IMG/VR virus record: IMGVR_UViG_3300005758_000132
Location: 1-64,000 of that record
DNA: 64,000 bases
Reading direction: 5' to 3' (one strand)
Origin: a virus
Shown: one piece after another, positions 1 to 64,000 of the stretch
How positions within the stretch are numbered: position 1 is the stretch's first letter
Layout: each line of letters begins with the position of its first letter
The notes under the pieces: generated by a model
The model's database searches: none
The model's input: the letters and a program-made list of their open reading frames with translations, nothing else
Told to the model about the DNA's origin: nothing
Program-made: the position numbers and the translations under genes

Positions 1-1355
1 GGTGTGGTGACAGCATCAAAAGACGCCACCGACTGGCCTGACACAGCAGAGGTGTCGGTATCGATGGTGTAGTCGGACAGCGTGTAGTGGATGGGCGAGA
101 TGAGAGCGTCGCCTTCAGGTACGAGCGGCATGTGCGCTTCGATAAACAGGTCGACCGCCGTGACTACGACTTCAATCAATACGTCAGCATCGACAGGTGT
201 GGTCACCCGCTCGTTCGAACTCACCAGAGTTGACGACGCCGCGTCCGCGATATGCGCAGAGGGCAGGTCAGCACGGTCAGCAAACCCCAAGCTGTTGAGG
301 TACATCGGCTCCGAGGCGGAGCCGAGGTTCTTCAGCTTCGGGGATGAGTCGTCATACAGCGACGACGCCGTCCAGTAGGCGTAGAGGTCTGTGTTCCAGA
401 TGGCACGGGCGTCGCTGCTTATCGAGTAGGTGGCGAGCTTGGCAGATGTGGCTTCGTCAGCCACCAGGCCGCAGGCGATGAATTTGAATTTGCCATATTG
501 ACTTTGCCCAGTATGCACACCGGAAATGACACGAACGAACGTGTTGATGGCGACATGTCTGGGCGCGCGGTCTTCAACGAAGGTGAAATCAGTGCTCTCG
601 TAGAGAGTCGAGCCACCGGCCGATATCCGGCTGCGCACCTTGTTGTTGTTGAGGTCGACGCGCGTCGAAAAGACCTGAATGCCCTGCGCCCCGGCACTCG
701 TCGCAGCCGGCTGAAACTGGTAGTTCAGGCCGCTGGTAGACCTGTTGCCACCAAACAAGATGCGGTCATCGTATGAGTAAAGCTGCGCGATGTAGTCGGT
801 GGTCTGAAGCTCGTTCGTACCGAGATCGTCGTAGAGGTTCATGAACCGCCAATAGTCGGTGGTTCTTGAGTCGGTCTGAAGGACCTTCACGAATAGCGTA
901 TAAACGCCGTTGACGCCCGCCACGCCATCAGCGCCACTGGGAGACCACATGAAGTCAGGGCTGCCATTTGTCTGGATGTAGTGCTGCTCGATGCCGGGGC
1001 GATAGGCGTATGTCGAATCGGAGAAGATTCGATGGCCAGGCGTGGCGAGGGCATCACCGCTTGGATCGATGACGATCGTAGCGTCTGAGTAGGTCTGATG
1101 GATGGGCGCAACGAGCGCAAGGGGCGTGGGCTGTTGAAGGGTCGAGTCGACGTAGGCAGGCGGCAGGGCGATGGGGTCGTAGATATGGCCGAAAAGAGAG
1201 ATGGCGCCGGCGCCCCAGAAGTTCTCGACGATGCCTGCCTGCGCGGCCTCAGTGAGGTCAAGGCGCGTGTTGATCCAAAGCGACACGCCCGTGGGGCCTG
1301 CCACCTCTTGCAGCGTGGCCAGGGGCCGTGTCGCTATGGGATATGCGCCGAGCAT
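1..1355 (-). CDS. Putative tail/fibre structural protein, 3'-truncated by the window edge
   Basis: ATG at 1355 after GAGGTGA, reading MLGAYPIATRPLATLQ..., an N-terminus typical of phage tail proteins. The frame was open in both end portions I translated and appears to run off the window, which explains its absence from the ORF track. Confidence 0.65.
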   Translation of the reverse strand, partial: MLGAYPIATRPLATLQEVAGPTGVSLWINTRLDLTEAAQAGIVENFWGAGAISLFGHIYDPIALPPAYVDSTLQQPTPLALVAPIHQTYSDATIVIDPSGDALATPGHRIFSDSTYAYRPGIEQHYIQTNGSPDFMWSPSGADGVAGVNGVYTLFVKVLQTDSRTTDYWRFMNLYDDLGTNELQTTDYIAQLYSYDDRILFGGNRSTSGLNYQFQPAATSAGAQGIQVFSTRVDLNNNKVRSRISAGGSTLYESTDFTFVEDRAPRHVAINTFVRVISGVHTGQSQYGKFKFIACGLVADEATSAKLATYSISSDARAIWNTDLYAYWTASSLYDDSSPKLKNLGSASEPMYLNSLGFADRADLPSAHIADAASSTLVSSNERVTTPVDADVLIEVVVTAVDLFIEAHMPLVPEGDALISPIHYTLSDYTIDTDTSAVSGQSVASFDAVTT

Positions 1356-1363
1356 CGGTCACC

Positions 1364-2290
1364 TCACCAGCACTGAATGATTACGCAGCCAGGCCCGCCA
1401 TTGCCACCGCGGCCACTACCTTGTCCTGCGGACGAAGAGCTAGAAGCACCGCCACCGCCACCACCTGCGCCGTAGACGGCCCCGTTCCCACCAGCGGTGC
1501 CAAGTGTCGCAGTCGACGCGCCGCCCGTGCCGCCGTATAATTTCATTGGGAATATCGTAGACCAGCTGAATCCTGAAGCGCCACTTGTTCCACTGATCGA
1601 ACCTCCCAAAGATGTTGAAAATGGCGTGAAAGATATGCCATTAATAAAACCTCCATTTCTACTGATATTGCCTATCCTACCACCACCGCCAGCCCCGCCA
1701 TAGATTTGCGAAGCAGTGCCTTGCGTGATGCCGCCTCCGGTTCCACTGGCGGAACCAGTTCCGCCAGTATTACCAGCAATAAAAAGCGTGGCGCCAAGAT
1801 TGCCTAATGGTGCTGAAGTGGTTGCTCCTGTTGCTGCTCCCGCTCCGCCTGAAACATCGGTCGTTGTACCGCCTCCGCCTCCGCTGCCGGCTCTTGCTTC
1901 AAGAAAAAGATATTGAGCTGTAGTGCTGGGATAAACACCCACAAGAGTTGACGATGCGGCAAAAGCAACATTACCAGCCGTTCCGTTTGTATTGCCTTCC
2001 ACACCAACACCGCCAGAGCCGCCAGGCGTGACGCGAATGTAAAGCGTATCAGGCAGGAGAAAGAGCGGGATGGTCAGCCTGGATAAGCCGCCTGAGCCAC
2101 CGCCTCCTCCACCGCCGCGCTGTGTGCCAGCACCACCTGAGCCTCCACCCCCGCCTGGTCCGATGGCGTAAATCGTGGCCATGACAAAGCCGCGCGGCTT
2201 CTGCCATGCCTGCCAGGAATTTTCATCCACGCCCTGCGGCAAGAAGACCGACAGGCCTGGAGTCTCGGGGATGTGCAATAGGTCAATCAT
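1364..2290 (-). CDS. Glycine-rich tail-fibre-associated protein (paralog 1 of 3)
   Basis: W-x-KP...IG(P/A)GGGGG N-terminal motif and GGxGGPGCVIIxxW C-terminus; lies in the fibre module. Confidence 0.75.
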   Translation of the reverse strand: MIDLLHIPETPGLSVFLPQGVDENSWQAWQKPRGFVMATIYAIGPGGGGGSGGAGTQRGGGGGGGSGGLSRLTIPLFLLPDTLYIRVTPGGSGGVGVEGNTNGTAGNVAFAASSTLVGVYPSTTAQYLFLEARAGSGGGGGTTTDVSGGAGAATGATTSAPLGNLGATLFIAGNTGGTGSASGTGGGITQGTASQIYGGAGGGGRIGNISRNGGFINGISFTPFSTSLGGSISGTSGASGFSWSTIFPMKLYGGTGGASTATLGTAGGNGAVYGAGGGGGGASSSSSAGQGSGRGGNGGPGCVIIQCW

Positions 2291-2293
2291 GGG

Positions 2294-3169
2294 TTACCAC
2301 GCAATGATGCAGATATAAGCTGGGCCTCCATTGCCACCGCGCCCGCCGAGTATCGAAGACGCTCCACCACCTCCTCCACCTGCTCCATACGTGGTCGCAT
2401 TACCGCCATTGGCTCCATTGCTAACGTTACCAACAGCGCCGCCACATCCACCTATGCTCAGAAATGGGAGCCCATAGCCCTGCGAACCGTTGATGCCGAT
2501 CGTTGAAGCAGGGATGCTTGGAACCACAAAAGGTATATCAGAGGCGAAAGTTCCGCCGAAAAAGTTGATTCCAGATGCAGTCCCGCCCCCCGACGCGCCG
2601 CCTAGAATTGGACTTGCTGTTGATATTGATGTATTGTTACCATTGCTCCCAGAACTACTGGCCTGTCCCGGTCTTCCGACGGTCGAAGTGAAATATATAG
2701 ACTTCTGCTGTAACGGATTATCGCCGACCTGCACCACAAGACCTGCGGAGCCTGCTGTACTGCCGCCAGAAGACGTGCCGCCCGTAGCGCCAATCAAGGA
2801 GTTTTGAGAGTTTGTGAAGCCTGGGTAATTTCTAACGGAAACGCTTGCGCTGACACCACCGGCTCCGCCGCCCGGAGAGCCACCCACCGCACCAGCTGCA
2901 GCATCAGCCATTCGAATAAGCAACGTGTTTGGTATTTCTGATGCCAAATACAGAACTTGCGACATTGAGGCACTCCCGCCACCGCCACCGCCCGCAATGT
3001 TAGACCCTGTGCCGCCTCCGCCACCGCCGCCTCCTGCTCCAATCGCAAACATGAAGACAAGCCGACAATTAGGTGGCTTATGCCAAGTTCGATAACCGGA
3101 TGTACTTCCAGCCATGGCAGGGTATTCGCTTACTACGGCATTTTGTGGTAGATGTGAAAAGTCAAACAT
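2294..3169 (-). CDS. Glycine-rich tail-fibre-associated protein (paralog 2 of 3)
   Basis: WHKPPNC...AIGAGGGGG...GGNGGPAYICIIAW. Confidence 0.75.
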   Translation of the reverse strand: MFDFSHLPQNAVVSEYPAMAGSTSGYRTWHKPPNCRLVFMFAIGAGGGGGGGGTGSNIAGGGGGGSASMSQVLYLASEIPNTLLIRMADAAAGAVGGSPGGGAGGVSASVSVRNYPGFTNSQNSLIGATGGTSSGGSTAGSAGLVVQVGDNPLQQKSIYFTSTVGRPGQASSSGSNGNNTSISTASPILGGASGGGTASGINFFGGTFASDIPFVVPSIPASTIGINGSQGYGLPFLSIGGCGGAVGNVSNGANGGNATTYGAGGGGGGASSILGGRGGNGGPAYICIIAW

Positions 3170-3172
3170 AGG

Positions 3173-4090
3173 TCACCAGCTCGCAATGATGACCAGTCCA
3201 GGACCGCCATCGCCACCGCGCCCGCCTGTCAATCCGCCACCGCCACCGCCACCGCCTGCGCCCCATGCAACGCCATTACCGCCACGGCCACCAACGCCAA
3301 GATTGTTGCCGCCGCCGCCGCATCCGCCGTAATGAATGCCGGCATGAATGAACCCGGATGATGCGTCTTCGCCTGTTTCGGCCGTTCCCCCTGGTACCGC
3401 ATTGAGCAATGTAGCTCCGCCGGCAGAATATCCACCGCCTGCGCCTCCTGCGCCGGAAGTTTTTCCTCCTCCAGATGCTCCGCCCATTAAAATGTTATCG
3501 ATAAATTGTGATGACGCAGTACCTGTGCTTCCGTTAAATGATAAGGCAGCTCTATTGAGAAATCTTTGACTGACTGCCATCCTACCTAGAGGGGCTATGC
3601 TTCCATCCACTTGATTTCCGCCACCGCCAAAAACACTTCCGCCGAAAGATATAGTGCCTGCTCCACCGCCCGACCCGCCTGAATTAGTTCTTACTAACGC
3701 ATTGGCAGAGGTGGAGAAATCGTGGTATGGATGTACACATACAAAACTGTCTATTCCAGAAAAACCGGATACACCAGCGCCTCCTCCATTTCCTCCCTTC
3801 CCGGCAATAACATATAGCCTTTCAGGCAGTGTTATTGCCAAAAAAGTCATAGAGACAAGCTGCCCACAACTACCACCACCGCCGCCACCAGCAGTCGCGT
3901 TGATTGAATTTGACGCTCCTCCGCCCCCTCCTCCTCCACCACTAATTACTATTATCGACACCATGGAAATGCCCCTTGGCTTGTTCCATATTGACCAAAA
4001 GCTAGACCCTGGAGCAGAGCTATTGCTCTGATGGGCCGGAAACCAGACCGTGCGCTCATCAGGCTCGGGCAGGTGCAGGAGGTCAATCAT
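3173..4090 (-). CDS. Glycine-rich tail-fibre-associated protein (paralog 3 of 3)
   Basis: MIDLLHLPE...WNKPRG...GGDGGPGLVIIASW. Confidence 0.75.
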   Translation of the reverse strand: MIDLLHLPEPDERTVWFPAHQSNSSAPGSSFWSIWNKPRGISMVSIIVISGGGGGGGGASNSINATAGGGGGGSCGQLVSMTFLAITLPERLYVIAGKGGNGGGAGVSGFSGIDSFVCVHPYHDFSTSANALVRTNSGGSGGGAGTISFGGSVFGGGGNQVDGSIAPLGRMAVSQRFLNRAALSFNGSTGTASSQFIDNILMGGASGGGKTSGAGGAGGGYSAGGATLLNAVPGGTAETGEDASSGFIHAGIHYGGCGGGGNNLGVGGRGGNGVAWGAGGGGGGGGLTGGRGGDGGPGLVIIASW

Positions 4091-4530
4091 CAGTACTTTC
4101 CGCCGAAGATGGTGCAGGTGAACTCACCTGAGCCGCCAGGCGCTGTGCCGATGGTCACATAAATCTTGTAGCCTGGCGGGAGTGCCATATTCAGGGCGTA
4201 GTCGAAATCGGCTTGCGGAGCGGATGCCGATGCCGTCGTCGACGGCAAACCGAGCTCGCCAATAAGCGCAGAGTTGGCGGCCGTGCCAGTAGTCGAGCCA
4301 TTGTTCAACCAGAAACGAACGACCGTTGCGTTCGTGTTGTTCGCTGGGTTGGCTTTGACGCGCGCATTGCGGACAAAGCCGCCATTGGTCGCATCAGCGA
4401 CGAAGACCTCGTAAGACGTGCTGCCGACCGTCGTCAGGTCCTGATTGTTGTTTAGGGTGTTGATTTCGACTTCCCACTGTATATCGCCTTGCCTACTGAA
4501 CACCGGTTCAGAGTTTGGTCCTGGCATCAC
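4090..4530 (-). CDS. Small beta-rich virion protein, fibre module
   Basis: Coupled to both neighbours, strong GGAGGTGA RBS, composition typical of structural proteins. Confidence 0.6.
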   Translation of the reverse strand: MMPGPNSEPVFSRQGDIQWEVEINTLNNNQDLTTVGSTSYEVFVADATNGGFVRNARVKANPANNTNATVVRFWLNNGSTTGTAANSALIGELGLPSTTASASAPQADFDYALNMALPPGYKIYVTIGTAPGGSGEFTCTIFGGKY

Positions 4531-4820
4531 TCACCTCCTTCGGGCTCTGGCGTAGGTTCAGGAGGAGCAGGCGGGACGGGTGGAGGCGGAGCCAGTCGCA
4601 TATTGATGACGAGCGTGGCCTTTCGCTTTGCAATGACGCGCGTGCAGACCATGCCCTCGGCAATCACCCACCACATCAGCGTCTCGCTTTGGTCATACGG
4701 CACAACAATTTCGCAGATGTCCTGACCGGCTGCTAGCGCGGCCGTGACAGCGGCTTCAATGTTTGCCTTGCTCTCTTCGAGAGTCGGCTCAGGTACGGGT
4801 GTCGGAACTGGAAGTGGCAT
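4527..4820 (-). CDS. Hypothetical protein with Pro-rich termini
   Basis: GAGGT RBS; overlaps the next gene start. Confidence 0.55.
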   Translation of the reverse strand: MPLPVPTPVPEPTLEESKANIEAAVTAALAAGQDICEIVVPYDQSETLMWWVIAEGMVCTRVIAKRKATLVINMRLAPPPPVPPAPPEPTPEPEGGE

Positions 4821-4827
4821 AATGACC

Positions 4828-5199
4828 TCAGGGTAGGAAGTTACGCTGACCTAGCAGAATGGCCCGGCCAACTTCGGTGAAGCGTTTGGCGTATGTGCCG
4901 AGTAGCGGGGCGAAGACTTTCTTGCTGCCCGCGCTGAACGTGACGACGTTATTGGAGTTGGAGGACTGCACGATGGTCTCGCGGACCAACGTGGTCGAAG
5001 CGGAGAGGTAGCCGATGCCCGTCTCCCACTCGGACTCGTCGTCCATCTGGATCGTGTAGGTGAAGCGCTTGCCGGTGTCCCCGTTGCCGAAGGCATCGTT
5101 GAACGAAACTCGGCCCGTGGGCGCGGTACCCGACAGCGTGAAGTCAGAAGCGCCCGTAGAGGTCGATGTGTCCTCCACCCTGTCGTAGTACGCAACCAT
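4828..5199 (-). CDS. Tail-fibre N-terminal-like structural protein
   Basis: DRVEDTSTSTGASDFTLSG matches the common DRVxETxTxTGT fibre-anchor N-terminus. Confidence 0.65.
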   Translation of the reverse strand: MVAYYDRVEDTSTSTGASDFTLSGTAPTGRVSFNDAFGNGDTGKRFTYTIQMDDESEWETGIGYLSASTTLVRETIVQSSNSNNVVTFSAGSKKVFAPLLGTYAKRFTEVGRAILLGQRNFLP

Positions 5200-5423
5200 T
5201 ACCCGCCTCCGATTTCTCTCTGCGCCTCGTCGATGTAGCCTTGAAGGTCATCGATCGTGCTCTGCATCGAAACACGAACGTCGTCCTGCGACGACGAGAG
5301 GCGGCCGATGCGCACGTAGAGCGCGTCGTTCTTGGTGGGGTAGATGCCCGGCCCTTCGTTCTCGGGGACTTCCTCGGGAACGTCGAACCGGACATCGCCA
5401 GTGGTTTTAAGCCGCCAGCCCAT
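5199..5423 (-). CDS. Hypothetical protein
   Basis: GAGGGGG RBS, TAATG coupling. Confidence 0.55.
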   Translation of the reverse strand: MGWRLKTTGDVRFDVPEEVPENEGPGIYPTKNDALYVRIGRLSSSQDDVRVSMQSTIDDLQGYIDEAQREIGGG

Positions 5424-5437
5424 ATTACCCCCTCAGA

Positions 5438-6079
5438 TTACATGCGGAAGGTCATGCTCGCAACCGACACCTGAACGCCTGCGGCGATCGAGGCGTCAGA
5501 AGAGGCGAGCGCGCACTCGGTCAGCGACGACTTCACGCGGAAGTAGTTGGTGCCCGCGTCGGTGTAGTTGATGCTCGTGCCACCAGCCGAGGTGGCGAGC
5601 TCGAAGGTCGTCGAGGAGCTGTTGCGCACGTAGTAGGTCGTGTTCTCGACGATGCCGGTCGGGAGCACGCCGCCGGCCTCGATGAACATGTGGATCGTCG
5701 CGTCGTTGGAGAAGCCGTGCGCGACCGTCGTGGTGAAGGTCAGCTTGCCGCTGACGTTCGAGGTCGAGGTGCGCAGCGAGCCACCGGCCACGAGGTCGAT
5801 GACGCCCGTGCCCGCCGACTTGGTGAGGCGAGCGTAGCCGGCCGTACCAGACGCAGGCGCCGCGTCTTCCGACGTCACCGAGTTGGCCGTCGCGACGCCG
5901 CCAGAGGCAGCCGCGAAGGCGGGGTTGGAAAGGGTAAGCTCGGCGAGCAGGGTGCCGGTTGCCGAGTCGGTCGGCAGCGAGGGCGCCGAGCCGGTGTAGA
6001 TGCGGAGCAGGCCGCCGTCGACGTTTGCAAGCAGCGCGTCCAGCGCCTCATTACGTCCTTCAACAGAGATAGTAGCCAT
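5438..6079 (-). CDS. Virion structural protein
   Basis: RNEALDA...LRIYTGSAP...GTLLAELTL...GTAGYARL is a widespread phage virion-protein pattern; strong RBS and strongly biased codons. Confidence 0.7.
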   Translation of the reverse strand: MATISVEGRNEALDALLANVDGGLLRIYTGSAPSLPTDSATGTLLAELTLSNPAFAAASGGVATANSVTSEDAAPASGTAGYARLTKSAGTGVIDLVAGGSLRTSTSNVSGKLTFTTTVAHGFSNDATIHMFIEAGGVLPTGIVENTTYYVRNSSSTTFELATSAGGTSINYTDAGTNYFRVKSSLTECALASSDASIAAGVQVSVASMTFRM

Positions 6080-6094
6080 GATGATCCTCCTCAG

Positions 6095-6913
6095 TTACCA
6101 GATATCGCCATCGATGCTGATACTAGCTGACACGCCGGCAGCTAGTAAGTCCTCTAAAATCGGTGTCAGCTGACGCAAGCGCTTTCCATTATCGAGGTAA
6201 AGCGGATGACCTGCGCCAAGTGCATCAGCTGATTTTGTAGCGTCTAAAAATAGGTGCCCACCAAACGGGTCAGAAGTTCTCGCGACGGGGCTGACCCTAA
6301 CATAGGTTCTGGGCGGTGGTGAAAAATCACGGTGATCTAGCTTGACTTCATACACCATGCCAGAACCAGCGTATCGACCGGCTTGCACTTCCCAGTCGCT
6401 AGGCTGCGTGCCTGTAAAGTTCAAGCGCGGCCCTCCGGTAGCTTCCCTGACACGAAACGGAAGGAAGCGCGCCGTCAGGCCGGTCGCAGTCGTGAAGTTG
6501 GCTAGCTCGAAGTCGCTTGAACGATAGCTCGTTAGACCTAGCCAAGCGCCTGAGGGACCTAGCACTTCCGTTGACCTGTATAGCACACCACGCACGCGCA
6601 CCAGCCGGTCTACGTGGTCACTAGTAAACGGTCCGCCAGTGCCCTCTAACAGCCTTGTAGGGGTAGACGCGTCAGTGTCCACGAGACGGCTCTCAGCGTA
6701 GTCATGCAGCGCCATCTCGATGAATCGAAACACTGCCTTAGGGTGCGTTCGCGCGCCGATAGCGACCGCGTGAATCGCGTTAACCCACACCGCTTCTGAG
6801 AAGTCTCGCGGACGCGGTACGCCATAGAGAGCAGCGATGGCATCGTGCCAGCGTCCTTCCGCCTTGTGCACGAGCATCGCGCGAAACGCGGCTTCTATCT
6901 GCGACGTAATCAT
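6095..6913 (-). CDS. Putative baseplate wedge protein
   Basis: Position in the module; C-terminal LEDLLAAGVS resembles wedge-protein ends. Confidence 0.45.
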   Translation of the reverse strand: MITSQIEAAFRAMLVHKAEGRWHDAIAALYGVPRPRDFSEAVWVNAIHAVAIGARTHPKAVFRFIEMALHDYAESRLVDTDASTPTRLLEGTGGPFTSDHVDRLVRVRGVLYRSTEVLGPSGAWLGLTSYRSSDFELANFTTATGLTARFLPFRVREATGGPRLNFTGTQPSDWEVQAGRYAGSGMVYEVKLDHRDFSPPPRTYVRVSPVARTSDPFGGHLFLDATKSADALGAGHPLYLDNGKRLRQLTPILEDLLAAGVSASISIDGDIW

Positions 6914-7959
6914 ACAGCGCCTCCAGTTCGACGCGGGATAAGTCTATCAGGCGGCACGTCAGGCTCTACAAAAAGTGCAGGATGACCGTAATTGAAGTCC
7001 ATCACAACAGGCGTGTTCTCGTCAGCGAAACTGCCGTCAGGCATGTAGTTGGTCTCAATAGTCATGCGACGATTAGTCACGTCAGTTGAATTTACAGACA
7101 CGCGCAATAAATACCCGTCTACCCAGATGTAGTTTTCACCAAAAAACCCAAGTGTGGTCTCGACAAGCGCATACACATCGCCTGGCTCTAGCTTGCTTCG
7201 AAGGCGCGTGCATGGCGCGCCTCCAAACCTGTGCATGGTTCTACCAAGGGCGGACAGCAGCGCGTCCAGCGGTCTGTACGGAGGCAAGTTATCGTCAGTA
7301 GCTTGCGCGTCGAAACGGATATCGCGTGCCCCTGATTTCCACGCCTCCGGCATAGACGCTGCCAGCTCGTATTTAGCAGGCCATGGTCTATCTCGTCTCA
7401 GAATCGAGATGACACCTGCCTCTGATACTAGAGCAGACCCAGAGTAGACCTCGATGCTGTAAAAGCCTAGCGGCAATGGCGGAAGTGAAAAATAAAGCCG
7501 CTCGCCGTCTCTTGACGGCGCGATAACGTCAGACATTCCCGCGACGCAACTGAAACACCCGTACCCGTTTTGAGGCCAAATAGCGTTGCTAACGTCTCTG
7601 AGAAAAACTTTATACGTAGACGTCACTGACCAAGTTCCGACAAGGAGAACAACGTCACCACCTTCATCACTGTACGTTGTGCCGTATGGGAACATGACGT
7701 GTAAACTGTACGGAAAACCATAGCCGGGTTCGCCATCGCCAAAGATAGAGCCCCAGACGCCATACCCGTCACCATATGGCGCTCCCCAACCATCAAGCTG
7801 AGGCAGAGATACGATAGCTGAAGCAACTGCGACAAAGGGTGAGCCCCTCCAGTCGTAGGAGAGGTTGGTCGTATCGATGCCGTTGCTGCCAGGCACCCTG
7901 ACAAAGGGCGAGCCTTTGTAGTTGTAGTTGAGGGCGACGCTGTTGCTCGAAATGGTCAC
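6910..7959 (-). CDS. Putative baseplate/tail protein
   Basis: 349-aa ORF coupled to neighbours; duplicated YxxxGSPFV at the N-terminus. Confidence 0.55.
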   Translation of the reverse strand: MTISSNSVALNYNYKGSPFVRVPGSNGIDTTNLSYDWRGSPFVAVASAIVSLPQLDGWGAPYGDGYGVWGSIFGDGEPGYGFPYSLHVMFPYGTTYSDEGGDVVLLVGTWSVTSTYKVFLRDVSNAIWPQNGYGCFSCVAGMSDVIAPSRDGERLYFSLPPLPLGFYSIEVYSGSALVSEAGVISILRRDRPWPAKYELAASMPEAWKSGARDIRFDAQATDDNLPPYRPLDALLSALGRTMHRFGGAPCTRLRSKLEPGDVYALVETTLGFFGENYIWVDGYLLRVSVNSTDVTNRRMTIETNYMPDGSFADENTPVVMDFNYGHPALFVEPDVPPDRLIPRRTGGAV

Positions 7960-7960
7960 G

Positions 7961-10900
7961 TCACACCGCCTGGCTGATGGTGATGTCGTCGATGTACACG
8001 GTCTCCGGCGTGCTGGTCACGAACCAGACCTTGGCGCCGAGCTCAACGACACCGCGCTCAGTGGGTGTGAACGTGATGGTGACGTTCTGCCACGCGGTGT
8101 CGGACGCCTTCACCGTCTCCACGTCGGTCGTCACGCCAGCGATCTGCCCACCCTTGCAGATGAAGCTCGCCGCGATGTCCGTCGAGTCGGTCTTCTTCAT
8201 CCACAGGGAGGCGGTCACGAGGTAGTTGGCCTCGACCGGCACCTGAGCGATGGGCATGTAAAAAGGCCAGCCCTCGTCACGATAGGGACCAAGGGGATTT
8301 GTCAGTGTGATGCCCCACATCAAGCCGGCACCGCCGCTTCGAGTGGTGGGAGCGCTGACCACCTCGACACCTACATCGAACAGGTAGTTCTGACCGGTGC
8401 TATTGTGATTCTTGGAGTCAAATCGACGCGATCTTGCTGCAGGATAGGCATAAACATTTTCAGCGCACGAAGAAAACGTGAGATCTCGACCGTAGTTCTG
8501 ACCTCCTGATGTCTCAACACCTCTATCACAATTCGTAAACGAGCCAGAATTAAGCTCGTTACCGTTAGTTGTAGGGTAGAAAACCGCACCGCTACTACAG
8601 TAGCTCGCCGTTATTGCCTGAATTGTGTTATTCAAACACGATAAAAACTCTACACCCGCATAACAGTTAGTTGCTATTATACTGGTAATAGTATTATTCG
8701 AACATGAAGAAAAATGCGCGCCGGTACTGCAGTAGTTAACTCTAGTTGAAGTTACAGTATTGTTGTTACCCTCAGACAAAAATACACCGTACTGATTACA
8801 GTGAGTTGCTGTAATATCCGTAACAGTGTTTCGGAACGAGCCTGCGTCTTCAAAGTGAAACCCGTACATGTATCGCGTCACATGAAAACGGGTAAACGTA
8901 TTGTATGAGAGAGAGCAGTAGATGCCGGAGCCGTATCCAGTCTGACCGTCGTATATCGTGACACCATTCTGCGTATTGCTTACGGTGTCCCAGCCGCCAG
9001 AGTAGTTTATTGTGCCCCCATACTGACCGTCATCGCGAGCTGTATTTGCAGAGCTTGAAACTACAGATAGAGCGATAGGCTTTCGAAGATAAGTTGTGAC
9101 GTTTTCAGTTGTTCCGAGGTATCCGCGTTTTGCAGTAGAGCCTGAAGGTGTAAACTGAGGACTACCCGCACGTTCCGCGAGCATGACCACACGCCCACTA
9201 ATCGACTCAATCGCAAAGGTAAATTCGGTGCCGCCAAAGGCCTGAGTATTCTTTGTGATGAGTGTGTGAAGATTCAGACCAGCCGCATCGCAGGCGCTGA
9301 TGTTGTCAACTGACAAATATGCACCTGCCTGTGTGGCAGTGTCTGAGTAGAGCGCGATCGACTGAATTGCCGCACCGAGGGCGCCACCGCCGGACTTCTG
9401 TATGACAAGAGGGTACCACCTACTTTGCGCGGGAAGGGCGGGTACGAGGAATGTGTCTACCACCGTCTGACCATTCGTGTCTGAGCAAAGGCAAATGCGA
9501 TACTCATCGGTGGCTAGTGGGTTCGTACCGTTTGATTTAGCCCAAAGGGTAATCGAGTCGTGGCTGCTGAAGTCCGTAGACGTAATTGTCTTGTAGGCCA
9601 ATCGAGCAGCCGCAGCGCCCGCAACAATGATATTTCCGACAATGTGCGTGACGTGCGCTGCGCTCTGTGGTGACTGACCGCTCGGAGTGTCGAGCGTCAG
9701 GGCGCCGGAGTCGTCCACCGTGATGGTGAGCGTGCAGCCTGATCCAGATCCACCAGAGGTCAATTTCCCTGATCCAGCCGTGTAGCCGCCAAGCACTGAC
9801 TGTGTATCAAGCTGCACGGTGAGGACACCACCGTCGTCGACGGTGAGGATGTCGAGTTGGCAACCGCCGCCGCTACCTCCTGACGTGTTCACGGAGGTGC
9901 CGGTCGAATATCCCGTACCGCCCGTTGTGACCGATACAGTGAGAACTGGGTAAGGAACAGCGCCTACCGTCAACACTGTAACGGTCGCGTCGTTTCCACC
10001 CCCTGTGATCGTCAGAACGTCGCCCGGTGTGTACCCGGTACCGCCGAACGGGACGGCAACCGTCAGCACAGGGCCGGTGGTGTCGACAGTCAGGACCTCC
10101 ACGGTGGCGTCGGTAGGCCCGGAGTCGATCGTGAGAATGTCACCGATCGTGTAGCCGCTACCACCAGCCGTCACGGTGATAGCGTCATTTACGTACCCCC
10201 CAACCACGGTCCAAGCGGACTCGCAGTTGTCGATCGTCTTGGTCTGCGCGGTATCGAGATAGACTACCTGCGCATTGATCTGTCTGACCTTACCACCAGA
10301 TCCAGCGCCTCCGCCTGCGCCTACGCTATTGGCTCCAGTTTCAGCATCGATCAATTGGAAGGTGTTGAGCGTTTTGTTGGCAACCTTCCAGGTACCGTTC
10401 GCCGTGGTGTTGGTCGAGTGGTCATAAACACGGACGTAGTCGCCGTTGTTCAACCCGTGATTGGTGGACGTGGTGACGACAATCGGGGTGGCGTCGGTGC
10501 TCGACGAGATGGTGACCTCAGCGCCGATAGGACCGCCTGTCCAGGTGGCACCACCGACGCTAACAGGGTCACCGCTCTTGGCGACGCGGATCGTGTCGCC
10601 CGGCTGAATGCGCGCTGCGAGGGGGCCATCAGAGATGGTCTCCCACGCATCCGCCCAAGAGCTTCCGCCCCTGGGAGTGACGGTACCCGAGGCGTCCACC
10701 GTAGCCTGCCACGTCGCGCCGTCGAGGTCAAAGTTGTCCGCGTTGAAGACAGTGATTTTCCACGCGCCGTTGAGCCAAGCGTCAAAATCGGTGAGGTCGA
10801 CGACGGCTCCGGTGGTCAGGCCGTGGCCCGTCTTGTTGATGCGCGTGATGGTGCCGGACGGATTCGAAGCCGTGCAGCTTGCGAGCGCTGCACGAGCTGA

Positions 10901-10966
10901 ATCATCGCCAGGGTTGCCGGAAACGGAGCCATCGTCCACGTAGAAAATTGCGTTGCTGTAGCTCAT
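7961..10966 (-). CDS. Large tail fibre/spike protein with GGxGY repeats and a right-handed beta-helix
   Basis: GGSGYTIGDILTI/GGTGYTPGDVLTI repeats; NNTITSIIATNCYAGVEF-type parallel beta-helix repeats. Confidence 0.75.
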   Translation of the reverse strand: MSYSNAIFYVDDGSVSGNPGDDSARAALASCTASNPSGTITRINKTGHGLTTGAVVDLTDFDAWLNGAWKITVFNADNFDLDGATWQATVDASGTVTPRGGSSWADAWETISDGPLAARIQPGDTIRVAKSGDPVSVGGATWTGGPIGAEVTISSSTDATPIVVTTSTNHGLNNGDYVRVYDHSTNTTANGTWKVANKTLNTFQLIDAETGANSVGAGGGAGSGGKVRQINAQVVYLDTAQTKTIDNCESAWTVVGGYVNDAITVTAGGSGYTIGDILTIDSGPTDATVEVLTVDTTGPVLTVAVPFGGTGYTPGDVLTITGGGNDATVTVLTVGAVPYPVLTVSVTTGGTGYSTGTSVNTSGGSGGGCQLDILTVDDGGVLTVQLDTQSVLGGYTAGSGKLTSGGSGSGCTLTITVDDSGALTLDTPSGQSPQSAAHVTHIVGNIIVAGAAAARLAYKTITSTDFSSHDSITLWAKSNGTNPLATDEYRICLCSDTNGQTVVDTFLVPALPAQSRWYPLVIQKSGGGALGAAIQSIALYSDTATQAGAYLSVDNISACDAAGLNLHTLITKNTQAFGGTEFTFAIESISGRVVMLAERAGSPQFTPSGSTAKRGYLGTTENVTTYLRKPIALSVVSSSANTARDDGQYGGTINYSGGWDTVSNTQNGVTIYDGQTGYGSGIYCSLSYNTFTRFHVTRYMYGFHFEDAGSFRNTVTDITATHCNQYGVFLSEGNNNTVTSTRVNYCSTGAHFSSCSNNTITSIIATNCYAGVEFLSCLNNTIQAITASYCSSGAVFYPTTNGNELNSGSFTNCDRGVETSGGQNYGRDLTFSSCAENVYAYPAARSRRFDSKNHNSTGQNYLFDVGVEVVSAPTTRSGGAGLMWGITLTNPLGPYRDEGWPFYMPIAQVPVEANYLVTASLWMKKTDSTDIAASFICKGGQIAGVTTDVETVKASDTAWQNVTITFTPTERGVVELGAKVWFVTSTPETVYIDDITISQAV

Positions 10967-10998
10967 GAAAGCTCCATTTCAAAAAAGATGACTGCTGC

Positions 10999-12759
10999 TC
11001 AGATAGCAGTTTCAGCGCGGTTGTAATGAAGGACAACGGTCTTTAGTGTCATGTCACCAATACCGTCAGGCGTATAACCTTGCACTAGCAGTGTAATGGC
11101 TGACGTGTCCGTAGCAGTTATGGAGACCAAACCGTTGGAGCCGTGCGTACTGCCGCTGTCAAAAGTGTTGCCGAATCCTATCTGAGTATTAGAGCCCGTC
11201 CTCATGATAGTGAACGTCACTTTTATCCAGCCGCCACTGACAGTCGACGAAGCTGTAACAACTGTGGTTCCGTTGAACTTAACGGTAGGAGTTTTATTGT
11301 GGCCAGTCGTGGCTGACGCGGTTGAGAAAATTAGTTCACCCGTAATAGACGCACCGTTTGAGTTCAACGTATTGGCGGGAATGTCGGTAGTCCACAATGT
11401 CTCAGCTACCAATCCGGTTGTGGACGTGTTTGGATAAGCGCTCGCCAGTGTAATTGGCACGCTGTTATAGGTGCCACTTGTGCCAAAATTAGATTCTGCG
11501 TTAGCAACACGCACACCATTTGAGCACGTAACCAGCAGCGAGTTGTCGGCTTGTACAGTCAAATTGGTAACAGCATACACGTCTAGAGCTGCGCTAGACG
11601 CAACTGAAGTCGTAAGAATGACATCAGCTTGCAAATCGTAGCTATGTGTACCTTTACCAATAATGGTGACGCCGCTGTTACCTGAATCAGCTTGAATGAC
11701 GTCAACATCAACATCCGCGATAGCAGCGCCGCGGCCACGGATGACGGTATTCACGTTGTCGGTGAACGCCTGTATGGTGTCAGCACGAAGCACGTCCGTG
11801 ACGTAAACATCGTCACTGAATGTTGCCGTCGACGCCGTGACTTGAAGCGTAGATGCGCTGGCAATTACAGACGTAGTGTTGATTACATCAGCTTGCAGAT
11901 CGTAGCTATGCGTGCCTTTACCAATAATGGTGACGCCGCCGTTTCCTGTGTCAGCCTGAATAACGTCAACATCAAGGTCTGCAACAGCTGTGCCTCGACC
12001 GCGGATGCTTGGATTTACGTTATTGGTGAACGACTGAATGGTGTCAGCGCGGATAATATCACTGACGTAAACATCGTCGCTGAACGTTGTCGTCGTCGCT
12101 GTAACTTGAACAGTGTTACCAACAATGTTGACTAAACCACCGGTGGCTAGCAGTTGCAAACTTCCAGCGGGATTTTCTACGTGCTCCGTGCCGATGCGAT
12201 CCGCTACCAAGTCGACGGAGTGCGTTCCTCGCCCTGCGACAGTCACGTAAAAATTATCGGTCGCAGGCTCCACAAGGTCGAGTTGAATGCTGTTGGGCGC
12301 GATTGAACCGTCTGTCTGCGCGCCGATAGCGTCTAGCACCTGCCTGTTGTAGTCAATCGCGGTCGCCCAGGCGTTCACTCTAGCAGCGTATCCTTTCTGC
12401 CCTTCAGACGGCACGCTCAACGCGGCATACGCGGTCTGAAGCGAGATTACGCGCACAGCGGAGTCAGGCATCAACCGGAAGTTGGTTTCGCTAGTCTGCG
12501 CAACGTTATTCGTAATCACGAGCGTGATGACGTAATCGCCGATGACGTCAACGTTATCCAGCGATGCAGAGACAGACGTTGGGTTGACGATCGTCGCCGT
12601 AACTGACCCGGCGGGCTTGCACTGAAGCGTCCACTGCACGCTAGATATGGCAGACCCATCGCCAAGGCTGACAGCCCCTGCCGTAAGAGGTATGCTAGAA
12701 GGCAATGTGCCCGCTGAGTATGTGGAATCAGCACCCGCGTTTGCGATAGGATCGGCCAT
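10999..12759 (-). CDS. Tail fibre-like protein with PKD-like N-terminus and tandem repeats
   Basis: PIANAGAD...SSVQWT PKD/Ig-like start; internal 88-aa tandem duplication. Confidence 0.7.
   Translation of the reverse strand: MADPIANAGADSTYSAGTLPSSIPLTAGAVSLGDGSAISSVQWTLQCKPAGSVTATIVNPTSVSASLDNVDVIGDYVITLVITNNVAQTSETNFRLMPDSAVRVISLQTAYAALSVPSEGQKGYAARVNAWATAIDYNRQVLDAIGAQTDGSIAPNSIQLDLVEPATDNFYVTVAGRGTHSVDLVADRIGTEHVENPAGSLQLLATGGLVNIVGNTVQVTATTTTFSDDVYVSDIIRADTIQSFTNNVNPSIRGRGTAVADLDVDVIQADTGNGGVTIIGKGTHSYDLQADVINTTSVIASASTLQVTASTATFSDDVYVTDVLRADTIQAFTDNVNTVIRGRGAAIADVDVDVIQADSGNSGVTIIGKGTHSYDLQADVILTTSVASSAALDVYAVTNLTVQADNSLLVTCSNGVRVANAESNFGTSGTYNSVPITLASAYPNTSTTGLVAETLWTTDIPANTLNSNGASITGELIFSTASATTGHNKTPTVKFNGTTVVTASSTVSGGWIKVTFTIMRTGSNTQIGFGNTFDSGSTHGSNGLVSITATDTSAITLLVQGYTPDGIGDMTLKTVVLHYNRAETAI
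11620..12110 (-). repeat. Tandem duplication with a 264-nt (88-aa) period inside the fibre gene
   Basis: acgtaaacatcgtc occurs at 11801 and 12065; TFSDDVYV...RADTIQ...GKGTHSYDLQADVI appears twice. Boundaries approximate. Confidence 0.85.
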
Positions 12760-12771
12760 GATGTTCGCCTC

Positions 12772-14160
12772 TTACGTGTTCAGGTTGAGCCAAGGGTTGG
12801 ACGCCATCGAGCAGTTGAGTACGCTGACAGAATATATGCCGTGAATAGGTGCACCATTAGTCTCTTTGCAGGTAAGGGTAAGTACATAATCAGACTGCCA
12901 GACATACTGCACCCAACGGCGAGAACCAGGTCCTGTATCAACTGCCGTAAGAAATACAGCAGCATTATTCTGATTTATATACATTCCGGCATCCGTGCGA
13001 AACGTAATAGTCAGTTCACCGTCCTGGCCGCTCCAGTCCAAGCTCGCCACTGGGTTGTATGCGAGTGCGTAGCTATAGGAGAAAACAGCTGCATTAGTGT
13101 CCACTTTTCCGACGAGCAGCGGCGCGGTTAATGGCAGCGACGACTTGACGCGTAGCGTGTCCGCCGTTGCGCTAGATACGTCACCGACAACTGTAGGCCA
13201 CGCAGTATTGATCGGATCGAGCGTGGCCTCCAAATCGTCTGTCCGCTCGGTAATCTGAACCAAGCCTTGGAAGGTAGTATCGCTCAGATCAGAGTTCCAG
13301 CCAGTGTACTCCGTCGCTAGGAGCGGATCGAGGTCATCGCTGAGACGGAACGTCCCGCCACTGATAGGCCAACGCCCATCACGAACCTTTGATAGCGCAG
13401 CGAACAGCGCGGTGAAGGCCTCTGGAATACTCGGAGTGCCGCCGCGGTCTTCCGCGTAAAACTTCAGCGCGCGACCGTCAGCTAGGTTCGTATCGCTAGA
13501 TTCGAACGTCTCATCTGGTAGGTCTAAGAAAAAACGCGGCTCCAAGAACACGGAAAACCCAGACACCTCTTGGGCGCGTGCGATAACCACCCAGTCAGAC
13601 GATGATGTGGGCGGAGTAGTGTCAGCGCCTACGGGCGAGAGTGCTAGCTCGACGTAATCCGCGATCCTGGTATTGACGGAGTCAGTCACCTCAGCCGTCG
13701 TAAGCTCGTCCCAAAAACGTCTATTCGCCGGAGTCTCTCCAAGCGGGTCTTGGCGTCTGCGCGCCCACACGTAAGGCCTACGACCCACGTGCGCGCCGAA
13801 GTTTAGGCTAGGAGTGCTACGCGCCTGACCAACGAGCGATACGCGCTCATACTCGCACACAGAGACGTATCCGATTGAGTGACCTTCGTTGTTCGCCGTG
13901 CGCGTGACAGTCATAAACTTGAACGGCTCAAACGTCACTGCACCAGGCGTAGTGCCGTCGTACACAAGACGAGAGCAGAGTCCGAACCGCCCCTGATTAT
14001 TTACAGTAAACGTGGACGTGTTGCTGTCAGCACCTACGATCACACTCGTCGAATCAGCGACTGCTTTGGCGGCAAGGTCACCGATGGCGTCAATATCGCC
14101 AAGGTCCGCGCGCTCTAGCTCGTGCCAGAGCACCTTTCCACCTGTCTTTGTAACGGTCAT
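12772..14160 (-). CDS. Baseplate/tail structural protein
   Basis: 462-aa ORF between the baseplate J-like gene and the fibres; GAGG RBS. Confidence 0.55.
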   Translation of the reverse strand: MTVTKTGGKVLWHELERADLGDIDAIGDLAAKAVADSTSVIVGADSNTSTFTVNNQGRFGLCSRLVYDGTTPGAVTFEPFKFMTVTRTANNEGHSIGYVSVCEYERVSLVGQARSTPSLNFGAHVGRRPYVWARRRQDPLGETPANRRFWDELTTAEVTDSVNTRIADYVELALSPVGADTTPPTSSSDWVVIARAQEVSGFSVFLEPRFFLDLPDETFESSDTNLADGRALKFYAEDRGGTPSIPEAFTALFAALSKVRDGRWPISGGTFRLSDDLDPLLATEYTGWNSDLSDTTFQGLVQITERTDDLEATLDPINTAWPTVVGDVSSATADTLRVKSSLPLTAPLLVGKVDTNAAVFSYSYALAYNPVASLDWSGQDGELTITFRTDAGMYINQNNAAVFLTAVDTGPGSRRWVQYVWQSDYVLTLTCKETNGAPIHGIYSVSVLNCSMASNPWLNLNT

Positions 14161-14169
14161 TTATGCCTC

Positions 14170-15543
14170 TCAAGTGAACGAAATTGCTGAGTTCTGAAGC
14201 GTGAGCGTGTGTCGCATGGAAGCTGCGCGCAAGTCAGCCGTGGGAGACACTACCTGAAAATTAGTGACCTGCGGATAAGCTCGAATGGCAACCTCCGCGT
14301 GCCAGATCAAAAACCTTCCGCCCAGCGGAACAGTGCGCGTGTACTCGACCAGCGCGTCACGGATGATCTGCTCGCCGTCCAGGCGATTGATACCCGGAGC
14401 GAACTCTGCTCGACACACGAGCGAGAACGGCTGCTCTATCGCGTGTCTAACGCGTACGCGCGTGCCGGCCGCTCGATACCCATAAGACAGCACGTCTAAC
14501 GCGTCGTTTGAGCCCTCAACGAGGCGCTGCACGTCTAGGACCTTGCCGGTGTAGACCTGGTGTCCGTAGATGGACCATGTCTGACCTGGGTTCAACGTAG
14601 TGCCCAGAAGCTCAACCATTCCGCGTTCGTGAATGACCACCGCACCCGGTAACGCGTTTTCGATTAGGCCGCGGAACACCCCGTCAATCGCGATAAGAGG
14701 CTCGCTCGCAGCCGGTCCATCAAAGTAGAGCACCGCGGCTCCATTATCGCCGGCTGTTCCGCTGGTCACCTGTGCTGCTCGCGTTTGTCCTGCGAGTGAC
14801 GGGTCGCCTAACACGAGTTCGGTATAACCAGGCATATCGGAGGACTCAAACACGGATGCGTGCCTGACGTAGTCTAGCGCGATCGAGCGAAGGCCGGCGG
14901 GGGAGGACCTTCCAATACCGGCTAAGAGCATCTTAGCGCGCTGAATCAAGCTCTCGTCGCGCTCTTCGTCCTGTCCACCGCCGATGCTCTCGATGTTGGT
15001 CACTGACACGATATCGTCAGGTAGACCACCGCCTTGAACGATCGTGCGGACGGTGCCTGACCGCGCGTTGCCGATAGATCCGAGCTTCGTGCAAGTGACA
15101 GCGATGGGAGTACCGCCAGACACTGGGTAGACCGTCTGCCCCGGCGCAAACGTGATGGTCTGGGTGGTGATGTATTCCACGGTCGAGTCTGCGCTTGACC
15201 TGACCTTGGCCCCAGCGGGAACGACAAGCGTTCCAACGTCAGAGGATCGCGTGAACTGCATAGCGTTACCCGCAGCAGCACTGGCGACCTTGCGGCTAAT
15301 AGCTCGACCGGCCATGATCTGCGCCACAACGTCGTCGAGGTAACGACCGCGCGTGTCAAGACCGTGAGACCTGGCGATGGCAGAGAGCCGCGCGTCAAAC
15401 TTGGCTAACACGCGTGCCACGCCCAGCGATAGCTGACGCTCTACTGAGCCTTCTTCGAGGTCTACACTGTTGTTGAAAGCTACGATGCCTGCGAGCAATT
15501 CGCGGTCATAATCTGAAGGGAGCTTTGGCTTGTATTCTGCCAT
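14170..15543 (-). CDS. Baseplate J-like wedge protein
   Basis: VTCTKLGSIGN and VTNIESIGGGQDEERDESLIQR are baseplate J signatures. Confidence 0.9.
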   Translation of the reverse strand: MAEYKPKLPSDYDRELLAGIVAFNNSVDLEEGSVERQLSLGVARVLAKFDARLSAIARSHGLDTRGRYLDDVVAQIMAGRAISRKVASAAAGNAMQFTRSSDVGTLVVPAGAKVRSSADSTVEYITTQTITFAPGQTVYPVSGGTPIAVTCTKLGSIGNARSGTVRTIVQGGGLPDDIVSVTNIESIGGGQDEERDESLIQRAKMLLAGIGRSSPAGLRSIALDYVRHASVFESSDMPGYTELVLGDPSLAGQTRAAQVTSGTAGDNGAAVLYFDGPAASEPLIAIDGVFRGLIENALPGAVVIHERGMVELLGTTLNPGQTWSIYGHQVYTGKVLDVQRLVEGSNDALDVLSYGYRAAGTRVRVRHAIEQPFSLVCRAEFAPGINRLDGEQIIRDALVEYTRTVPLGGRFLIWHAEVAIRAYPQVTNFQVVSPTADLRAASMRHTLTLQNSAISFT

Positions 15544-15545
15544 TT

Positions 15546-17237
15546 TCAACCTACCGTAGCGATCGGGGCGGCAATTTTTAACGGACTGTCACCGTTCACG
15601 GTGTACACTGTGGCGGTCGCCAGTATTTTGTCATCAGTGCGCTCGACGACCAAGTTGTTGACCGATAATACTCTAGTATCGCGAAGCATTTGGTCTTTCA
15701 GGTCAACGGCGAACCTCGCCACGTCGTCATCAAAAAGCGTCTCTCCTACGGTAGGAAGCAAACCCCACTGAGGAAATAACGCGCTAGGTTTACGCACTGA
15801 TTTACCGCGCTCCGTGATGGCTTGGATGATTAAGGCTGAGCCGCCGATCCTGCGATACCCTGTACCATCCCAAGCTAGGTCGCCGTCTTCCGTGATGTAG
15901 TACGACTGACCTATCAAGTCATCAGCGGTAGAGGACGATCCAACGTCAAACGGCACTCGAAACGCTGTGCCAGCCGGCGCGATAGGACTACCATTATTCA
16001 GCTCCCACGGGTCGATAATACCGTTTAGCTCAGCGATATCTCGCCACCGGTCTGGGTCGCCGAACACGCGAGCAGCGATGTCTGATAACGACTCGTATCC
16101 TAGCGCGTACACCACTCTGCTAGTTGGTCGAGGCGTCACTTCTTCGTTACCAGCCGTCGGAGAGCTGAGGTCTGTAGCCTGCGCGTCAAGCGCTATCGGA
16201 AGACCGCGAATACCCAGCTCAGCCATTAACTCAGTCGAAAAATCGCTCCAAGCCACTTGCAGATCAATCAACGTGTCACGCGTAAGACTGTCGACTGACG
16301 GCAGCGCTTCTGCTGTCTGCTGAAGCTCGTCAACGGCTTGTGTGACAACGAGCAGCGAGTTTGTGATCAGCGCCGTTGGAAAAGACATGATGCGCTGAAA
16401 CTCTTGTCGAAGCTCGTTGAATCTGTTGAGCAATCTGTTCACGCGCATAACCTGCGCTCGAACCCGACCCATCGCCATAGACAGTATGCGAAGCGCAACT
16501 GTACCTTTTACGACAGCGCGCTCAGCCAATGTGAGGAAATCAGCGTCATCAGATTCAAGCGACGAGATGCTGTTATTTAGGTAAGCGTCGTAGTCGTCTA
16601 CCGATGGCTCTTTGTATTTATCGAGCCACTCGCTGCCGAACGATTTGTTCAGGCGATTCTTTATCGCCTTTTCTTTTTCCTGTTTTGCAAGATCGTCCTG
16701 CGCTTTTGCTAGTGGGCTGACCGCGGTTGTATACGCCTGACCGAGACGCTTTACAGTGGTGATATCCAGTGACCATCCAAAGTCACCGAGATTCTTGCCG
16801 GAGGCTGCGTTGATTTTGATGTCAACCTTAGCAACCTCCCACGATGCCTGCTCATACAGCGCGTGAAAGAGCAGCTTGTCATTATTGACACTGCGCTTGT
16901 ACCAGCCGCGTGTCTTGGACGCAGCTTCAGTAAACGACCTCAGGAACGCGCGCAAGTTGCCAATGCGCTCCACCGCTGTCTGCGATCGTGTTTCGCCTGC
17001 ATCATCAGTTGCGTAGCGGTCTTCCTGACCTGTCTCGCCAGACAATGTGATGACCTCGTTTCGATACCGCGTAAACTGCACCACAGCGTCGCTGCCTGAC
17101 GCGATAGGCCAGTCAATGCGGCTCAGCATGGGCAGCGAGAAGTCTATGCTCATGCACCATGACAGCTCAAAAAATGTGCTTGTTCCGTCGGGCTTTTGGT
17201 GCTCAAGCAAGTATCGAATCGGCGTGCTGATTGGCAT
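15546..17237 (-). CDS. Baseplate protein with LysM-like and C-terminal gp25-like domains
   Basis: ESLSDIAARVFGDPDRWRDIAELNGI (LysM-like); DQMLRDTRVLSV (gp25-like). Confidence 0.75.
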   Translation of the reverse strand: MPISTPIRYLLEHQKPDGTSTFFELSWCMSIDFSLPMLSRIDWPIASGSDAVVQFTRYRNEVITLSGETGQEDRYATDDAGETRSQTAVERIGNLRAFLRSFTEAASKTRGWYKRSVNNDKLLFHALYEQASWEVAKVDIKINAASGKNLGDFGWSLDITTVKRLGQAYTTAVSPLAKAQDDLAKQEKEKAIKNRLNKSFGSEWLDKYKEPSVDDYDAYLNNSISSLESDDADFLTLAERAVVKGTVALRILSMAMGRVRAQVMRVNRLLNRFNELRQEFQRIMSFPTALITNSLLVVTQAVDELQQTAEALPSVDSLTRDTLIDLQVAWSDFSTELMAELGIRGLPIALDAQATDLSSPTAGNEEVTPRPTSRVVYALGYESLSDIAARVFGDPDRWRDIAELNGIIDPWELNNGSPIAPAGTAFRVPFDVGSSSTADDLIGQSYYITEDGDLAWDGTGYRRIGGSALIIQAITERGKSVRKPSALFPQWGLLPTVGETLFDDDVARFAVDLKDQMLRDTRVLSVNNLVVERTDDKILATATVYTVNGDSPLKIAAPIATVG

Positions 17238-17249
17238 GGTTGATACCCC

Positions 17250-17933
17250 TTATGGAGAGCTTGGAGACGGAGCAGAAAGGCCGTTAGCCGTCGCGCTGGC
17301 CGCCGTGGGGAGAGATGGTCCCGATGTGCCTGGTACCGCTGGTGTGTAGGACCCTGGCACCGCGCTATTCGCAAGAGACGCGATGGTGGTCTCGTGCTTG
17401 TAAATGAGGTCATACATGGCTTGCGCCCACGCTAGGAAAGCGCTGCTCGCGACAAGACCGGTGTCAGATATGCCGTTTGTCGCGACGCGAGTAGAGGCTG
17501 ACTCTATGCGCAATGCACGAGCCGGCTTGAGAACAATATCACCGTCCTTGGTCATCGTGATCGTAGAGCCAGCGTGCGTGATGACTCGGTCGTCTGTCCC
17601 GGTCTGATTGGGGCGGTTTCCGTTGCTATCATCAGTCACGGTACCGCTGACATTAGCTGCGCTTCTGCCTTGCAACGCGCCTATGATAATTGCTTTGTTA
17701 GGCCCTAGAACAGCTAATAGAACGCGCTTTCCGACAAGCGGTGTGGAGTCGCCGGTGTCTCCTACAACCTCACACTTGACGAACAGAACGCTATTGTTGT
17801 CCGGCAAGACGTCAAACATTCTGAGTCCGCGCTCAACGTGCTCTGCTGTGACCACGCCCTCGACGATCGCAGAGCTAGTCGTGAACGTGGTACCGAATAA
17901 ACCAGGCGGTCCAAGACCGTATTGATTCGCCAT
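17250..17933 (-). CDS. Baseplate central spike (gpV-like)
   Basis: VGKRVLLAV...IIIGAL OB-fold pattern followed by GSTITMTKDGDIVL beta-helix. An alternative GTG start lies at 17939. Confidence 0.7.
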   Translation of the reverse strand: MANQYGLGPPGLFGTTFTTSSAIVEGVVTAEHVERGLRMFDVLPDNNSVLFVKCEVVGDTGDSTPLVGKRVLLAVLGPNKAIIIGALQGRSAANVSGTVTDDSNGNRPNQTGTDDRVITHAGSTITMTKDGDIVLKPARALRIESASTRVATNGISDTGLVASSAFLAWAQAMYDLIYKHETTIASLANSAVPGSYTPAVPGTSGPSLPTAASATANGLSAPSPSSP

Positions 17934-17935
17934 CG

Positions 17936-20329
17936 TCACACCACCTTCGTCTTCGCCTGAGCTACGACAGCGTTAAGGTCCGTGCCTAGCGAGTCGTATC
18001 GATTGTCTTCAATTTGCGCGTGATGATAAACGCCGCCAGTTCCTGTAGGCTTACCGGATAGAGTGCCAGCCGTTCTGCTAGCCTTGAAAATTCGCTTTAT
18101 ATCGTTTGGCGCAAGTTTTTTGAACGAGTTTCGACGGCGACTTTGAGCGCCAAAACCATCTTCATGTTTTAGCGGAAAACCGAAGTGTTTATTCAACGTT
18201 GCCAACAGTACTGCCAAGGACGTAAGTTGCGCCGTAGACGGTAGAAACAGCTTATCTTTTCTGACCACTGCACGCATACCACCGGTGAATTCCTTATAAA
18301 TCTTGTAAGTAGGCTTGTCGCCAACTTCTGAATCCGCCTCGTAATATACCCAACCACGGTTGGCAGCTATCAGCCTGCTCTCCGGCGTGGTGGCGTACTG
18401 TAAGTCAGGCCATATCAAGTCAATACCGACGGATGTCGAGTTGATGTCGTAGCCCGCCACACCTGCGTGATTCACAGAATACCCGAGATCGGCCATCTGA
18501 AGAATTGACCCGTCGGGGTCAATAGCGAAGTGCGACGACACAACGCTCTTGCCTTCGTCCATCTGCTTTTTGAAATAATTGCGAAGAAATACACCAGTGG
18601 CTTGAACTGAGCCAGCATTGTAGTGCACGATCATCGTGTTAAAGCCGTCAGCAGAGCGGATCTCAGAGGCGCCTGGAATATCTTGCACCTGAATAAGCAT
18701 TCGCGATGCAGGACCAGCTAACCCAGGCACGTATGGATATTCCTTGCCTCGTGAAATGATGCTCGTTGTAGGCTGCGGCTTCTCGACTTCCTTGGTGGCG
18801 GCAGCTTCCGCAGGCTCTGGCGGTGCCTTTATCGGCAGCACTTCAATAGACCGAGGTTCGCGCTGTCGTTCGTCAAAGCACCCGCGGCTATACCGCACCT
18901 GAGTGCTGCCATATACTAGCCCGTCTTCGACAGTAGCAGAGTGAGTCACAGCTTCAACGTAGGCGGTAAGGACAACACCGTCACCCAAGTCAAACTTGAT
19001 CGGGTCGCCGTGTCTCACGCGAAAATCGACCGCAGGCAACGTAGCCATACCGGATTCGTAGAGACCGTTGTGCCCATAGAACTGCTGGGCGCACACTGAG
19101 ATAGTTTGTGCCATCTCAAGGATATTCTGCGCCTCTTCATTTAGCATTGGAGGTATGAACGGCCAGTTGATCGAGTTCAGCCGGAAGCCGTCTCGATCTG
19201 CGCGCTCGCGGTCAATGACCGGCAATCCGCATCCCTCCGCCAAGCGTATGCCGTCACCACCTCGGAACTCAGAGAACCAGGTCGTAGACGCCGTGTAGTC
19301 CTCTTCATGGTTAACATCGCCGCTGATTGTCGACGGCTTCACGCGGATAGCGGACGCGCTCTTCCAGGTCGGGATTGAGAACGGCTTAAGCTCAAACGTA
19401 CCGGCTTGGCCTACGGTCGCGTACGGATTGAGCGGGTCTTCCGGAAGTGATTGATCTTCTTCAACGAAGCGCTTTACCTCGTCCGCGCTGCGCGCGCGAA
19501 ACGGGGCCATGCGGTAAATCATGCACAGCCGTCTGCCGGCGATAGCTAATCCATACGGATTTGCGTTAGGGTCTGCTGGCGTCGATGTCGCCTGTGGCTC
19601 GTTGAAAGAATATATTCGAGGAAATAGTTCAGTGAGCTGTGGACAGGCTTGGAACGTACCGAGGAGCAGGTCAAGCGCACGAGATGACGTCTTCAGAAAC
19701 GAGCGCAAGCCATTCACGGAAAAGCCTTGAACACGCTCAATGTCGAGCTTGATGCCGACAGTTTTCGCGTCTTCAGTTGTGGTGATTACGTTCACGATAT
19801 CACCAAACCGCTGACCTGACGGAATGAGTGCTGTAGGTACTTTGAACGTATACGTAGCGCGAACGAGGTCCTTGAGCACCGCGCCGAGTCTATTACCGGC
19901 GCCAAGGTTGTTAATCATCTGATTCATAGTGGCGTCCATCCACTCTGACGTCGGATAGAACGAGCCAACCTTGGTCTGACGACTTACAACGGCAATGACG
20001 TCGAGACGACGACCGGCGTCAAAGAGGCCGATCGCTTCAATGTCCATAGGCGTCTGCGTAACGCCACGCTCATTGCTTACTACTGACCATCCAGCACCTG
20101 ACGTGCGCCCAAAAAACAGCGGTGAACCAGCCTCGTCGTAGAGCACAATCCAGTCTCTTCCAATCGGTCTAAGAGACAGCGGGAAGGGCTCGACGGAGGC
20201 TGTTAGCGTTTCCCACGGCGGAGAAACTTGATTGACTAGCGAAAACGAGAGAACCTGAAGCGCTAGCTTGCGCATACCCGTTCTCGAAGAACGCTCGTCA
20301 CCATCAGCGTAATAAATTACTAGCTTCAT
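17936..20329 (-). CDS. Baseplate hub protein with C-terminal N-acetylmuramoyl-L-alanine amidase domain
   Basis: Hub-like YVEAVTHS...TQVRYSRG, then Amidase_2 motifs IVHY, SSHFAIDPDGSILQ, HAG, NSTSVGID, HHAQI. Confidence 0.75.
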   Translation of the reverse strand: MKLVIYYADGDERSSRTGMRKLALQVLSFSLVNQVSPPWETLTASVEPFPLSLRPIGRDWIVLYDEAGSPLFFGRTSGAGWSVVSNERGVTQTPMDIEAIGLFDAGRRLDVIAVVSRQTKVGSFYPTSEWMDATMNQMINNLGAGNRLGAVLKDLVRATYTFKVPTALIPSGQRFGDIVNVITTTEDAKTVGIKLDIERVQGFSVNGLRSFLKTSSRALDLLLGTFQACPQLTELFPRIYSFNEPQATSTPADPNANPYGLAIAGRRLCMIYRMAPFRARSADEVKRFVEEDQSLPEDPLNPYATVGQAGTFELKPFSIPTWKSASAIRVKPSTISGDVNHEEDYTASTTWFSEFRGGDGIRLAEGCGLPVIDRERADRDGFRLNSINWPFIPPMLNEEAQNILEMAQTISVCAQQFYGHNGLYESGMATLPAVDFRVRHGDPIKFDLGDGVVLTAYVEAVTHSATVEDGLVYGSTQVRYSRGCFDERQREPRSIEVLPIKAPPEPAEAAATKEVEKPQPTTSIISRGKEYPYVPGLAGPASRMLIQVQDIPGASEIRSADGFNTMIVHYNAGSVQATGVFLRNYFKKQMDEGKSVVSSHFAIDPDGSILQMADLGYSVNHAGVAGYDINSTSVGIDLIWPDLQYATTPESRLIAANRGWVYYEADSEVGDKPTYKIYKEFTGGMRAVVRKDKLFLPSTAQLTSLAVLLATLNKHFGFPLKHEDGFGAQSRRRNSFKKLAPNDIKRIFKASRTAGTLSGKPTGTGGVYHHAQIEDNRYDSLGTDLNAVVAQAKTKVV

Positions 20330-21990
20330 TTAGTACCCATCAGGTTATTCATGAAGTTCTGAATTGACGCAGCAGAGCCGGCTAGAGACCTCAGGCCTTC
20401 CTGCGCCTTGCGCGCGTTTACGGTCAAATCCTCAAATACTTTTACATCGCCTACACCACGTTGAATAGTCGTGGACTCAGACCGCGCCTGTATCACGCTA
20501 GCCTTAAATTCGTCAGTGCCCATGGTGGCGCGCATCGCGTCACTAATCATCGTTGTAGGGTCTACACCTTCACCATATCCCATCAGAGCGGCTTCAACCG
20601 CTGTTCTACCCGCGGCTACGCTAGTTGTACCGCCGGCGGCCATCGCAGCGGCGCCCTCGACACCGAAAAGACTAGCGAGATACTTAGCCGTACCCTCTGC
20701 ACCAAACTCTGCGCCCTCTGGCGCCTCTAGAGCAGCTGTGAGAAAGCTGAAACCCTTTTTCCCAGTCCTCTGCGCGGTTTGATACGCGCGCACAAGATTC
20801 ATCGTGTCAGCCATCGATGTGATGTCGCCGGCGATAGCGCCGCGCGTGCCACCGCGCATTGACTCTAAATTAGCCATTGCCTGCAAATTAGACATGCGCT
20901 GCTCGCGACCTTTAGCTACGTCCACCGTGAAAATTCGAGAGACGTAATCCCCGACATCCATCATGTCGAGCTTGAAGCCCTTACGAGCAGACTCCGCCAT
21001 CGAGTCTACAACTGCACTGACGATTGCATCAGCAGATACTTTAACGCCTTGTAATAGTCCTAAACCTCCCATAGATTCTAAATCCCATGAATACGCGCCT
21101 GTGTTGCCGCCATAAGCTCCTATTGACGACGCTCTACCCTGAAGCTGCGGACCAACACCCATAAGAGCTAGACGCGCCGCGCGTCTAGCGTTTGGTCTTT
21201 CAAGCAATGGAGTAGCCGCCGCGAATTGTGCCTCCATTCCTACGTATTCACGAGTATCAAATCCATACTCTTCAGCCGCCGAGTAATTTCTGAACAAGTA
21301 TCCACGGTCAACCGCTGTCCCAAAGTTGGTCATCGCAGCTTGTCTATACACAGGTAGTGCGGCTTGCACCTGCCCCATATAGACTTCAGCGCCTTGCGCG
21401 ATATCGTCGGCCACCATCTTTACCATGTCGCCTAGCACAGGACCGAGAATCGGACCGATGACGGGAATCATGCTCACGAGACCTGTGACAGCGGTGCCAG
21501 CCAAGTTCCCAGCCGCAGAGATAGCTCCTGTGCCACCCTTAGCGATGGAGTTTAGACTTTGCGCGGAAGTACGTAGCGCGTCTGAGATACGACGCTGAGT
21601 TTGCTCTCGATCGCGCTCACGTTGTGATTGACCTCCGCCGCCTCCCGCTCCACCGTCTCCGTCTCCTCCTCCTCCTCCTCCTCCTCCTCCTCCTCCTCCT
21701 CCTCCTCCTGCTGCTCCTGCTCCTGCTCCTGCTCCAGCGCCAGGAAGCGACTTCATAACGTCGCGCATGATATCGCCAAATCGGTCAGTCAGCCTGTTTA
21801 TGGACGCGTCTGAAATGTTGAGTTCAGAGACTCCCACACCCGGCGCGCTACCTGCACCCCCAACACCGCCCGTGATAGTAAGGTCGATGCGCGCGCTAGC
21901 TGCTAGGTCTTCCAGCTTTTTGATGACGCGATCAATAGCCTGCTCAGCTTGCGATGAATCAAGGTCAATCCTAAGCTCACGATTCGCCAT
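20326..21990 (-). CDS. Tape measure protein
   Basis: Ala/Gly-rich helical protein between chaperones and hub; IPVIGPILG motif. Confidence 0.7.
   Translation of the reverse strand: MANRELRIDLDSSQAEQAIDRVIKKLEDLAASARIDLTITGGVGGAGSAPGVGVSELNISDASINRLTDRFGDIMRDVMKSLPGAGAGAGAGAAGGGGGGGGGGGGGGGDGDGGAGGGGGQSQRERDREQTQRRISDALRTSAQSLNSIAKGGTGAISAAGNLAGTAVTGLVSMIPVIGPILGPVLGDMVKMVADDIAQGAEVYMGQVQAALPVYRQAAMTNFGTAVDRGYLFRNYSAAEEYGFDTREYVGMEAQFAAATPLLERPNARRAARLALMGVGPQLQGRASSIGAYGGNTGAYSWDLESMGGLGLLQGVKVSADAIVSAVVDSMAESARKGFKLDMMDVGDYVSRIFTVDVAKGREQRMSNLQAMANLESMRGGTRGAIAGDITSMADTMNLVRAYQTAQRTGKKGFSFLTAALEAPEGAEFGAEGTAKYLASLFGVEGAAAMAAGGTTSVAAGRTAVEAALMGYGEGVDPTTMISDAMRATMGTDEFKASVIQARSESTTIQRGVGDVKVFEDLTVNARKAQEGLRSLAGSAASIQNFMNNLMGTK
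21664..21735. repeat. (CCT)n and (TCCTGC)n microsatellites encoding poly-Gly and Gly-Ala
   Basis: Directly visible in the sequence. Confidence 0.9.
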
Positions 21991-22267
21991 GATTCGCCTC
22001 TCTGATTTTAGCCCAAAGCTCGCGTTCTTTTCTGGCAGCGTAAGAGTTGCCAGTTATTTTCGGACCCTTCTTTATATCAGGTTCACTGCCGCGTGTCTTC
22101 GCTCTTATAGCCTCGTACTGCTTTGTCGGCATAGCCGCCAGCACCATAAGGCTCAAGATTTCCGGTGCGACGTCTGGCGTGCCGTCAGCGAGCAGCGGAA
22201 ACTGAGGCATTGGAAGAAGACCCTCGCGTCGTAAGGACCACACGAGGCGTTTCCGCGCTTTCTCCAC
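21977..22267 (-). CDS. Tail assembly chaperone, second (T-like) frame
   Basis: Overlaps the upstream chaperone in the +1 frame, directly before the tape measure gene; weak RBS. Confidence 0.55.
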   Translation of the reverse strand: MEKARKRLVWSLRREGLLPMPQFPLLADGTPDVAPEILSLMVLAAMPTKQYEAIRAKTRGSEPDIKKGPKITGNSYAARKERELWAKIREANHGES

Positions 22268-22691
22268 TAGTTCCCAACCGTTCTGGAAATATCTCGGCGC
22301 GTAAGCGCATCACCTCCTGCGCCAGCGCCAGCGCGATGTACGGATCAGCCTCAGCCGCTGCGACAAGTTCTTTTCCGCCCGGCTGCGACATCAACTGCGG
22401 AGCCATTTTCATCACAGGCCAGAGATGGTCTCGCACCTCCGGCGGCACAGACGAGAACGGAAGCCCTGGGAAAGTCTCCGCCCATGCTCTCGACGCAACC
22501 ATCAACTCGCCCGGCGTCGGAACGCGCAAGATGCCTTCCCACGCGCGCTGCGTACCGCTTGGGTCCTTCCAAACGAGTCGCACGGCAGAGTGCCCTGGCT
22601 CTAGGTCAAAGACGTCTTCGTCGGGCGCCGCAGCTTTCTTGTCTGCCTTGGCTAGCGCTGAGGCTACAGCAGACACAGGTTCAACTTTCAT
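22185..22691 (-). CDS. Tail assembly chaperone (G-like)
   Basis: AGGAG RBS; position two genes upstream of the tape measure gene. Confidence 0.6.
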   Translation of the reverse strand: MKVEPVSAVASALAKADKKAAAPDEDVFDLEPGHSAVRLVWKDPSGTQRAWEGILRVPTPGELMVASRAWAETFPGLPFSSVPPEVRDHLWPVMKMAPQLMSQPGGKELVAAAEADPYIALALAQEVMRLRAEIFPERLGTSGESAETPRVVLTTRGSSSNASVSAAR

Positions 22692-22807
22692 TCGGATCTC
22701 CTAGCTCGATTCGCAGGCGCACGACCGTGCCTGCCTGTCAACACAGATACACTGTCCGATAGTCGGGCAGCAACACGTTGAACGGCCTGGGAAATAAAAA
22801 TAACGCG

Positions 22808-22905
22808 AACGTGTATTTTTCCTGTTGACGAGAAAAACGTTTGTCCTTATACATAGCTCATCAGGGGCGAGCAACTAACCAAGCCCCAAGGAGAGCTAGG
22901 ATGAA
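22808..22905 (+). repeat. 98-bp promoter-leader-RBS cassette, copy 1
   Basis: Near-identical to 24373..24470. Confidence 0.9.
22825..22853 (+). promoter_or_regulatory. Sigma70-like early promoter P1
   Basis: TTGACG-N17-TATACA with T-rich upstream tract; three copies in the island. Confidence 0.75.
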
Positions 22906-23173
22906 GCCAGAATTTTCCGTTGCAGAGCTGACCGCGATTGAGATTGCCACCACTAGGACGGGCTCCCCCGTCCTAGACCAGCTTGAGCATCAACTGCTTA
23001 ACCTAATCGCAGGTCGCGAGCATGGCCATAAAGGTCACCGCGGTTGGTGGAAGCCCGAAGACCAAGGATTCACCCGCTCGTCGCGTCGCGCGGTCGACGC
23101 GTGGCGCAAGCACGCGCAAAAGCTGCTTCTCGTAGAAGCTAGCTTCTACGATCGCTACTTTTTAGCGTTGTGA
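22901..23173 (+). CDS. Early hypothetical protein (paralog of 23314..23550)
   Basis: AAGGAGA RBS; shared AELxAIE...QLLxLIAGRExGxKGHRG...GFTRS. Confidence 0.75.
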   Translation: MKPEFSVAELTAIEIATTRTGSPVLDQLEHQLLNLIAGREHGHKGHRGWWKPEDQGFTRSSRRAVDAWRKHAQKLLLVEASFYDRYFLAL

Positions 23174-23185
23174 TCGTTTTTTCTG

Positions 23186-23214
23186 TTGACGCGAAAAACG
23201 TTTGCGCTTATACA
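23186..23214 (+). promoter_or_regulatory. Sigma70-like early promoter P2
   Basis: TTGACG-N17-TATACA with the same aaaaacgtttg spacer. Confidence 0.75.
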
Positions 23215-23229
23215 TAGCTTGAGAGGGGC

Positions 23230-23298
23230 GTGACACCTATCCATGACGAGAAAGCGCTGATCGAAGCGCTCAAGAGCTGCCGAGCGCGCTTCGCGTAA
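23230..23298 (+). CDS. Candidate 22-aa micropeptide MTPIHDEKALIEALKSCRARFA
   Basis: First ORF after P2, purine-rich tract just before the GTG; resembles the C-terminus of 37791..38696. Confidence 0.35.
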   Translation: MTPIHDEKALIEALKSCRARFA

Positions 23299-23313
23299 TT
23301 GAGGAGAGTCAAG

Positions 23314-23550
23314 ATGAACGATCGTCGTCGTATTTATTCGGACGCTGAACTTATCGCGATTGAGCTGTGCGAGCTGCGACTAGACAATCTCGGCAGCTAC
23401 GCACACCTCAGAGACCAGCTTCTCTGCCTGATCGCAGGCCGTGAGCGCGGCGACAAGGGTCACCGCGGGTACAAGAAACCGGACGGCTTTACGCGAAGCG
23501 CTGACCTAGCGGTAGTTGCTTGGGTAGAGCACGTGCGTCGTAACTTTTAG
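23314..23550 (+). CDS. Early hypothetical protein (paralog of 22901..23173)
   Basis: GAGGAG RBS; clear paralogy. Confidence 0.75.
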   Translation: MNDRRRIYSDAELIAIELCELRLDNLGSYAHLRDQLLCLIAGRERGDKGHRGYKKPDGFTRSADLAVVAWVEHVRRNF

Positions 23551-23588
23551 TCATAACTTTTACTCGGTAACAAAACAGGAGCGCTAGA

Positions 23589-23927
23589 ATGACCAAGCTG
23601 ATTAACCTCACCCCCCACGCCATCAGCGTCCAAGCCGCTGACGGCACCACAACCACATTCGAGTCCGCAGGCGTTGCTCGCGTGACCTCTACTGACCTCC
23701 CTGCGGGAGAGCTTAACGGCTTCCCGGTCGTCACTACCCAGTATGGGGAAGTGACCGGGCTCGGTCCCATGACTGACGGCGTCGTGTACGTTGTCAGCGC
23801 GATGGTCCTCGACCGCGTTGTCGGGCGCACTGACGTAGTGGCGCCCGACAGCGGACCAACGGCGGTCCGAAACGAAAAAGGGCAGATCGTCGCCGTGCGC
23901 CAGTTCCGCGCGGTAGCGGCAAAGTAA
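23589..23927 (+). CDS. Conserved phage protein with NLTPH N-terminus
   Basis: LINLTPH...VVYVVSAMV...RTDVVAPD...VRNEKGQI; AGGAG RBS. Confidence 0.75.
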   Translation: MTKLINLTPHAISVQAADGTTTTFESAGVARVTSTDLPAGELNGFPVVTTQYGEVTGLGPMTDGVVYVVSAMVLDRVVGRTDVVAPDSGPTAVRNEKGQIVAVRQFRAVAAK

Positions 23928-23957
23928 GCTGCCATTAGCTCTGAGGTTCTGCCTAGT

Positions 23958-24368
23958 ATGAAGCTCGTAATCATCATGCGGGGCTTGCCGGGCGCTGGAA
24001 AGAGCACGCTCGTCAAAGCGTATCAGCGACTGACTACTTCGCACGAGGTGTGCTCTGCGGACGACTACTTCATGGGTCCGGACGGCTACCAATTCGACGC
24101 GCGCAAACTATCAGTCGCGCACACGTGGTGCAGCGCAAAGTTTTGGCGCGCGTTGCAGCGCGGCACTGAGCTGGTGATCGTGGACAACACCAACACGCAG
24201 CACTGGGAGTTCGAACCGTATAAGCTAGACGCGACTGACGCCGGGTACGAAGTGCGCGTGGTCGACATCTACGACGGAGGCCTGAGCGACCGAGAGCTAG
24301 CGGAGCGCAACCAACACGGCGTAGCTGAAGCACAGATCGCGACTATGCGGGCTCGCTGGCAAAAATAA
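23958..24368 (+). CDS. P-loop kinase, N4BP2/polynucleotide-kinase-like (AAA_33 type)
   Basis: MRGLPGAGKST Walker A, CSADDYF, VIVDNTN, RNQHGV. Confidence 0.85.
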   Translation: MKLVIIMRGLPGAGKSTLVKAYQRLTTSHEVCSADDYFMGPDGYQFDARKLSVAHTWCSAKFWRALQRGTELVIVDNTNTQHWEFEPYKLDATDAGYEVRVVDIYDGGLSDRELAERNQHGVAEAQIATMRARWQK

Positions 24369-24372
24369 AGCA

Positions 24373-24470
24373 AACGTGTATTTTTTCTGTTGACGAGAAA
24401 AACGTTTGTCCTTATACATAGCTCATCAGGGGCGAGCAACTAACCCAGCCCCAAGGAGAGCTAGGATGAA
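24373..24470 (+). repeat. 98-bp promoter-leader-RBS cassette, copy 2
   Basis: Near-identical to 22808..22905. Confidence 0.9.
24390..24418 (+). promoter_or_regulatory. Sigma70-like early promoter P3
   Basis: TTGACG-N17-TATACA, identical to P1. Confidence 0.75.
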
Positions 24471-24906
24471 CGCGCTTACCAACGAAAACCTCAAGCCCTT
24501 TGTCACCGCCGGCAACGCCACCTTTACGGTGGTCAGCAAGGCGACCGGCACGCGTTTCACCTTCAAGGTCACGGCGCCCCCTGTTGAGAAGGGCTCATCT
24601 ATCAAGGATTACGAGGCGAGCGTTCGCTTCGTAAAGGTTCTCAGCGGACCTAACAACGACGCTGATTATCTGTACATCGGAGCGCTTCGCCCGGATGGCT
24701 TCGTCCCCAAGACGGGACTGAATCCAGAGGCGCCTAGCGTCAAAGGGTTCACCTGGTTTGCCCGCCAGATGCTCACGGGCAACGCGAAGGCGCTCGCGCA
24801 GGTAGACGTCTACCACGCCAACAAGTGCGGGCGCTGCGGGCGCACGCTCACCACGCCTGAGAGCGTGACCCTTGGCCTTGGCCCGGAATGCGCGGGCAAG
24901 GTCTAA
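24466..24906 (+). CDS. DUF6011-type zinc-finger protein
   Basis: AGNATFTVVS...TRFTFKV and C-terminal CGRCGRTLTTPESVTLGLGPEC. Confidence 0.8.
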   Translation: MNALTNENLKPFVTAGNATFTVVSKATGTRFTFKVTAPPVEKGSSIKDYEASVRFVKVLSGPNNDADYLYIGALRPDGFVPKTGLNPEAPSVKGFTWFARQMLTGNAKALAQVDVYHANKCGRCGRTLTTPESVTLGLGPECAGKV

Positions 24907-24942
24907 TTACAAGCAACAGCATCGGAGCGGGGAGTAACGAAT

Positions 24943-25437
24943 ATGGGTTGGGACGACGATACGATTTACACGGGCAGCGGAGGTCCTACATCCGCTAAGG
25001 TAGGCGATCTCAAGTTCGAAAACTGGACGGGAGAAGAAATCTACCTCCGTGTTCGAACGTCCGCGCCTGGCGCCATCACACCGGCGCACAGCACGCTCTA
25101 CATCGACTACACCAAGAGGACTAAGCTCGACCCAGAGTTTTTCGCGGTGGGCAAGATGCACGACTTCGGGTCTAGCTGCGTGGACGACCTGGACACGTCT
25201 ATCAGCGGCGATAGTTGGGACGCTCCGCGTCGAGGCGCAGCTGTTAAAGTGCTAGGGTGGTGGAAGACGCATAGCCCTATCGTAAACCCGATTCCAGCCC
25301 CCAAGGAGAACGTGGCGTACATCGTCAATCCTGACGTTGCGCCATACTACTTCCATCGCGATGACGTGTACATCCCAGGGGCACGAGATCCACGCGCGCC
25401 TAAAAGCGTGCTCTACCTCGTCAAGGTCAAGAGCTAA
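24943..25437 (+). CDS. Hypothetical protein, divergent relative of the NLTPH family
   Basis: FENWTGEEI...PAPKENVAYIVN...RDDVYIPG parallels 23589..23927. Confidence 0.6.
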   Translation: MGWDDDTIYTGSGGPTSAKVGDLKFENWTGEEIYLRVRTSAPGAITPAHSTLYIDYTKRTKLDPEFFAVGKMHDFGSSCVDDLDTSISGDSWDAPRRGAAVKVLGWWKTHSPIVNPIPAPKENVAYIVNPDVAPYYFHRDDVYIPGARDPRAPKSVLYLVKVKS

Positions 25438-25449
25438 GGAGAGAGGATT

Positions 25450-25758
25450 ATGACTAATGAAGAGCTTACTACGCACGTCAACGACTGGACAGGTACGCAG
25501 CTAAATTGGAATGAAGAAGACGTGGTGTGGGCTGCTAGCCACGACGGCGGCGAGTTGATCGCCTACTTCGAGAAGTTGCTTCGAAAGATGAAGCGAGAGC
25601 GCGCGGAGTGCATCCGTGATCGTGAAAGAGACGATTGGGTGTCCGTGACGCCCGCCACTCCCACATGCTCTCAATGTGGCGGCCACGGTGGAGCCACCGG
25701 GCTCGGTGGCATCGATGGATACGACGGTCCCTGCCATGCAGGACCCTACAAAGACTGA
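25450..25758 (+). CDS. Early protein with WTG-NWxExDVVW domain and a C-terminal Cys motif
   Basis: Strong RBS; the domain recurs in head-region genes. Confidence 0.7.
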   Translation: MTNEELTTHVNDWTGTQLNWNEEDVVWAASHDGGELIAYFEKLLRKMKRERAECIRDRERDDWVSVTPATPTCSQCGGHGGATGLGGIDGYDGPCHAGPYKD

Positions 25759-25852
25759 CACGCCGAAACCTCCGCATGGGGGTATGCGGTTCGCTACCGC
25801 ACTGATGATGGCTTCGCCCGAGTCGCTCTTGGGCATACGCAAGGGTTGCTAT

Positions 25853-26350
25853 ATGGCGCCAGTTCTTTCTTTTCACGTGCAGGTCAGCACCATCGTAGGC
25901 GCGCTCAGTCCTGCTGACGCTGCTAACACCTTCAAGGAATGGGTCAGCGACCTCAAGGCGTGGCCCATCGAAGTCGAGGCAAGCAACGGCGACCGCTGGG
26001 ACGTCGACTCGACGACCGGCGAAGTCGCGCCGCGCACTGGCCTGAGAAAGGCCGTCATTGAGGCTTGGGACTGGGACGAGATGCTCAGAACTTCGTTTCC
26101 GGGGTGGTTCCACGAGTTTGCTGACGAGGCGCTGCAAAACTCAGATGTCAGCTACGGCGATAACTCGGCCACGATTTTCTCAGGTCCAGTCGCTGTTACC
26201 GTCCTCGACTCAGCGTACTACAGCCTCATGCTAGCTAGCGTTCCTGGTATTGGTAGCGAGCAATACGCAGAGGCCAAGAAGGGTATCGAGCTGGCCGTCG
26301 CGGCCTATGATCTAAACAACCGCAGCACCCGTGTAGTGGTGTGGTCTTGA
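25853..26350 (+). CDS. Hypothetical protein (start uncertain)
   Basis: Open frame from 25676; ATG at 25853 preferred because it avoids the overlap and follows AAGGG. Confidence 0.55.
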   Translation: MAPVLSFHVQVSTIVGALSPADAANTFKEWVSDLKAWPIEVEASNGDRWDVDSTTGEVAPRTGLRKAVIEAWDWDEMLRTSFPGWFHEFADEALQNSDVSYGDNSATIFSGPVAVTVLDSAYYSLMLASVPGIGSEQYAEAKKGIELAVAAYDLNNRSTRVVVWS

Positions 26351-26400
26351 CGCGCTTGGTAGACGCCGTGACCGCGCGTAGCAGTACTTGGGGAGGGTAT

Positions 26401-27489
26401 ATGACGAGACTAGTAAACTACGCAGGCCATCTTGAGTATGTTTACGCGTACGACGACGAAGGTGCGCGTGCTGCCTATGAAAAACAGGCTATGCGCGAAG
26501 CCGCCAGACGGGATAACGACATCGCGGCGGCCTCGATTCTTGGGCACACTGAGCTTGGAAAAGCACTTCCTGTTGATACAGAGATTCCTACCCCTACAGG
26601 TTGGAAGCTACTAAAGGACCTTCATCCAGGTGACTTTGTCTTCGCTATGGATGGTAGCCCTACCAGGATTATATCTGAAACGCCTATAACTAAGCAGAAA
26701 GTATACAGGATCTTGTTTTCTGACTTCACTTATCAGGTAGCCAGCGGTGACCATCAGTGGCTAGTCTCGACCGGCGATAGAAGTCTTCATACGCTAACAA
26801 CAGTTCAGATACTTGAGTCAGGTCTTACTTGCAGAGTCCCTTTGTGTAAGCCTATCGCGCATAGCCTGAAAGATAACGTTAGGTGGCCTAATCTTTTAGA
26901 GCTGAAAAGGTTTAACTTTTACTCACGCATGTTTTCTTTTTGCTCTTCGAGAGACACTGAAGATGCTGCGGAGCTGGCTAGGTCTCAAGGTTACTTTGTA
27001 CTGGTCAGCGGTAATTGTTTGGAAGTAAGAAACGACTTGTTTAAGACGATTATGGCAATAGTTCCAGAGTCTCACGCAGTCGACATGAAGTGCATCGGCG
27101 TGGAGCACGAGACGCACACATACATTGCAGGTAGGTCTTACACAGTAACGCATAACTGTGTAACATCACAGACGATTTTCATTCTACGTGACGGTAGTCT
27201 GGTAAACACCATCGGCCACACCCCGACGGTTCGGATGCTTTTCAGCCACGAAGGAAAGACCGTCACCGTGACGAGCGCGCGCAAGCGTCCGGGCGGTGAC
27301 CCCAACTTCAAGGTGCTCGACGACCTCGGTAAGGTGCCGCGTCCTTTCCAGCGCGCCGCCATCGAGAAAGTCATGACGAGGTCGTTTGGAATCGTCAAGG
27401 CGCCGCTTGGTTCCGGCAAGACACTCTGCGCTGTGGGCTGCATGGCCTCACAGCCGGTTATCGATATGGACACGGGTGAGGAAGAATAA
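26401..27489 (+). CDS. Chimeric intein-containing ORF ending in a truncated SF2 helicase N-terminus (possible pseudogene)
   Basis: GGGAGGG RBS; intein; then PRPFQ (Q motif) and APLGSGKT (Walker A) followed closely by a stop. Confidence 0.6.
   Translation: MTRLVNYAGHLEYVYAYDDEGARAAYEKQAMREAARRDNDIAAASILGHTELGKALPVDTEIPTPTGWKLLKDLHPGDFVFAMDGSPTRIISETPITKQKVYRILFSDFTYQVASGDHQWLVSTGDRSLHTLTTVQILESGLTCRVPLCKPIAHSLKDNVRWPNLLELKRFNFYSRMFSFCSSRDTEDAAELARSQGYFVLVSGNCLEVRNDLFKTIMAIVPESHAVDMKCIGVEHETHTYIAGRSYTVTHNCVTSQTIFILRDGSLVNTIGHTPTVRMLFSHEGKTVTVTSARKRPGGDPNFKVLDDLGKVPRPFQRAAIEKVMTRSFGIVKAPLGSGKTLCAVGCMASQPVIDMDTGEEE
26563..27156 (+). mobile_element. Ala1 (class 3-type) mini-intein, 198 aa
   Basis: GK|ALPVDTEIPTPTGW...DHQW...MKCIGV...YTVTHN|C; W-C-T triplet present; AT-richer codons than flanks. 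Confidence 0.85.
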
Positions 27490-27809
27490 TGAGTGGCGGA
27501 CATTTTAACTTCATACAATCTAAGCTCGCGTTCTTGGACGAGCAGATTATTCGCGTCACCAGCACGGTAGACGGTGACTGGAACATTGACGTCCATCACA
27601 ATACTAAAGAGGCTGCGAAACGGCGCATTGCCATCGCTGCGCTATTGGTGAAGGCAGCCGCCGCAGCGATTCAGCGCGTTGATTATCTAGCGTGCGACGA
27701 CGATGGAGTGGAGTCGTTCGTGGCGCGTTGGGATGAGGAAGTTGAGCCGCTGCTGGCTGACATCAAGCGTCATCTGAGTACGAGAGGTGCCCGTGCGCGT
27801 AAGGTTTGA
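27489..27809 (+). CDS. Conserved phage hypothetical protein (MSGGHF start)
   Basis: MSGGHFNFIQ...RVDYLACDDDGVESF; TAATG coupling. Confidence 0.7.
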   Translation: MSGGHFNFIQSKLAFLDEQIIRVTSTVDGDWNIDVHHNTKEAAKRRIAIAALLVKAAAAAIQRVDYLACDDDGVESFVARWDEEVEPLLADIKRHLSTRGARARKV

Positions 27810-28188
27810 TCAGCTCTCGATCGATAGGCTCGCGACGCTTACGACGCGCGAGCCTGTGGCCTTTTTCTACGTTGGTGAAGACCTAGACTTCGGTGAACAG
27901 TTGCTGTCCGCTGTGATGGATGACGACGTTGACGGGCTGCGCAACCTGGTCGCCTGTATGCTCTCGCAGGACACGTGGCTAGACGAGCTAAGAAACGCGC
28001 TACAAGGTGGCATCTTGTCGCGGTGGGCCGGTGACCCTATCGATCCTTCTACGGTCACCCTAGCGCTAAAAAATGTGCCTTCTGACACGCGTCTGCTAGA
28101 CCTCAAGCAAGCGCTGACGGTGAACGGAGTCTTGCCGTCGCGGGTCGTGATTGACCTTGCGCTAACACCAGATAAAGACGCAGAGTAG
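27787..28188 (+). CDS. Hypothetical protein
   Basis: Open frame filling the gap before the tRNA; the start may be GTG at 27793. Confidence 0.55.
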   Translation: MPVRVRFDQLSIDRLATLTTREPVAFFYVGEDLDFGEQLLSAVMDDDVDGLRNLVACMLSQDTWLDELRNALQGGILSRWAGDPIDPSTVTLALKNVPSDTRLLDLKQALTVNGVLPSRVVIDLALTPDKDAE

Positions 28189-28197
28189 AAAACCTAA

Positions 28198-28281
28198 GCC
28201 GGGATGGCGGAACAGGTAGACGCAGTGGACTTAAAATCCACCATCCAATGGGATATGCGGGTTCAAGTCCCGCTCCCGGCA
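28198..28281 (+). tRNA. tRNA-Leu(UAA), no encoded CCA
   Basis: GCCGGGA/TCCCGGC acceptor stem, GTGGA-CTTAAAA-TCCAC anticodon arm, long variable arm, GGTTCAAGTCC T arm, discriminator A. Confidence 0.95.
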
Positions 28282-28352
28282 GCCGCTCCATAACGATTGC
28301 ATTTATACACGGCGCGTGCCACGTTTAGCCGTCAGCAGGGGGATATAACGAG

Positions 28353-29069
28353 ATGGCAAAGAACAAGCAGCTTAGTGTCTCTTCTAACGTGCTCAAGCAA
28401 TGGCCGACGGAGCTAATGGATATAACTAGCTTGCTACCGGCAGGTTATAATCCACGTCGTATAACGCAACACGCGCTAGTCGGCCTTCAAAACTCGCTTT
28501 CTCAGTTTGGGCTTGTTCAGCCTATCGTATGGAACCGTAACACCGGCAACGTAGTGGGCGGGCATCAGCGTCTAGAAGCTATGAAAGCCCTAGGCGAGAC
28601 AAAAGCGCAGGTCATCGTAGTCGAGCTTAGCGATACGCAAGAGCGTGCGTTAAATCTAACGCTCAACAATCCAGCTATTCAAGGGAGTTGGAACGACGAG
28701 AAGCTTGAAGAGTTGATAGCGTCTCTCCAAGCCGCCGACGACTTCGATGTAGAGTCTGCGCAAGACACGCGTCTCGACGAGCTGATCGCACAGTTCTCAA
28801 CGTCAGATATTTTACTTCAGCTTCCGGATAGCGACAGCGGAAGCGGTCTTGAACCGGACGAGGCTTCCTACGCGGCAGTTGTAACTGACGCGAAAAAACC
28901 TTCTTACGCGCGTATGGTATCGGTGTTCATGACTGATGTCGAAGAAGGCGTCTTCTACGAGAGAGTAAACCAACTCAAGGCAAGTTGGGGTTTCGACACT
29001 TTGTCCGAAGTCGTAGTCGAGGCTGTAAAACAATGCTCGTCAAGGACAAAAGAAGATGAAAATCTATGA
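28353..29069 (+). CDS. ParB/Srx-like N-terminal domain protein (modification-cluster associated)
   Basis: YNPR...FGLVQPIVWN...VVGGHQRL...LNN. Confidence 0.9.
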   Translation: MAKNKQLSVSSNVLKQWPTELMDITSLLPAGYNPRRITQHALVGLQNSLSQFGLVQPIVWNRNTGNVVGGHQRLEAMKALGETKAQVIVVELSDTQERALNLTLNNPAIQGSWNDEKLEELIASLQAADDFDVESAQDTRLDELIAQFSTSDILLQLPDSDSGSGLEPDEASYAAVVTDAKKPSYARMVSVFMTDVEEGVFYERVNQLKASWGFDTLSEVVVEAVKQCSSRTKEDENL

Positions 29070-29985
29070 GATAAAAAAGTCGCCAGCCGAAGACTCGATA
29101 GCTGGCTCGTGGATACAGGAGTCTGATTACGACGTCCTAGTGGACGAGGACGCTGAAATACGCGACGCAGATACTGGCGCAGTAGTCGCGCGACTTCGCA
29201 AAGCAGCCCTACCCGCGGAGCTATGCAAAACGGTTTGGCGTGATTTGAGAGAAAAACTAACTACTGATCCAGGTAATCGACTAACGGCAGTAGGCAATAC
29301 GACGTATTTAGCAAATAGCACTAACAAGCGCGCGCTACCGGGAGCGTCTACACCGAGCGGTCGAGTAGGAGACGCTAAAGGGCAGACACTGGGTTACATG
29401 GATCGATCGGTTCGACAACCGTTTTGTCGTCAGACAGCTTGGACGGCCGAAGAAGTAGAAGCTTGGGAAAGATTCGTGCCGTTCGCGCAAGCTGTAGATC
29501 GCGTTTACGCTAATACTATGCCCGAGCACTACGCCTTCCAGCGCGGAGTCGCGGATAAGTCGTCACAAGATTTTGTAATTAGCGACACCGCTTTCACAAC
29601 CGTCACAGCCAATAAAAACTTTCAGTGCGCAGTTCATAAAGACGCAGGAGATTTGCCCGGCGGCTTTGGCGTGATGACGCAATGGCGAGCCGGCGATTTT
29701 AAGGGAGGCGACATCGTGTTCCCAGAATACCGCGCCGCGATACGCTACGGCGCGACAGATGTTTTATTCGCCAACGTGCATCTATGGCACGGCGTATCCA
29801 AAATGATAGGTATAAAGAAAAAGTGGGAAAGGCTCGTCTGTGTTTTTTATTACAGAGACGGTATACAATTCTGCGGTACGGCAGCGGAAGAGCTTAAACG
29901 CGCTGCGCAGCGTAAAACAGGCGACCCGCTAAAGCGTGTACACATCGATCGCAATGATCCCCACGCGTCGGAGACGAAACTTTGA
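29056..29985 (+). CDS. TET/JBP-family Fe(II)/2-oxoglutarate dioxygenase
   Basis: GYMDR..PFCRQTAW, FTTVTANKNF..AVHKDAGD (HxD), WHG, RLVCVFYYR. Confidence 0.9.
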   Translation: MKIYEIKKSPAEDSIAGSWIQESDYDVLVDEDAEIRDADTGAVVARLRKAALPAELCKTVWRDLREKLTTDPGNRLTAVGNTTYLANSTNKRALPGASTPSGRVGDAKGQTLGYMDRSVRQPFCRQTAWTAEEVEAWERFVPFAQAVDRVYANTMPEHYAFQRGVADKSSQDFVISDTAFTTVTANKNFQCAVHKDAGDLPGGFGVMTQWRAGDFKGGDIVFPEYRAAIRYGATDVLFANVHLWHGVSKMIGIKKKWERLVCVFYYRDGIQFCGTAAEELKRAAQRKTGDPLKRVHIDRNDPHASETKL

Positions 29986-30638
29986 TAGGTCAAAGTGTTT
30001 TAGTTTTAGCCCCGCACGCGGACGACGAGGTTCTTGGCGCGGGCGGGTTATTAGCCCAATCGACAAGGAAAGGCGCTAAAGCTTTCGTCTGGGTAGCGTC
30101 AAGCTCTAATTACACCCGCGCAGACGGTAAAGAAGTTAGACGCGCCGACCGATTAGAAGAAGCAGAAAAAGCGGCACGCGTTCTAGGAGCTATACTGATC
30201 GGAGAAACCAAAGACGCAGAAGGTAATCTAGACGAGAAGGTTGGGCACCGCGCCTTAGTAAAAGTAATCGAAGATGTTATTCGAGCCGCTCAACCTCAGG
30301 TCGTAGTTATACCAGGCCCGAGCCACCATCAAGACCATCAGGCAGTACGGAAGGCGGCGCTGTCCGCTATGAGAGGCGGACAGCGAGGGCCGTCAGTCAT
30401 ACTGTCTTTCGAGTATCCGCCGAGCCCTTTCGTAGACCTGCCAGCCGGTAGGGTATTTGTAGAGCTAGAGCAGCTAGATATGAACGCCAAACTCGCTGCA
30501 TGGAGCTGTTATAAGAGCCAGCTCGGCTCGCACATGACAAGTCTTCAGATAGAGAACATGGCGCGAATGCGCGGATTAGAGGCTAAAGGCGACGGAATCG
30601 CGGAGCTATTCGCGCTAGAAAGGATGGTGCTTAAATGA
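29982..30638 (+). CDS. PIG-L/LmbE-family N-deacetylase
   Basis: APHADDEVLGAGG, RLEE, HQDH, KLAAWSCYKSQ. Confidence 0.9.
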   Translation: MIGQSVLVLAPHADDEVLGAGGLLAQSTRKGAKAFVWVASSSNYTRADGKEVRRADRLEEAEKAARVLGAILIGETKDAEGNLDEKVGHRALVKVIEDVIRAAQPQVVVIPGPSHHQDHQAVRKAALSAMRGGQRGPSVILSFEYPPSPFVDLPAGRVFVELEQLDMNAKLAAWSCYKSQLGSHMTSLQIENMARMRGLEAKGDGIAELFALERMVLK

Positions 30639-31399
30639 AGTGGCCGCATATCGCTATACCGTCATACAAGAGAAGTAGTACGCTTCTCAAAAAAACTCTT
30701 TTACTGCTTTCTCAAAATCGTGTTCCTCAAGAAATTGTGACTGTGTTTGTCGCGAACGAGCATGAGAAAAGCGCGTACGAAGAAGCGCTCGCCAGCGGTG
30801 GTTGGGGCAACGCGAAGATCGCTATAGGGGAGGTAGGAATGGGCGCCATTCGCCGCTTCATTGCTCGTTACTACCCAGAGGGTGATCATGTTCTGAATAT
30901 AGACGATGACGTGACTAGACTATTGGTTCGCGTCGACGATAAAAAAGTCTCTGACACGCCTCTGTCGGACGTTGTTTCGAGCGGATTTAGACTTCTCGCC
31001 AAGAGCGGACTTCGTTTATGGGGCGTCTACCCGAACAAGAATCCGTATTTCATGAAGCCTACAGTGTCAACGGATCTTAAATATATAAACGGAACATTGT
31101 GGGGAAATATCTCGAACCGCGACGATCGGCTGTTGGTGACGCTCGACGACAAGGAAGACTTCGAACGGTCTATACGATACTACGCGATCGACGGCGGAGT
31201 TGTTAGGCTAAACTACATTGCTACAGAGACCAAGTACTATACTGAACCTGGCGGTATGCAAGAGAGCCGAACCGAGCGAGGAATCACAGAGTCTGCGCAT
31301 AAACTTGTACGAATGTTCCCGCAGTTTTGCTCTATAAATAACGCGCGTAAAGGTCACACAGAGGTAAAGCTAGCAGACCGACGAGGCGCGAGAGTATGA
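30635..31399 (+). CDS. TET-associated GT-A fold glycosyltransferase
   Basis: IAIPSYKR, IDDD, KEDFERSI, GGVVRLN, PGGMQ. Confidence 0.88.
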   Translation: MKWPHIAIPSYKRSSTLLKKTLLLLSQNRVPQEIVTVFVANEHEKSAYEEALASGGWGNAKIAIGEVGMGAIRRFIARYYPEGDHVLNIDDDVTRLLVRVDDKKVSDTPLSDVVSSGFRLLAKSGLRLWGVYPNKNPYFMKPTVSTDLKYINGTLWGNISNRDDRLLVTLDDKEDFERSIRYYAIDGGVVRLNYIATETKYYTEPGGMQESRTERGITESAHKLVRMFPQFCSINNARKGHTEVKLADRRGARV

Positions 31400-31404
31400 G
31401 TACA

Positions 31405-31867
31405 AAACAGAAAAGCCCGAGTCACCGTGGGGTTGGCGATTCGGGCTTTTCTGTTAGCTCAAGGAGTCGCGGAGCGCTCGACCTGCGTACAAATCCGTGG
31501 GACCGGATCGGCGATCGAGCCAGGAGGGGTGAAGCAGGGTGGTGCTTCGTGATCCCTCCGGCGCGGCTAACCCTTCATTCGAAGAAGCTACCTAACAAAA
31601 GCTGTGCAACGCGGGAAGCAATGCAAGGTTGAGGAAAAGCGAACTGAGAGACATTCCCAAGTCAAAAGTCCTCAACGGTCAGCTATTCACAAGCTGGAAC
31701 AAACGTAAACCTCAAGCACCCAGTAGCGTAAGCCAAGAGTGGAGCAGCGTACGAAAGCGACAACGTGTGAAGTTATTAGAGAGCAAAAACAAATGACGCC
31801 TGCACAGATTTCGCCGTGCAAGGGGCTAGGACCTTCAGAGCGACACCGAAGCGCCGTCCCGAAGGTG
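31405..31867 (-). ncRNA. Candidate structured non-coding RNA (~460 nt), family unknown
   Basis: Consecutive hairpins whose imperfect pairs are G-U on the minus strand; C-UUCG-G tetraloop; bounded by a promoter and a terminator. Confidence 0.6.
31410..31451. terminator. Bidirectional intrinsic terminator
   Basis: GAAAAGCCCGA...TCGGGCTTTTC inverted repeat with T tracts on both strands at the convergence point. Confidence 0.8.
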
Positions 31868-31873
31868 AGGAGC

Positions 31874-31902
31874 CTTCTAGAGCAGACTTCCAGACGACGC
31901 AA
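31874..31902 (-). promoter_or_regulatory. Putative promoter of the ncRNA
   Basis: TTGCGT-N17-TAGAAG with an AT-rich inverted repeat upstream (about 31905..31931). Confidence 0.45.
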
Positions 31903-31937
31903 CAAAAAAGTTTCGTCAGCTTAAACTTTTTCGCAAG

Positions 31938-32126
31938 TCATTGATCGTTGGATGTTTTTTCGCTCGTTTCAGGAGCGTTTGGCGACGCTGGTGGTGGTGT
32001 CGCGTGTAGTCTTCGAACATGACAAAAGCACATCGCGTAAACTGATCGAGACTTGGAGACCGGGATCACAACGTATCCCAGGCCTCCACATTGAGTGCAG
32101 TTGCAGCTACACGGTGCCGCGCTCAT
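31938..32126 (-). CDS. Small zinc-finger protein
   Basis: CTQCGGLGY...CFC; coupled to the tube gene stop. Confidence 0.5.
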   Translation of the reverse strand: MSAAPCSCNCTQCGGLGYVVIPVSKSRSVYAMCFCHVRRLHATPPPASPNAPETSEKTSNDQ

Positions 32127-32560
32127 CAGGTCCCGACTCTATCGCCGGGTTCAGTTCTAACGGCCTTCCAGCTCATGTTCTCAGTGTATAAACCGCCCTC
32201 GTCGCAACGGAAGTTACGCCGGGTTGGCTTGCAGCCGAAAACACGCTCGACGACCTGATTGGTATCGTCATCGAGAATCTCAAAGGTCACCGCGGGGAAA
32301 CGCACAACATCCAGCGTTCCGCCCACCGGCCAAATCTTTTGATCAGAGCCGGGAAGCTGAACGATGCGGATCTGAGACACGGAAAACGTGACGCTGCGAC
32401 GCATGATCTTTAGCTCTTTGACGTCAACGTCGCCTAAAGCGCGGACGTCTGAAACCTCGATCTCCTCACTGCCGTCTAAGTTAGTTCCCCAGCCGATCTC
32501 CACGCCGTTTGCGAGGATACGAACAGTGGAGCCGCCAATAGTACGTCTCTCGATTGCCAT
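32126..32560 (-). CDS. Tail tube protein
   Basis: 144 aa directly after the sheath gene; beta-rich tube pattern ending ENMSWKA. Confidence 0.85.
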   Translation of the reverse strand: MAIERRTIGGSTVRILANGVEIGWGTNLDGSEEIEVSDVRALGDVDVKELKIMRRSVTFSVSQIRIVQLPGSDQKIWPVGGTLDVVRFPAVTFEILDDDTNQVVERVFGCKPTRRNFRCDEGGLYTENMSWKAVRTEPGDRVGT

Positions 32561-32578
32561 AGAATTCGCGTGCTCCTG

Positions 32579-35068
32579 TTAGATGGTGATCACAGCCGCG
32601 CTGCTTACAGAGGCGGGCTCAAGGATCAAGAAGTTGTTGGGAACCACAACGTTGTACTCGTAACCGATGCGAGTAGCGTCGCCAGCGGCAGACGTCTCCG
32701 CGTACGCAGAGTTCTCGACGTAGCGCGCAATAATCTTGGACCTAGCCTGATAACGCAGGCGGTCAACAGCTAGTCCAAGCAGACCTCTAGGATCTACGTC
32801 CACGTTCGCTGTACCGATGACGCCGGTCATGTACGCGCGAAGATCGCGAATCGACCAGTACGCGGACTCGTTAGCAGAGACCTCAATCTGATTGATATCG
32901 TCGCTGGCGCGATATGTAGTGATCGAGCGCGTCACCTTGAAGCCAAGGTTATCACGGCTGTATGTGACAACGCCTGCGTCAAGCAGCGCGTCAGCGTCGA
33001 TAGTTCCATCCCATGCGGCGTTAGAGCGCACATCCAACACGCGCGGCCGCTTGAAGGTGAGCGGAGCGCCGATACGAACGCAGCACTGCATCGCGGCTAG
33101 CTGAAGAGCTTGCCACATGGGCGAGAGCCACCGACGGTTGCCGTTACGATCAAGAACACGGATTTCCTGCGCCGCGAAAGCGATGTGGCGCGAGTTGTAC
33201 GCGACGGTCAGCGTATTGAGTTGATCAATAGTCTGATCCGCTTCAGCGCCCGCCCAAACGTTGCACTCGCGAGCACCTGCGCCTGCCATGTAGGCAGCGT
33301 GCGTGTGCGCGTCCTGGATAATCGTAGCGTCCTGCGAAAGCACAGCGAGAACAGATGTCTCGGTAAGACGTAGCGCCTCGAAACACGCGTCACGCGACAG
33401 TGAGGTTGTGGTTCCGGTCGTGCCGCCTCCGAGTGGAGTGCTGCTAAGCGCGTCAACGCGAAGATTCGCAAGCTCCGTCCAGCGATAAGCGTGATCACCA
33501 ATGGCGCTATACGGCATCGCAGTGGCCAGCACAGCTGCTTTCACCACGTCACCTGTTGCGAGCGTACCCGAGCCGCGCAGCAATGTGCATCCCGTGAACG
33601 ACGTAGCAGTCTTGCCAGTGTAGCTAACGTAAGCCGTGCCGCCGGAAAGCTCGATCGAAATAACGCCTGCGCTGGGCGCCCCAGTGGTGGACACTACGTC
33701 AATCGTCGATTGCGGAAGGATATCGCCGTTTGAGCCAACCGCCACCGTTGTCGCAAAGACGCTTTCTACGAGCTTGAAAAGAGCAATGCCGCCAGCATCG
33801 CCGCCGAGCGAGGTGGTGCTCAAGTCATTAACACCCAACGCAATCACGGTGCCCGCGGCTACGCCTGTGTAGTTGCCAAGCGCCAGACCGGTTGTGCCTG
33901 TCACGGCAGCGTATTCAGTATCGAGATCCCAATTAGGTTGCGTCGTACCCTCGACAAGCTCGGCTGAAACGTAAATAGACTCAGCGTTTACGCGACGCGC
34001 GAACTCGAAATTATCGCAACGGAGATTGATGGCGCCAACGGTCAAGTCGCTGGATTCCAAGATATCTAGCGCACCGAGTTCAAGCGACGGTGCGCGCGCG
34101 TTGAGCACCGTTGCGCTGACGTCCACGAAAGCGTTGATGACGTCAGCAACGCGCTTGAGCGTTGTTACGCCGTTTGCGCGATTCATCCGGACCTTGGTCC
34201 AAGATGCCGCGATGGTACCCGCGTAAGCGCCTACAGTGATCGAATCGACGCGGCTATACGCGTACGCCGTGGGCTTCGCCTCCACCTGTCCAATCGTGAA
34301 CGCCACCGTCTCAGTATGAGCAACGCCAGTGTCTGCGCGAATGCCTGTGACAGACACGTTAACTGTACCCACCGTCGCAACCGACGGGGTTAGCAAAACC
34401 TTAGACGCACACGCACGTCCGTCAGTGGCGATGGCTTCAGTAGCTCCTCCGGCCAGATTCTTCAGGACCGTGATTTGAACTTCGCCAACAGTCTTCTCGA
34501 CGAGGTCATCATAGTACGGCACAGCAGAGAGGAAGACGCCGTCAAAGTAAGCTCCGTCATACGAGACGCTCACGACCGGACCGCTTCCAAGATTTAGCAG
34601 CTGCTCAGTAGCGCCACTCTTGGTGACGGTAAGATCAAGTCGAAGCGGAGTCGCAGACGGCGTGAGCGTGACAGACAGCTGATTTCCGGTTTGTCCAGAC
34701 ACGCGTGAAGACAAGGTTGCGACCTGCTTGCCGTTCTCGTCATCCAGGCCAAGAGACGCAGCCGTCGAAGCCAGCGTGGAAGCTAAGAGGACCGTCTGCG
34801 GAGGACGCGTAATTCGAGCGTCAGCCGCTGGGTTGAACGCGATGTCAGCGATGAGCTGCGCCTCGTCAAAATCGCCGTAGGTGCTGAGAAGACGGCGCGA
34901 GCTAGTAAACTCTGCGACCTTGCCGTTCTCAAGCCATTCAAACTCGCCTACGATCGCAAGGACCTTATCGAGATTGCTCACCCCGCCCTGCGGGGTCTGG
35001 CGCGGGTCAGCGTAAACTCCGGGAACGCCGGTGGTGAAGCCGTTGTTGGTGATGATCTTCGTAGCCAT
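32579..35068 (-). CDS. Tail sheath protein
   Basis: PGVY N-terminus; PLTFK, LLDAGV, VTRSITTY, PNNFLI C-terminal sheath motifs. Confidence 0.92.
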   Translation of the reverse strand: MATKIITNNGFTTGVPGVYADPRQTPQGGVSNLDKVLAIVGEFEWLENGKVAEFTSSRRLLSTYGDFDEAQLIADIAFNPAADARITRPPQTVLLASTLASTAASLGLDDENGKQVATLSSRVSGQTGNQLSVTLTPSATPLRLDLTVTKSGATEQLLNLGSGPVVSVSYDGAYFDGVFLSAVPYYDDLVEKTVGEVQITVLKNLAGGATEAIATDGRACASKVLLTPSVATVGTVNVSVTGIRADTGVAHTETVAFTIGQVEAKPTAYAYSRVDSITVGAYAGTIAASWTKVRMNRANGVTTLKRVADVINAFVDVSATVLNARAPSLELGALDILESSDLTVGAINLRCDNFEFARRVNAESIYVSAELVEGTTQPNWDLDTEYAAVTGTTGLALGNYTGVAAGTVIALGVNDLSTTSLGGDAGGIALFKLVESVFATTVAVGSNGDILPQSTIDVVSTTGAPSAGVISIELSGGTAYVSYTGKTATSFTGCTLLRGSGTLATGDVVKAAVLATAMPYSAIGDHAYRWTELANLRVDALSSTPLGGGTTGTTTSLSRDACFEALRLTETSVLAVLSQDATIIQDAHTHAAYMAGAGARECNVWAGAEADQTIDQLNTLTVAYNSRHIAFAAQEIRVLDRNGNRRWLSPMWQALQLAAMQCCVRIGAPLTFKRPRVLDVRSNAAWDGTIDADALLDAGVVTYSRDNLGFKVTRSITTYRASDDINQIEVSANESAYWSIRDLRAYMTGVIGTANVDVDPRGLLGLAVDRLRYQARSKIIARYVENSAYAETSAAGDATRIGYEYNVVVPNNFLILEPASVSSAAVITI

Positions 35069-35092
35069 TATTAGCGCTCCTTGTTGCGTGAA

Positions 35093-35121
35093 AGCATGTG
35101 GGGCTGACCGCTCACTGTCAA
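35093..35121 (-). promoter_or_regulatory. Putative promoter upstream of the sheath gene
   Basis: TTGACA-N17-CATGCT, followed by AAGGAG RBS. Confidence 0.5.
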
Positions 35122-35128
35122 GTTGGCG

Positions 35129-35830
35129 TCACTGGTCGCGGGGTACGGCAAGTCCAGGTTCATTAGCCGCGTCAAAGGCGTCGAAGTGATGCACGCGCAC
35201 CGCGTTGACGTGCAGGGGTGGATCTGTGTCATCGAAGAGCTGCTCTGATATGCGTGTCAGCTCGCCTGTGACGCGCATGTAGCGTTGCATAAGACCAAGG
35301 AAGTTAGGATGCAGACCGGCAGCCATCGCCTCGGCAGGTCGTATATCTGCGCCATTTTCGACACCCATATTGGAGTAGCCGATGAGCTTAAACCATTTCA
35401 TTGAATCGTTGATGAGCTCTTGCGTAATGGTGTACAGCGCGCGGACTTCTGCTTTTGTTTTCGCGACAATCATGACTTCTATCGTAGACGTGTAAGTCGA
35501 TTTTCGGTTGCCACCGAAAGAGCTTTTTATTTTCTCGTCTACGAGGTCAATAATTATCGCTGGGAAATGCGTAGGACCTGGCGACGGCGATGTCGGCTGC
35601 TGAGCGATGCGTCCATCAATGATACCGTTATAATCCGTGCGCACAGCGCATCGCGGAACGCGCGCGCCATTTTCAAGCGGGAAGAGCCCGTTGTAGATAC
35701 CAGGCAGCGACGCGTCAGGAACTAGGCCCGTTAAACAGCTCACGAAACGCGCATATCCCTTTACGGGGTCACAGAACATCTGGAGGCCGTACTCTAGGCG
35801 GACAGCCATATGCGCGTCCATGTAGCTCAT
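35129..35830 (-). CDS. Putative tail terminator/completion protein
   Basis: Directly upstream of the sheath gene; FPAIIIDL pattern. Confidence 0.6.
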   Translation of the reverse strand: MSYMDAHMAVRLEYGLQMFCDPVKGYARFVSCLTGLVPDASLPGIYNGLFPLENGARVPRCAVRTDYNGIIDGRIAQQPTSPSPGPTHFPAIIIDLVDEKIKSSFGGNRKSTYTSTIEVMIVAKTKAEVRALYTITQELINDSMKWFKLIGYSNMGVENGADIRPAEAMAAGLHPNFLGLMQRYMRVTGELTRISEQLFDDTDPPLHVNAVRVHHFDAFDAANEPGLAVPRDQ

Positions 35831-36018
35831 AGCGCACCTTCCGCGGCCTTATCGAGCGCAGCGATCGTGGCGTCGTCATGGATGTCCTGAAGCATGAGAA
35901 GAAGGTGCATAACGTCTCCGTCAAGCTCGCCCCGTCGACGCGCGCTAGCGATAACGCGGAGCGCGCCTGGTAGGTCATTTCGATTCAACTTGGCAATTTC
36001 TTTATAGGTCTCGTTCAT
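35827..36018 (-). CDS. Hypothetical protein
   Basis: GAGGGG RBS; coupled to the next gene. Confidence 0.55.
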   Translation of the reverse strand: MNETYKEIAKLNRNDLPGALRVIASARRRGELDGDVMHLLLMLQDIHDDATIAALDKAAEGAL

Positions 36019-36025
36019 TTGCCCC

Positions 36026-37084
36026 TCATTTGTAGGATGCTGCGAGCTTGTTCAAGATGGCGGACATCTCAGTAGGCGTAATGCGCGAACCGTCATCTTT
36101 ACGAATCGCGTCAGCGAATCGCCAGAGGTGCTTGGTGACAGAATCGAGGTTGGCGGGTTGCGCTACCGTCTGTTCCATGCGCATACGAATCGCAGCCTCT
36201 GAAGCTGTCTTGGTAGCGTCTTTAATACCACCCACGGTGTCCGCCACCGCCGCTTTCAACACAGCGCGGTACTTGCCGTAAGTTCCCTCTACGTCCGCGT
36301 TGAAGGCGCGCTTGAGGATGTAAAGCGTAGCCATCTCCGTCGTGGCCTCTTCCAGCAGCGCTCCGGGACCGGAGTACATGCTGAGAATGTTCTCGCCCTC
36401 TTGGCTTTTGCTACATGAGTGAATGACCTCGTGCAGCACGGTGTGAAGGCTTGACGGAACGTTAGCCGCAGAGATGTCTGCGGCACCTGCGGTAGCCGGT
36501 GGCGAGAACTTAGGTTGTGACAACTGACTAGACGATAAGTTTATCCGACCTGAGTTCGGCTCAAACGAGCCATACACGTTTTTCGGTAACTTGATGACAA
36601 CAAGCTCTGTTGTCTGATGAAAGTTCTTCGGATCGCCCGTGTGCCTATTTGGGGTCATGCCGTAGCTGGCCACTAGCGTGTTGACCTCTTTCCGCAACTC
36701 CTGACCTAGCGCGTGCATCTCGTCTGGCGTCGTCTTAGCCTCAGCCATCCTAGACGCCAAATAGCTATACGTCTTTGGTAGGAACGGTCTAGCGTGGCAC
36801 CAGCCGCCATGGGTATGCGTCGCAGGTGCGTAGTTGACAGCCGCAGCCGCGCCGGCTTGCGGAGCGCTTTTAACTGCCTCGTGTACGGTGCCCCACGCTG
36901 ACTTGAGATCGGGATACCAGTACTCCGTTTTAGTGCCCACCTTTCGAAAATACCCGCCGTGCTTTGATCCAGGTACGGGGATGAAGCCTTTTGGCGGCGC
37001 GTTTTTTACGCGCAAATCGACAACAGCCGCTTTCACGATGACGTCTTCAGCCCAAGACTGAAGCTGCTGGTAGGTGGTTTTCAT
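36026..37084 (-). CDS. PPxG..WYP module protein with zincin metallopeptidase
   Basis: AGGAG RBS before ATG 37084; module, then HEVIH...LEEATTE. Confidence 0.75.
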   Translation of the reverse strand: MKTTYQQLQSWAEDVIVKAAVVDLRVKNAPPKGFIPVPGSKHGGYFRKVGTKTEYWYPDLKSAWGTVHEAVKSAPQAGAAAAVNYAPATHTHGGWCHARPFLPKTYSYLASRMAEAKTTPDEMHALGQELRKEVNTLVASYGMTPNRHTGDPKNFHQTTELVVIKLPKNVYGSFEPNSGRINLSSSQLSQPKFSPPATAGAADISAANVPSSLHTVLHEVIHSCSKSQEGENILSMYSGPGALLEEATTEMATLYILKRAFNADVEGTYGKYRAVLKAAVADTVGGIKDATKTASEAAIRMRMEQTVAQPANLDSVTKHLWRFADAIRKDDGSRITPTEMSAILNKLAASYK

Positions 37085-37115
37085 AGGCGAGTCTCCTGGT
37101 ATGGCGAACGCTACT

Positions 37116-37775
37116 TCAGAGCGCGTTCTTTTCCAAAATAGCTGCGGCAATATCCTGCGCCTCTTCACTCACCTGTCGCATAAAATGACGTGCCTTGATA
37201 CCCTTGTGGATCCACGGCTTGCCGTTTTGACTTATCGTGCGCCAGGTCATGTACATCGATCCACCGCCGGGAGTGGCGTTTGGTATGCGCACAAGGCCCG
37301 CTAGCGGGTCCGTGGCGTGGTAGGGATCGAGCTTTGGCGCCATTCCCTCCGGCAGACGATTGCGACTTGTGGGATACGGACCTAACGCGCGAGCAGCCTT
37401 TTCAGCCGCACTGCCTCCGTACTCGCGTATCTTGCGCGTTGTGATGCGGAACGGCACGTAGAGGTACAGGTGACCCTTCTTAGATCGCCTGATGGACTTC
37501 GTGGTCGTGCGGAGAAGCGTGTCCCGCATATCAAACGGTGTGACGCCATACTCGACCATCTGCGCGAGCTTTGGCTCGCTTTTAAGAACGAACGTGAGCG
37601 ACGTAAACGTAGTGCGGAAGTCCATCGCAGCTTGGTAAGCTGGCAGAGAAGACCGAAGCTCCCCTGTCAGCTCAAGCCACCGCTGAATCAAGGCACGCTT
37701 GATGAGGTGATGACGGACGGACAGCATGTCCTGCATCCACCCCTTCAGCTTAGCGAAAAAAGCCTTGTCAGCCAT
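37116..37775 (-). CDS. Neck/head-tail joining protein
   Basis: VEYGVTPFDMR...YMTWRTIS...WIHKGIKARHF, typical of SPO1-like neck genes. Confidence 0.65.
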   Translation of the reverse strand: MADKAFFAKLKGWMQDMLSVRHHLIKRALIQRWLELTGELRSSLPAYQAAMDFRTTFTSLTFVLKSEPKLAQMVEYGVTPFDMRDTLLRTTTKSIRRSKKGHLYLYVPFRITTRKIREYGGSAAEKAARALGPYPTSRNRLPEGMAPKLDPYHATDPLAGLVRIPNATPGGGSMYMTWRTISQNGKPWIHKGIKARHFMRQVSEEAQDIAAAILEKNAL

Positions 37776-37790
37776 AAGCTACCTCCAGCG

Positions 37791-38696
37791 TCACAGCCTT
37801 GGATGATCCCTCTCAAAAATTGCCTTTTCACGTTGTAGTGCTTGGACTAACGCCTTCTCGTCGTTGACGTCTTCTTTGCTACGGCGAAGTCGCGCTAAAG
37901 CCGGCAGCACTATGGGCGTGGGTCGGGCGCTGTCGAGTATTGATCGAATAGACGACGGCGTTCGCTGAACGCGCTTCTTTAGGTTTTTTACGAGCTTTTC
38001 TAGATATGCGACTGTCTGTCCCTTGTCCCGTTCTCTTGTCGCTACCCACATTATATCTTGCTCATTCCAATTCATGTTTTCGCCACCAGTCCAATCCATA
38101 ACCCATAGATTGAACTCTTTGCCTGTTGCTAGGTTATCTTCGGTTGAGTATCCAAGGTAACCCTTTGGCGGAGTTGGTCGCAAGTTTTCTATGGCCGCGT
38201 TGCGGTTTTCTGGGGAAAGTGTAGCTACATATTTTATGTCTTCTATTAGTTTTTCTAAATATCCAATAACTTGATTAGCCGCCGGCGTACCATCCTCTTC
38301 AGACAGCAATGCAAGGTCTAGGACTGTATCCTCGTCATAGTCAAACCTATCGGCGCGTTCGTCATCGTCAATACCTAGCGCGTCTAATATGTGTTCACGA
38401 AACGCGTTACCAGTCATGACATAGTGGTCTACGTCCATCTCCGCCGCGTGTGTGGGAGAGTCTACATCGCTTTCATTAACGTCTGGATGCTCTCGCACGT
38501 CCATCCACGGGCGCGAGTTAGGATACCAAGTCTGATACTTGTTCCCAACGCGCTTGTGAAAGCCGCCTTTCTTGCTTCCTGGGATAGGGGTGAAGCCCTG
38601 AGGAGGCTTGTTGGCTTCTGCCTTTTGAAGGCTGTTGTAGTTTGACTTCTCAATACGATCAGCCCAGAGATTGAGTTCACGAGTATAGTCTTTCAT
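37791..38696 (-). CDS. PPxG..WYP module protein with two NWxExD-type domains
   Basis: MKDYTRELNLWADRIEKS leader plus module. Confidence 0.75.
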   Translation of the reverse strand: MKDYTRELNLWADRIEKSNYNSLQKAEANKPPQGFTPIPGSKKGGFHKRVGNKYQTWYPNSRPWMDVREHPDVNESDVDSPTHAAEMDVDHYVMTGNAFREHILDALGIDDDERADRFDYDEDTVLDLALLSEEDGTPAANQVIGYLEKLIEDIKYVATLSPENRNAAIENLRPTPPKGYLGYSTEDNLATGKEFNLWVMDWTGGENMNWNEQDIMWVATRERDKGQTVAYLEKLVKNLKKRVQRTPSSIRSILDSARPTPIVLPALARLRRSKEDVNDEKALVQALQREKAIFERDHPRL

Positions 38697-38717
38697 AGCA
38701 GTGCTCCGCTCACTTGT

Positions 38718-39542
38718 TCAGTACTTGCCTTTCATGTGCAAAAGAATTCGCGTCCGCGCGCTACTAAGATTCGGCACGTAGTAGTCAACGATGGCAGCGC
38801 CGCCGGTCGAGGTCTTGAACTCGTCTGGCGCGTAGATCAAATACCCGTCTGGCTTGGCAGCAACTGATTGACCGCCGCCGGGCTTCTGCTTATTCGTGGG
38901 TACGATACGGTAGCCGTCTGACGTGGTGTAATATCCAGCCTGTCCCTTGATCTTATCGAGAACGATGTCCTCAGCGCTTTTCGGCGCGTTTTCCAACAGC
39001 TGCTTCGCCTTGTCCGCCTGCTTGTATTTCCAGCTAAGAATTTCCTTGGCGTGGTTAGGCTTAGCCGCCGCTACCGGCGCGTTCGGATAGAGGTGCTCGT
39101 GCAGCGCGTCTACAAGCTCTCCGTGCGAGCTTGCTTCAACTTCTTTGTCGCCTACGCGACCTGCGTGATACTCTACGTCACCTTCCATAACCGAGACGGC
39201 GTCAGCCGTGGTCTTACCGTCAGCCGCCGTGAGGCTGAATCTTGTAGTGGGTAGGTAATCGCCGAGCGTCATTGTTTGTGTAAGACCAGAGCGGACACGC
39301 TCGACGTTATCCATGCGTCCCTGCGACAACCCGTGCCCAGGGTACCAGGTGTGATACGTGTTTCCGACGAGCTTGTGAAAGCCGCCTTTCTTCGACCCCG
39401 GGATAGGCGTAAATCCCTGAGGAGGCTTGTGCAAGTCATCGTGCTGAATGGGTTGCGCTACGTTTGGGTTATAGGTCGGCAAGATGATGGCCTTCTCGAT
39501 ACGATCTGACCAAAGGGCGAGTTCGCGCGTGTAGTCTGTCAT
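38718..39542 (-). CDS. PPxG..WYP module protein, unknown payload
   Basis: AAGGAG RBS before ATG 39542; MTDYTRELALWSDRIEKA leader plus module. Confidence 0.75.
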   Translation of the reverse strand: MTDYTRELALWSDRIEKAIILPTYNPNVAQPIQHDDLHKPPQGFTPIPGSKKGGFHKLVGNTYHTWYPGHGLSQGRMDNVERVRSGLTQTMTLGDYLPTTRFSLTAADGKTTADAVSVMEGDVEYHAGRVGDKEVEASSHGELVDALHEHLYPNAPVAAAKPNHAKEILSWKYKQADKAKQLLENAPKSAEDIVLDKIKGQAGYYTTSDGYRIVPTNKQKPGGGQSVAAKPDGYLIYAPDEFKTSTGGAAIVDYYVPNLSSARTRILLHMKGKY

Positions 39543-39558
39543 AGCAGTGCTCCTTGTT

Positions 39559-39598
39559 CTGTTGACGTTATACATAAAAACGTTTTTTACGTCAACAG
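39559..39598 (-). promoter_or_regulatory. Early-type promoter inside a 10-bp inverted repeat
   Basis: Minus strand TTGACG(39595-39590)-N17-TATAAC(39572-39567); CTGTTGACGT...ACGTCAACAG. Confidence 0.7.
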
Positions 39599-39602
39599 TA
39601 AA

Positions 39603-40463
39603 TCAACTTACCTCAGTTGTTGGCGCCGGCGCTCCAGCTGGCAGCCCGACAAGCTCAAGCTGTCCGTTTACTGCCACGGGCATTTCTGTCTGAGCAGGCT
39701 CTTCACGTGTGCCCAGCTGACCTGGATAAGGGGTGGGCTGGGCGCGACTGATATAGGTATGACCCACTACGACGTAGCGCGGGTGTGCCCAGTAGGTGAC
39801 GACGATGTATGACCCGACGTCTACCGAGGATGCAGAGAAGTCTATCTTGCCGCCGTCGACTATGACGTCAGTTCCGATCTCAAGCGCGCCCTGATATTCG
39901 CCGTCGCTATTAGACCAGGATAACTCTACGACTGTCTCCGTGTTGCAAACGGTCTCAGTAGTCTGCGCAGGATTGGCGCTGATGACGTGACGCTCCGCGA
40001 TAGGGAAGCGGCACGCCATGGGCTCGGCCTTGGTCTTCAGCTTTCGCAGCTCGTGGACAAGGATGTAGTCGTTCAGGACCGTGAGTCGATCGTTGTGAGC
40101 AGGCGCGTTCTCTGGCAGCAGCGTGAAACGCGCTGTGACGTCATTCCACGACGTGCCAGTCAGCTTGCCGTTTTTGTCTACTTGCGCGCCGCGGTTAGTA
40201 ATGATCCCGTAGGTATCAGGCTGTACACGCCAGTAGGCGCCGGTGCCGCCGCAGTTGGTGCACGTATGATCGTTCTCGCCGCCGACGAATCCTGTCGTTC
40301 CTAGCAGCGAAAACTTAGCGAGACATGGGCATGGGAAGTACCGTTCCCAGCGGATGTTAGGACATCCGCCGGCGAAATTCACGACGTCTGCGCGGAATAC
40401 CTGAGGGTCAAACTGCGCCTGCGGAAAGCTAGCTGATGGTACAATCGGATAGTGGTACCGCAT
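39603..40463 (-). CDS. Head-tail adaptor/neck protein with zinc-binding motif
   Basis: WERYFPCPC...CTNCGGTG and YWAHPRYVV, as in SPO1-like neck proteins. Confidence 0.65.
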   Translation of the reverse strand: MRYHYPIVPSASFPQAQFDPQVFRADVVNFAGGCPNIRWERYFPCPCLAKFSLLGTTGFVGGENDHTCTNCGGTGAYWRVQPDTYGIITNRGAQVDKNGKLTGTSWNDVTARFTLLPENAPAHNDRLTVLNDYILVHELRKLKTKAEPMACRFPIAERHVISANPAQTTETVCNTETVVELSWSNSDGEYQGALEIGTDVIVDGGKIDFSASSVDVGSYIVVTYWAHPRYVVVGHTYISRAQPTPYPGQLGTREEPAQTEMPVAVNGQLELVGLPAGAPAPTTEVS

Positions 40464-40530
40464 GGCGCAGTCTCCCTCGTATTGGCTAAATTATTCCATC
40501 GCCTCAGTGTTCTTCAGAAGAACGAGTTTG

Positions 40531-42867
40531 TTATCGCGAGGTCCTAACGCGCTCGCTGCGATATTGCGATTTCTCTCTACCCAGTTTGGTAGCTAGCGTT
40601 TTGAAATACTTTAACAAAGTTTGATCGTCGTCGAATTTAGCAGCCTCCACAACAGCCTTTTCGTCCCAGTTGACGTCAACGCCAGTCGCTTCTTTGATAG
40701 CGTCGTTAACGTCAGAAGGTTTCATCTGACGTTTTTTATACACCTCCTTGTGTAGTCCAAGGATGCGATTATGCAAAGAGTTCATTTCTCTCGCATCGTC
40801 TGGGTCTTCGTTTTCGCTCAACCTATTGTATCTATTCTGCAAATAAGCCATCTCCATTTTCTTAGCTACATTTTCAAAGTGATTCAATAAGGCGGTGTCT
40901 GACGAAGACGCCACGGCCCAGACGACGTCTTCTTCCTTCCAGTTCATGTCTTTCCCGGTCCATTCCTTGACGACGTCGTTAATCAAGCTGTCGTTTGTAT
41001 GTAAGTTATCCATAGCTTGTGCGTGGCCTGGATCGTTCTCGTTCTTCCCTTCGTGGCTCTTTACTCCATGTCCGGGATACCAGGTCTGATACTTGTTTCC
41101 AACGCGCTTGTGAAAGCCGCCCTTTTTGCTTCCTGGGATAGGGGTGAATCCTTTAGGAGGCTTGTCTGCCTTATGAAGAGCGTCGTCAGTCTCTGATAGA
41201 AGGTTGTTGTAGTTGGACTTCTCAATACGATCAGCCCAGAGATTGAGTTCACGAGCGTAGTCTTTCACGGTCAATTCTCCTCTTTCTAACGTGTCGTTGT
41301 TTGTAACGCGAGAAGCCCCCTTTTTGACTTCGTCAACTTCTTCATAGGCCCCGCTTTCGAAGAAGTGAGGATAATACTCCTGAGCGTACTCTTCATCAGT
41401 GTCGCCTTCATGTCCGTCATAGCCAGAATCGCTCTCAGATGACGCGAGCTTGAGCGCGTCCTCCAAAAGCTCTCGACCCTTTGCGGTCATATTGCGAAGC
41501 GGATGCAGCGAGCCTTTCTTGCCCTTAAAGAGCGCGTTGATCTCGTTGTCGGTAGCGCCTGACCGCTTCATCCACGTCACGAAAAGCGACGGGTGTACAT
41601 AGGAGCCGCGGCTCATAGTCATACCGTTATCAAGTCTCTCCGCGACTCGCGCAGAAACCATATCGATTACGGCAGACAGCGCTTTTATGTCTTTCTTCGC
41701 GTTACCCGTCAACTTGATTGGAGGCACTTGCGCCAGCTCGTCCGCAGCAGTCATTGAGCCTTGCAGCGTTCGCAAGTCCTTCTGCTTGAACTTACCAAAG
41801 TGCGTCTTCATGACCTTATTGGTGTCCGCGTCAGTTGCCGAGAACAGGAAGCCATCAGGTGTCGGATTTTTCGCGCGGTCGTGTAACTCTTTTACCAGCT
41901 CTGGGTCGGTCACAACACGCGTGTTCTTTTTATTTGCTTTGCCGATAAACTGTATGCGCACCGACGTCGGCGCAGTATCGTTGTCAAAGCTGAGATGTTT
42001 TGGCTTGAGCGTAGTTGCGCCTGTGGTGCCGATTTTCTCTCGTCCAAACTTGTCGACCTTGGTAGCGCGCGCTGCGGCTTCACGACTTCCAGGTCGAAGT
42101 CCAGTCTCTTCGATTAGCGCAAGAGCTACAGCCGCGTCTCGCTCGCGCTGCGATCCGGTAGTCATCGCCTTACGTAGAGAGCGCGTCGCGGCCTCCATTT
42201 GAGGAACGAGGGTGGCCAGACGAGTCCACTTCACGTGTGCAGTGCGACGGTCATGCTCAGTTGTATAGGCGAACTGGCGCACACCATCCTCGTTCGTCCA
42301 GCTTAGCACCGCTCCCTGATGGACAGCGTCAGTGCCAAGCTGACTAGGTGTAAAGTGTTCTTTGAGATTCTTAGCGGTGAGTGGGATAGGACGATTGAGT
42401 TTCATCGCGCTGTATTTTTTTCGAATATCAGCGTGCGGGTCTTCAGGCGCCTCAATCGGATTTCCTTCCTCGTCGAGCTTCGGCTTTTTCGGTTTATCTG
42501 ACGCCTTCTTATCCTTCTCAAAACGCCGAACGTCAGTGTTCTGCATTTGATCGAGAAATTTACGGTGCCGCTCGCCGATCGATTCGTAAGCCTTTTGGTG
42601 CTGCGCGTCGCTTAGCTTCTCTTTCTTGTGCGTACCAACACCGACGCCGGGGTACCAGCTCTGCCAACCGTCAGCAGTCTTCTTATGCCAACCTCCATGC
42701 TTTGTCCCTGGAATAGGTGTGAAGCCTGGCGGCGGGTGCTGCTTACTACCGACGTTGCCGGCAACTCGCGGTTCAAGATCAGCGCTACCTGACTCAGAGT
42801 CTGACGTAGACTCCTTAGCAGTTCTTCGGGCCTTAGAAATATCGCTGTCGTTGTCGTTGTTCAGCAT
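40531..42867 (-). CDS. PPxG..WYP module fused to DNA topoisomerase IB, plus a second module-bearing C-terminal unit
   Basis: TGLRPG, GATTL, FIGK, KDLRT, RLDN, SYVHP give the bacterial/viral topoisomerase IB pentad R-K-R-N-Y. Confidence 0.85.
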   Translation of the reverse strand: MLNNDNDSDISKARRTAKESTSDSESGSADLEPRVAGNVGSKQHPPPGFTPIPGTKHGGWHKKTADGWQSWYPGVGVGTHKKEKLSDAQHQKAYESIGERHRKFLDQMQNTDVRRFEKDKKASDKPKKPKLDEEGNPIEAPEDPHADIRKKYSAMKLNRPIPLTAKNLKEHFTPSQLGTDAVHQGAVLSWTNEDGVRQFAYTTEHDRRTAHVKWTRLATLVPQMEAATRSLRKAMTTGSQRERDAAVALALIEETGLRPGSREAAARATKVDKFGREKIGTTGATTLKPKHLSFDNDTAPTSVRIQFIGKANKKNTRVVTDPELVKELHDRAKNPTPDGFLFSATDADTNKVMKTHFGKFKQKDLRTLQGSMTAADELAQVPPIKLTGNAKKDIKALSAVIDMVSARVAERLDNGMTMSRGSYVHPSLFVTWMKRSGATDNEINALFKGKKGSLHPLRNMTAKGRELLEDALKLASSESDSGYDGHEGDTDEEYAQEYYPHFFESGAYEEVDEVKKGASRVTNNDTLERGELTVKDYARELNLWADRIEKSNYNNLLSETDDALHKADKPPKGFTPIPGSKKGGFHKRVGNKYQTWYPGHGVKSHEGKNENDPGHAQAMDNLHTNDSLINDVVKEWTGKDMNWKEEDVVWAVASSSDTALLNHFENVAKKMEMAYLQNRYNRLSENEDPDDAREMNSLHNRILGLHKEVYKKRQMKPSDVNDAIKEATGVDVNWDEKAVVEAAKFDDDQTLLKYFKTLATKLGREKSQYRSERVRTSR

Positions 42868-42960
42868 TGCAGATCCTTGAACGCGCGTTGTGACGATAAG
42901 GCGCTATCTACGACAGGTCGGTTTCATGTCCGCGCTGCCGTAGATAGCTTTTGACGTAAA

Positions 42961-44703
42961 TTAGTTTTGTCGAACCTTAACAACAATACTTTGACCCTTG
43001 GTCACGCGCTCAGCCCATTCGAAAAGATCACCCGTATTCGCGCCCTTCTTCACCTTCGTTTGCGCCTTTTTGCTAGCCGCTATGACTTTAGCAAGCCATG
43101 GGCTTTTTTTCGCAGCGTTATACACGTCTGGAGACACAGCTCCAGTGCTCGAAGTTATTAAACCTAGAACTGCTTCGGCAGCTTTACTGGGATCGTTGTC
43201 ATGAGTAAACTTCATTTCGTTTTTGAAGTCTTTCCAAAACGTTTTTGCCTCATCGGTATCGCTACTCGAAGGGCCATCTGATAGCGCTGCGGTAAGAGCG
43301 CTGTTGCTTTCATTGCTTTTAGACGTGGTTGTCTTCGTAGACGCAGCCGTTTGCGCTGCCTGCGACGCGCGTTCAGCTCGCGCAGCGTGAACGGCCTTGG
43401 CGCGCTGAGAGCGGGCGTGAGTATCGCGGTAGCCTTCGAGCATCGCGGCAGCGGCCTTGCGAGTCATCTTGACTGAGTGACCTGTCTCAGTATGGCGGAG
43501 CGTCACGTGTCCTTTGGTAGCCTTGTCGACGTGCCAGTGACCTTCCTTGCCGTTATGGCGTCCGCGGATACGCGCGCCTTCGCTGAAATGGCTCTCGTGC
43601 GCGAAGGCCTTACGCTTAGGCATGGAGTAAATATAGCGCCAAGGACGCTTGGGATTTCCAGTCGCAATACGGCTCAGGTATTTGCGCGTGCCAGCCTTCT
43701 CAAGCGCGTCTCCTGCGTTTGCAGCTGACGCTTCGACCTTAGCGTTCGCACGCCACTGACGGCAGGACCAATACCGCGCGGTGAGGACGTCGTCCGCGGT
43801 GTCGCACTTGTGGCGTGCGTTGAAGCTCGCGCGACGCGCGGGGTTGTCACGGCGGATCTCCATATTCGCGTCGCCAAACCGTACGACGCGGACATCGCCG
43901 TCGTCGTTCTGAGCGTACACGACAAACTTCTTGACTCCGAAACCCGGCTCTCCCTCGCGGATGCGGCGCGGGCTATTGTATTCGGAAGGAACGCCGACAG
44001 CGGCACCCTTGTAGAGCGATTTTCCGAGTGACTTGTTCTTGGCGTCTGCGAGGAGCTTTTCCGCCTTGGCGCGGATGTCGTCCTTCGCGCTCTCTGGGAT
44101 GTTGGTCATCGCTAGGCGAGCAAGCGCGTTGCGCAGGTGTGGCAGGTCAACGTCGCCGCGCTCGTTGCGATACGGCAGATGACGAAGCGTGCGCGGAACG
44201 GTCTTGCCTTCCTCGTCCTTGGCACCGCGGTTTTCTACGTAGAAAAACGCGGAGTCTGGCAGGTTGTTGACGCGCGCCGTAGACCACTCAGCCTTCTCGA
44301 TGATGGCGCCCTTCACGGTGGCCATCTCGCCGTGGCAGTACGGGCAAGAAGGATCGTTGCCGTCACAGCAGCTGCACGCGTAGCACTCGTCAACGTACTC
44401 GTCTTCCTCGCCATCCTCAAAGAGCGAGTCGAGCAGCGCGTCAGCGTTATCCTCGCTGAGCCTATGACCCACGATGAGCAGAGCACGCGCGCCCGCGAGC
44501 GGCAGCTTGCCCGCGTAAACGTCAGTCAGCACCTTGCGCAGCTCCTCAAGGTGCTCCGCATCAGCCTCTTCCTCTTCCTCGTCAAGCGCTAGCTCGCTCT
44601 CGTACTCGTCATTATCGGCGTCATCAGTATCGATGTCCAACGTGTAGTCATCGAAGGAAAACGGATTTGCGTAATCTTCATCGTAGCCCATGGTGTACCT
44701 CAC
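42961..44703 (-). CDS. Multi-module head-region polyprotein (acidic/Zn region, DUF6582-like, DUF6321-like, KYxxR..WRYxY module, helical repeat)
   Basis: NNLPDSAF..RHLP..RNALARL; KKFVVY..VRFGD..SFNARHKC..YWSC; KYLSR..WRYIY. DUF labels are from memory. Confidence 0.7.
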   Translation of the reverse strand: MRYTMGYDEDYANPFSFDDYTLDIDTDDADNDEYESELALDEEEEEADAEHLEELRKVLTDVYAGKLPLAGARALLIVGHRLSEDNADALLDSLFEDGEEDEYVDECYACSCCDGNDPSCPYCHGEMATVKGAIIEKAEWSTARVNNLPDSAFFYVENRGAKDEEGKTVPRTLRHLPYRNERGDVDLPHLRNALARLAMTNIPESAKDDIRAKAEKLLADAKNKSLGKSLYKGAAVGVPSEYNSPRRIREGEPGFGVKKFVVYAQNDDGDVRVVRFGDANMEIRRDNPARRASFNARHKCDTADDVLTARYWSCRQWRANAKVEASAANAGDALEKAGTRKYLSRIATGNPKRPWRYIYSMPKRKAFAHESHFSEGARIRGRHNGKEGHWHVDKATKGHVTLRHTETGHSVKMTRKAAAAMLEGYRDTHARSQRAKAVHAARAERASQAAQTAASTKTTTSKSNESNSALTAALSDGPSSSDTDEAKTFWKDFKNEMKFTHDNDPSKAAEAVLGLITSSTGAVSPDVYNAAKKSPWLAKVIAASKKAQTKVKKGANTGDLFEWAERVTKGQSIVVKVRQN

Positions 44704-45638
44704 AGAACAAACATATCGATTGGACGGAAATCGCGCATGGCGCGCTCGTAGATTTCTTTGGACGTATCACGAAGCATCCGGATACGCGCAGAGTACGCGC
44801 TATTTTCCGCGGATGCTGTCGTGTTGATTGACTGGCTAAGCCCGTCGATTGAGCGGCTCATAGACGCTACGCCTGCGCCGATGACCAAGTCGCCTGCTGT
44901 AATCAAAACGCTGATAGCTGCGACCACACCGGTGTACTCTAGCAGCTGTGAAGGGATACGCATCTGCGTACCTTCCTGCCCGCTATGCTGCATTGACCAT
45001 GGTCGATCGACATAAGCCAAAGTGTCGCTCTGCACACGCAATACAACGCGCGCTTCCTCGCCAGGAAAACCTACGAAATCGCCTGACTTCAGTTGGCTCT
45101 TGAAGGCCGTCCCAGTACCAATGAGCTTGGTCTGGTCCTTGTTCGCGGTCAGTGTACCGGTCAGGTCAATCTCTTGATACCCTACGCGATACGTGTAGCG
45201 GATAGTCGCTTTGCGCTCGTGCATGGAGCGCGTAGTGTAGTCATAGGTGGTGGCGTTAGTTGCGAGCGCTTCTGAGTCCAAGAACAGCTGCGAGAACTTT
45301 GGCTCGACAATATCAATCGCCTGCGTGACGTCTCGAATAAGCTGCTTGCCGTAATACAGTTCTGCCTTTGTTACGCTAATCAGCGGCTTTTTATTGAGCG
45401 TAGTTAGATAATGCGAGACAGGCGACCACTGAGATAGGTCTTGCACCTCGTCTTCAACTGTCTCAGGACAAAACTCGACGTCAAACTCACCCTCAGTCTG
45501 AATACGACCTTGAAGGATGGCTTGATTGAATAGACCTTCTGGAAAGGCCGCTCTAGTGCGTGGGTCGATAAGAGATATTCCGAAAAGGTACCGCTCAACG
45601 AGCCAGTCTTTCGTTAGTCCCACATCTAGCAAACACAT
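44700..45638 (-). CDS. Head completion/connector protein
   Basis: YLFGI N-terminus; YTYRVGY; GAGVASMSRSIDGLSQSINTTASA. Confidence 0.75.
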   Translation of the reverse strand: MCLLDVGLTKDWLVERYLFGISLIDPRTRAAFPEGLFNQAILQGRIQTEGEFDVEFCPETVEDEVQDLSQWSPVSHYLTTLNKKPLISVTKAELYYGKQLIRDVTQAIDIVEPKFSQLFLDSEALATNATTYDYTTRSMHERKATIRYTYRVGYQEIDLTGTLTANKDQTKLIGTGTAFKSQLKSGDFVGFPGEEARVVLRVQSDTLAYVDRPWSMQHSGQEGTQMRIPSQLLEYTGVVAAISVLITAGDLVIGAGVASMSRSIDGLSQSINTTASAENSAYSARIRMLRDTSKEIYERAMRDFRPIDMFVL

Positions 45639-45660
45639 AGAGCGCCTCCACCAGCTAAGC

Positions 45661-46518
45661 TCAAGCGCCGAAGAGAATTACGGACAGCGTATCCCCGTTG
45701 GCTAACCCGGCACCGTCCATCGCGACAACGTAACCGTCGCCAACTGCATCCCACGAAACAGTGGTAGTTGTCGACTTGACCGCACTAGCAGAAGACCTCG
45801 CCTGAACAACCGCTCCCTTGGGCTCGAAATTGACGAAAACCCGGATGGGAGTAGCAGCCAGAAGCGCGGTCGTCACAGGAACTGCAAACGACGCGATGTT
45901 GGACGCGAACTCTTCAACGACTGGGTTTTCGGTCCACGTGGAAAGCTGCCACGAGCTATTTGCGCCTACCTCCGCAAACGTGACGTCTAGATTAGCGCCA
46001 AGCTCAGGGTTGCCGTCGACGTCAACGCGGTAGACGTAAAGCCTATCGTTGGCGAGATCGGTAACAGCCTTCAGACGGATTTTGCCGTTCGCAATCGCGG
46101 GTGTCTCGCCGTCAGTCTTGAGCAGGTTGGGGTGCTCGTTGGTGGTCGAGTCCTTGTTGATCGCGGCAGCGAGTCGAGTAAGCGTCTGGTCGATCGTTCC
46201 TAGCTCAACACCGATTGAAGCGTCGCTGAGAACTTCAGTACCGTTCGATCGAATTTCGTAGACGTCTACAAGCGCCGGGCTGAGCGTATTGTCAGTGATG
46301 GTAACGGTGTACGTATTAGCCGCGGCTCCAGCCAGCGCGTAAACGTTAACCACGCCCGCCTTGTTGCTGAGCTTATCAAGCTCAATCTTGCCAAGCTCAA
46401 GCTGCCTAACACGCTGAGCAAGAACAGATTGACGCAGCGCAGGATTAACGCGCTCAACCGCCTTAGCCTGCGATTCAGTAAGAGTGGTAGAAAGATCGCG
46501 ATTTGTATAAGCGCTCAT
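45661..46518 (-). CDS. Putative head decoration protein
   Basis: Downstream of the capsid gene; shares its N-terminal ~40 aa with 46542..47132. Confidence 0.6.
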   Translation of the reverse strand: MSAYTNRDLSTTLTESQAKAVERVNPALRQSVLAQRVRQLELGKIELDKLSNKAGVVNVYALAGAAANTYTVTITDNTLSPALVDVYEIRSNGTEVLSDASIGVELGTIDQTLTRLAAAINKDSTTNEHPNLLKTDGETPAIANGKIRLKAVTDLANDRLYVYRVDVDGNPELGANLDVTFAEVGANSSWQLSTWTENPVVEEFASNIASFAVPVTTALLAATPIRVFVNFEPKGAVVQARSSASAVKSTTTTVSWDAVGDGYVVAMDGAGLANGDTLSVILFGA

Positions 46519-46541
46519 GTGTTTGTCCTCCTTATCGTATT

Positions 46542-47132
46542 TCAGTCAAGCGTGTAGGTGTAGTTGATGATGAGGCACGCAGATGCGTAGTCTGGCCCAG
46601 TAGCGTCAGCGTTATCAGACGTCACGGCGATGTAGACCAGACCGGATCCGCTGAGGACCAGATCAGCAGCGGTCGACGTGAGCGAGACGCCGTTCAACGT
46701 GTTCGCTGAGGCAGACTCCAGGTTGTATGTCGCACCGGACAGCATTGTGTTGCCGGACGACGACGTCTTCTTGACGGTGAGGGTCACCGCGCCGAGCGCA
46801 GAAGCGAAGACGGTCGGGGTGACGAGCTTGATGGAAGTCACCGTCGCGCCATAGATCGGAGCAACCGCGTAGGTGGCCCACACGTTGTTCGAAATCATGA
46901 TGAGCGGGACGCGGATCTGACCTACAGGGAGGAGAGAAGCCGTCTCAGCCTGAAGGGTGCTAACGTCAGACTCAATAGCAGTGATATCCGCACTGTTAGT
47001 AGCGTTGTTTTCCTCAAGCTGCGCAACACGCTGCGCCAAGACTGCGTTTCGAAGGGCGGGGGACGTGCTCTCGACGCGCTTGGCCTGCTGAGAAGTCAAG
47101 GGAACACTGAGATCGCGATTTACTAGAGACAT
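46542..47132 (-). CDS. Putative head decoration/fibre protein
   Basis: NRDLS..LT..QAK.VE...PALR..VLAQRV.QLE, then coiled coil and beta domain. Confidence 0.6.
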   Translation of the reverse strand: MSLVNRDLSVPLTSQQAKRVESTSPALRNAVLAQRVAQLEENNATNSADITAIESDVSTLQAETASLLPVGQIRVPLIMISNNVWATYAVAPIYGATVTSIKLVTPTVFASALGAVTLTVKKTSSSGNTMLSGATYNLESASANTLNGVSLTSTAADLVLSGSGLVYIAVTSDNADATGPDYASACLIINYTYTLD

Positions 47133-47168
47133 GATTTTGTCCTTTTCTAATTAGAGTCGTCGGACAGC

Positions 47169-47200
47169 AAAAAGCCAGCGGGCATTTCTGCGCGCTGGCT
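47169..47200 (-). terminator. Intrinsic terminator after the major capsid gene
   Basis: AGCCAGCG/CGCTGGCT stem followed by a T tract on the minus strand. Confidence 0.75.
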
Positions 47201-47236
47201 CTTCGCTCACGAAGCGCTGAACCGCAGCGCTACGGA

Positions 47237-48727
47237 TTAGGCGGCCTTGGTGGCGCAGTTATCGATGATGGCCCACTTCTGCGGCTGCTTAAAGAAGAGC
47301 GCGCCCATCATGTAAATCATGAACGGGATGCTCGCAGAGGTCTGGCCGAGCGGACGGCGGATGGCCTCCATGAGCTGCGAGAAGTAGAGCACCTCAGACG
47401 AGAACTCGCCGATGTAAATCGGCTTGCGGAACGGACGGCGATGGTTGAGGTCGGTCCACGAGGTGTTCGAGACACCGGCGGTGCCGCGAGCAAACTGACC
47501 GATGTAGTCGAACTCGGTGCCGTCCTTCTCAGTACGGTAGACGCGCCAGTAACGGAGCATACCGCTCGTGTTCTTGGTGCCGGAGATGGCTGAGTCATTG
47601 AACACGAAGGTCGGCGCGTCGCCAGCCGCGGTGATGACAACGCCGTTGACGCTGATAGCGCCAGCGGTACCGCGATCACCGACCGCCACGAAGCGGTAGT
47701 CATACTCGCCGACATCGCCAGCGCGGAAGCGGCTGCCAGTAACAGTCGAGTTGACGGTGGGGGTGCCGGACACTGCGCCCACGTTGGGAGCGCCGCCGCC
47801 AACGGAGGTCGTCGGGAAGTTCGACGGCATCGAGATGAGCGGCATGGTGTACACCGGCGCGTCGCCGTACTCGGTGGTGAGCGCAAGCTCCTGCGGGCCG
47901 CCGATGTAGGACTTGACAGCTGCGCCGCCACGATCCTTGGGATAACGGCCAGCAGCGGCGTCGAGCGTCGTGAGGACGCGCTTGACGCGCGAGTCAGTGA
48001 ACGCCTCAAGGTCGAGGGCGAAGCGTCCGTCAGACTGAAGCTCGCCGACAACGTCCTCGATATCCTCAGAGGTAGGAGCCTCGCCTTCAAGGTCGACAAC
48101 GAGACCGCCGCCACCCATGATGGACGAGCGGAAGCCGTTGAACTGGAGCGCCGAAACGCTCGCGTCACCCTCGATAAGCCAGCGCTCGATACGACCGAGG
48201 AGCTGCTTGACGCCGAGCTTGGTGCGGGTTTCAAGGAGCGAAGCGCCGCCGTCGAGACCGCCGGAGAGCACGGCCGCGGTGTCGGGGACTTCGATATTCT
48301 CCGACATGAACTTGAGCTGCACAACGATGCGCTCGAACTCAGCCTCGGAGAAACCATTGATGCCACCTTCCGCGAAGAAGGGGTCAATCGCGTCGCTGCC
48401 CTTGGCCTTCACAAGGGTAGCCTCGTGAATAAGCGACTTGGCAACCGAGACCTTCTCAAGACGGCGCCAGAGCCAGAGGTGACGCTCGCGGAAGCCAACG
48501 TCATTCAGCGTGCCCTGAATGGACTGAGTCTGAAGGGGTCCCATCGAGGCAGTGCCACCGGCGCCGCCAACGTACGAGGGGTCAGGCGGGTAAGCCGCAG
48601 TCTCCGCCTTGTGGAGCGCGTCACGCTCGTACTCGGAGATCATATTGGCAACGCGGCTAAGCATTCCGTCGTTAACACCGGCTCCGGGATTAAATCCGCC
48701 AGCCGTCATCGAGATATTGATACCCAT
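47237..48727 (-). CDS. Major capsid protein (SPO1/Twort-like)
   Basis: LHKA propeptide site, LQTQSIQGTL, IERWLIEGDASV..LQFNG, PQKWAIIDN; strongest codon bias; AAGGAG RBS. Confidence 0.88.
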   Translation of the reverse strand: MGINISMTAGGFNPGAGVNDGMLSRVANMISEYERDALHKAETAAYPPDPSYVGGAGGTASMGPLQTQSIQGTLNDVGFRERHLWLWRRLEKVSVAKSLIHEATLVKAKGSDAIDPFFAEGGINGFSEAEFERIVVQLKFMSENIEVPDTAAVLSGGLDGGASLLETRTKLGVKQLLGRIERWLIEGDASVSALQFNGFRSSIMGGGGLVVDLEGEAPTSEDIEDVVGELQSDGRFALDLEAFTDSRVKRVLTTLDAAAGRYPKDRGGAAVKSYIGGPQELALTTEYGDAPVYTMPLISMPSNFPTTSVGGGAPNVGAVSGTPTVNSTVTGSRFRAGDVGEYDYRFVAVGDRGTAGAISVNGVVITAAGDAPTFVFNDSAISGTKNTSGMLRYWRVYRTEKDGTEFDYIGQFARGTAGVSNTSWTDLNHRRPFRKPIYIGEFSSEVLYFSQLMEAIRRPLGQTSASIPFMIYMMGALFFKQPQKWAIIDNCATKAA

Positions 48728-48768
48728 GTTAATCACTCCTTGGAAATAACCTCACCAGCTGGCAGAGG

Positions 48769-49479
48769 TCAGACAGTCACGTTGATGTCAAAGCGCTTGA
48801 GAATTTCTTCGACCGGAAGCGCAGAGTTTTCCAGCGTCGAAACAGCTTCGCCGATACGGACGATGACGTCCTCGCTGCCGCCGCCCTTCATCAGGCGGCT
48901 CTGCTCAGCGACGAGCGCCTTCTGAAGCGCGCTACGATTAACGGTCGGGGCCTGCGCAGCCGCGGCGGACTTGACGAGACTCTGCTCAGCCAGATCGTTC
49001 GGATGCGGCTTAGCAGCCGAAACAGAGCCGCGCGGAGCGCCGGTCGTAACGAGCTTGGCGTCAAGCGACTTCTTGATCTCATCGATCGAGTTGCTCAGCG
49101 AAGCAACATAATCAACGAGCTGCTCGACGAGCTTACCTTGCGCGAGCGAGCCCTTAACGAGCGCCGGCATGGTCTCATTGGTAAAGGAAACAAGCGACTC
49201 GACATTGAGCGCGGTGCCGCGAAGCATATCGCTCGTGTCTTCCGCCAGCGCGGGGCCACCCTTATGGATAGCCAGGCTGGTGTTGACGTCAATAACCTCG
49301 ACGTCAGCAGCCAGGCGCAGGTCGCTTACGGCGTTGACAAGGTCATCGATGGAGAGGCTGACAAGCCCTTCCTCAGCCACATTACCAGCGGCGACTTCAG
49401 ACTTGACGAGGCGATCGACGGTCGCGGCGTCGAGCCCACTTGCCTTAAGCTGCGCACGCAGCGTCTTCTCGGTCATCAT
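48769..49479 (-). CDS. Scaffold protein
   Basis: Helical protein between protease and capsid genes, with many hydrophobic-x-K[SAG] sites. Confidence 0.7.
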   Translation of the reverse strand: MMTEKTLRAQLKASGLDAATVDRLVKSEVAAGNVAEEGLVSLSIDDLVNAVSDLRLAADVEVIDVNTSLAIHKGGPALAEDTSDMLRGTALNVESLVSFTNETMPALVKGSLAQGKLVEQLVDYVASLSNSIDEIKKSLDAKLVTTGAPRGSVSAAKPHPNDLAEQSLVKSAAAAQAPTVNRSALQKALVAEQSRLMKGGGSEDVIVRIGEAVSTLENSALPVEEILKRFDINVTV

Positions 49480-49503
49480 AGTTAGTTCTCCTAGCTAGTT
49501 GGC

Positions 49504-50307
49504 TCAGCCCGCCACAACGCGGGTCATAATCTGAGAGAGGCACTGCTTCCAGGCAGCGCTACCCTTCAGAGCAGCAGCGACCGCCAGGTCAAGCTCGTTA
49601 AGGTTAAGCCTAACAGCGAGTGCCGTGAGGCGCTGGAGCGGATCAACTTCCACTCCGTTGGCGGTTGCATAATGGGCGGCGTCCGGAAGGAGGGCCGATA
49701 GCCCGTCATCCAGCACCTCAGATTCATTCATGGCTTTACGAAGCATGGCTCGTCCTTCTGGGGTTGCGCGTAAAGACGCGAGGATCGGATCGAACCAAGC
49801 GTCGCGGTTTCTAGGTGCGCCTGTGATAACGACATTGGCGCAGTACCAGCGCTTTACGTCGCGGCGGTCATTCTTGTCACGCTCTTGTGCAGCGCCCTCG
49901 ACAGAATATCCAAGCCTGACGCGGTTAGACGCGCGGTTAATCCTCAGGATCTTTTCCCAGAGCTGCTTGGCAACCGGCTCGTCGTTAATCCAAAGACGGG
50001 TGGTGAGGTAATAGCAGGGAACACCGTCACGGGTCTCGCCCCGCTCAAGGTCCACCGGCTCGCCCACCGGATTAAAGACGCCCGCCGGATGCTCCATAGT
50101 GACGGCGCCAGAGTCGGCAGCAGTCATTTCACCTTTGGCCAGCGAACCCAAAAACGGCGAAAAATCCGCGCCGTCAACGCGTAAAATCTCGCCCTGCATG
50201 TCACGTCGCTCTGACGTACAAATGCCGCGGATGAGCCCCTGCTCGCCGCCCTTGGTGATAGGCTCGATTCCTGGTGTCCAAGTCGAGATTCTTTCGCGCG
50301 CGTTCAT
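49504..50307 (-). CDS. Prohead protease
   Basis: IRGICTSERRDMQGE, TMEH, LGYSVEG, VVITGAPRN. Confidence 0.88.
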   Translation of the reverse strand: MNARERISTWTPGIEPITKGGEQGLIRGICTSERRDMQGEILRVDGADFSPFLGSLAKGEMTAADSGAVTMEHPAGVFNPVGEPVDLERGETRDGVPCYYLTTRLWINDEPVAKQLWEKILRINRASNRVRLGYSVEGAAQERDKNDRRDVKRWYCANVVITGAPRNRDAWFDPILASLRATPEGRAMLRKAMNESEVLDDGLSALLPDAAHYATANGVEVDPLQRLTALAVRLNLNELDLAVAAALKGSAAWKQCLSQIMTRVVAG

Positions 50308-50353
50308 GCTGTCACCGTTGTACTTATTTAGCGACAAAGTCAAGTTGCTCTAA

Positions 50354-51136
50354 CTAGACTAGGTTCCAGTTACTGTCGAACGACTTGCCGGGTGGAATTG
50401 GTACGACCACGCATCTGCAATTAGGGTGCAGCGGAGGTCTAGGCACTGCACCGGACATCAAGTCCTTGACGTCAAATACCTTGGGCGAGCCGCTTTTGTC
50501 CAAAAACGCGCCCTTACATTTTGGGCACGCGTCTTTCTGCGGAACCACCGCGGCCTTCTTGGTTTTGCCTGCTTGTATGGTGGACACGATAACGCCGTCA
50601 TTGAACGCGGCTTGAAGCTCAGTCGTGACGATGCGCTTTACGTCTTTTTCCGTACCGTCAAACACAGGCGTCAGGCGCTCGATAGCCTTTTCAATCAGCT
50701 TATCGCGCGGCAGACCTAGCGATATCGTGTCCGCCAGCACGGAACGGAGCTTGGCGCGCACTGCGTCTTCGATTCCAGTAATCCGCAGCCCCGCACGCTC
50801 GCGCACATATTTCCATGCCTCTAGTTCTGGGGGCTTGAGCCAGTTCGGAAAGGCTTTGGTGGCTGTTGCACCTTTCGACTCCCCGCCAGGTCTGTACGCT
50901 TTTTCAATGGGGGCGCGGTCCTGAATCCAGCGCTTTATGAACTGCACCCACTTTGAGAGCTTCCACGTCCGCGACTTGTTTATGTCAGTATCCGCGAACG
51001 CTAGACCCATTATGAGGCTCAGCTCGATCGGCGATACGTCCCAGTCTTCCAGACCGATAATTACGCCGTCGAGATATGCGCGCCGGAACTCGTCGCTGAC
51101 ACGCGCGGCCTCTTTATCTGGGTCGAATAGCAACAC
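50354..51136 (-). CDS. Head morphogenesis protein, Mu gpF/SPP1 gp7 family
   Basis: RIVTTELQAAFN, ACPKC, PPLHPNCRC. Confidence 0.88.
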   Translation of the reverse strand: MLLFDPDKEAARVSDEFRRAYLDGVIIGLEDWDVSPIELSLIMGLAFADTDINKSRTWKLSKWVQFIKRWIQDRAPIEKAYRPGGESKGATATKAFPNWLKPPELEAWKYVRERAGLRITGIEDAVRAKLRSVLADTISLGLPRDKLIEKAIERLTPVFDGTEKDVKRIVTTELQAAFNDGVIVSTIQAGKTKKAAVVPQKDACPKCKGAFLDKSGSPKVFDVKDLMSGAVPRPPLHPNCRCVVVPIPPGKSFDSNWNLV

Positions 51137-51138
51137 GC

Positions 51139-51660
51139 TCAGTACGCTCGCATCTTCTTGCCCTTCATGACGTGATCGTGCATCGAGTCCATCGCGGCGC
51201 CGATCGTCCCATGAGCCTCAGGCATGAGCTCCTTACCACCTACAGAAGGCGTGTGCACCCATCCGCCACCCTTAGCGGCCTTCGAGAGCATCTCTGTCCG
51301 CAGGTTGCTAAAATTACGCATCGCCACGCTGCCGTTGGCAGGCTCAACCACACCGGAGAAACGGCTCCAGCGCTCGTTCGGCACCTGGTTGTTATCAGAC
51401 GTGAGCGTGTAGAAATCCTTGTATCGGCTGAGCTCGTTGATGCCGAAATCGGGGTACCACGTAAGGTAGGACTCGCTATTGAGGTCACCCTTGTAGCAAC
51501 CGCCCTTCATGCTGCCCTCAAGCGGCTCGAAGCCTTCAGGAGGCATCTTGCTCTTATCAGCGGGCTCAAGGTCCTGAGTCTGCAACGCTTGCAGCGTATT
51601 GGGCTCGAATCCGTTAACCCCGCCCCAACCCATACTAATCGCGTTCATGTTTGTGTTCAT
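51139..51660 (-). CDS. PPxG..WYP module protein (divergent module)
   Basis: PPEGFEPLEGSMKGGCYK...YLTWYPD; ATG 51660 after AAGGGG. Confidence 0.65.
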   Translation of the reverse strand: MNTNMNAISMGWGGVNGFEPNTLQALQTQDLEPADKSKMPPEGFEPLEGSMKGGCYKGDLNSESYLTWYPDFGINELSRYKDFYTLTSDNNQVPNERWSRFSGVVEPANGSVAMRNFSNLRTEMLSKAAKGGGWVHTPSVGGKELMPEAHGTIGAAMDSMHDHVMKGKKMRAY

Positions 51661-51892
51661 CGGACATCCCCTTTTCAAGGTCTCGCCGCAGTGCGTCGAG
51701 CCGTTTCTTAAACCCTTCCTCCAGCGAAGCGCGGATCTCTTCAATCGCGTGCACTTCGCCGTCGCGCGCGGACTTACCCTTGAACAGAGCGTCAGCGGCG
51801 TCAACGAAGCCTTTGTAAATTCGCGCGGCCAGCTCTGTATGAGTCATCGCGTCGAGCTCGCCCGGCGCGTCTTCTTGGATGGTTATCTTCAT
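51635..51892 (-). CDS. Hypothetical head-region protein
   Basis: Coupled ORF with IYKG/LFKG/LEKG sites. Confidence 0.55.
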   Translation of the reverse strand: MKITIQEDAPGELDAMTHTELAARIYKGFVDAADALFKGKSARDGEVHAIEEIRASLEEGFKKRLDALRRDLEKGMSDEHKHERD

Positions 51893-52110
51893 CCGCCGAT
51901 CACTGCTGCGTAGCAGTACTCAGGCGCGCCACGAAGGCGCCACGCGTTGTACTGCTTGCCCTCGAACTCGATGACAGTAGGCTCACCCATACTACGCGCG
52001 TCACGCACGTAGAGGCGGTCTTCGCCTACCACAAACGGAAGGACGTGCCACTCTCCCGCCTCGTCCTTCACTAACGCGAACACGCGCTCGTCATCTTCAG
52101 CAATAGCCAT
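51889..52110 (-). CDS. Hypothetical protein
   Basis: GGAGG RBS; coupled to the next gene. Confidence 0.55.
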   Translation of the reverse strand: MAIAEDDERVFALVKDEAGEWHVLPFVVGEDRLYVRDARSMGEPTVIEFEGKQYNAWRLRGAPEYCYAAVIGG

Positions 52111-52128
52111 AACACGCCTCCCCAGTCG

Positions 52129-56706
<4,578 letters not shown>

Positions 56707-56721
56707 AGTACACCTCGCGTG

Positions 56722-58656
56722 TTAGACGCGCACCTGAACAACGATTGGCTCACGCTGTGAGCCGCGTGAAACGATAGACCAAGGCTTGCCCGGACGCCAC
56801 GTTGGTGGAGGCTTTACTAGGCCTCGCCTGACGGCTTCTGCCACGGGACCTGCAAGGCTCTTGGTGATCTGGTTTATCGAGCCGCCGTGCTTTGGGTCTC
56901 GATACAGCGACGCCATAAGCGAGGCGTCATCGAAATCCTCGAACGGAGCCTCAGGCTCTTCTTCCTCACCGGGCGGCATCTCTCCACCCATGCCCATATC
57001 CATACCGCCACCCTCGCCACCTTGCTGCTGGTTCATGGCGTCCATGGACTGCGCTTGCGAGATGTACGGGTTGGCGATGACGTCGCCGGCGGACCCTGGA
57101 ATAGGCTTGAGGTCGTAGCGAGCGCGGATCTCGTTCACTGACATGAACGACTCTAGCATCTTCTTGTCGATATCGAGCTTCTCGCCCTCAGTCAGCGAGT
57201 CAAAGCCGGTGAACTCGAACACGAAGGTCTCACCGTCCTTGAAGCGCGGCAGGAACTTGGAGTTGATCCAGCTCTCAATCGACCGCAGGCGCGGGCGCAA
57301 GCCACGCGCGCGGCTCATCTCATATCGCTCCGCCGGTCCGCTGCTGTTGAGCGCGGATTGGCCTTCGTTGCCGAACTGCATGTTGAGCGCAGCAACCGGG
57401 TCGACGCCATACGCAGCGCACACCAGCTTGACGTTGTAGAAAAGCCAGTTGGTGAACTCCATCTCCTTGTTGGAGTTGGAGAGGTTGACAGACTTGATGT
57501 CTTCCTTCTGCGACGGGTCGAGCTGGATGATCGGCATCCGGCGCTTAGCCGCTGCCTGCGAAAAGTTAGCGTCGAAGGTGCGGCGCATCGCAGAGAAAGC
57601 GGTGCGGTCCATCGTCGACATGATCGCGAGCAAGGACGAGGAGTGAATGCCGGAGGTGAAGTTGACCGCGTTGTAGTTTTCCGCGCGACCGAAATTGACT
57701 AGCACGTTCCAGAGCATGTGAAGCTCAGGGAATCCGTAGTCGACAAAGCGCATCCCGACACGCGGGTTGCGGATGCCGTAAATCATCTCCGGCTCGTCCC
57801 ACTCTGCCACCACGCGATTCAGAACCCACTGGACGTAGCCAGACTCGCCCCACTGCCCGCGGTCATAGTACTGCTGCGAAGGCTCGCGACGACGCACAGA
57901 CTGCGCATCGTACACGAACATTCCCATGGGCTCAGTGTTGCGGAAGCCAGAGGCCTCTAGGATCTCGATAGGCGCAGCGTCGTAAACAAGCGACTCGCGC
58001 ATGAAACGCCGAACCGTGCCTTCAAAACCTCCTGACTGATACTTACCGCCGCCACGCTCAATTACGCGCTCGATTTCGGTCATCCGCAGCTTCTCAGCCT
58101 TAGTCGGATGCCGGCTTGTGTCAGCGAGCCTCAGTCGAAAGCCAAACGTATGCGCGACCGTCTGGCGCTTGGCAAACTCGCACACCTCTGCGACAGCGTG
58201 ATTGATGACCAGTGCAGGCACTGACATCGACGCCAGCTTCTCTAACATCCACCACGGCATCCCGTCAGTGCCTGGATGCGTAGGATTGAGATTCGCGTCT
58301 GAAGTGATGCGACCTATCGCGTCAACGGGATCGAACGCGTAACCAGCGGGTCCCGGCTCCTCTTTCTTAGCCGCCTTGAAGAGCGCATCAACCGGGTCCG
58401 GTACGTCAAACGCCGGCGATGACGCCGTTGGCATAACAACCGCGCCCATATCGGGCGCACCACCGCCGAGGAACGCTCCTGGTCCTGACTTGACGATAAC
58501 CTCGTCAGGCGCGGTCTGCTCCGCGGCCGGTGTCTGCGCCGTGTCCTGAGGAGGTCTAGCAGCGTCAACAAACGCCTCAGAGGCGCGGCGGGCTAACGAC
58601 CCTGCCGCTCCCCCTAGAGACGCTGCTAAGCTGTTCAAACGGTCCATAATCGACAT
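56722..58656 (-). CDS. Portal protein
   Basis: RNPR..YGFPEL, KEMEFTNW..LVCAAYGVDP, GLRPRL..IN, MSVNEIRARYDLKPI. Confidence 0.92.
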   Translation of the reverse strand: MSIMDRLNSLAASLGGAAGSLARRASEAFVDAARPPQDTAQTPAAEQTAPDEVIVKSGPGAFLGGGAPDMGAVVMPTASSPAFDVPDPVDALFKAAKKEEPGPAGYAFDPVDAIGRITSDANLNPTHPGTDGMPWWMLEKLASMSVPALVINHAVAEVCEFAKRQTVAHTFGFRLRLADTSRHPTKAEKLRMTEIERVIERGGGKYQSGGFEGTVRRFMRESLVYDAAPIEILEASGFRNTEPMGMFVYDAQSVRRREPSQQYYDRGQWGESGYVQWVLNRVVAEWDEPEMIYGIRNPRVGMRFVDYGFPELHMLWNVLVNFGRAENYNAVNFTSGIHSSSLLAIMSTMDRTAFSAMRRTFDANFSQAAAKRRMPIIQLDPSQKEDIKSVNLSNSNKEMEFTNWLFYNVKLVCAAYGVDPVAALNMQFGNEGQSALNSSGPAERYEMSRARGLRPRLRSIESWINSKFLPRFKDGETFVFEFTGFDSLTEGEKLDIDKKMLESFMSVNEIRARYDLKPIPGSAGDVIANPYISQAQSMDAMNQQQGGEGGGMDMGMGGEMPPGEEEEPEAPFEDFDDASLMASLYRDPKHGGSINQITKSLAGPVAEAVRRGLVKPPPTWRPGKPWSIVSRGSQREPIVVQVRV

Positions 58657-58683
58657 TTGGTATCCCCCAGTCAGCCCGCAGCG

Positions 58684-61600
58684 TTATCGTCGACGCGTTA
58701 CCTTGGAACGCACGATGCTACCGGACTTCCAGAACATGGAAACGCCCCGCTCGTCTACCTTTACCCAGGTATTTTCTTCGCCTAGAACCGGCGCGAAACC
58801 TACAGGCGGCTTAGCCATACGAGTGTCCGCCATCAACTTGAGCAAGTCGGGGTACTTGCCGCCGATGAGCATATGGCGCGCGAGCTTGGCCTCAGAGGTG
58901 CCGTTGTACTCTTCGATGAAGCGCTTGAAGGACGCGCGCAAAGCCTCAGTGTCAATCGCGCGCTTAGGCTCGCCGTGCGTCACGTAAGGCAGCACAACGC
59001 CACCGCCAGGGGCCTCTAGCGCGAGCATCATAGCGTTGCTAGCATCCGCCTGTGACCGCCAAGTGCTGCCCTTGCTGACGGGCTCAGATGCCAAATCAGA
59101 GTAGTCTCCGTCCACAGCGCGTTCCCCAAGCGCTGCGCGAATCTCTCTTTCGTACATAAAGTCGTAGTACCAAAGCTCCGCCTGATTCTCGTAAGAAATC
59201 TGCTCGTACTGCATACCGACAGCCTTCTTCAGTTTTAGAAGCGCTGTCTCCGTCTCGTCTAGCTCGCGTAGAAACACAAAATGTTTATTTATTCCGCCTA
59301 GTTTCGACGTTACCTTGGAGTCGTTCTTTAGCTCAGGATGGTTCTTAGGGTCACCTCGATATACCTCTTCAACCGCATACGATCCGCTCAGGATCGTCTC
59401 ATACTCGCCTGTGTGAACGCTCAACTTGTCTACCCGTAAGCCTCTAGTAGCGTTCCTGACAATATACAGCGTTGAGGCGTCACCAGTGCCGCCAAACTGT
59501 GTTAAAACTTCAGTTGATGAACTAGAGCCATCGTTCATCGTAACAACTAGCCCAGCGTGCAACGCTTTGACTGAAAACTCGTTTGTCCTCATGTTGCGGT
59601 AAAGTTTTTTAGGTACAGGCACCGCTGCGGGTCGTCTGTTACCTAAAATCTGAAGAACGGCGTTATTGCGATGAACTGAGTCATCCGGAAAGTTAGGTTT
59701 GATGTCGATGATGTATGGCTTGAAATTATTAGCTGCGGCAGTAGTCCCATCCTTCGTTATCTGTCTTTGCGCGTTATAGACATCGCGCACAGCTTGCTCT
59801 GATATGTTAGGCGCAAGTCCTTGCGATTTATGATCTTTGAGCAAGCCGACGTAGTTATAAGCGTCAAAATAGTTATTTCCATTGGCGTGCAGCCAAATGT
59901 GCGCACGAGCCAACTCTTCCTTGTATTCCATGGTGAACGTCTTCGGATCGCCAAAGTCAGTCGCCAAGTACTTAGCGCCGTCCTTGCCGGTAGCGAATGT
60001 AGCGCCTCCGAGTCCGTTGTCTCCGAGTGCGCTAGACAGCGCTGCGGCGTCCGCCTTTAGCTCGTCCAATAGCGCATTGTTTTTGGCGATGGACACGTTC
60101 CACTTTCCAGCAGTGGGCGACTTCGCCTGTACAGGCGAACTAGGTGCTACCGCTACCGGCTTTCCATAGGACGTACCGTATTGCTGTGTATATGTTTTCT
60201 TCAGCTCATCGATAGTCTTCTGCATCGCTTCACTGTTGATAATTTGTGACGAGGCAGCGTGAAACTCAGCTATTTTAATCGCGTCCTTTTTCAACTCTTC
60301 CGCACACTTGGTGTAAGCGCTAATCAGACGCTTGTTTGTTAGGCTACCCTTATGCTGAGACCAATCTGAGCTGTCAGGCACATAGAACTCGTCGGAAGGT
60401 GGGAGCGCGTCCCAAGCCTTTCCTGCTTCACCTTTAGGCCGCTGAGATTTCAACTTTTTCACTGCGTCCTCTAGCTTCGCAGAGGCATTGTTTCGATCAG
60501 CGGCCGTGGCCAAGAAGTCTATCTTGCTTGAGTATGGCAACTTTCTAGGACGAAATGCTTTCACATAGCTATCATTGGCAACATATTTGGAAGCGCCGGG
60601 GTAGCTTGCCAAGAGCTGCTGAACCGCGTGCATAGCTGCTGATTTAGACTCTGTCTTTTGCTTCTTGGTAGCACCCCATGAAGTCGTTACTTCTACTGTC
60701 TCGTAATTGAGCACGTCTAAGTTCGTTGGCGTTACTTCAGAGTCTTGAATTAGACTAAAGTCCTTATTGTCAAGCGCGTCAATGACGGCATTCCAGTCGC
60801 TCTTATTGGAATCCGTCATGTTGATATTCCATGGATACTTGAGACTACCTGACAAATTTTTGTCCTTGGCTATGTTTACTATAACGTCTCCTAAAGAGTA
60901 CAGTTTTGGAGAGCCGGGCGCAGTAACCGATAAGTTGGTAACGTCTTTGAACGCGCTACCAACTGCGTGATTAGTTTGAGTGATACCAGTAGGCCCGGAA
61001 TACGCCGCGCCTGAACTTGAGCTTGAAGCTATAGAACCTGGTACTTCAAAAAGCTCATGCACGTTAATGGTGGTCTCAGCTTTCGCAGTGAAGCAGTCAG
61101 TGATTAACGCCTTTCCTATAGGCGACTCGTAAAAATTGCTCTCGTATTGGTAGCCGGTAGCCCAGGTGTCGTCAGTAGCCGGCGATTGCTTGAAAGCTGC
61201 TTTAACATACGCAGCACGCTTTTTCAGGAACTCGTCGTAGGAGCTAGCGTGCTTCTCGTATTTTTTGACGAGCATATCAACCATTGTGCTTAGAGCTTCC
61301 GCGGCTTTAATCGTTGCGGCGGCTGCAATAACGGCTTGCTGCTCCGCGGTCAGCTCTATCGGTTTAGCTGCGATCTCTTCTTCGATCTTAGCCGCTTCGA
61401 CGATGACCTTGGCGGGCGTTGCGTCTGGAATGATGTCCTTGACAGACTCAGCAGCCTTCGAAGAAACGTCCTTCGCCTTATCGCCCAGAGCCTTCAAGTT
61501 CTTGATCTTGGCGACTGCGGACTGGAGGTCTGTCTTAGCAAACACCGCTGTGGGCTCGCTTACAGCCTCGTGTCCCTGGTCGAAGATAACATTCTCAGCG

Positions 61601-62253
61601 TGCCATGCGCCTGACGCGTCCTCGTCAAGCTCGTGTGCTTCGCCGGAGTAGAGCGCTTCTTGATTCGGTTCAATCTTCCAACGCGACATGAGCGCTTGCA
61701 GGATCTCCTGCGGCACGTTGCTCGCGCTGTCGATGCTACCGTCAGCCTTGACGCGCATAAGCGAGTAGGTACCCGACACGTCACCGGGCATGACCTTGAA
61801 CTTGGCCTGATGGTCAAGAGACGCGAACACCTTGTTGAACACGGAGTCTTCAAGCGCTGGGTCCGTTGGGTCCCAGTTATCTGCCTTGACCTTGACGATT
61901 TCGTACTGGTTGCCGTCAGCGTCGCCAAGCACAGCGATATTCGAGGTTTTACCGTGTATCGATTGCTCTAGGTTAACAATAATCTCGTGCCAAAGCGCCG
62001 CTTTATTACCGAAAAACTCTTTTAGCGCGTCATAGCTGGCACCTTTCACGTTATAACCAAGCTCGGTCAACAGCTTTCGCGCGTGTAACTCTAAGTACGA
62101 CGTGCCGTGCTTCTCTAAAGACTCAGTTACCTTTTTCTGAAAGTCAGGATCAGGATACCAGTACAGGGTTTTCTTGCCCGTCTTCTTAAACCAGCCGTGC
62201 GAACGACTGCCTGGGATGGGCATGTATCCTGGAGGGGGCTTCTGAGGTTGCAT
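58684..62253 (-). CDS. 1189-aa PPxG..WYP module protein with ADP-ribosyltransferase domain
   Basis: N-terminal module; LYR, SSS, EYE (R-S-ExE ART) near 59300..59620. Confidence 0.75.
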   Translation of the reverse strand: MQPQKPPPGYMPIPGSRSHGWFKKTGKKTLYWYPDPDFQKKVTESLEKHGTSYLELHARKLLTELGYNVKGASYDALKEFFGNKAALWHEIIVNLEQSIHGKTSNIAVLGDADGNQYEIVKVKADNWDPTDPALEDSVFNKVFASLDHQAKFKVMPGDVSGTYSLMRVKADGSIDSASNVPQEILQALMSRWKIEPNQEALYSGEAHELDEDASGAWHAENVIFDQGHEAVSEPTAVFAKTDLQSAVAKIKNLKALGDKAKDVSSKAAESVKDIIPDATPAKVIVEAAKIEEEIAAKPIELTAEQQAVIAAAATIKAAEALSTMVDMLVKKYEKHASSYDEFLKKRAAYVKAAFKQSPATDDTWATGYQYESNFYESPIGKALITDCFTAKAETTINVHELFEVPGSIASSSSSGAAYSGPTGITQTNHAVGSAFKDVTNLSVTAPGSPKLYSLGDVIVNIAKDKNLSGSLKYPWNINMTDSNKSDWNAVIDALDNKDFSLIQDSEVTPTNLDVLNYETVEVTTSWGATKKQKTESKSAAMHAVQQLLASYPGASKYVANDSYVKAFRPRKLPYSSKIDFLATAADRNNASAKLEDAVKKLKSQRPKGEAGKAWDALPPSDEFYVPDSSDWSQHKGSLTNKRLISAYTKCAEELKKDAIKIAEFHAASSQIINSEAMQKTIDELKKTYTQQYGTSYGKPVAVAPSSPVQAKSPTAGKWNVSIAKNNALLDELKADAAALSSALGDNGLGGATFATGKDGAKYLATDFGDPKTFTMEYKEELARAHIWLHANGNNYFDAYNYVGLLKDHKSQGLAPNISEQAVRDVYNAQRQITKDGTTAAANNFKPYIIDIKPNFPDDSVHRNNAVLQILGNRRPAAVPVPKKLYRNMRTNEFSVKALHAGLVVTMNDGSSSSTEVLTQFGGTGDASTLYIVRNATRGLRVDKLSVHTGEYETILSGSYAVEEVYRGDPKNHPELKNDSKVTSKLGGINKHFVFLRELDETETALLKLKKAVGMQYEQISYENQAELWYYDFMYEREIRAALGERAVDGDYSDLASEPVSKGSTWRSQADASNAMMLALEAPGGGVVLPYVTHGEPKRAIDTEALRASFKRFIEEYNGTSEAKLARHMLIGGKYPDLLKLMADTRMAKPPVGFAPVLGEENTWVKVDERGVSMFWKSGSIVRSKVTRRR

Positions 62254-62332
62254 AGTGGTCGCGCTCCTTGGCCGAAAGGTACTCGTGCGGTTTTACAATG
62301 GCAAGTTGTAGAGACCGCACGGCTTATCGGTA

Positions 62333-63034
62333 TCAAATACCCAGCTCATCAACGAACAGCGAGAAACGCTCTCCGATAGTGATAGCCGCCGGGTACTTTG
62401 ACTTGAGATGCTTCACGAGCCGATGGAACTTTTCCTGCTGCGTCTCAGTGTCGAAAACAACGTTGTACTGAATGACTGGCGGCGGAGTGTCCAAGCTAGC
62501 GCTGAGCTCGTCTTTTCCGGCGTCCTCTGGCTTTAGCTTTTCCTTGGACGGCTTGATATCCTCCGCGAGGACGTCAGCTGTCGAAAACGCGGCGATCAGC
62601 TCGTCAAGCCTCACGTCGACTAAAACGTCTGTGTCAAAGGTTGACGATCCTTGAAGCTCGCCTAGAAGCTCCTCTAGCTTGCTATCATCCCAGGTTCCCT
62701 GGATAGCAGGATTGTTGAGCGTTAGATTAGCGGCTCGCTCCTGCTCCTCGTCGAAGTCAACCACCTTGACCTCGACCTCTTTCTCCCCGAGCGCTTTGAG
62801 CGCTTCGAGCCGCTGGTGGCCGCCGACCACTCTGCCCGTTCGGATATTCCATACGATGGGCTGCATCTCTCCAAACACAGCCAATGAATTCTGGAGACCC
62901 TCTAGCGCGTGCTTAGTGATCTTTCGCGGGTTGTAGTCCGCTGGGATGAGATCGTCGATATCGATGACCCTAGAAGGCCAGCGCTTTACGAGGTTTGAAA
63001 TAGGTTGTTGCGGCTGCTTTTTACCCTTAGGCAT
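62333..63034 (-). CDS. ParB/Srx-like N-terminal domain protein (paralog of 28353..29069)
   Basis: YNPR..QPIVWN..VVGGHQRL; AGGAG RBS before ATG 63034. Confidence 0.88.
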   Translation of the reverse strand: MPKGKKQPQQPISNLVKRWPSRVIDIDDLIPADYNPRKITKHALEGLQNSLAVFGEMQPIVWNIRTGRVVGGHQRLEALKALGEKEVEVKVVDFDEEQERAANLTLNNPAIQGTWDDSKLEELLGELQGSSTFDTDVLVDVRLDELIAAFSTADVLAEDIKPSKEKLKPEDAGKDELSASLDTPPPVIQYNVVFDTETQQEKFHRLVKHLKSKYPAAITIGERFSLFVDELGI

Positions 63035-63051
63035 ACTAATTCTCCTGATAA

Positions 63052-64000
63052 TTACTGAGCGAGCCAATCGTTCAGCTCGTCCCACACCTGAACCTCGCGC
63101 ACCTGCTCACGCTCTACCGCACGCTGCGCGATTCCGTCGTTGCGTACCTTAGCCGCGCGCTGCTCGTATTGCTCCGCGTCTTCATCGACTTTTCGCACGG
63201 GCTTCTGATCTATCGTCTCCGTAATCAGCGCGGTCATAGCGGTATTCATCGGCACGATATCTGCGAGACCGAAATGACGCTCGCCTAGTCGACGTCTACA
63301 ACCGTCCCACGCCATGTAGACGCTCATTGCTCGGTCGCCAGTGTGTACGCTTGGATCAGGCGAGTAATGCAGCAGGTCCTGAATCCAGGCCTCTACCTCG
63401 TGGTGCACCTCGCGATAGTCGCCGCAAGGTATCGACCAGAGCTTAGCCTTCATCTCTACGCCGATGCCCTCAATACCCCACTTCGGGTTGTGCTTGTCGC
63501 CCGTAGTCGTGAACGGAACAACCTTACGCCGCAGGTCTGGCGGGAAGGTCAGACCAAAGCCGGAGAGATCGCCCTTTAGCGCGCGCGAAATAACTACCTG
63601 CGCGCCGTTGCTCTCGACGAAAATAAATCGCGGATTCCACTGCTCGTTCGCTAGCACGATATTGCTGAGCAAATCGTCGAGCATCCAGCGCCCCGACTTT
63701 ATCTGTATCAGCTCTACCCTACCGACACTGTCCACCGCGATCACGCTGATAGCAGAGCGGTCACCACGCTTCTCGATATCTGCGAACGCCAAGTCTACCC
63801 CCACGTAGAACGCGCGCTCGTCGTTTTCTAGGCGCTCTGAACGCATCAGGGCTACCCGGTGCTCATCCACCATGCCAGCGAGCCTGGGGACCTTACAGCC
63901 ATCAAACCACTCGCGCTTGAAGCGCGATGTAGCGTCAGACGTGGTGAGGCACTCGAACGCGCGCGCAGCTTCCGCGGGTGGAAGACTTGCGTAAGCCCTA
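63052..64000 (-). CDS. terL: Terminase large subunit, C-terminal nuclease part (5'-truncated)
   Basis: Frame open to the window end; AFEC..FKREW, VGVDLA, FVESNGAQ, GDRAMS. Confidence 0.9.
   Translation of the reverse strand, partial: RAYASLPPAEAARAFECLTTSDATSRFKREWFDGCKVPRLAGMVDEHRVALMRSERLENDERAFYVGVDLAFADIEKRGDRSAISVIAVDSVGRVELIQIKSGRWMLDDLLSNIVLANEQWNPRFIFVESNGAQVVISRALKGDLSGFGLTFPPDLRRKVVPFTTTGDKHNPKWGIEGIGVEMKAKLWSIPCGDYREVHHEVEAWIQDLLHYSPDPSVHTGDRAMSVYMAWDGCRRRLGERHFGLADIVPMNTAMTALITETIDQKPVRKVDEDAEQYEQRAAKVRNDGIAQRAVEREQVREVQVWDELNDWLAQ

Follow-up and report, generated by a model that had tools for sequence, protein, structure and literature searches.

An uncultured 109-kb tailed phage carries four tightly packed genes that most likely oxidise thymine in its finished DNA, attach an N-acetyl sugar and then remove the acetyl group, which would leave a free amino sugar on the base. 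The whole of this chemistry is inferred from sequence, predicted structure and published work on related enzymes. No such DNA base, and no link between a deacetylase and DNA hypermodification, was found in the papers that could be searched, which did not include the study that reportedly defined the TAGT family (Iyer et al., 2013, NAR 41:7635).

The four genes and their predicted functions

The cassette lies in the window, i.e. the 64,000-nucleotide stretch that was analysed (positions 1 to 64,000 of the 109,013-bp record IMGVR_UViG_3300005758_000132). An earlier note had described four overlapping genes with intact catalytic motifs at 28353-31399 and no C5 methyltransferase in the window, and this observation was confirmed. 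The open reading frames are at 28353-29069 (238 aa), 29056-29985 (309 aa), 29982-30638 (218 aa, TTG start) and 30635-31399 (254 aa), are all on the + strand and overlap by 14, 4 and 4 nt. In Pfam searches all four products scored above the cut-offs: ParB_N 33.8 bits (cut-off 26.3), Tet_JBP 82.1 (34.9), PIG-L 70.0 (28.2) and TAGT 37.2 (27.5).

In the first protein (28353-29069) only the N-terminal CTPase-type ParB domain was detected at residues 22-102, and phmmer matches to Spo0J, ParB and Noc in the PDB covered residues 20-104 only. No HTH domain was detected. By analogy with the genetic dependence published for other phages (PMC13229309), it is the probable activator of the adjacent dioxygenase, in whose reading frame its gene ends 14 nt after the start. 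The second protein (29056-29985) is a TET/JBP-family Fe(II)/2OG dioxygenase (5mYOX) with the domain at residues 120-267, predicted to convert T to 5hmU. The H194-x-D196, H245, R259 and R267 motif residues, which include the HxD...H iron ligands and the 2OG-binding Arg, are invariant in 25 relatives, as is C273. A conserved C-terminal extension of 42 residues follows R267, with a C273/E279 block, as judged from these relatives and without alignment to the characterised enzymes.

The third protein (29982-30638) is a PIG-L/LmbE-family (PF02585) zinc de-N-acetylase, predicted to convert DNA-linked HexNAc to HexN. Its motifs for the zinc site and the general base, P11-H12-x-D14-D15 and H116-x-D118-H119, align with those of TT1542 and Dac. 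H12, D14, D15, D118 and H119 are invariant in 40 sequences, and H116 in the 7 closest. An AF2 model had a pLDDT of 90.5, and the top Foldseek hits were diacetylchitobiose deacetylase (Dac), TT1542, Dbv21/Orf2*, BshB and MshB (E 4e-12 to 4e-8, TM 0.57-0.77), in agreement with the LmbE Rossmann-like fold. The fourth protein (30635-31399) is a TET-associated glycosyltransferase (TAGT, PF20691), predicted to transfer HexNAc onto 5hmU in DNA. Its AF2 model (pLDDT 93.0) has a predicted GT-A fold, with AvpGT, TarS with UDP-GlcNAc, GnT-I and TarP among the Foldseek hits. The D90-D91-D92 motif and R13 are intact and D90-D92 is invariant across relatives. In the TAGT tree it falls in a starred clade of 7 rows with the TAGTs of the other three PIG-L+TET cassettes in that tree.

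Distribution of the cassette and its parts

To examine how common the parts are, the surroundings of relatives of each enzyme were inspected. Of the 80 nearest TET relatives 61 have a ParB directly upstream, and a ParB is directly beside the dioxygenase in 80 of 120 in the wider set. In a neighbourhood-labelled tree of these 120 relatives the nearest rows of the TET are all ParB-adjacent. Of 79 loci holding the nearest TAGT relatives (36-50% identical), 48 hold a TET within 6 kb, 23 keep the contiguous ParB-TET-TAGT order and 78 lack PIG-L. This shows that the gene set is common without PIG-L, whereas the PIG-L form is rare. It was found in two other uncultured phages (loci L004 and L044), in subcluster B5 mycobacteriophages such as PRodriguez, and in Arthrobacter phage Lilmac1015, so that PIG-L sits inside the cassette in five separate groups of phages. 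L004 has only the four gene types, whereas L044 has a radical SAM/SPASM gene inside the cassette.

Of 57 phage loci with PIG-L relatives, 32 hold ParB and TAGT within 6 kb. PIG-L sits with ParB-TAGT pairs that lack TET in 28 further viral loci. In the three such loci whose neighbouring genes were scanned, two have amide-forming enzymes that use amines beside them, namely a WbqC-like protein in L014 and an ATP-grasp ligase in L009; L029 carries a PLP decarboxylase. This fits a role of PIG-L in exposing a sugar amine. A metagenome scan with a PIG-L alignment gave 80 loci, of which four held both ParB and TAGT, one more held TAGT alone and none had a TET; the tblastn hits L143 and L144 passed none of the local profile searches, that for PIG-L included. 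The scan thus added no instance of the full cassette. A blastn search of the operon against phages gave no match, and a search for related loci with the TET protein alone found nothing.

Inferred pathway and its relation to known systems

The earlier note proposed that the oxidised base receives a HexNAc that is deacetylated to a cationic hexosamine, and this interpretation is supported, as every element of it that sequence can test held up: the cassette is a real, co-transcribed one with intact enzymes, and PIG-L sits inside a gene set that is common without it. The note's further claims, that the modification blocks nucleases and partly neutralises packaged DNA, remain speculation. Two points can be sharpened. 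First, the note left open whether the substrate is thymine or 5mC made elsewhere, and had suggested a search for a methyltransferase in the rest of the genome. In that search PF00145, PF00303, PF01555 and PF02086 were all absent from the 109-kb record, which therefore lacks C5, N6/N4 and Dam methyltransferases and ThyA-like enzymes. PF00145 was also absent from the four other cassette-bearing genomes, and a crude motif test found no C5-MTase-like ORF in the loci of the 120 TET relatives. Together with the ParB adjacency this favours thymine. Second, ParB is not a bystander but the probable activator of the dioxygenase. A ParB next to a phage 5mYOX is now the published mark of ParB-activated thymine dioxygenases (O'Toole et al., PNAS 2026, PMC13229309). 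In that study ParB-adjacent phage 5mYOXs were shown experimentally to be ParB-activated T-dioxygenases, and only 6% of 5mYOX pathways carry a C5-MT.

The most likely pathway, which is considered more probable than not, is a post-replicative hypermodification of thymidine. In this view the ParB-like protein activates the dioxygenase on double-stranded phage DNA, and the dioxygenase hydroxylates the C5-methyl of thymine to give 5-hydroxymethyluracil. TAGT would then transfer an N-acetylhexosamine to the new hydroxyl, most simply GlcNAc from the abundant UDP-GlcNAc of the host, and PIG-L would remove the N-acetyl group. The product would be 5-(hexosaminyl-oxymethyl)uracil, a base-J-like nucleotide with a free, partly protonated amine, and the bulky sugar in the major groove would hinder restriction and other nucleases. 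What the analysis establishes is the presence of the genes, their motifs and predicted folds, their conserved linkage and the lack of any methyltransferase or ThyA-like route in the genome. The substrate, the donor sugar, the order of the steps, the product, the biological role, the stimulation by ParB and the deacetylation itself are only inferred. The nearest TAGT relatives work without PIG-L in all but one of their loci, so HexNAc use cannot be shown to be a family trait; for this TAGT it is only suggested by the PIG-L partner and by GlcNAc use in other phage TET-associated glycosyltransferases. PIG-L proteins in ParB/TAGT cassettes are not more basic than others (median pI 5.9 against 6.0), so there is no electrostatic sign of DNA binding, although this comparison is uninformative.

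Among the closest known systems are the ParB-dependent phage thymine dioxygenases (clade C1 5mYOX, e.g. 5mYOX176/ParB176; PMC13229309). There too a ParB gene abuts a roughly 300-aa Tet_JBP enzyme, no C5-MTase is present, and the ParB has the N-terminal NTPase-type domain without a detectable HTH; those enzymes also have a C-terminal extension, to which the one seen here may correspond. Here the tailoring genes are a TAGT glycosyltransferase and a PIG-L deacetylase, and no deacetylase is mentioned in that paper. The phage C5-MT/TET/GT clusters (contigs 14 and 43; Burke et al., PNAS 2021, PMC8256090) and those of a survey of glycosyltransferases (bioRxiv 2023.12.21.572611) also combine post-replicative oxidation with glycosylation. 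TET-associated glycosyltransferases of phages transfer GlcNAc to 5hmC in vitro and in vivo (PMC8256090), and HexNAc-modified bases were reconstituted (bioRxiv 2023.12.21.572611). However, those clusters start from 5mC made by a cluster-encoded methyltransferase and stop at acetylated sugars; no deacetylase occurs in the text of either paper or in the one supplement of the preprint that was searched. In base J of kinetoplastids (JBP1/2 plus JGT), thymine in DNA is hydroxylated by a TET/JBP enzyme and the 5hmU is O-glycosylated. Base J carries glucose, involves no amino sugar, deacetylase or ParB partner, and has a eukaryotic regulatory role. In every PIG-L pathway characterised so far (MshA/MshB, BshA/BshB, PIG-A/PIG-L and teicoplanin GtfA/Orf2*) the deacetylase acts directly after a GlcNAc transferase, with the same deacetylase fold and zinc motif. 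The acceptors in these pathways are inositol, malate, phosphatidylinositol or a glycopeptide and not DNA, and the partner glycosyltransferases are GT-B, whereas TAGT is GT-A.

Among cultured phages, Mycobacterium phage PRodriguez and the Acadian-like subcluster B5 (genes 1-5) and Arthrobacter phage Lilmac1015 (gp65-69) have ParB, TET, TAGT-family GT and PIG-L in one operon. Their order is ParB-TET-GT-PIG-L, against PIG-L before the glycosyltransferase here, the TET is annotated as 'DpdA-like TGT' or 'oxidoreductase', and the mycobacteriophages add a P-loop kinase. They are siphoviruses of high-GC hosts with only 31-37% identity to the PIG-L and TET of the window. It is about as likely as not that the virion DNA of this phage and of these cultured phages contains a free-amine 'amino base J', and that PIG-L is the general enzyme by which phages expose a sugar amine on DNA, either as the end product, as here, or as a handle for aminoacylation in the TET-less ParB-TAGT-PIG-L-WbqC/ATP-grasp cassettes. 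Known thymidine hypermodifications carry amines through aminoethyl, putrescinyl or amino-acid groups, and known DNA glycosylations carry neutral sugars. An amino sugar would combine the two, add a new base to the list and extend the ParB-activated thymine dioxygenases to a glycosylation branch. It would also give a defined role to the 'glucosaminyl deacetylase' genes annotated without explanation in actinophage genomes, where the neighbouring TET is mislabelled as a tRNA-guanine transglycosylase. A free amine on DNA is also a convenient chemical handle for labelling, and the presence of the four genes in cultured M. smegmatis and Arthrobacter phages makes the question directly testable.

Alternative readings and minor observations

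The alternative that survives best, although unlikely, is that the cassette makes an ordinary hexosylated, base-J-like 5hmU and that PIG-L does something else, such as hydrolysis of another amide or ester, a hydratase-type reaction or a role in host metabolism. The scarcity of PIG-L beside the TAGT relatives agrees with this, the LmbE fold also includes a non-deacetylase, the GalB hydratase, and 20 of 52 phage PIG-L relatives lie outside ParB+TAGT contexts. Against it are the 4-nt overlaps of PIG-L with both neighbours, its place in the cassette in five groups of phages, the invariant deacetylase motifs and the linkage to ParB+TAGT in 32 of 57 loci. Nearly as well placed, but equally doubtful, is a different order of steps towards the same product, in which PIG-L de-N-acetylates a soluble precursor (free GlcNAc or the nucleotide sugar) and TAGT transfers the amino sugar directly. 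Gene order gives no constraint, as PIG-L precedes TAGT here and follows it in the actinophages; diacetylchitobiose deacetylases, the top fold hits, act on small soluble sugars, and PIG-L shows no basic, DNA-binding-like character. However, no PIG-L family member is known to act on a UDP-sugar, and the characterised pathways deacetylate the glycoside after transfer.

It is improbable that the substrate is 5-methylcytosine laid down by a host methyltransferase, giving a hexosaminyl-5hmC. The characterised ParB-dependent 5mYOXs can also oxidise 5mC (PMC13229309) and a host could methylate cytosines, but no C5-MTase was found in five of five cassette genomes or in the 120 TET loci, ParB-linked 5mYOXs made 5hmU in E. 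coli, and host methylation would modify only sparse sites. HexN-5hmdU and Glc-5hmdC are isomers and are not distinguished by MS1 alone. It is similarly improbable that the free amine is only an intermediate that an unrecognised enzyme acylates or aminoacylates. The WbqC, ATP-grasp and PLP decarboxylase genes of the TET-less cassettes, the radical SAM/SPASM gene of L044, the kinase of the mycobacteriophages and the unannotated ORFs that flank the operon could be taken in its favour. Yet no ligase, acyltransferase or kinase domain was found in the neighbours in the window, and L004 has only the four gene types. That the target is a virion protein or a host surface glycan, as for phage glycosyltransferases that act on capsids and O-antigens, is very unlikely, because the glycosyltransferase belongs to the TET-associated family, is translationally coupled to a DNA base dioxygenase and a ParB, and has relatives that keep the contiguous ParB-TET-TAGT order in 23 of 79 loci.

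Promoter, terminator and Rfam scans around the operon gave nothing decisive. A downstream ORF of 78 aa (31396-31632) has no homologue in any fetched locus and an odd composition, and is not counted as part of the operon. GC and GC3 of the four genes are uniform (0.49-0.53), giving no sign of a recent PIG-L insertion. A second ParB paralogue is encoded 31 kb away at 62333-63085 on the - strand (ParB_N 28.1 bits) and is 51% identical to the operon ParB over 203 aa. It is a possible second partner, although its membership in the system is uncertain; L004 carries two tandem ParBs in its cassette.

The cassette and its predicted enzymes

The 109,013-bp IMG/VR virus record to which these first 64 kb belong is rated complete by CheckV. 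The phage has a tail sheath and a replication module with PolA, RecA, DnaB and PrimPol, and the GC content is 55.7%. Its PolA is at most 28% identical to that of any cultured phage, so that this is an unstudied lineage. This family A DNA polymerase (genome positions 89986-92604, corresponding to 7186-9804 on the minus strand of the locus L002 of this genome) carries an N-terminal uracil-DNA-glycosylase-superfamily domain (Pfam UDG, residues 64-159).

At 28353-31399 four plus-strand ORFs were found that overlap by 14, 4 and 4 nt and that match ParB_N, Tet_JBP, PIG-L and TAGT, all above the curated cut-offs of Pfam. The four overlapping genes described in the earlier note are therefore real. The only tRNA in the window, a tRNA-Leu (anticodon TAA) at 28198-28281 (+), lies 72 nt upstream of the ParB start. 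A 78-aa ORF that overlaps the TAGT stop has no relatives and looks spurious. Further upstream, the 382-aa ORF at 26341-27489 (+) contains an intein: residues 73-149 match DnaB mini-inteins and the gp41-1 intein (E 2e-15), and a typical THN-C end follows, after which comes a DEAD-box-like Walker A segment. The PHROG 'terminase' hits of this ORF are probably intein hits. A second ParB_N protein, 51% identical to the ParB of the operon, is encoded 31 kb away at 62333-63085 (-) among head and cargo genes.

To examine whether the enzymes are intact, their motifs were compared with those of relatives and their structures were modelled. In the TET protein H194-x-D196, H245, R259 and R267 are invariant across 25 relatives. 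The P-H-x-D-D and H-x-D-H zinc and general-base motifs of PIG-L align to those of TT1542 and diacetylchitobiose deacetylase and are invariant in 40 sequences. The AlphaFold model of PIG-L (pLDDT 90.5) matches the solved LmbE-type GlcNAc-glycoside deacetylases Dac, TT1542, Dbv21/Orf2*, BshB and MshB. TAGT was modelled confidently (pLDDT 93) as a GT-A enzyme with an invariant DDD motif, and its nearest solved structures are AvpGT and the UDP-GlcNAc-using TarS, GnT-I and TarP.

The predicted substrate base

The earlier note left open whether the base that is modified would be 5mC or thymine. It was shown recently (O'Toole et al., PNAS 2026; PMC13229309) that phage 5mYOXs with an adjacent ParB are thymine dioxygenases, that these enzymes need that ParB to act on double-stranded DNA, and that only 6% of phage 5mYOX pathways carry a C5-MTase. 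To verify whether the window fits this description, the neighbourhood of the TET gene, its relatives and the complete genome were analysed, and agreement was found on every point that could be tested. ParB abuts the TET, and 61 of the 80 nearest TET relatives in IMG/VR have the same arrangement. In a tree of 120 relatives the nearest rows to the window are all ParB-adjacent, and none of the loci holds a C5-MTase-like ORF by a crude motif test. The whole genome lacks C5-MTase, ThyA-like, N6/N4 and Dam families, and the four other genomes with the full cassette also lack a C5-MTase. The ParB shows only the N-terminal CTPase-type domain and no HTH, as described for the 5mYOX-associated ParB. Membership of the same clade as the characterised enzymes is inferred from neighbourhood and architecture rather than from an alignment to these enzymes. 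Thymine, not 5mC, is therefore the likely substrate, and it is the base assumed in the pathway proposed below.

Linkage of PIG-L to ParB, TET and TAGT genes

To find out whether PIG-L is really part of the system, loci were sampled from three sides. Starting from the TET, none of the 80 nearest relatives has PIG-L, whereas 22 have a TAGT. Starting from the TAGT, 48 of the 79 loci with the nearest TAGT relatives have a TET and 23 keep the contiguous ParB-TET-TAGT order, but only one has PIG-L. ParB-TET-TAGT is thus a common three-gene unit, and the description of PIG-L in the earlier note as inserted is accurate. Starting from PIG-L, 39 of 57 phage loci with relatives of the window's PIG-L have a ParB, and 32 have both ParB and TAGT within 6 kb. 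Only four of these loci have a TET.

Including the window itself, the full four-gene set was found in five settings. In the uncultured phage locus L004 the order is ParB, ParB, TET, PIG-L, TAGT, as in the window. As this cassette has two tandem ParBs and the window a second ParB elsewhere, two ParBs per system may be a recurring feature. The uncultured phage locus L044 has the same order with a radical SAM/SPASM gene (5105-5986, +) between TET and PIG-L, which suggests further chemistry on the sugar or base in that lineage. The set is also present in subcluster B5 mycobacteriophages such as PRodriguez (genes 1-5), where the TET is annotated as a DpdA-like transglycosylase and a P-loop kinase follows, and in Arthrobacter phage Lilmac1015 (gp65-69). 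In public annotations the TET/JBP dioxygenases of PRodriguez (gene 2; 813-1691 of locus L058) and Lilmac1015 (gp67; 3320-4264 of locus L141) are called 'DpdA-like tRNA-guanine transglycosylase', 'queuine tRNA-ribosyltransferase' or 'oxidoreductase'. Both match the TET profile (E 1e-18 to 1e-20), so these names are misleading.

In a quick tree of the TAGTs, those of the four cassettes it included (window, L004, L044 and PRodriguez) fall in one well-supported 7-row clade. Most ParB/TAGT-linked PIG-Ls cluster together in a FastTree phylogeny, although the window's own branch is long and its position unsure. The closest relatives of the window's TAGT (43-50% identity; L225, L233, L235, L252, L253 and L263-L268) lie in low-GC contigs, several of which are labelled giant-virus MAGs (GVMAG). 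Across this high-identity group about half of the loci also hold an unusually long TET ORF (about 430-500 aa), and none has a ParB.

At least 28 viral contigs (among L005-L046) carry PIG-L, ParB and TAGT in one orientation without any TET. Of the four whose neighbouring genes were scanned, two carry amide-forming enzymes, namely a WbqC-like protein in L014 (cassette at 5953-8707) and an ATP-grasp ligase in L009 (6001-9863), three an MgsA_C-like protein and one a PLP decarboxylase. WbqC and ATP-grasp are both enzymes that act on amines, which is what one expects if the function of PIG-L is to unmask a sugar amine.

The inferred pathway and its precedents

The best-supported model is a chain of three reactions on replicated DNA. 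T would be oxidized to 5hmU by the ParB-activated TET, after which TAGT would transfer a HexNAc, and PIG-L would finally de-N-acetylate the product to a hexosaminyl-5hmU. UDP-GlcNAc is abundant in every bacterium and the genome encodes no sugar-nucleotide enzymes. For the first two steps experimental precedent exists in other phage clusters (PMC13229309; PMC8256090; bioRxiv 2023.12.21.572611). The third step relies on the linkage data and on the order of a glycosyltransferase followed by PIG-L that is universal to the mycothiol, bacillithiol, GPI and teicoplanin pathways. What the sequences establish is the gene set, its conserved motifs and its recurrent linkage, whereas the activities in this phage, the donor sugar and the product are inferred. 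Nearly all TAGT relatives work without PIG-L, and PIG-L shows no DNA-binding-like charge. Alternatively, PIG-L could act on a soluble precursor, which would give the same product. Taken together, the interpretation in the earlier note of an amino-sugar hypermodification is supported, and the full chain is considered more likely than not, though far from certain.

The cassette is a coherent but rare variant, in a new phage lineage, of a type of DNA-modification cluster that is already known, from which it differs by the presence of the deacetylase gene. None of the three key papers on phage 5mYOX/GT clusters mentions a deacetylase, full-text searches for the combination returned none, and the predicted amino-sugar thymidine is unreported in the papers that could be searched. 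HexN-5hmdU and glucosyl-5hmdC are isomers. Papers that list 'glucosaminyl deacetylase' or 'PIG-L' in phage genomes give no role for these genes. One of them, however, reports that the DNA of Stenotrophomonas phage DLP3, which has a PIG-L, GT-B and ParB cluster, resists all 15 restriction enzymes tried (PMC7326821), although this evidence is circumstantial only. Its relative, the cultured siphovirus Stenotrophomonas phage DLP5 (locus L140, 5992-12559), has a cluster of PIG-L, WcaG, WecE, a methyltransferase, a BshA-like GT-B and ParB, and the resistance of the DLP3 DNA makes it a candidate for a related amino-sugar modification.

Follow-up and report, generated by a model that had tools for sequence, protein, structure and literature searches.

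A candidate structured non-coding RNA with a terminator, downstream of the tail tube gene in an uncultured contractile-tailed phage

Directly downstream of the putative tail tube gene of an uncultured tailed phage lies a stretch of the minus strand (31405-31867, hereafter the element) that is best read as a structured non-coding RNA with a terminator. We regard it as a good but unproven candidate, one whose status derives from thermodynamic prediction, from the lack of coding potential and from a single, weakly informative relative. In the reading that we prefer, and to which we assign a probability of about one half, the element would be a strongly folded trailer at the 3' end of the late sheath-tube transcript; it would close with a bidirectional terminator and serve as a stable 3' end and insulator, and might be processed to a stable RNA of ~460 nt. 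The DNA analysed (the window) is 64,000 nucleotides long and represents the first 64 kb of a 109,013-bp IMG/VR virus record that is rated complete; all positions refer to the window.

The phage has a contractile tail and is without a close cultured relative. Its sheath gene (32579-35068, minus strand) was identified by a match to PHROG 279; the matches of the sheath protein are phage sheaths only, at ~25% identity, and just a handful of metagenomic proteins resemble it. The putative tube gene (32126-32560, minus strand) matches PHROG 985, has a codon score of +0.24 and is the last clear gene of the sheath-tube unit, with the element following on the same strand. A plus-strand operon encoding ParB-like, dioxygenase-like and glycosyltransferase proteins, which ends at 31399, converges on the sheath-tube unit, and the element sits where the two transcription units converge. 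The plus-strand block at ~22.8-31.4 kb, which also carries the sole tRNA gene, tRNA-Leu(UAA) at 28198-28281 (plus strand), parts the tube gene from the remaining tail genes. These resume from 22691 downward, and chaperone-like ORFs are found past the block, at 21977-22691.

The minimum free energy (MFE) structure of the minus strand of 31405-31867 has an energy of −189.4 kcal/mol and contains 161 base pairs, 23 of them G-U. It is identical to the centroid structure, with a mean pair probability of 0.93. Reading from 5' to 3', the predicted fold starts with a hairpin capped by a UUCG loop. A core closed by long-range pairing comes next, with one inserted hairpin and two branches; two further hairpins make up the 3' domain, and the terminator stands last. 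The 5' hairpin (P1, 31831-31866) has stems of 9 and 6 bp and a C(UUCG)G tetraloop. At −21.4 kcal/mol its z-score against shuffled sequences is −4.76, none of 200 shuffles folding as well, while its mirror on the plus strand reaches only −1.4.

The multi-branched core is closed by ~25 bp of long-range pairing between a 5' strand at 31773-31829 (RNA positions 39-45, 72-78 and 84-95) and a 3' strand at 31567-31598 (RNA positions 270-301). The duplex formed by RNA positions 70-96 with 266-302 has an energy of −17.0 kcal/mol on the minus strand (z −3.5; 0/500 shuffles as good) versus −8.0 kcal/mol on the plus strand (z −1.5). Inserted in the long-range stem is a 9-bp hairpin followed by a U-rich run (31799-31822; −11.8 kcal/mol, z −2.7). 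A terminator scan flagged this hairpin as terminator-like, and the number of sites so flagged equals that expected from shuffles. Branch A (31686-31771, with helices at RNA positions 97-182) is a weaker, pyrimidine-rich, interrupted arm, which folds by itself with z −1.9 on the minus strand versus +0.9 on the plus strand. Branch B (31600-31684) contains a GUUGAGGA/UCCUCAAC hairpin with an inner stem, and a UGCA..UGCA hairpin with a UUCCC loop; these two give z-scores of −2.8 and −3.4 on the minus strand, compared with −1.4 and −1.0 on the plus strand. In the 3' domain (31468-31565) two hairpins with C-rich loops (CCACCC and GUCCCA) are joined by a weak 4-bp closing helix, and the domain by itself folds modestly better than shuffles (z −2.3 minus versus −0.8 plus). 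It is followed by the sequence CUCCUUG (31460-31466), which is predicted to be mostly unpaired.

Every helix that the original prediction had described lies where it was placed, and all but one recur in the MFE structure, including the UUGAGGA/UCCUCAA arm and the UGCA..UGCA, GGAGGG/GAAGCA and GCUCGAUC/GAUCCG hairpins. The exception is a local CUUC-GAAU-GAAG stem, which is absent from the MFE fold, its place being taken by a long-range helix.

With composition controlled for, the folding signal exceeds chance and is strand-specific. For the full 463 nt (31405-31867) the z-score against shuffles is −6.9 on the minus strand versus −2.3 on the plus strand. Because the terminator folds equally on both strands, we left it out of a second comparison (31459-31867), in which the minus strand retained a z-score of −5.0 (0/100 shuffles as good) while that of the plus strand was +0.1. 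All seven sub-domains fold better on the minus strand than on the plus strand. It had been proposed that the strand is fixed by imperfect pairs that are G-U on the minus strand and A-C on the plus strand. The minus-strand assignment holds, but through the shuffle z-scores; raw asymmetry is common in this genome, where the energy difference of 29 kcal/mol between the strands of the element is reached by 18 of 235 windows, and we rejected it as a strand marker.

The predicted terminator was borne out as a G+C-rich stem with a U run at 31406-31455. It is an inverted repeat with 21-nt arms (31406-31426 and 31435-31455) that can act as an intrinsic terminator on both strands, with energies of −33.0 kcal/mol (z −10.1) on the minus strand and −34.9 kcal/mol (z −8.6) on the plus strand. 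Its U-rich tails are UUUUCUGUUUUGU on the minus strand, the longer of the two, and UUUUCUGUU on the plus strand, and the convergent plus-strand operon has its stop codon (31397-31399) 6 nt before it. With its 21-nt arms and flanking A and U runs it fits fully the class of bidirectional terminators that separate convergent operons. However, that class accounts for the last 50 nt only and not for the 400-670 nt of structure upstream.

We infer that transcription of the late sheath-tube unit runs on into the minus strand of the stretch, which would form its 3' trailer, because this trailer lies on the same strand as the tube gene and only a weak A/U-rich hairpin stands in between. This 12-bp hairpin with a U run (within 31893-31940; −12.1 kcal/mol, z −1.7) is the only one of its kind between the tube stop codon and the element, and RNA polymerase should therefore mostly read on to the strong terminator. 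The last 460 nt of the trailer are predicted, on thermodynamic grounds, to fold into the architecture described above, and the terminator would both end the trailer and stop the convergent DNA-modification operon. Most likely it would act in cis, by giving a late message that is expressed at a very high level a 3' end resistant to nucleases and by serving as its insulator. If the transcript were cut immediately upstream of P1, a stable RNA of ~460 nt could be set free, and a weak internal promoter may raise the level of this RNA. A terminator hairpin alone normally suffices for protection of a 3' end, and for this reason a role in cis leaves 400 nt or more of extra structure unexplained.

The original prediction had placed the 5' boundary at ~31867, behind a promoter belonging to the element. 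An independent non-coding RNA gene that starts there and produces a stable 460-nt RNA acting in trans is possible, though rather unlikely. Promoter-like hexamers, TTGCGT (31902-31897) and TAGAAG (31879-31874) separated by 17 nt, are present on the minus strand at 31874-31902, 7 nt before the first base of P1. Their spacing is right, so that the strongest hairpin, that with the UUCG loop, would begin at +1, and some tube transcripts could end early, at the A/U-rich hairpin and U run that lie a short way upstream. There is also a precedent in the ~800-nt RNA that phage ICP1 produces from an ORF-less gap (PMC7567579). The promoter is weak, however. The hexamers match the consensus in 3/6 and 4/6 positions, about 7/12 overall, and the −10 box lacks its final T (T6). 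A scan for sigma-70-type sites, defined by at least 9/12 matches plus the conserved A2 and T6 of the −10 box, reported none in 31200-32700. The hexamers are also unlike the early promoter family of this phage, which combines TTGACG, a AAAAACGTTT spacer with a palindromic core (N17) and TATACA or TATAAC, and has members at ~22.8, 24.4, 39.6, 75.1, 84.1 and 84.5 kb. No member of this family was found upstream of the element, where there is only a split A5GTTT..AAACT6 hairpin, and no shared late-promoter motif was seen upstream of the late operons.

The boundary at ~31867 is itself probably wrong, since both structure and non-coding character extend upstream of the proposed +1, which argues further against a separate gene. 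The upstream part of the non-coding stretch, from the tube stop codon (31868-32125, minus strand), contains several hairpins, among them one of 13 bp within 32040-32092 besides the A/U-rich one, and a doubtful 62-codon ORF (31938-32126, minus strand). The segment 31868-32128 folds with a z-score of −3.1 on the minus strand versus −0.8 on the plus strand. When the whole 724 nt (31405-32128) are folded together the energy is −279.8 kcal/mol (z −7.3), and every downstream helix is retained. As these 260 nt are also structured and their only ORF looks spurious, the element probably begins at the tube stop codon and not at 31867, and it may be ~720 nt long (31405-32125).

If it acts in trans, its partner might be a host or phage protein, which the RNA would bind or titrate, or else Shine-Dalgarno regions, to which its C-rich and CUCC loops could pair. 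Some features of its sequence speak for this. The RNA is pyrimidine-rich, 78% of the unpaired bases being C or U. Hairpin loops make up only 10% of the length but hold five of its ten CCC triplets, and CCC is present in four of these loops. In the 724 nt there are 7 copies of CUCC and 4 of CUCCU, counts that rank among the top 2-5% for windows of this genome. Two sequences, the mostly unpaired CUCCUUG and GCGCUCC close to it, show complementarity to CAAGGAGCGC, which serves the sheath gene and two others as ribosome-binding site. The C-rich loops are, however, due in part to a G-poor composition in which 106 of the 116 G residues are paired, and we treat the anti-Shine-Dalgarno match, noticed after the fact and partly compositional, as a lead. 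An antisense regulator of phage genes, one of the functions proposed originally, gains no support. Complementarity of the element to the remainder of the genome is at chance level, with 11 matches of at least 12 nt (one of them a 14-mer) versus ~9 expected, and on this basis we rejected an antisense partner within the phage genome.

It is unlikely, in our estimate, that the stretch is a functionless spacer at a mosaic junction, that is, DNA left over after insertion of the plus-strand block (22.8-31.4 kb), combining a chance fold with a genuine terminator. This explanation draws on gene order. In a distant relative, whose tube protein is 39% identical, the genes for sheath, tube, chaperones and tape measure stand in direct succession with no gap, whereas here the chaperone-like ORFs lie beyond the plus-strand block. 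It also draws on the way in which the region was found. The region was chosen for looking structured, and its genome rank taken alone is thus close to a best-of-genome pick; a folding score in the top 1% of 109 kb is about as good as chance alone would be expected to yield in the best window. When the element is divided into thirds, its pieces are unremarkable (z −1.1 to −1.4), and the folding signal therefore rests on the predicted long-range pairs.

Since shuffles flatter native sequence, we calibrated the z-scores on native windows of the genome, and here the spacer explanation fares less well. Among 72 native windows of 409 nt (mean z −1.3, sd 1.7) the element is the most extreme and the next best scores −4.1; it also exceeds all ten other ORF-poor gaps, which range from +0.8 to −4.0. 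By GC-corrected energy it ranks second of 470 windows (−2.6 sd), the first being a window elsewhere in the genome that contains a 26-bp perfect inverted repeat. Further points against a spacer are that the fold is well defined, with a long-range stem specific to the minus strand, and that no pseudogene remnant could be detected: no homologue from beyond the lineage turned up in three frame searches, in one of which a read-through translation of plus frame 2 was the query and 1.84 billion representatives were the target. We also considered, and rejected, repeats or a CRISPR-like array for this region.

Protein clusters point to three related contigs (Logan, 8425 and 2898 nt; JGI, 1741 nt). One of them, the near relative, is the Logan contig of 8425 nt, which carries the glycosyltransferase, tube and sheath genes and was read at the protein level only. 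Its amino-acid identity to the window falls from 98.4% in the glycosyltransferase to 94.4% in the tube and 91.4% in the sheath, and such a divergence gradient is compatible with a spacer. The element is covered from 31396 to ~31697 by the translation of a 99-aa plus-strand ORF (P0023) that a gene caller reported in the relative and that overlaps the element. Residues 1-73 of P0023 follow frame 1 of the window without indels and with four replacements (95% identity). Past residue 73, the protein follows frame 2 for 7 residues and frame 0 for 19, and ends at a Trp codon of the window. The relative thus has two 1-nt deletions, and the plus-strand frame is consequently not conserved. The first deletion falls in the UUCCC hairpin loop (RNA positions 250-253) and the second in an internal loop and 3-bp inner helix (225-231). 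The original prediction had named conservation of a reading frame in homologues, rather than of base pairs, as evidence against an RNA; in this one relative the plus-strand frame is kept up to codon 73 and lost beyond it.

Indels and substitutions in the relative avoid breaking helices, which is not what a spacer would lead one to expect. All seven transitions inferred at the protein level from this one relative are compatible with the minus-strand fold (chance P = 0.07), and we take their support for the fold as suggestive only. Three of them preserve a pair in a way that is valid on the minus strand only, namely G-C to G-U at RNA positions 304/399, U-G to U-A at 77/288 (the change G288>A, in the 3' strand of the long-range stem) and U-G to C-G at 208/224. 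Four or three transitions are in unpaired positions, depending on whether the last change is at RNA position 171 or 172; in the latter case it would be a further pair-keeping transition, C-G to U-G at 172/107. One inferred transversion disrupts a terminal A-U pair; double compensatory changes are absent from those inferred in this relative. The 3' half of the element is well conserved, matching the very low divergence of the adjacent glycosyltransferase. We rejected this conservation as proof of selection because the glycosyltransferase diverges equally little; the divergence gradient explains it, and it can be neutral.

The element belongs to no described RNA family. At the gathering threshold, Rfam 15 finds only the tRNA at 28198-28281 in the whole window. 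With E-values up to 10, the interval 31200-32200 gave sub-threshold matches only, two of them at E near 10; matches to Thr_leader on the terminator hairpin scored 28 and 24 bits against a cut-off of 55. The covariance models compared include those of GOLLD, ROOL, RNase P, tmRNA, 6S, OLE, raiA and ribozymes. The view that this is not a tRNA, tmRNA or RNase P RNA is upheld by these results and by ARAGORN, which finds nothing in 31405-32128.

Searches for homologues of the element were equally negative within the collections covered. There was no match by blastn to 50,697 phage records, no homologue in IMG/VR with the sheath and tube proteins as queries or in GTDB genomes with the tube alignment as query, and no occurrence in IMG/VR or GTDB genomes of a stem-only pattern of the GGAGGG/GAAGCA hairpin. 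Comparison of the 724 nt by blastn and nhmmer with 41 IMG/VR loci where the adjacent glycosyltransferase has homologues returned nothing, and a metagenome scan returned only the distant relative that has no gap. That no homologue was found in the databases searched is one more point in favour of left-over DNA. A bolder interpretation, which we think quite unlikely, would make the element the first representative of an undescribed class: a large trans-acting RNA, produced in bulk from the 3' end of the sheath-tube unit, that ties up a host factor (a defence or RNA-decay protein, for example), within a wider habit of tailed phages of placing folded RNAs after the tail tube gene.

The stretch could instead hold small plus-strand genes that extend the DNA-modification operon (31396-31632, encoding 78 aa; 31629-31796; and 31739-31924), but this we judge improbable. 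The ATG of the 78-codon ORF overlaps the stop codon of the upstream gene by a 4-nt start/stop overlap (ATGA), as found within the upstream operon, and the plus strand of the element is purine-rich (134 A, 76 T), like the coding strand of the neighbouring plus-strand genes. The first ORF was also called in the near relative, where the 73 residues that it shares with the window are free of indels. Coding potential was assessed with a codon-usage log-ratio trained on 51 long genes, for which it averages +0.18 (sd 0.06), and 332 ORFs lying out of frame inside real genes served as the spurious reference (mean −0.08). The three plus-strand ORFs score −0.07, 0.00 and −0.04, the 62-codon minus-strand ORF −0.13, and all ORFs in 31396-32126 lie between −0.16 and 0.00, within the spurious range; the glycosyltransferase, by comparison, scores +0.16. 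The terminator hairpin, with its −33 to −35 kcal/mol, would occupy codons 4-20 of the first ORF. Since the reading in the relative shifts frame and comes to a stop within the second ORF, this ORF lacks conservation, and the tail of the first is unrelated in the two phages. Even the conserved part of the first ORF shows 4 replacements in 73 codons versus 4 in 254 in the adjacent real gene, and two of these replacements, R>G and S>L, are radical.

Database searches agree with the codon scores. As the original prediction had it, the overlapping ORFs are without motifs: no ORF in 31396-32126 matches Pfam or PHROG, and none of them is called on this genome in the public protein collection. In searches of 5.8 and 1.8 billion proteins the sole return was the ORF called in the near relative, and for a 72-aa minus-strand ORF in the 5' half the protein search gave no candidate. 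We conclude that there is no protein gene between the tube stop codon (32126) and the terminator (31406-31455). Most improbable of all is a single-stranded DNA element that is read on one strand, for instance an origin for the lagging strand or a packaging signal. Strand-specific imperfect hairpins are known from the single-strand origins of plasmids and small phages, but neither strand of 31459-31867 folded with DNA parameters beats its shuffles (z −0.43 minus, −0.03 plus), which disfavours the origin that had been suggested.

The candidate RNA may be compared with several known systems. The icaR 3' UTR and RNAIII of Staphylococcus aureus exemplify long regulatory 3' UTRs and multi-hairpin RNAs whose C-rich anti-Shine-Dalgarno loops mask ribosome-binding sites. 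Like them, the element would follow a coding region as a trailer, 0.4-0.7 kb in length; its predicted loops are rich in pyrimidines, and its exposed CUCCUUG shows complementarity to the ribosome-binding site of the first gene in its own operon. This is a resemblance only; the enrichment in the element is modest, post hoc and partly compositional.

Phages produce abundant large structured RNAs, among them GOLLD, ROOL and the ICP1 transcript, for which no function is known so far. A new and unrelated example behind the most strongly expressed late genes would, by its position, hint at how such RNAs arise, and the value of the element is that it offers a defined target, 460-720 nt long, whose domain boundaries are clear. 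GOLLD (RF01998) and ROOL (RF03087) are large, ornate RNAs of phages and prophages (PMC5737381; cryo-EM, PMC12286853). The element shares with them that it is phage-borne, several hundred nucleotides long and composed of many helices with long-range closure, and that it encodes no protein and has no known function. However, the covariance models of GOLLD and ROOL do not match it even at E = 10. These RNAs typically lie beside tRNA genes, whereas the only tRNA gene is 3.1 kb away from the element with four genes between. In addition, unlike GOLLD and ROOL, the candidate is known from one phage lineage only.

The Vibrio phage ICP1 offers a further comparison. Its ~800-nt non-coding RNA, transcribed from an ORF-less gap of 1 kb, is the most abundant phage transcript and has no known role (PMC7567579). 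That transcript was shown by RNA-seq, while our candidate is predicted from the DNA sequence and is likened to it by description. What the two have in common is a large ORF-free gap in a phage of lytic type, situated beside late genes.

Protein sequences encoded in the 30635-35068 region were compared with those of a near relative represented by a Logan contig (P0016, P0018, and P0022). Amino-acid identity falls stepwise along the region, from 98.4% in the glycosyltransferase to 94.4% in the tube and 91.4% in the sheath, and all four changes in the glycosyltransferase lie within residues 1-54. At the level of sequence comparison, this gradient suggests a recombination boundary near or inside the non-coding element.

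Within the element, a 9-bp hairpin on the minus strand (31799-31822), with CGUCAUUUGUUUUUG after it, resembles a weak internal terminator. Termination at this position could yield a short RNA, roughly 80 nt long, that comprises the first two hairpins of the element; terminator-like sites of this kind occur at chance level.

Directly after the tube gene, on the same minus strand, lies an ORF of 62 codons (31938-32126), whose ATG start overlaps the tube stop codon by one base (TGATG). The N-terminal part of the predicted product is Cys-rich, with a C-x-C-x-C-x-x-C motif, and C-x-C-H follows further on. Its codon score is -0.13, as in spurious ORFs, no family match was found for it, and it is absent from the public protein collection. 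Judged from its sequence, the ORF could encode a tiny zinc-binding protein or be a piece of the non-coding trailer.

Two other folded sites lie outside the window. The most stable 463-nt segment of the genome, on both strands, owes its rank to a 26-bp inverted repeat (96% complementary, 6-nt loop) at genome positions 69142-69199 (L005:643-700, sequence beyond the window), which lies within minus-strand ORFs and has no Rfam match. An ORF-poor gap at genome positions 69764-70117 is well folded on the plus strand only (z of -4.0 vs. -1.5, relative to shuffled sequence), whereas the ORFs on either side run on the minus strand. The predicted folding makes this gap another candidate for a structured RNA or an antisense element.

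An early-type promoter and leader is present on the plus strand in two near-identical copies (22808-22900 and 24373-24465), each consisting of TTGACG, a AAAAACGTTTGT spacer, TATACA, a common leader, and the AGCCCCAAGGAGAGCTAGGATG start region. The copies precede two different genes, and their ribosome-binding-site context, AGCCCCAAGGAG, recurs at ~103.0 and ~103.3 kb.

The tail gene array is interrupted by 22692-31399, which lies between 21977-22691 and 32126-35068. A plus-strand block of ~8.6 kb, which carries the DNA-modification operon as well as tRNA-Leu and genes of early type, separates the tube gene from the chaperone-like ORFs. In the distant relative L003, the tail gene order is unbroken.

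What the first reader, a model, noticed from the sequence alone, without database searches (positions are those of the whole stretch)
36026..62253. Shared ~30-aa address module on seven unrelated head-region effector proteins: candidate capsid cargo-loading system
Seen: PPxG(F/Y)xP(I/V/L)xGSKxGG(F/Y/W)x(K/R)...(T/Y/S)WYP occurs 9 times in 7 ORFs, at about 36912-36998, 38520-38610, 39340-39430, 41074-41164, 42650-42740, 51452-51545, 56179-56269, 56532-56622 and 62153-62241. A degenerate tenth copy lies near 58730-58813. The ORFs are interleaved with portal, gpF, protease and neck genes, and I saw no copy in tail or early genes. Payloads are unrelated: zincin, topoisomerase IB, nucleotidyltransferase, pseudokinase, ART, unknowns. 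Most copies follow a hydrophobic-x-K[ASG] site. Established: T4 loads internal proteins with a capsid-targeting sequence and injects the Alt ART; gpF and polyvalent proteins carry similar effectors. Inference: the module is a portable tag (prohead, portal or DNA binding) that gets enzymes packaged and co-ejected. I do not recognise it as a named family.
Basis: partly seen in the sequence, partly recalled or inferred. Interest (0 to 1): 0.9.

Follow-up and report, generated by a model that had tools for sequence, protein, structure and literature searches.

The report
Shared N-terminal module on phage cargo
Seven proteins encoded among the head genes of an uncultured 109-kb myovirus share a conserved, basic 30-residue mini-domain that usually sits just after a predicted head-protease cut site; it recurs on hundreds of multi-enzyme "polyvalent" proteins of related uncultured phages and is probably a common handle for enzymes carried in the capsid, though packaging has not been measured.

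Summary
The module PPxG[FY]xP[IV]PGSKxGG[FYW]xK...WYP occurs nine times in seven minus-strand ORFs between 36.0 and 62.3 kb. It occurs nowhere else in the 109-kb genome. The "tenth copy" is only a 12-residue fragment.

A profile of the nine copies finds 290 protein clusters among 1.84 billion. The ten looked up were metagenomic or MAG-derived. These proteins carry the phage polyvalent-protein domain set (SNF2-methylase, ddrB-ParB, InPase, ART-PolyVal, Zeta toxin, TopoIB, RelA/SpoT). None of 100 scanned has a MuF domain.

In 20 of 25 related IMG/VR loci the module genes lie within a 6-20-kb locus that also holds a homologue of this phage's portal; most also hold MuF. The module has no Pfam, NCBIfam or PDB match, and no PHROG covers it.

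57% of 194 instances have hydrophobic-x-K-[ASG] within 14 residues upstream, usually 3-5, against 10.6% at random positions. Another 17 begin within 14 residues of Met1. The module is therefore usually close to the predicted mature N-terminus.

My reading is that a cleavable, T4-CTS-like leader does the loading where present, and a retained basic module acts as a cargo handle whose partner is unknown.

The scan had already noted lysine-cut cargo polyproteins in Mx1-like phages on other DNA. It had noted this module only on this genome. Two tools, the look-up of encoding contigs and complex prediction, were closed.

The parts
36911..36997 (-). Module copy 1, in ORF 36026-37168 (probable start at 37084, MKTTYQQ...; HEVIH motif at residue 246)
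   Evidence: 72 bits; leader 37031-37084 ends in VIVK|A
38520..38606 (-). Module copy 2, in the 301-aa ORF 37791-38696; leader helix 38646-38696 (MKDYTRELNLWADRIEK|S)
   Evidence: 80 bits; AF2 gives helix 4-28 then a small sheet, with module pLDDT about 82
39339..39425 (-). Module copy 3, in ORF 38718-39575 (probable start at 39542, MTDYTRELALWSDRIEK|A)
   Evidence: 78 bits; the database gene call is 274 aa (P0026)
41074..41160 (-). Module copy 5, internal to the 778-aa TopoIB ORF (residue 570); preceded by a second leader at 41218-41268 and by IEK|S and LHK|A sites
   Evidence: 81 bits; 97% aa and 91% nt identical to copy 2, so a recent cassette duplication
42649..42735 (-). Module copy 4, near the N-terminus (residue 45) of the TopoIB protein 40531-42867
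   Evidence: 69 bits; Topoisom_I Pfam hit at residues 212-418, E 9e-17
51451..51543 (-). Module copy 6 (most divergent, with a 2-residue insertion), in ORF 51139-51804 (the database gene call is 173 aa, starting MNTNMNAI)
   Evidence: 67 bits; P0046
56533..56619 (-). Module copy 7, at residue 30 of the 1525-aa protein 52129-56706; leader 56635-56706 ends in IAK|G
   Evidence: (75 bits)
56179..56265 (-). Module copy 8, at residue 148 of the same 1525-aa protein; preceded by VSK|A, VIK|S and ILK|S; the protein ends in an NTase head domain (residues about 1277-1416)
   Evidence: (69 bits); PolyA_pol 1.4e-10; PDB poly(A) polymerase and CCA enzymes
62152..62238 (-). Module copy 9, starting at residue 6 of the 1189-aa protein 58684-62253 (no leader, no cut site)
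   Evidence: 69 bits
58730..58815 (-). Degenerate fragment at the C-terminus of the 1189-aa protein (KPPVGFAPVLG only)
   Evidence: 10 bits, profile positions 3-14 only; not found at E<=1
56722..58656 (-). Portal protein; module genes flank it on both sides
   Evidence: Phage_portal 1.1e-13 and phrog_12 5e-29; homologues lie in the same locus as module genes in 20 of 25 related loci
50354..51136 (-). Stand-alone MuF-like minor head protein
   Evidence: phrog_115 2e-13; Phage_Mu_F 1.5e-4, below the Pfam cut-off
49504..50343 (-). Head maturation protease (candidate enzyme for hydrophobic-x-K|[ASG] cuts)
   Evidence: phrog_1028 5e-13; homologues in 6 related loci; no Pfam or PDB match
48769..49479 (-). 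Acidic scaffold-like protein (pI 4.8) with the highest density of hydrophobic-x-K-[ASG] sites (7 in 236 aa)
   Evidence: position between protease and MCP; homologue in L022. The function is inferred.
47237..48736 (-). Major capsid protein; LHK|A at residues 41-44 aligns with F/I/L-x-K-[AG] in four homologues
   Evidence: phrog_752 9e-32; five-sequence MCP alignment

Best explanation
The repeat is a previously unannotated, folded mini-domain of about 30 residues. It is predicted to form a short N-terminal Pro-rich arm packed on a beta-hairpin, and it is strongly basic. It marks the start of each mature unit of virion-associated effector (polyvalent-type) proteins in a clade of uncultured myoviruses with an SPO1-like head module. 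The working unit is a cassette with four parts: an optional amphipathic leader helix, a hydrophobic-x-K|[A/G/S] cut site (presumably for the prohead protease), a 2-6 residue spacer, and the module followed by the payload. I infer that the leader, where present, does the T4-CTS-like job of bringing the precursor into the prohead and is then cut off. The module remains at the new N-terminus as a common handle. Because it is basic and far better conserved than the head proteins, it most likely binds an invariant polyanionic partner, with packaged DNA the leading candidate. That would keep each released enzyme with the genome and let it leave the capsid with it. Shown here: the module, its family, its head-gene context, its coupling to the K-site and its N-proximal position. 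Inferred: cleavage, packaging, the binding partner and ejection.
For: The module is real and genome-restricted. It is under protein-level selection. The family comprises 290 clusters at 50% identity at E<=1e-3, and 73 at E<=1e-10. Co-occurring domains are the phage-type polyvalent set: Zeta toxin, TopoIB, InPase, ART-PolyVal, LPD1, RelA_SpoT, SAM lyase, C5 and N6 methylases, SNF2/helicase and ddrB-ParB. Phage_Mu_F occurs in 0 of 100 proteins scanned. In context, 20 of 25 IMG/VR loci hold a homologue of this portal (E 1e-23 to 1e-110) in the same 6-20-kb locus as the module genes, and the longer loci also show MuF, protease and MCP in order. In five whole viral records, 14 of 17 modules fall in one region; the exceptions are two in G004 (possibly circular permutation) and one in G005. 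A site [LIVMFAC]xK[ASG] lies within 14 residues upstream in 111 of 194 instances, against 10.6% at random positions, with a spacing mode of 3-5. Another 17 instances begin within 14 residues of Met1. The first module starts within 60 residues in 77 of 148 proteins, and 54 of the 59 with a 15-60-residue leader have the K-site in that leader. The same site is densest in the acidic scaffold-like protein and aligns at about residue 43 of five MCP homologues. AF2 predicts the leader as a helix and the module as a small sheet with pLDDT about 80. Module core net charge is +3.9, against +0.44 per 29 residues for the host proteins. Module identity to relatives is 48-79% (best of many copy pairs, so biased upward), whereas portal, MuF, protease and MCP are 23-58%, mostly 25-35%. 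Precedents: T4 CTS propeptides are removed by gp21 and the internal proteins are basic (PMC9026906); the first 30 residues of P1 DarB suffice for capsid targeting (PMC9024508); phage polyvalent proteins are encoded among virion genes and predicted to be injected (PMC5512222).
Against: No virion proteomics, cleavage data or cultured member exists: no match was found in 50,697 phage records. DNA binding is inferred only from charge and conservation. A Gly/Pro/aromatic-rich mini-fold is expected to be conserved for structural reasons anyway, and the best-pair identity is inflated by choosing among many copies. 43% of instances lack a K-site within 14 residues. Some window payloads (the NTase behind LIK|S at residue 1219) would be released without a module if that site is used. 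The protease's specificity is inferred, not measured. The fold is small and no structural relative was found.
Confidence: 0.45

Rival explanations
1. One reading: the module itself is the prohead-loading tag. It binds scaffold, capsid interior, portal or MuF during assembly, and that binding is what gets each enzyme encapsidated.
For: Some proteins start directly with the module and have no leader: the 1189-aa protein in the window, and 15 of 148 relatives with the module within 8 residues of Met1. Something other than a leader must therefore load them. Module genes lie with portal and MuF. Module proteins never carry a MuF domain, the usual packaging adaptor of polyvalent proteins and toxins, which suggests an alternative adaptor. 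The scaffold-like protein is acidic (pI 4.8) and the module is basic.
Against: Known loading signals (T4 CTS, P1 DarB N30) are short and poorly conserved, and in T4 they are removed. This module is retained and is conserved well beyond the head proteins it would have to bind. Internal copies in polyproteins would not be needed for loading.
Confidence: 0.25
2. The module acts after ejection. It localises every delivered enzyme to one conserved host structure, such as DNA, the replisome or the sliding clamp.
For: In 24 of 150 relatives, a QLGLFG/QLSLFG-type motif matching the bacterial clamp-binding pentapeptide consensus (my own knowledge) occurs 31 times. Sixteen of these lie within 60 residues upstream of a module, against 7.5% expected. 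They usually follow the K|A site directly, so the mature N-terminus would read clamp motif, linker, module. The module's high conservation across phages with GC content from 52 to 70% fits an invariant target.
Against: The window phage has no such motif. Payloads such as Zeta toxin, RelA/SpoT, InPase and SAM lyase do not obviously need DNA localisation. The hosts are unknown.
Confidence: 0.15
3. The module is a processing determinant: a P'-side docking element that presents the adjacent K-site to the maturation protease.
For: The spacing between the scissile bond and the module is tight, mostly 2-6 residues with a mode of 3. The module co-occurs with homologues of one protease family.
Against: The MCP and the scaffold-like protein carry the same sites without any module. 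About 9% of modules begin within 14 residues of Met1, mostly with nothing to cut. Scan notes on Mx1-like phages describe similar K-sites without mentioning this module, but those notes are unchecked.
Confidence: 0.1
4. The proteins are ordinary structural or internal head proteins, and the module is a repeated structural element with no address role.
For: All copies are in the structural gene block. Several carriers have no recognisable enzyme domain.
Against: Payload diversity is extreme and enzyme-rich, and copy number per genome varies from 1 to 9. That is unlike conserved structural parts.
Confidence: 0.05

Closest known systems
T4 capsid targeting sequences (CTS) of IPI-III and Alt, processed by prohead protease gp21 (PMC9026906)
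   Same: Both put an N-terminal signal on unrelated cargo encoded with head genes. Both have a hydrophobic-x-charged cut site used by the head protease. The cargo is basic, and payloads are swappable between relatives. The window's leader helix (M-K-D-Y-T-R-E-L...I-E-K|S) has the position and character of a CTS.
   Different: The conserved element here is not the cleaved propeptide. It is a folded 30-residue module downstream of the cut that would stay on the mature protein. It recurs internally in polyproteins, and the cut follows Lys rather than Glu. There is no sequence similarity and no experimental evidence.
Phage-type polyvalent proteins (Iyer, Burroughs, Anand, de Souza, Aravind 2017, PMC5512222)
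   Same: The domain repertoire in the module-bearing relatives is the same (SNF2-methylase dyad, ddrB-ParB, InPase, ART-PolyVal, LPD1, RelA/SpoT, Zeta toxin). The location among virion genes and the predicted processing into units also match.
   Different: That work stresses MuF fusion as the virion link and zincin peptidases as the processors. Here there is no MuF fusion in 100 proteins, and a shared mini-module follows a Lys cut site. The module matches none of the LPD models in Pfam. Whether it equals an LPD that never reached Pfam could not be checked.
[quoted passage not shown]
   Same: In both, a large antirestriction-type cargo is directed into the capsid by an N-terminal element. P1 DarA-Hdf contact both capsid and DNA and leave with the DNA.
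   Different: The P1 signal has been defined on DarB only and has not been described as a domain shared across cargo proteins. There is no sequence relation. P1 loading is hierarchical, through DarA and Hdf.
Processed ejection proteins of phiKZ-like phages such as SPN3US (PMC7411985, PMC10052503)
   Same: In both, many head-packaged ejection proteins have propeptides removed by the prohead protease at a short motif.
   Different: The protease motif differs (A/S/G-x-E). No shared folded module has been reported at the mature N-termini.
Lysine-cut cargo polyproteins of Mx1-like phages
   Same: A hydrophobic-x-K|S/A motif is shared by MCP, scaffold and inter-domain joints of late polyproteins.
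   Different: These are a different phage lineage. The notes do not mention the PPxGF...WYP module, and I did not test those genomes.

Membership tests
Phage polyvalent proteins (Iyer et al. 2017) | Several domains of disparate biochemical activity in one polypeptide | tested here: met
   Relatives combine SNF2/helicase, N6 or C5 methylase, ddrB-ParB, InPase, ART-PolyVal, Zeta toxin, LPD1 and others. In the window, only TopoIB plus a second cassette unit and the 1525-aa NTase protein qualify.
Phage polyvalent proteins (Iyer et al. 2017) | Encoded among late/virion genes | tested here: met
   Window gene order; 20 of 25 related loci hold a portal homologue in the same locus.
Phage polyvalent proteins (Iyer et al. 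2017) | [quoted passage not shown] | tested here: not met
   No Phage_Mu_F hit in 73 + 27 module proteins. MuF is a separate neighbouring gene. One weak exception is L019, where a MuF-like ORF carries a 19-bit module.
Phage polyvalent proteins (Iyer et al. 2017) | Delivered into the host with the DNA | not testable with these tools
   Needs virion proteomics and infection assays.
T4-type capsid targeting sequence | Short N-terminal propeptide removed by the prohead protease | tested here: not met
   The module lies downstream of the predicted cut site and also occurs internally. The separate leader helix does fit this position, but cleavage is inferred.
T4-type capsid targeting sequence | Sufficient to direct a foreign protein into the capsid | not testable with these tools
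   Needs a fusion experiment. No cultured member was found.
LPD domains of polyvalent proteins (LPD1-40) | Match to an LPD model | tested here: inconclusive
   No Pfam LPD model hits the module, even at E<=10. From my own recollection, only some of the 40 LPDs have Pfam entries. The authors' File S2 is not held.
WW domain | About 35 residues; P-x-G-aromatic ... aromatic pair ... W-x-x-P spacing; three-stranded antiparallel sheet | tested here: inconclusive
   Spacing of the conserved aromatic residues and prolines resembles WW (from my own recollection). AF2 gives one beta-bridge pair plus a hairpin at pLDDT 80. There is no WW hit in Pfam at E<=10, by PDB profile, by Foldseek or by VIA-align (best Z 2.4, unrelated chains).

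The most novel reading that the evidence does not exclude
The module is a self-sufficient, transferable protein-delivery handle. In this reading, a folded basic mini-domain placed 2-6 residues from a mature N-terminus is enough for any protein to be kept with the packaged DNA and co-ejected into the host. That would be a second, retained class of capsid-cargo signal, distinct from cleaved CTS peptides and from MuF fusion. It would be paired in some lineages with a clamp-binding motif that hands the cargo to the host replisome.
Probability: 0.25. Interest if true: 0.8.

Novelty: new variant of a known kind. Interest (0 to 1): 0.62.

Why it matters
Phage-delivered effectors (anti-restriction enzymes, ARTs, toxins) are a growing theme. 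How unrelated enzymes are admitted to and released from capsids is understood only for T4 CTS peptides, one P1 signal and MuF fusions. A conserved, recognisable module that flags cargo would help in three ways. It would let virion-delivered effectors be predicted from sequence in uncultured phages. It would define a clade-wide processing grammar (leader, Lys cut, module, payload) that can be tested with recombinant proheads. If sufficient on its own, it would offer a compact tag for loading proteins into phage particles.

Tried and rejected
The following searches and checks gave nothing, or nothing that could be interpreted.

- **Curated families.** The module has no hit in Pfam (also at E<=10), NCBIfam or by PDB profile, and no PHROG covers it. 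The only PDB row is a 13-residue match to mS33 at E 0.7, which I read as chance.
- **Structure searches.** The leader+module model and the module-alone model gave only Z<=2.8 or E>5 rows, dominated by single helices or unrelated sheets. The ESM Atlas gave no usable feature hit. The WW-like idea stays a resemblance only.
- **Cultured phages and plasmids.** tblastn with the 41-aa module, a 105-aa single-module protein and a 639-aa triple-module protein found nothing in the phage records. The 105-aa protein also found nothing in the plasmid records.
- **GTDB genomes.** There was one weak 17-residue match in a Clostridium contig (L016). I did not examine it and it is probably spurious.
- **Payload checks.** PDB sequence searches of the 1189-aa and 380-aa proteins and of the protease gave nothing. 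My attempt to mask the module before the all-vs-all BLAST failed (0 residues masked), so payload relatedness was read from alignment coordinates instead.
- **Literature.** Iyer et al. 2017 contains no mention of WYP, a small domain or a linker module, and its supplements are not held.
Full report
**What is there**

The window is the first 64 kb of a 109,013-bp IMG/VR virus record that CheckV rates complete. Its GC content is 55%. On the minus strand it encodes the following genes, in order:

- a TerL fragment and a ParB-like protein;
- a 1189-aa protein;
- the portal;
- a 1525-aa protein and a 173/221-aa protein;
- a MuF-like protein, the head maturation protease, an acidic scaffold-like protein and the MCP;
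- neck and head-completion genes interleaved with a 778-aa TopoIB protein and three 270-380-aa proteins;
- the tail sheath and baseplate genes.

It is therefore a myovirus. Its portal and MCP are only 24-30% identical to those of SPO1-like and Thermus phages. No cultured relative matched at the DNA level.

**The repeat**

- A profile of the nine scores each copy at 66-81 bits in the whole genome. It finds nothing else at E<=1.
- The 'tenth copy' is a 12-residue remnant scoring 10 bits.
- Apart from three recently duplicated cassettes (copies at 38.5, 39.3 and 41.1 kb, up to 91% nucleotide identity), conserved residues are mostly encoded by different codons. The similarity is therefore maintained at the protein level.
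- Similarity between the seven proteins is confined to the leader and module, except for three pairs with 26-32% identity over 120-200 residues downstream.

**Anatomy of the cassette**

Five of the nine window copies are preceded by an amphipathic leader ending in a hydrophobic-x-K-[ASG] site. Examples are M-K-D-Y-T-R-E-L-N-L-W-A-D-R-I-E-K|S, and V-I-V-K|A and I-A-K|G in the others. One copy starts at residue 6 of its protein.

AF2, run with a 46-51-row alignment, predicts the leader as a helix. It predicts the module as a Pro-rich arm plus a beta-hairpin, with pLDDT about 80.

The same K-site is densest in the acidic scaffold-like protein (7 sites in 236 residues, pI 4.8). It also aligns at about residue 43 of the MCP and four MCP homologues. 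This is the pattern expected of a maturation-protease site. Cleavage itself is inferred, not shown.

**The family**

Against 1.84 billion representative proteins, the profile finds 290 clusters at E<=1e-3 and 73 at E<=1e-10. Some proteins carry several copies and reach 3,298 residues. All ten looked up are metagenomic or MAG-derived.

Pfam scans of 100 of these proteins give the phage-type polyvalent repertoire of Iyer et al. (PMC5512222). The domains found are:

- SNF2/helicase with N6 methylase, and C5 methylase;
- ddrB-ParB;
- InPase and ART-PolyVal;
- LPD1;
- Zeta toxin and RelA_SpoT;
- SAM lyase;
- TopoIB.

None of the 100 has a MuF domain.

Across 194 module instances:

- 111 (57%) have the K-site within 14 residues upstream, against 10.6% at random positions;
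- the gap between the lysine and the first proline is most often 3-5 residues;
- 17 more begin within 14 residues of Met1.

In 77 of 148 proteins the first module starts within the first 60 residues. Of the 59 proteins with a 15-60-residue leader, 54 have the K-site in that leader. The module therefore usually sits close to the predicted mature N-terminus of a unit.

The module core carries a net charge of +3.9 on average, with fewer than one acidic residue.

**Context in relatives**

Degenerate-pattern scans of IMG/VR recovered 25 loci; a few derive from the same or near-identical contigs (L012/L023, L014/L015, L029/L030/L032).

- In 20 loci the module genes share a 6-20-kb locus with a homologue of this portal (E 1e-23 to 1e-110); most also hold MuF.
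- The longer loci show the same portal, MuF, protease, (scaffold), MCP and neck order as the window.
- In five whole records, 14 of 17 modules fall in one region per record; the exceptions are two in G004 (possibly a circular permutation of the linear record) and one in G005. Counts range from 1 to 7 per record, and the window's nine is the highest seen.
- Portal, MuF, protease and MCP are mostly 25-35% identical to the window's. The best module pair is 48-79% identical, a figure inflated by choosing among many pairs.
- No match was found in cultured phage or plasmid records. Only one dubious match was found in GTDB genomes.

**Interpretation**

The module is restricted to the head gene block, its payloads are diverse, and no curated family covers it.

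The anatomy, however, separates two elements. The cleavable leader is the analogue of a T4 CTS, a 10-19-residue propeptide that targets proteins to the core and is removed by gp21 (PMC9026906). It is also the analogue of the P1 DarB N-terminal signal (PMC9024508). The module, in contrast:

- lies downstream of the cut;
- recurs at the start of internal units of polyproteins;
- also heads proteins that have no leader.

A function tied only to cleavage is unlikely. About 9% of modules begin within 14 residues of Met1, most with nothing upstream to cut. The MCP and scaffold-like protein carry the same site without any module.

I therefore favour a retained cargo handle. Because it is basic and much better conserved than the head proteins, its partner is most likely invariant, and packaged DNA is the obvious candidate. 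The other possibilities cannot be excluded:

- loading via scaffold, portal or MuF;
- docking to the protease;
- targeting within the host.

**Side observation bearing on the last option**

In 24 of 150 relatives, but not in the window, a QLGLFG/QLSLFG-type motif occurs 31 times.

- Sixteen occurrences lie within 60 residues upstream of a module, against 7.5% expected.
- They usually follow L-L-K-A-E directly.
- The motif matches the bacterial sliding-clamp-binding pentapeptide consensus. That consensus comes from my own knowledge and was not tested here.

**Limits**

There are no experimental data, no cultured member, and no structural relative for so small a fold.

The supplementary LPD alignments of Iyer et al. 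are not held. I cannot exclude that the module is one of the LPDs that never entered Pfam.

Earlier notes of this scan describe the lysine-cut polyprotein theme in Mx1-like phages on other DNA. They record this module only on this genome.

Noticed in passing
Relatives P0013, P0020, P0035, P0040, P0052, P0062, P0064, P0066, P0109 and others (not in the window): A motif Q[LMIFV][GSDN][LMFI]F(G) (QLGLFG, QLSLFG, QMSLFG) directly follows hydrophobic-x-K|A[ET] sites and precedes the module by 5-40 residues. There are 31 occurrences in 24 of 150 proteins, and 16 lie within 60 residues upstream of a module (7.5% expected). It looks like the bacterial beta-clamp-binding pentapeptide.
   Followed up: partly
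window 41074-41268 vs 38520-38696 and 39339-39542: The leader+module cassette is recently duplicated (91% nucleotide identity between the 41.1-kb and 38.5-kb module cores). The copy inside the TopoIB ORF begins at a GTG (41268) in frame. The 778-aa ORF may therefore be a fresh fusion of two cargo genes, or may also express a nested product.
   Followed up: partly
window 42961-44703 (580 aa, phrog_7595, 9 K-sites): This module-less protein has homologues that are fused to or adjacent to module proteins next to the portal in L010, L014, L017, L018 and L023 (E 1e-10 to 1e-22). It is a conserved payload or structural domain of the same system.
   Followed up: no
window 63052-63873 and L010:413-3493: The 273-aa ORF at the window's right end matches only the C-terminal part of terminase large subunit profiles (phrog_38 positions 545-709). 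The L010 TerL ORF is 1027 aa and also hits a ribonucleotide-reductase-like PHROG in its middle, which suggests an insertion (intein or intron-like) or a split in TerL genes of this clade.
   Followed up: no
window 62333-63085: A ParB N-terminal domain protein (Pfam 2e-6) is encoded between TerL and the first module protein. ddrB-ParB domains are common payloads in the module-bearing relatives.
   Followed up: no
module-bearing relatives, region just after WYP: Many relatives continue after the module with G-[HQ]-G-[VI]-[TS] and a His-rich stretch (PHPxE, A..HH..EA.KH). This may be a second conserved element or a metal site. It is not conserved among the window's nine copies.
   Followed up: no
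window 17936-20329: A 797-aa tail-region protein carries an amidase/endolysin-like segment (phrog_1493, residues 559-648). It is probably a virion-associated peptidoglycan hydrolase.
   Followed up: no
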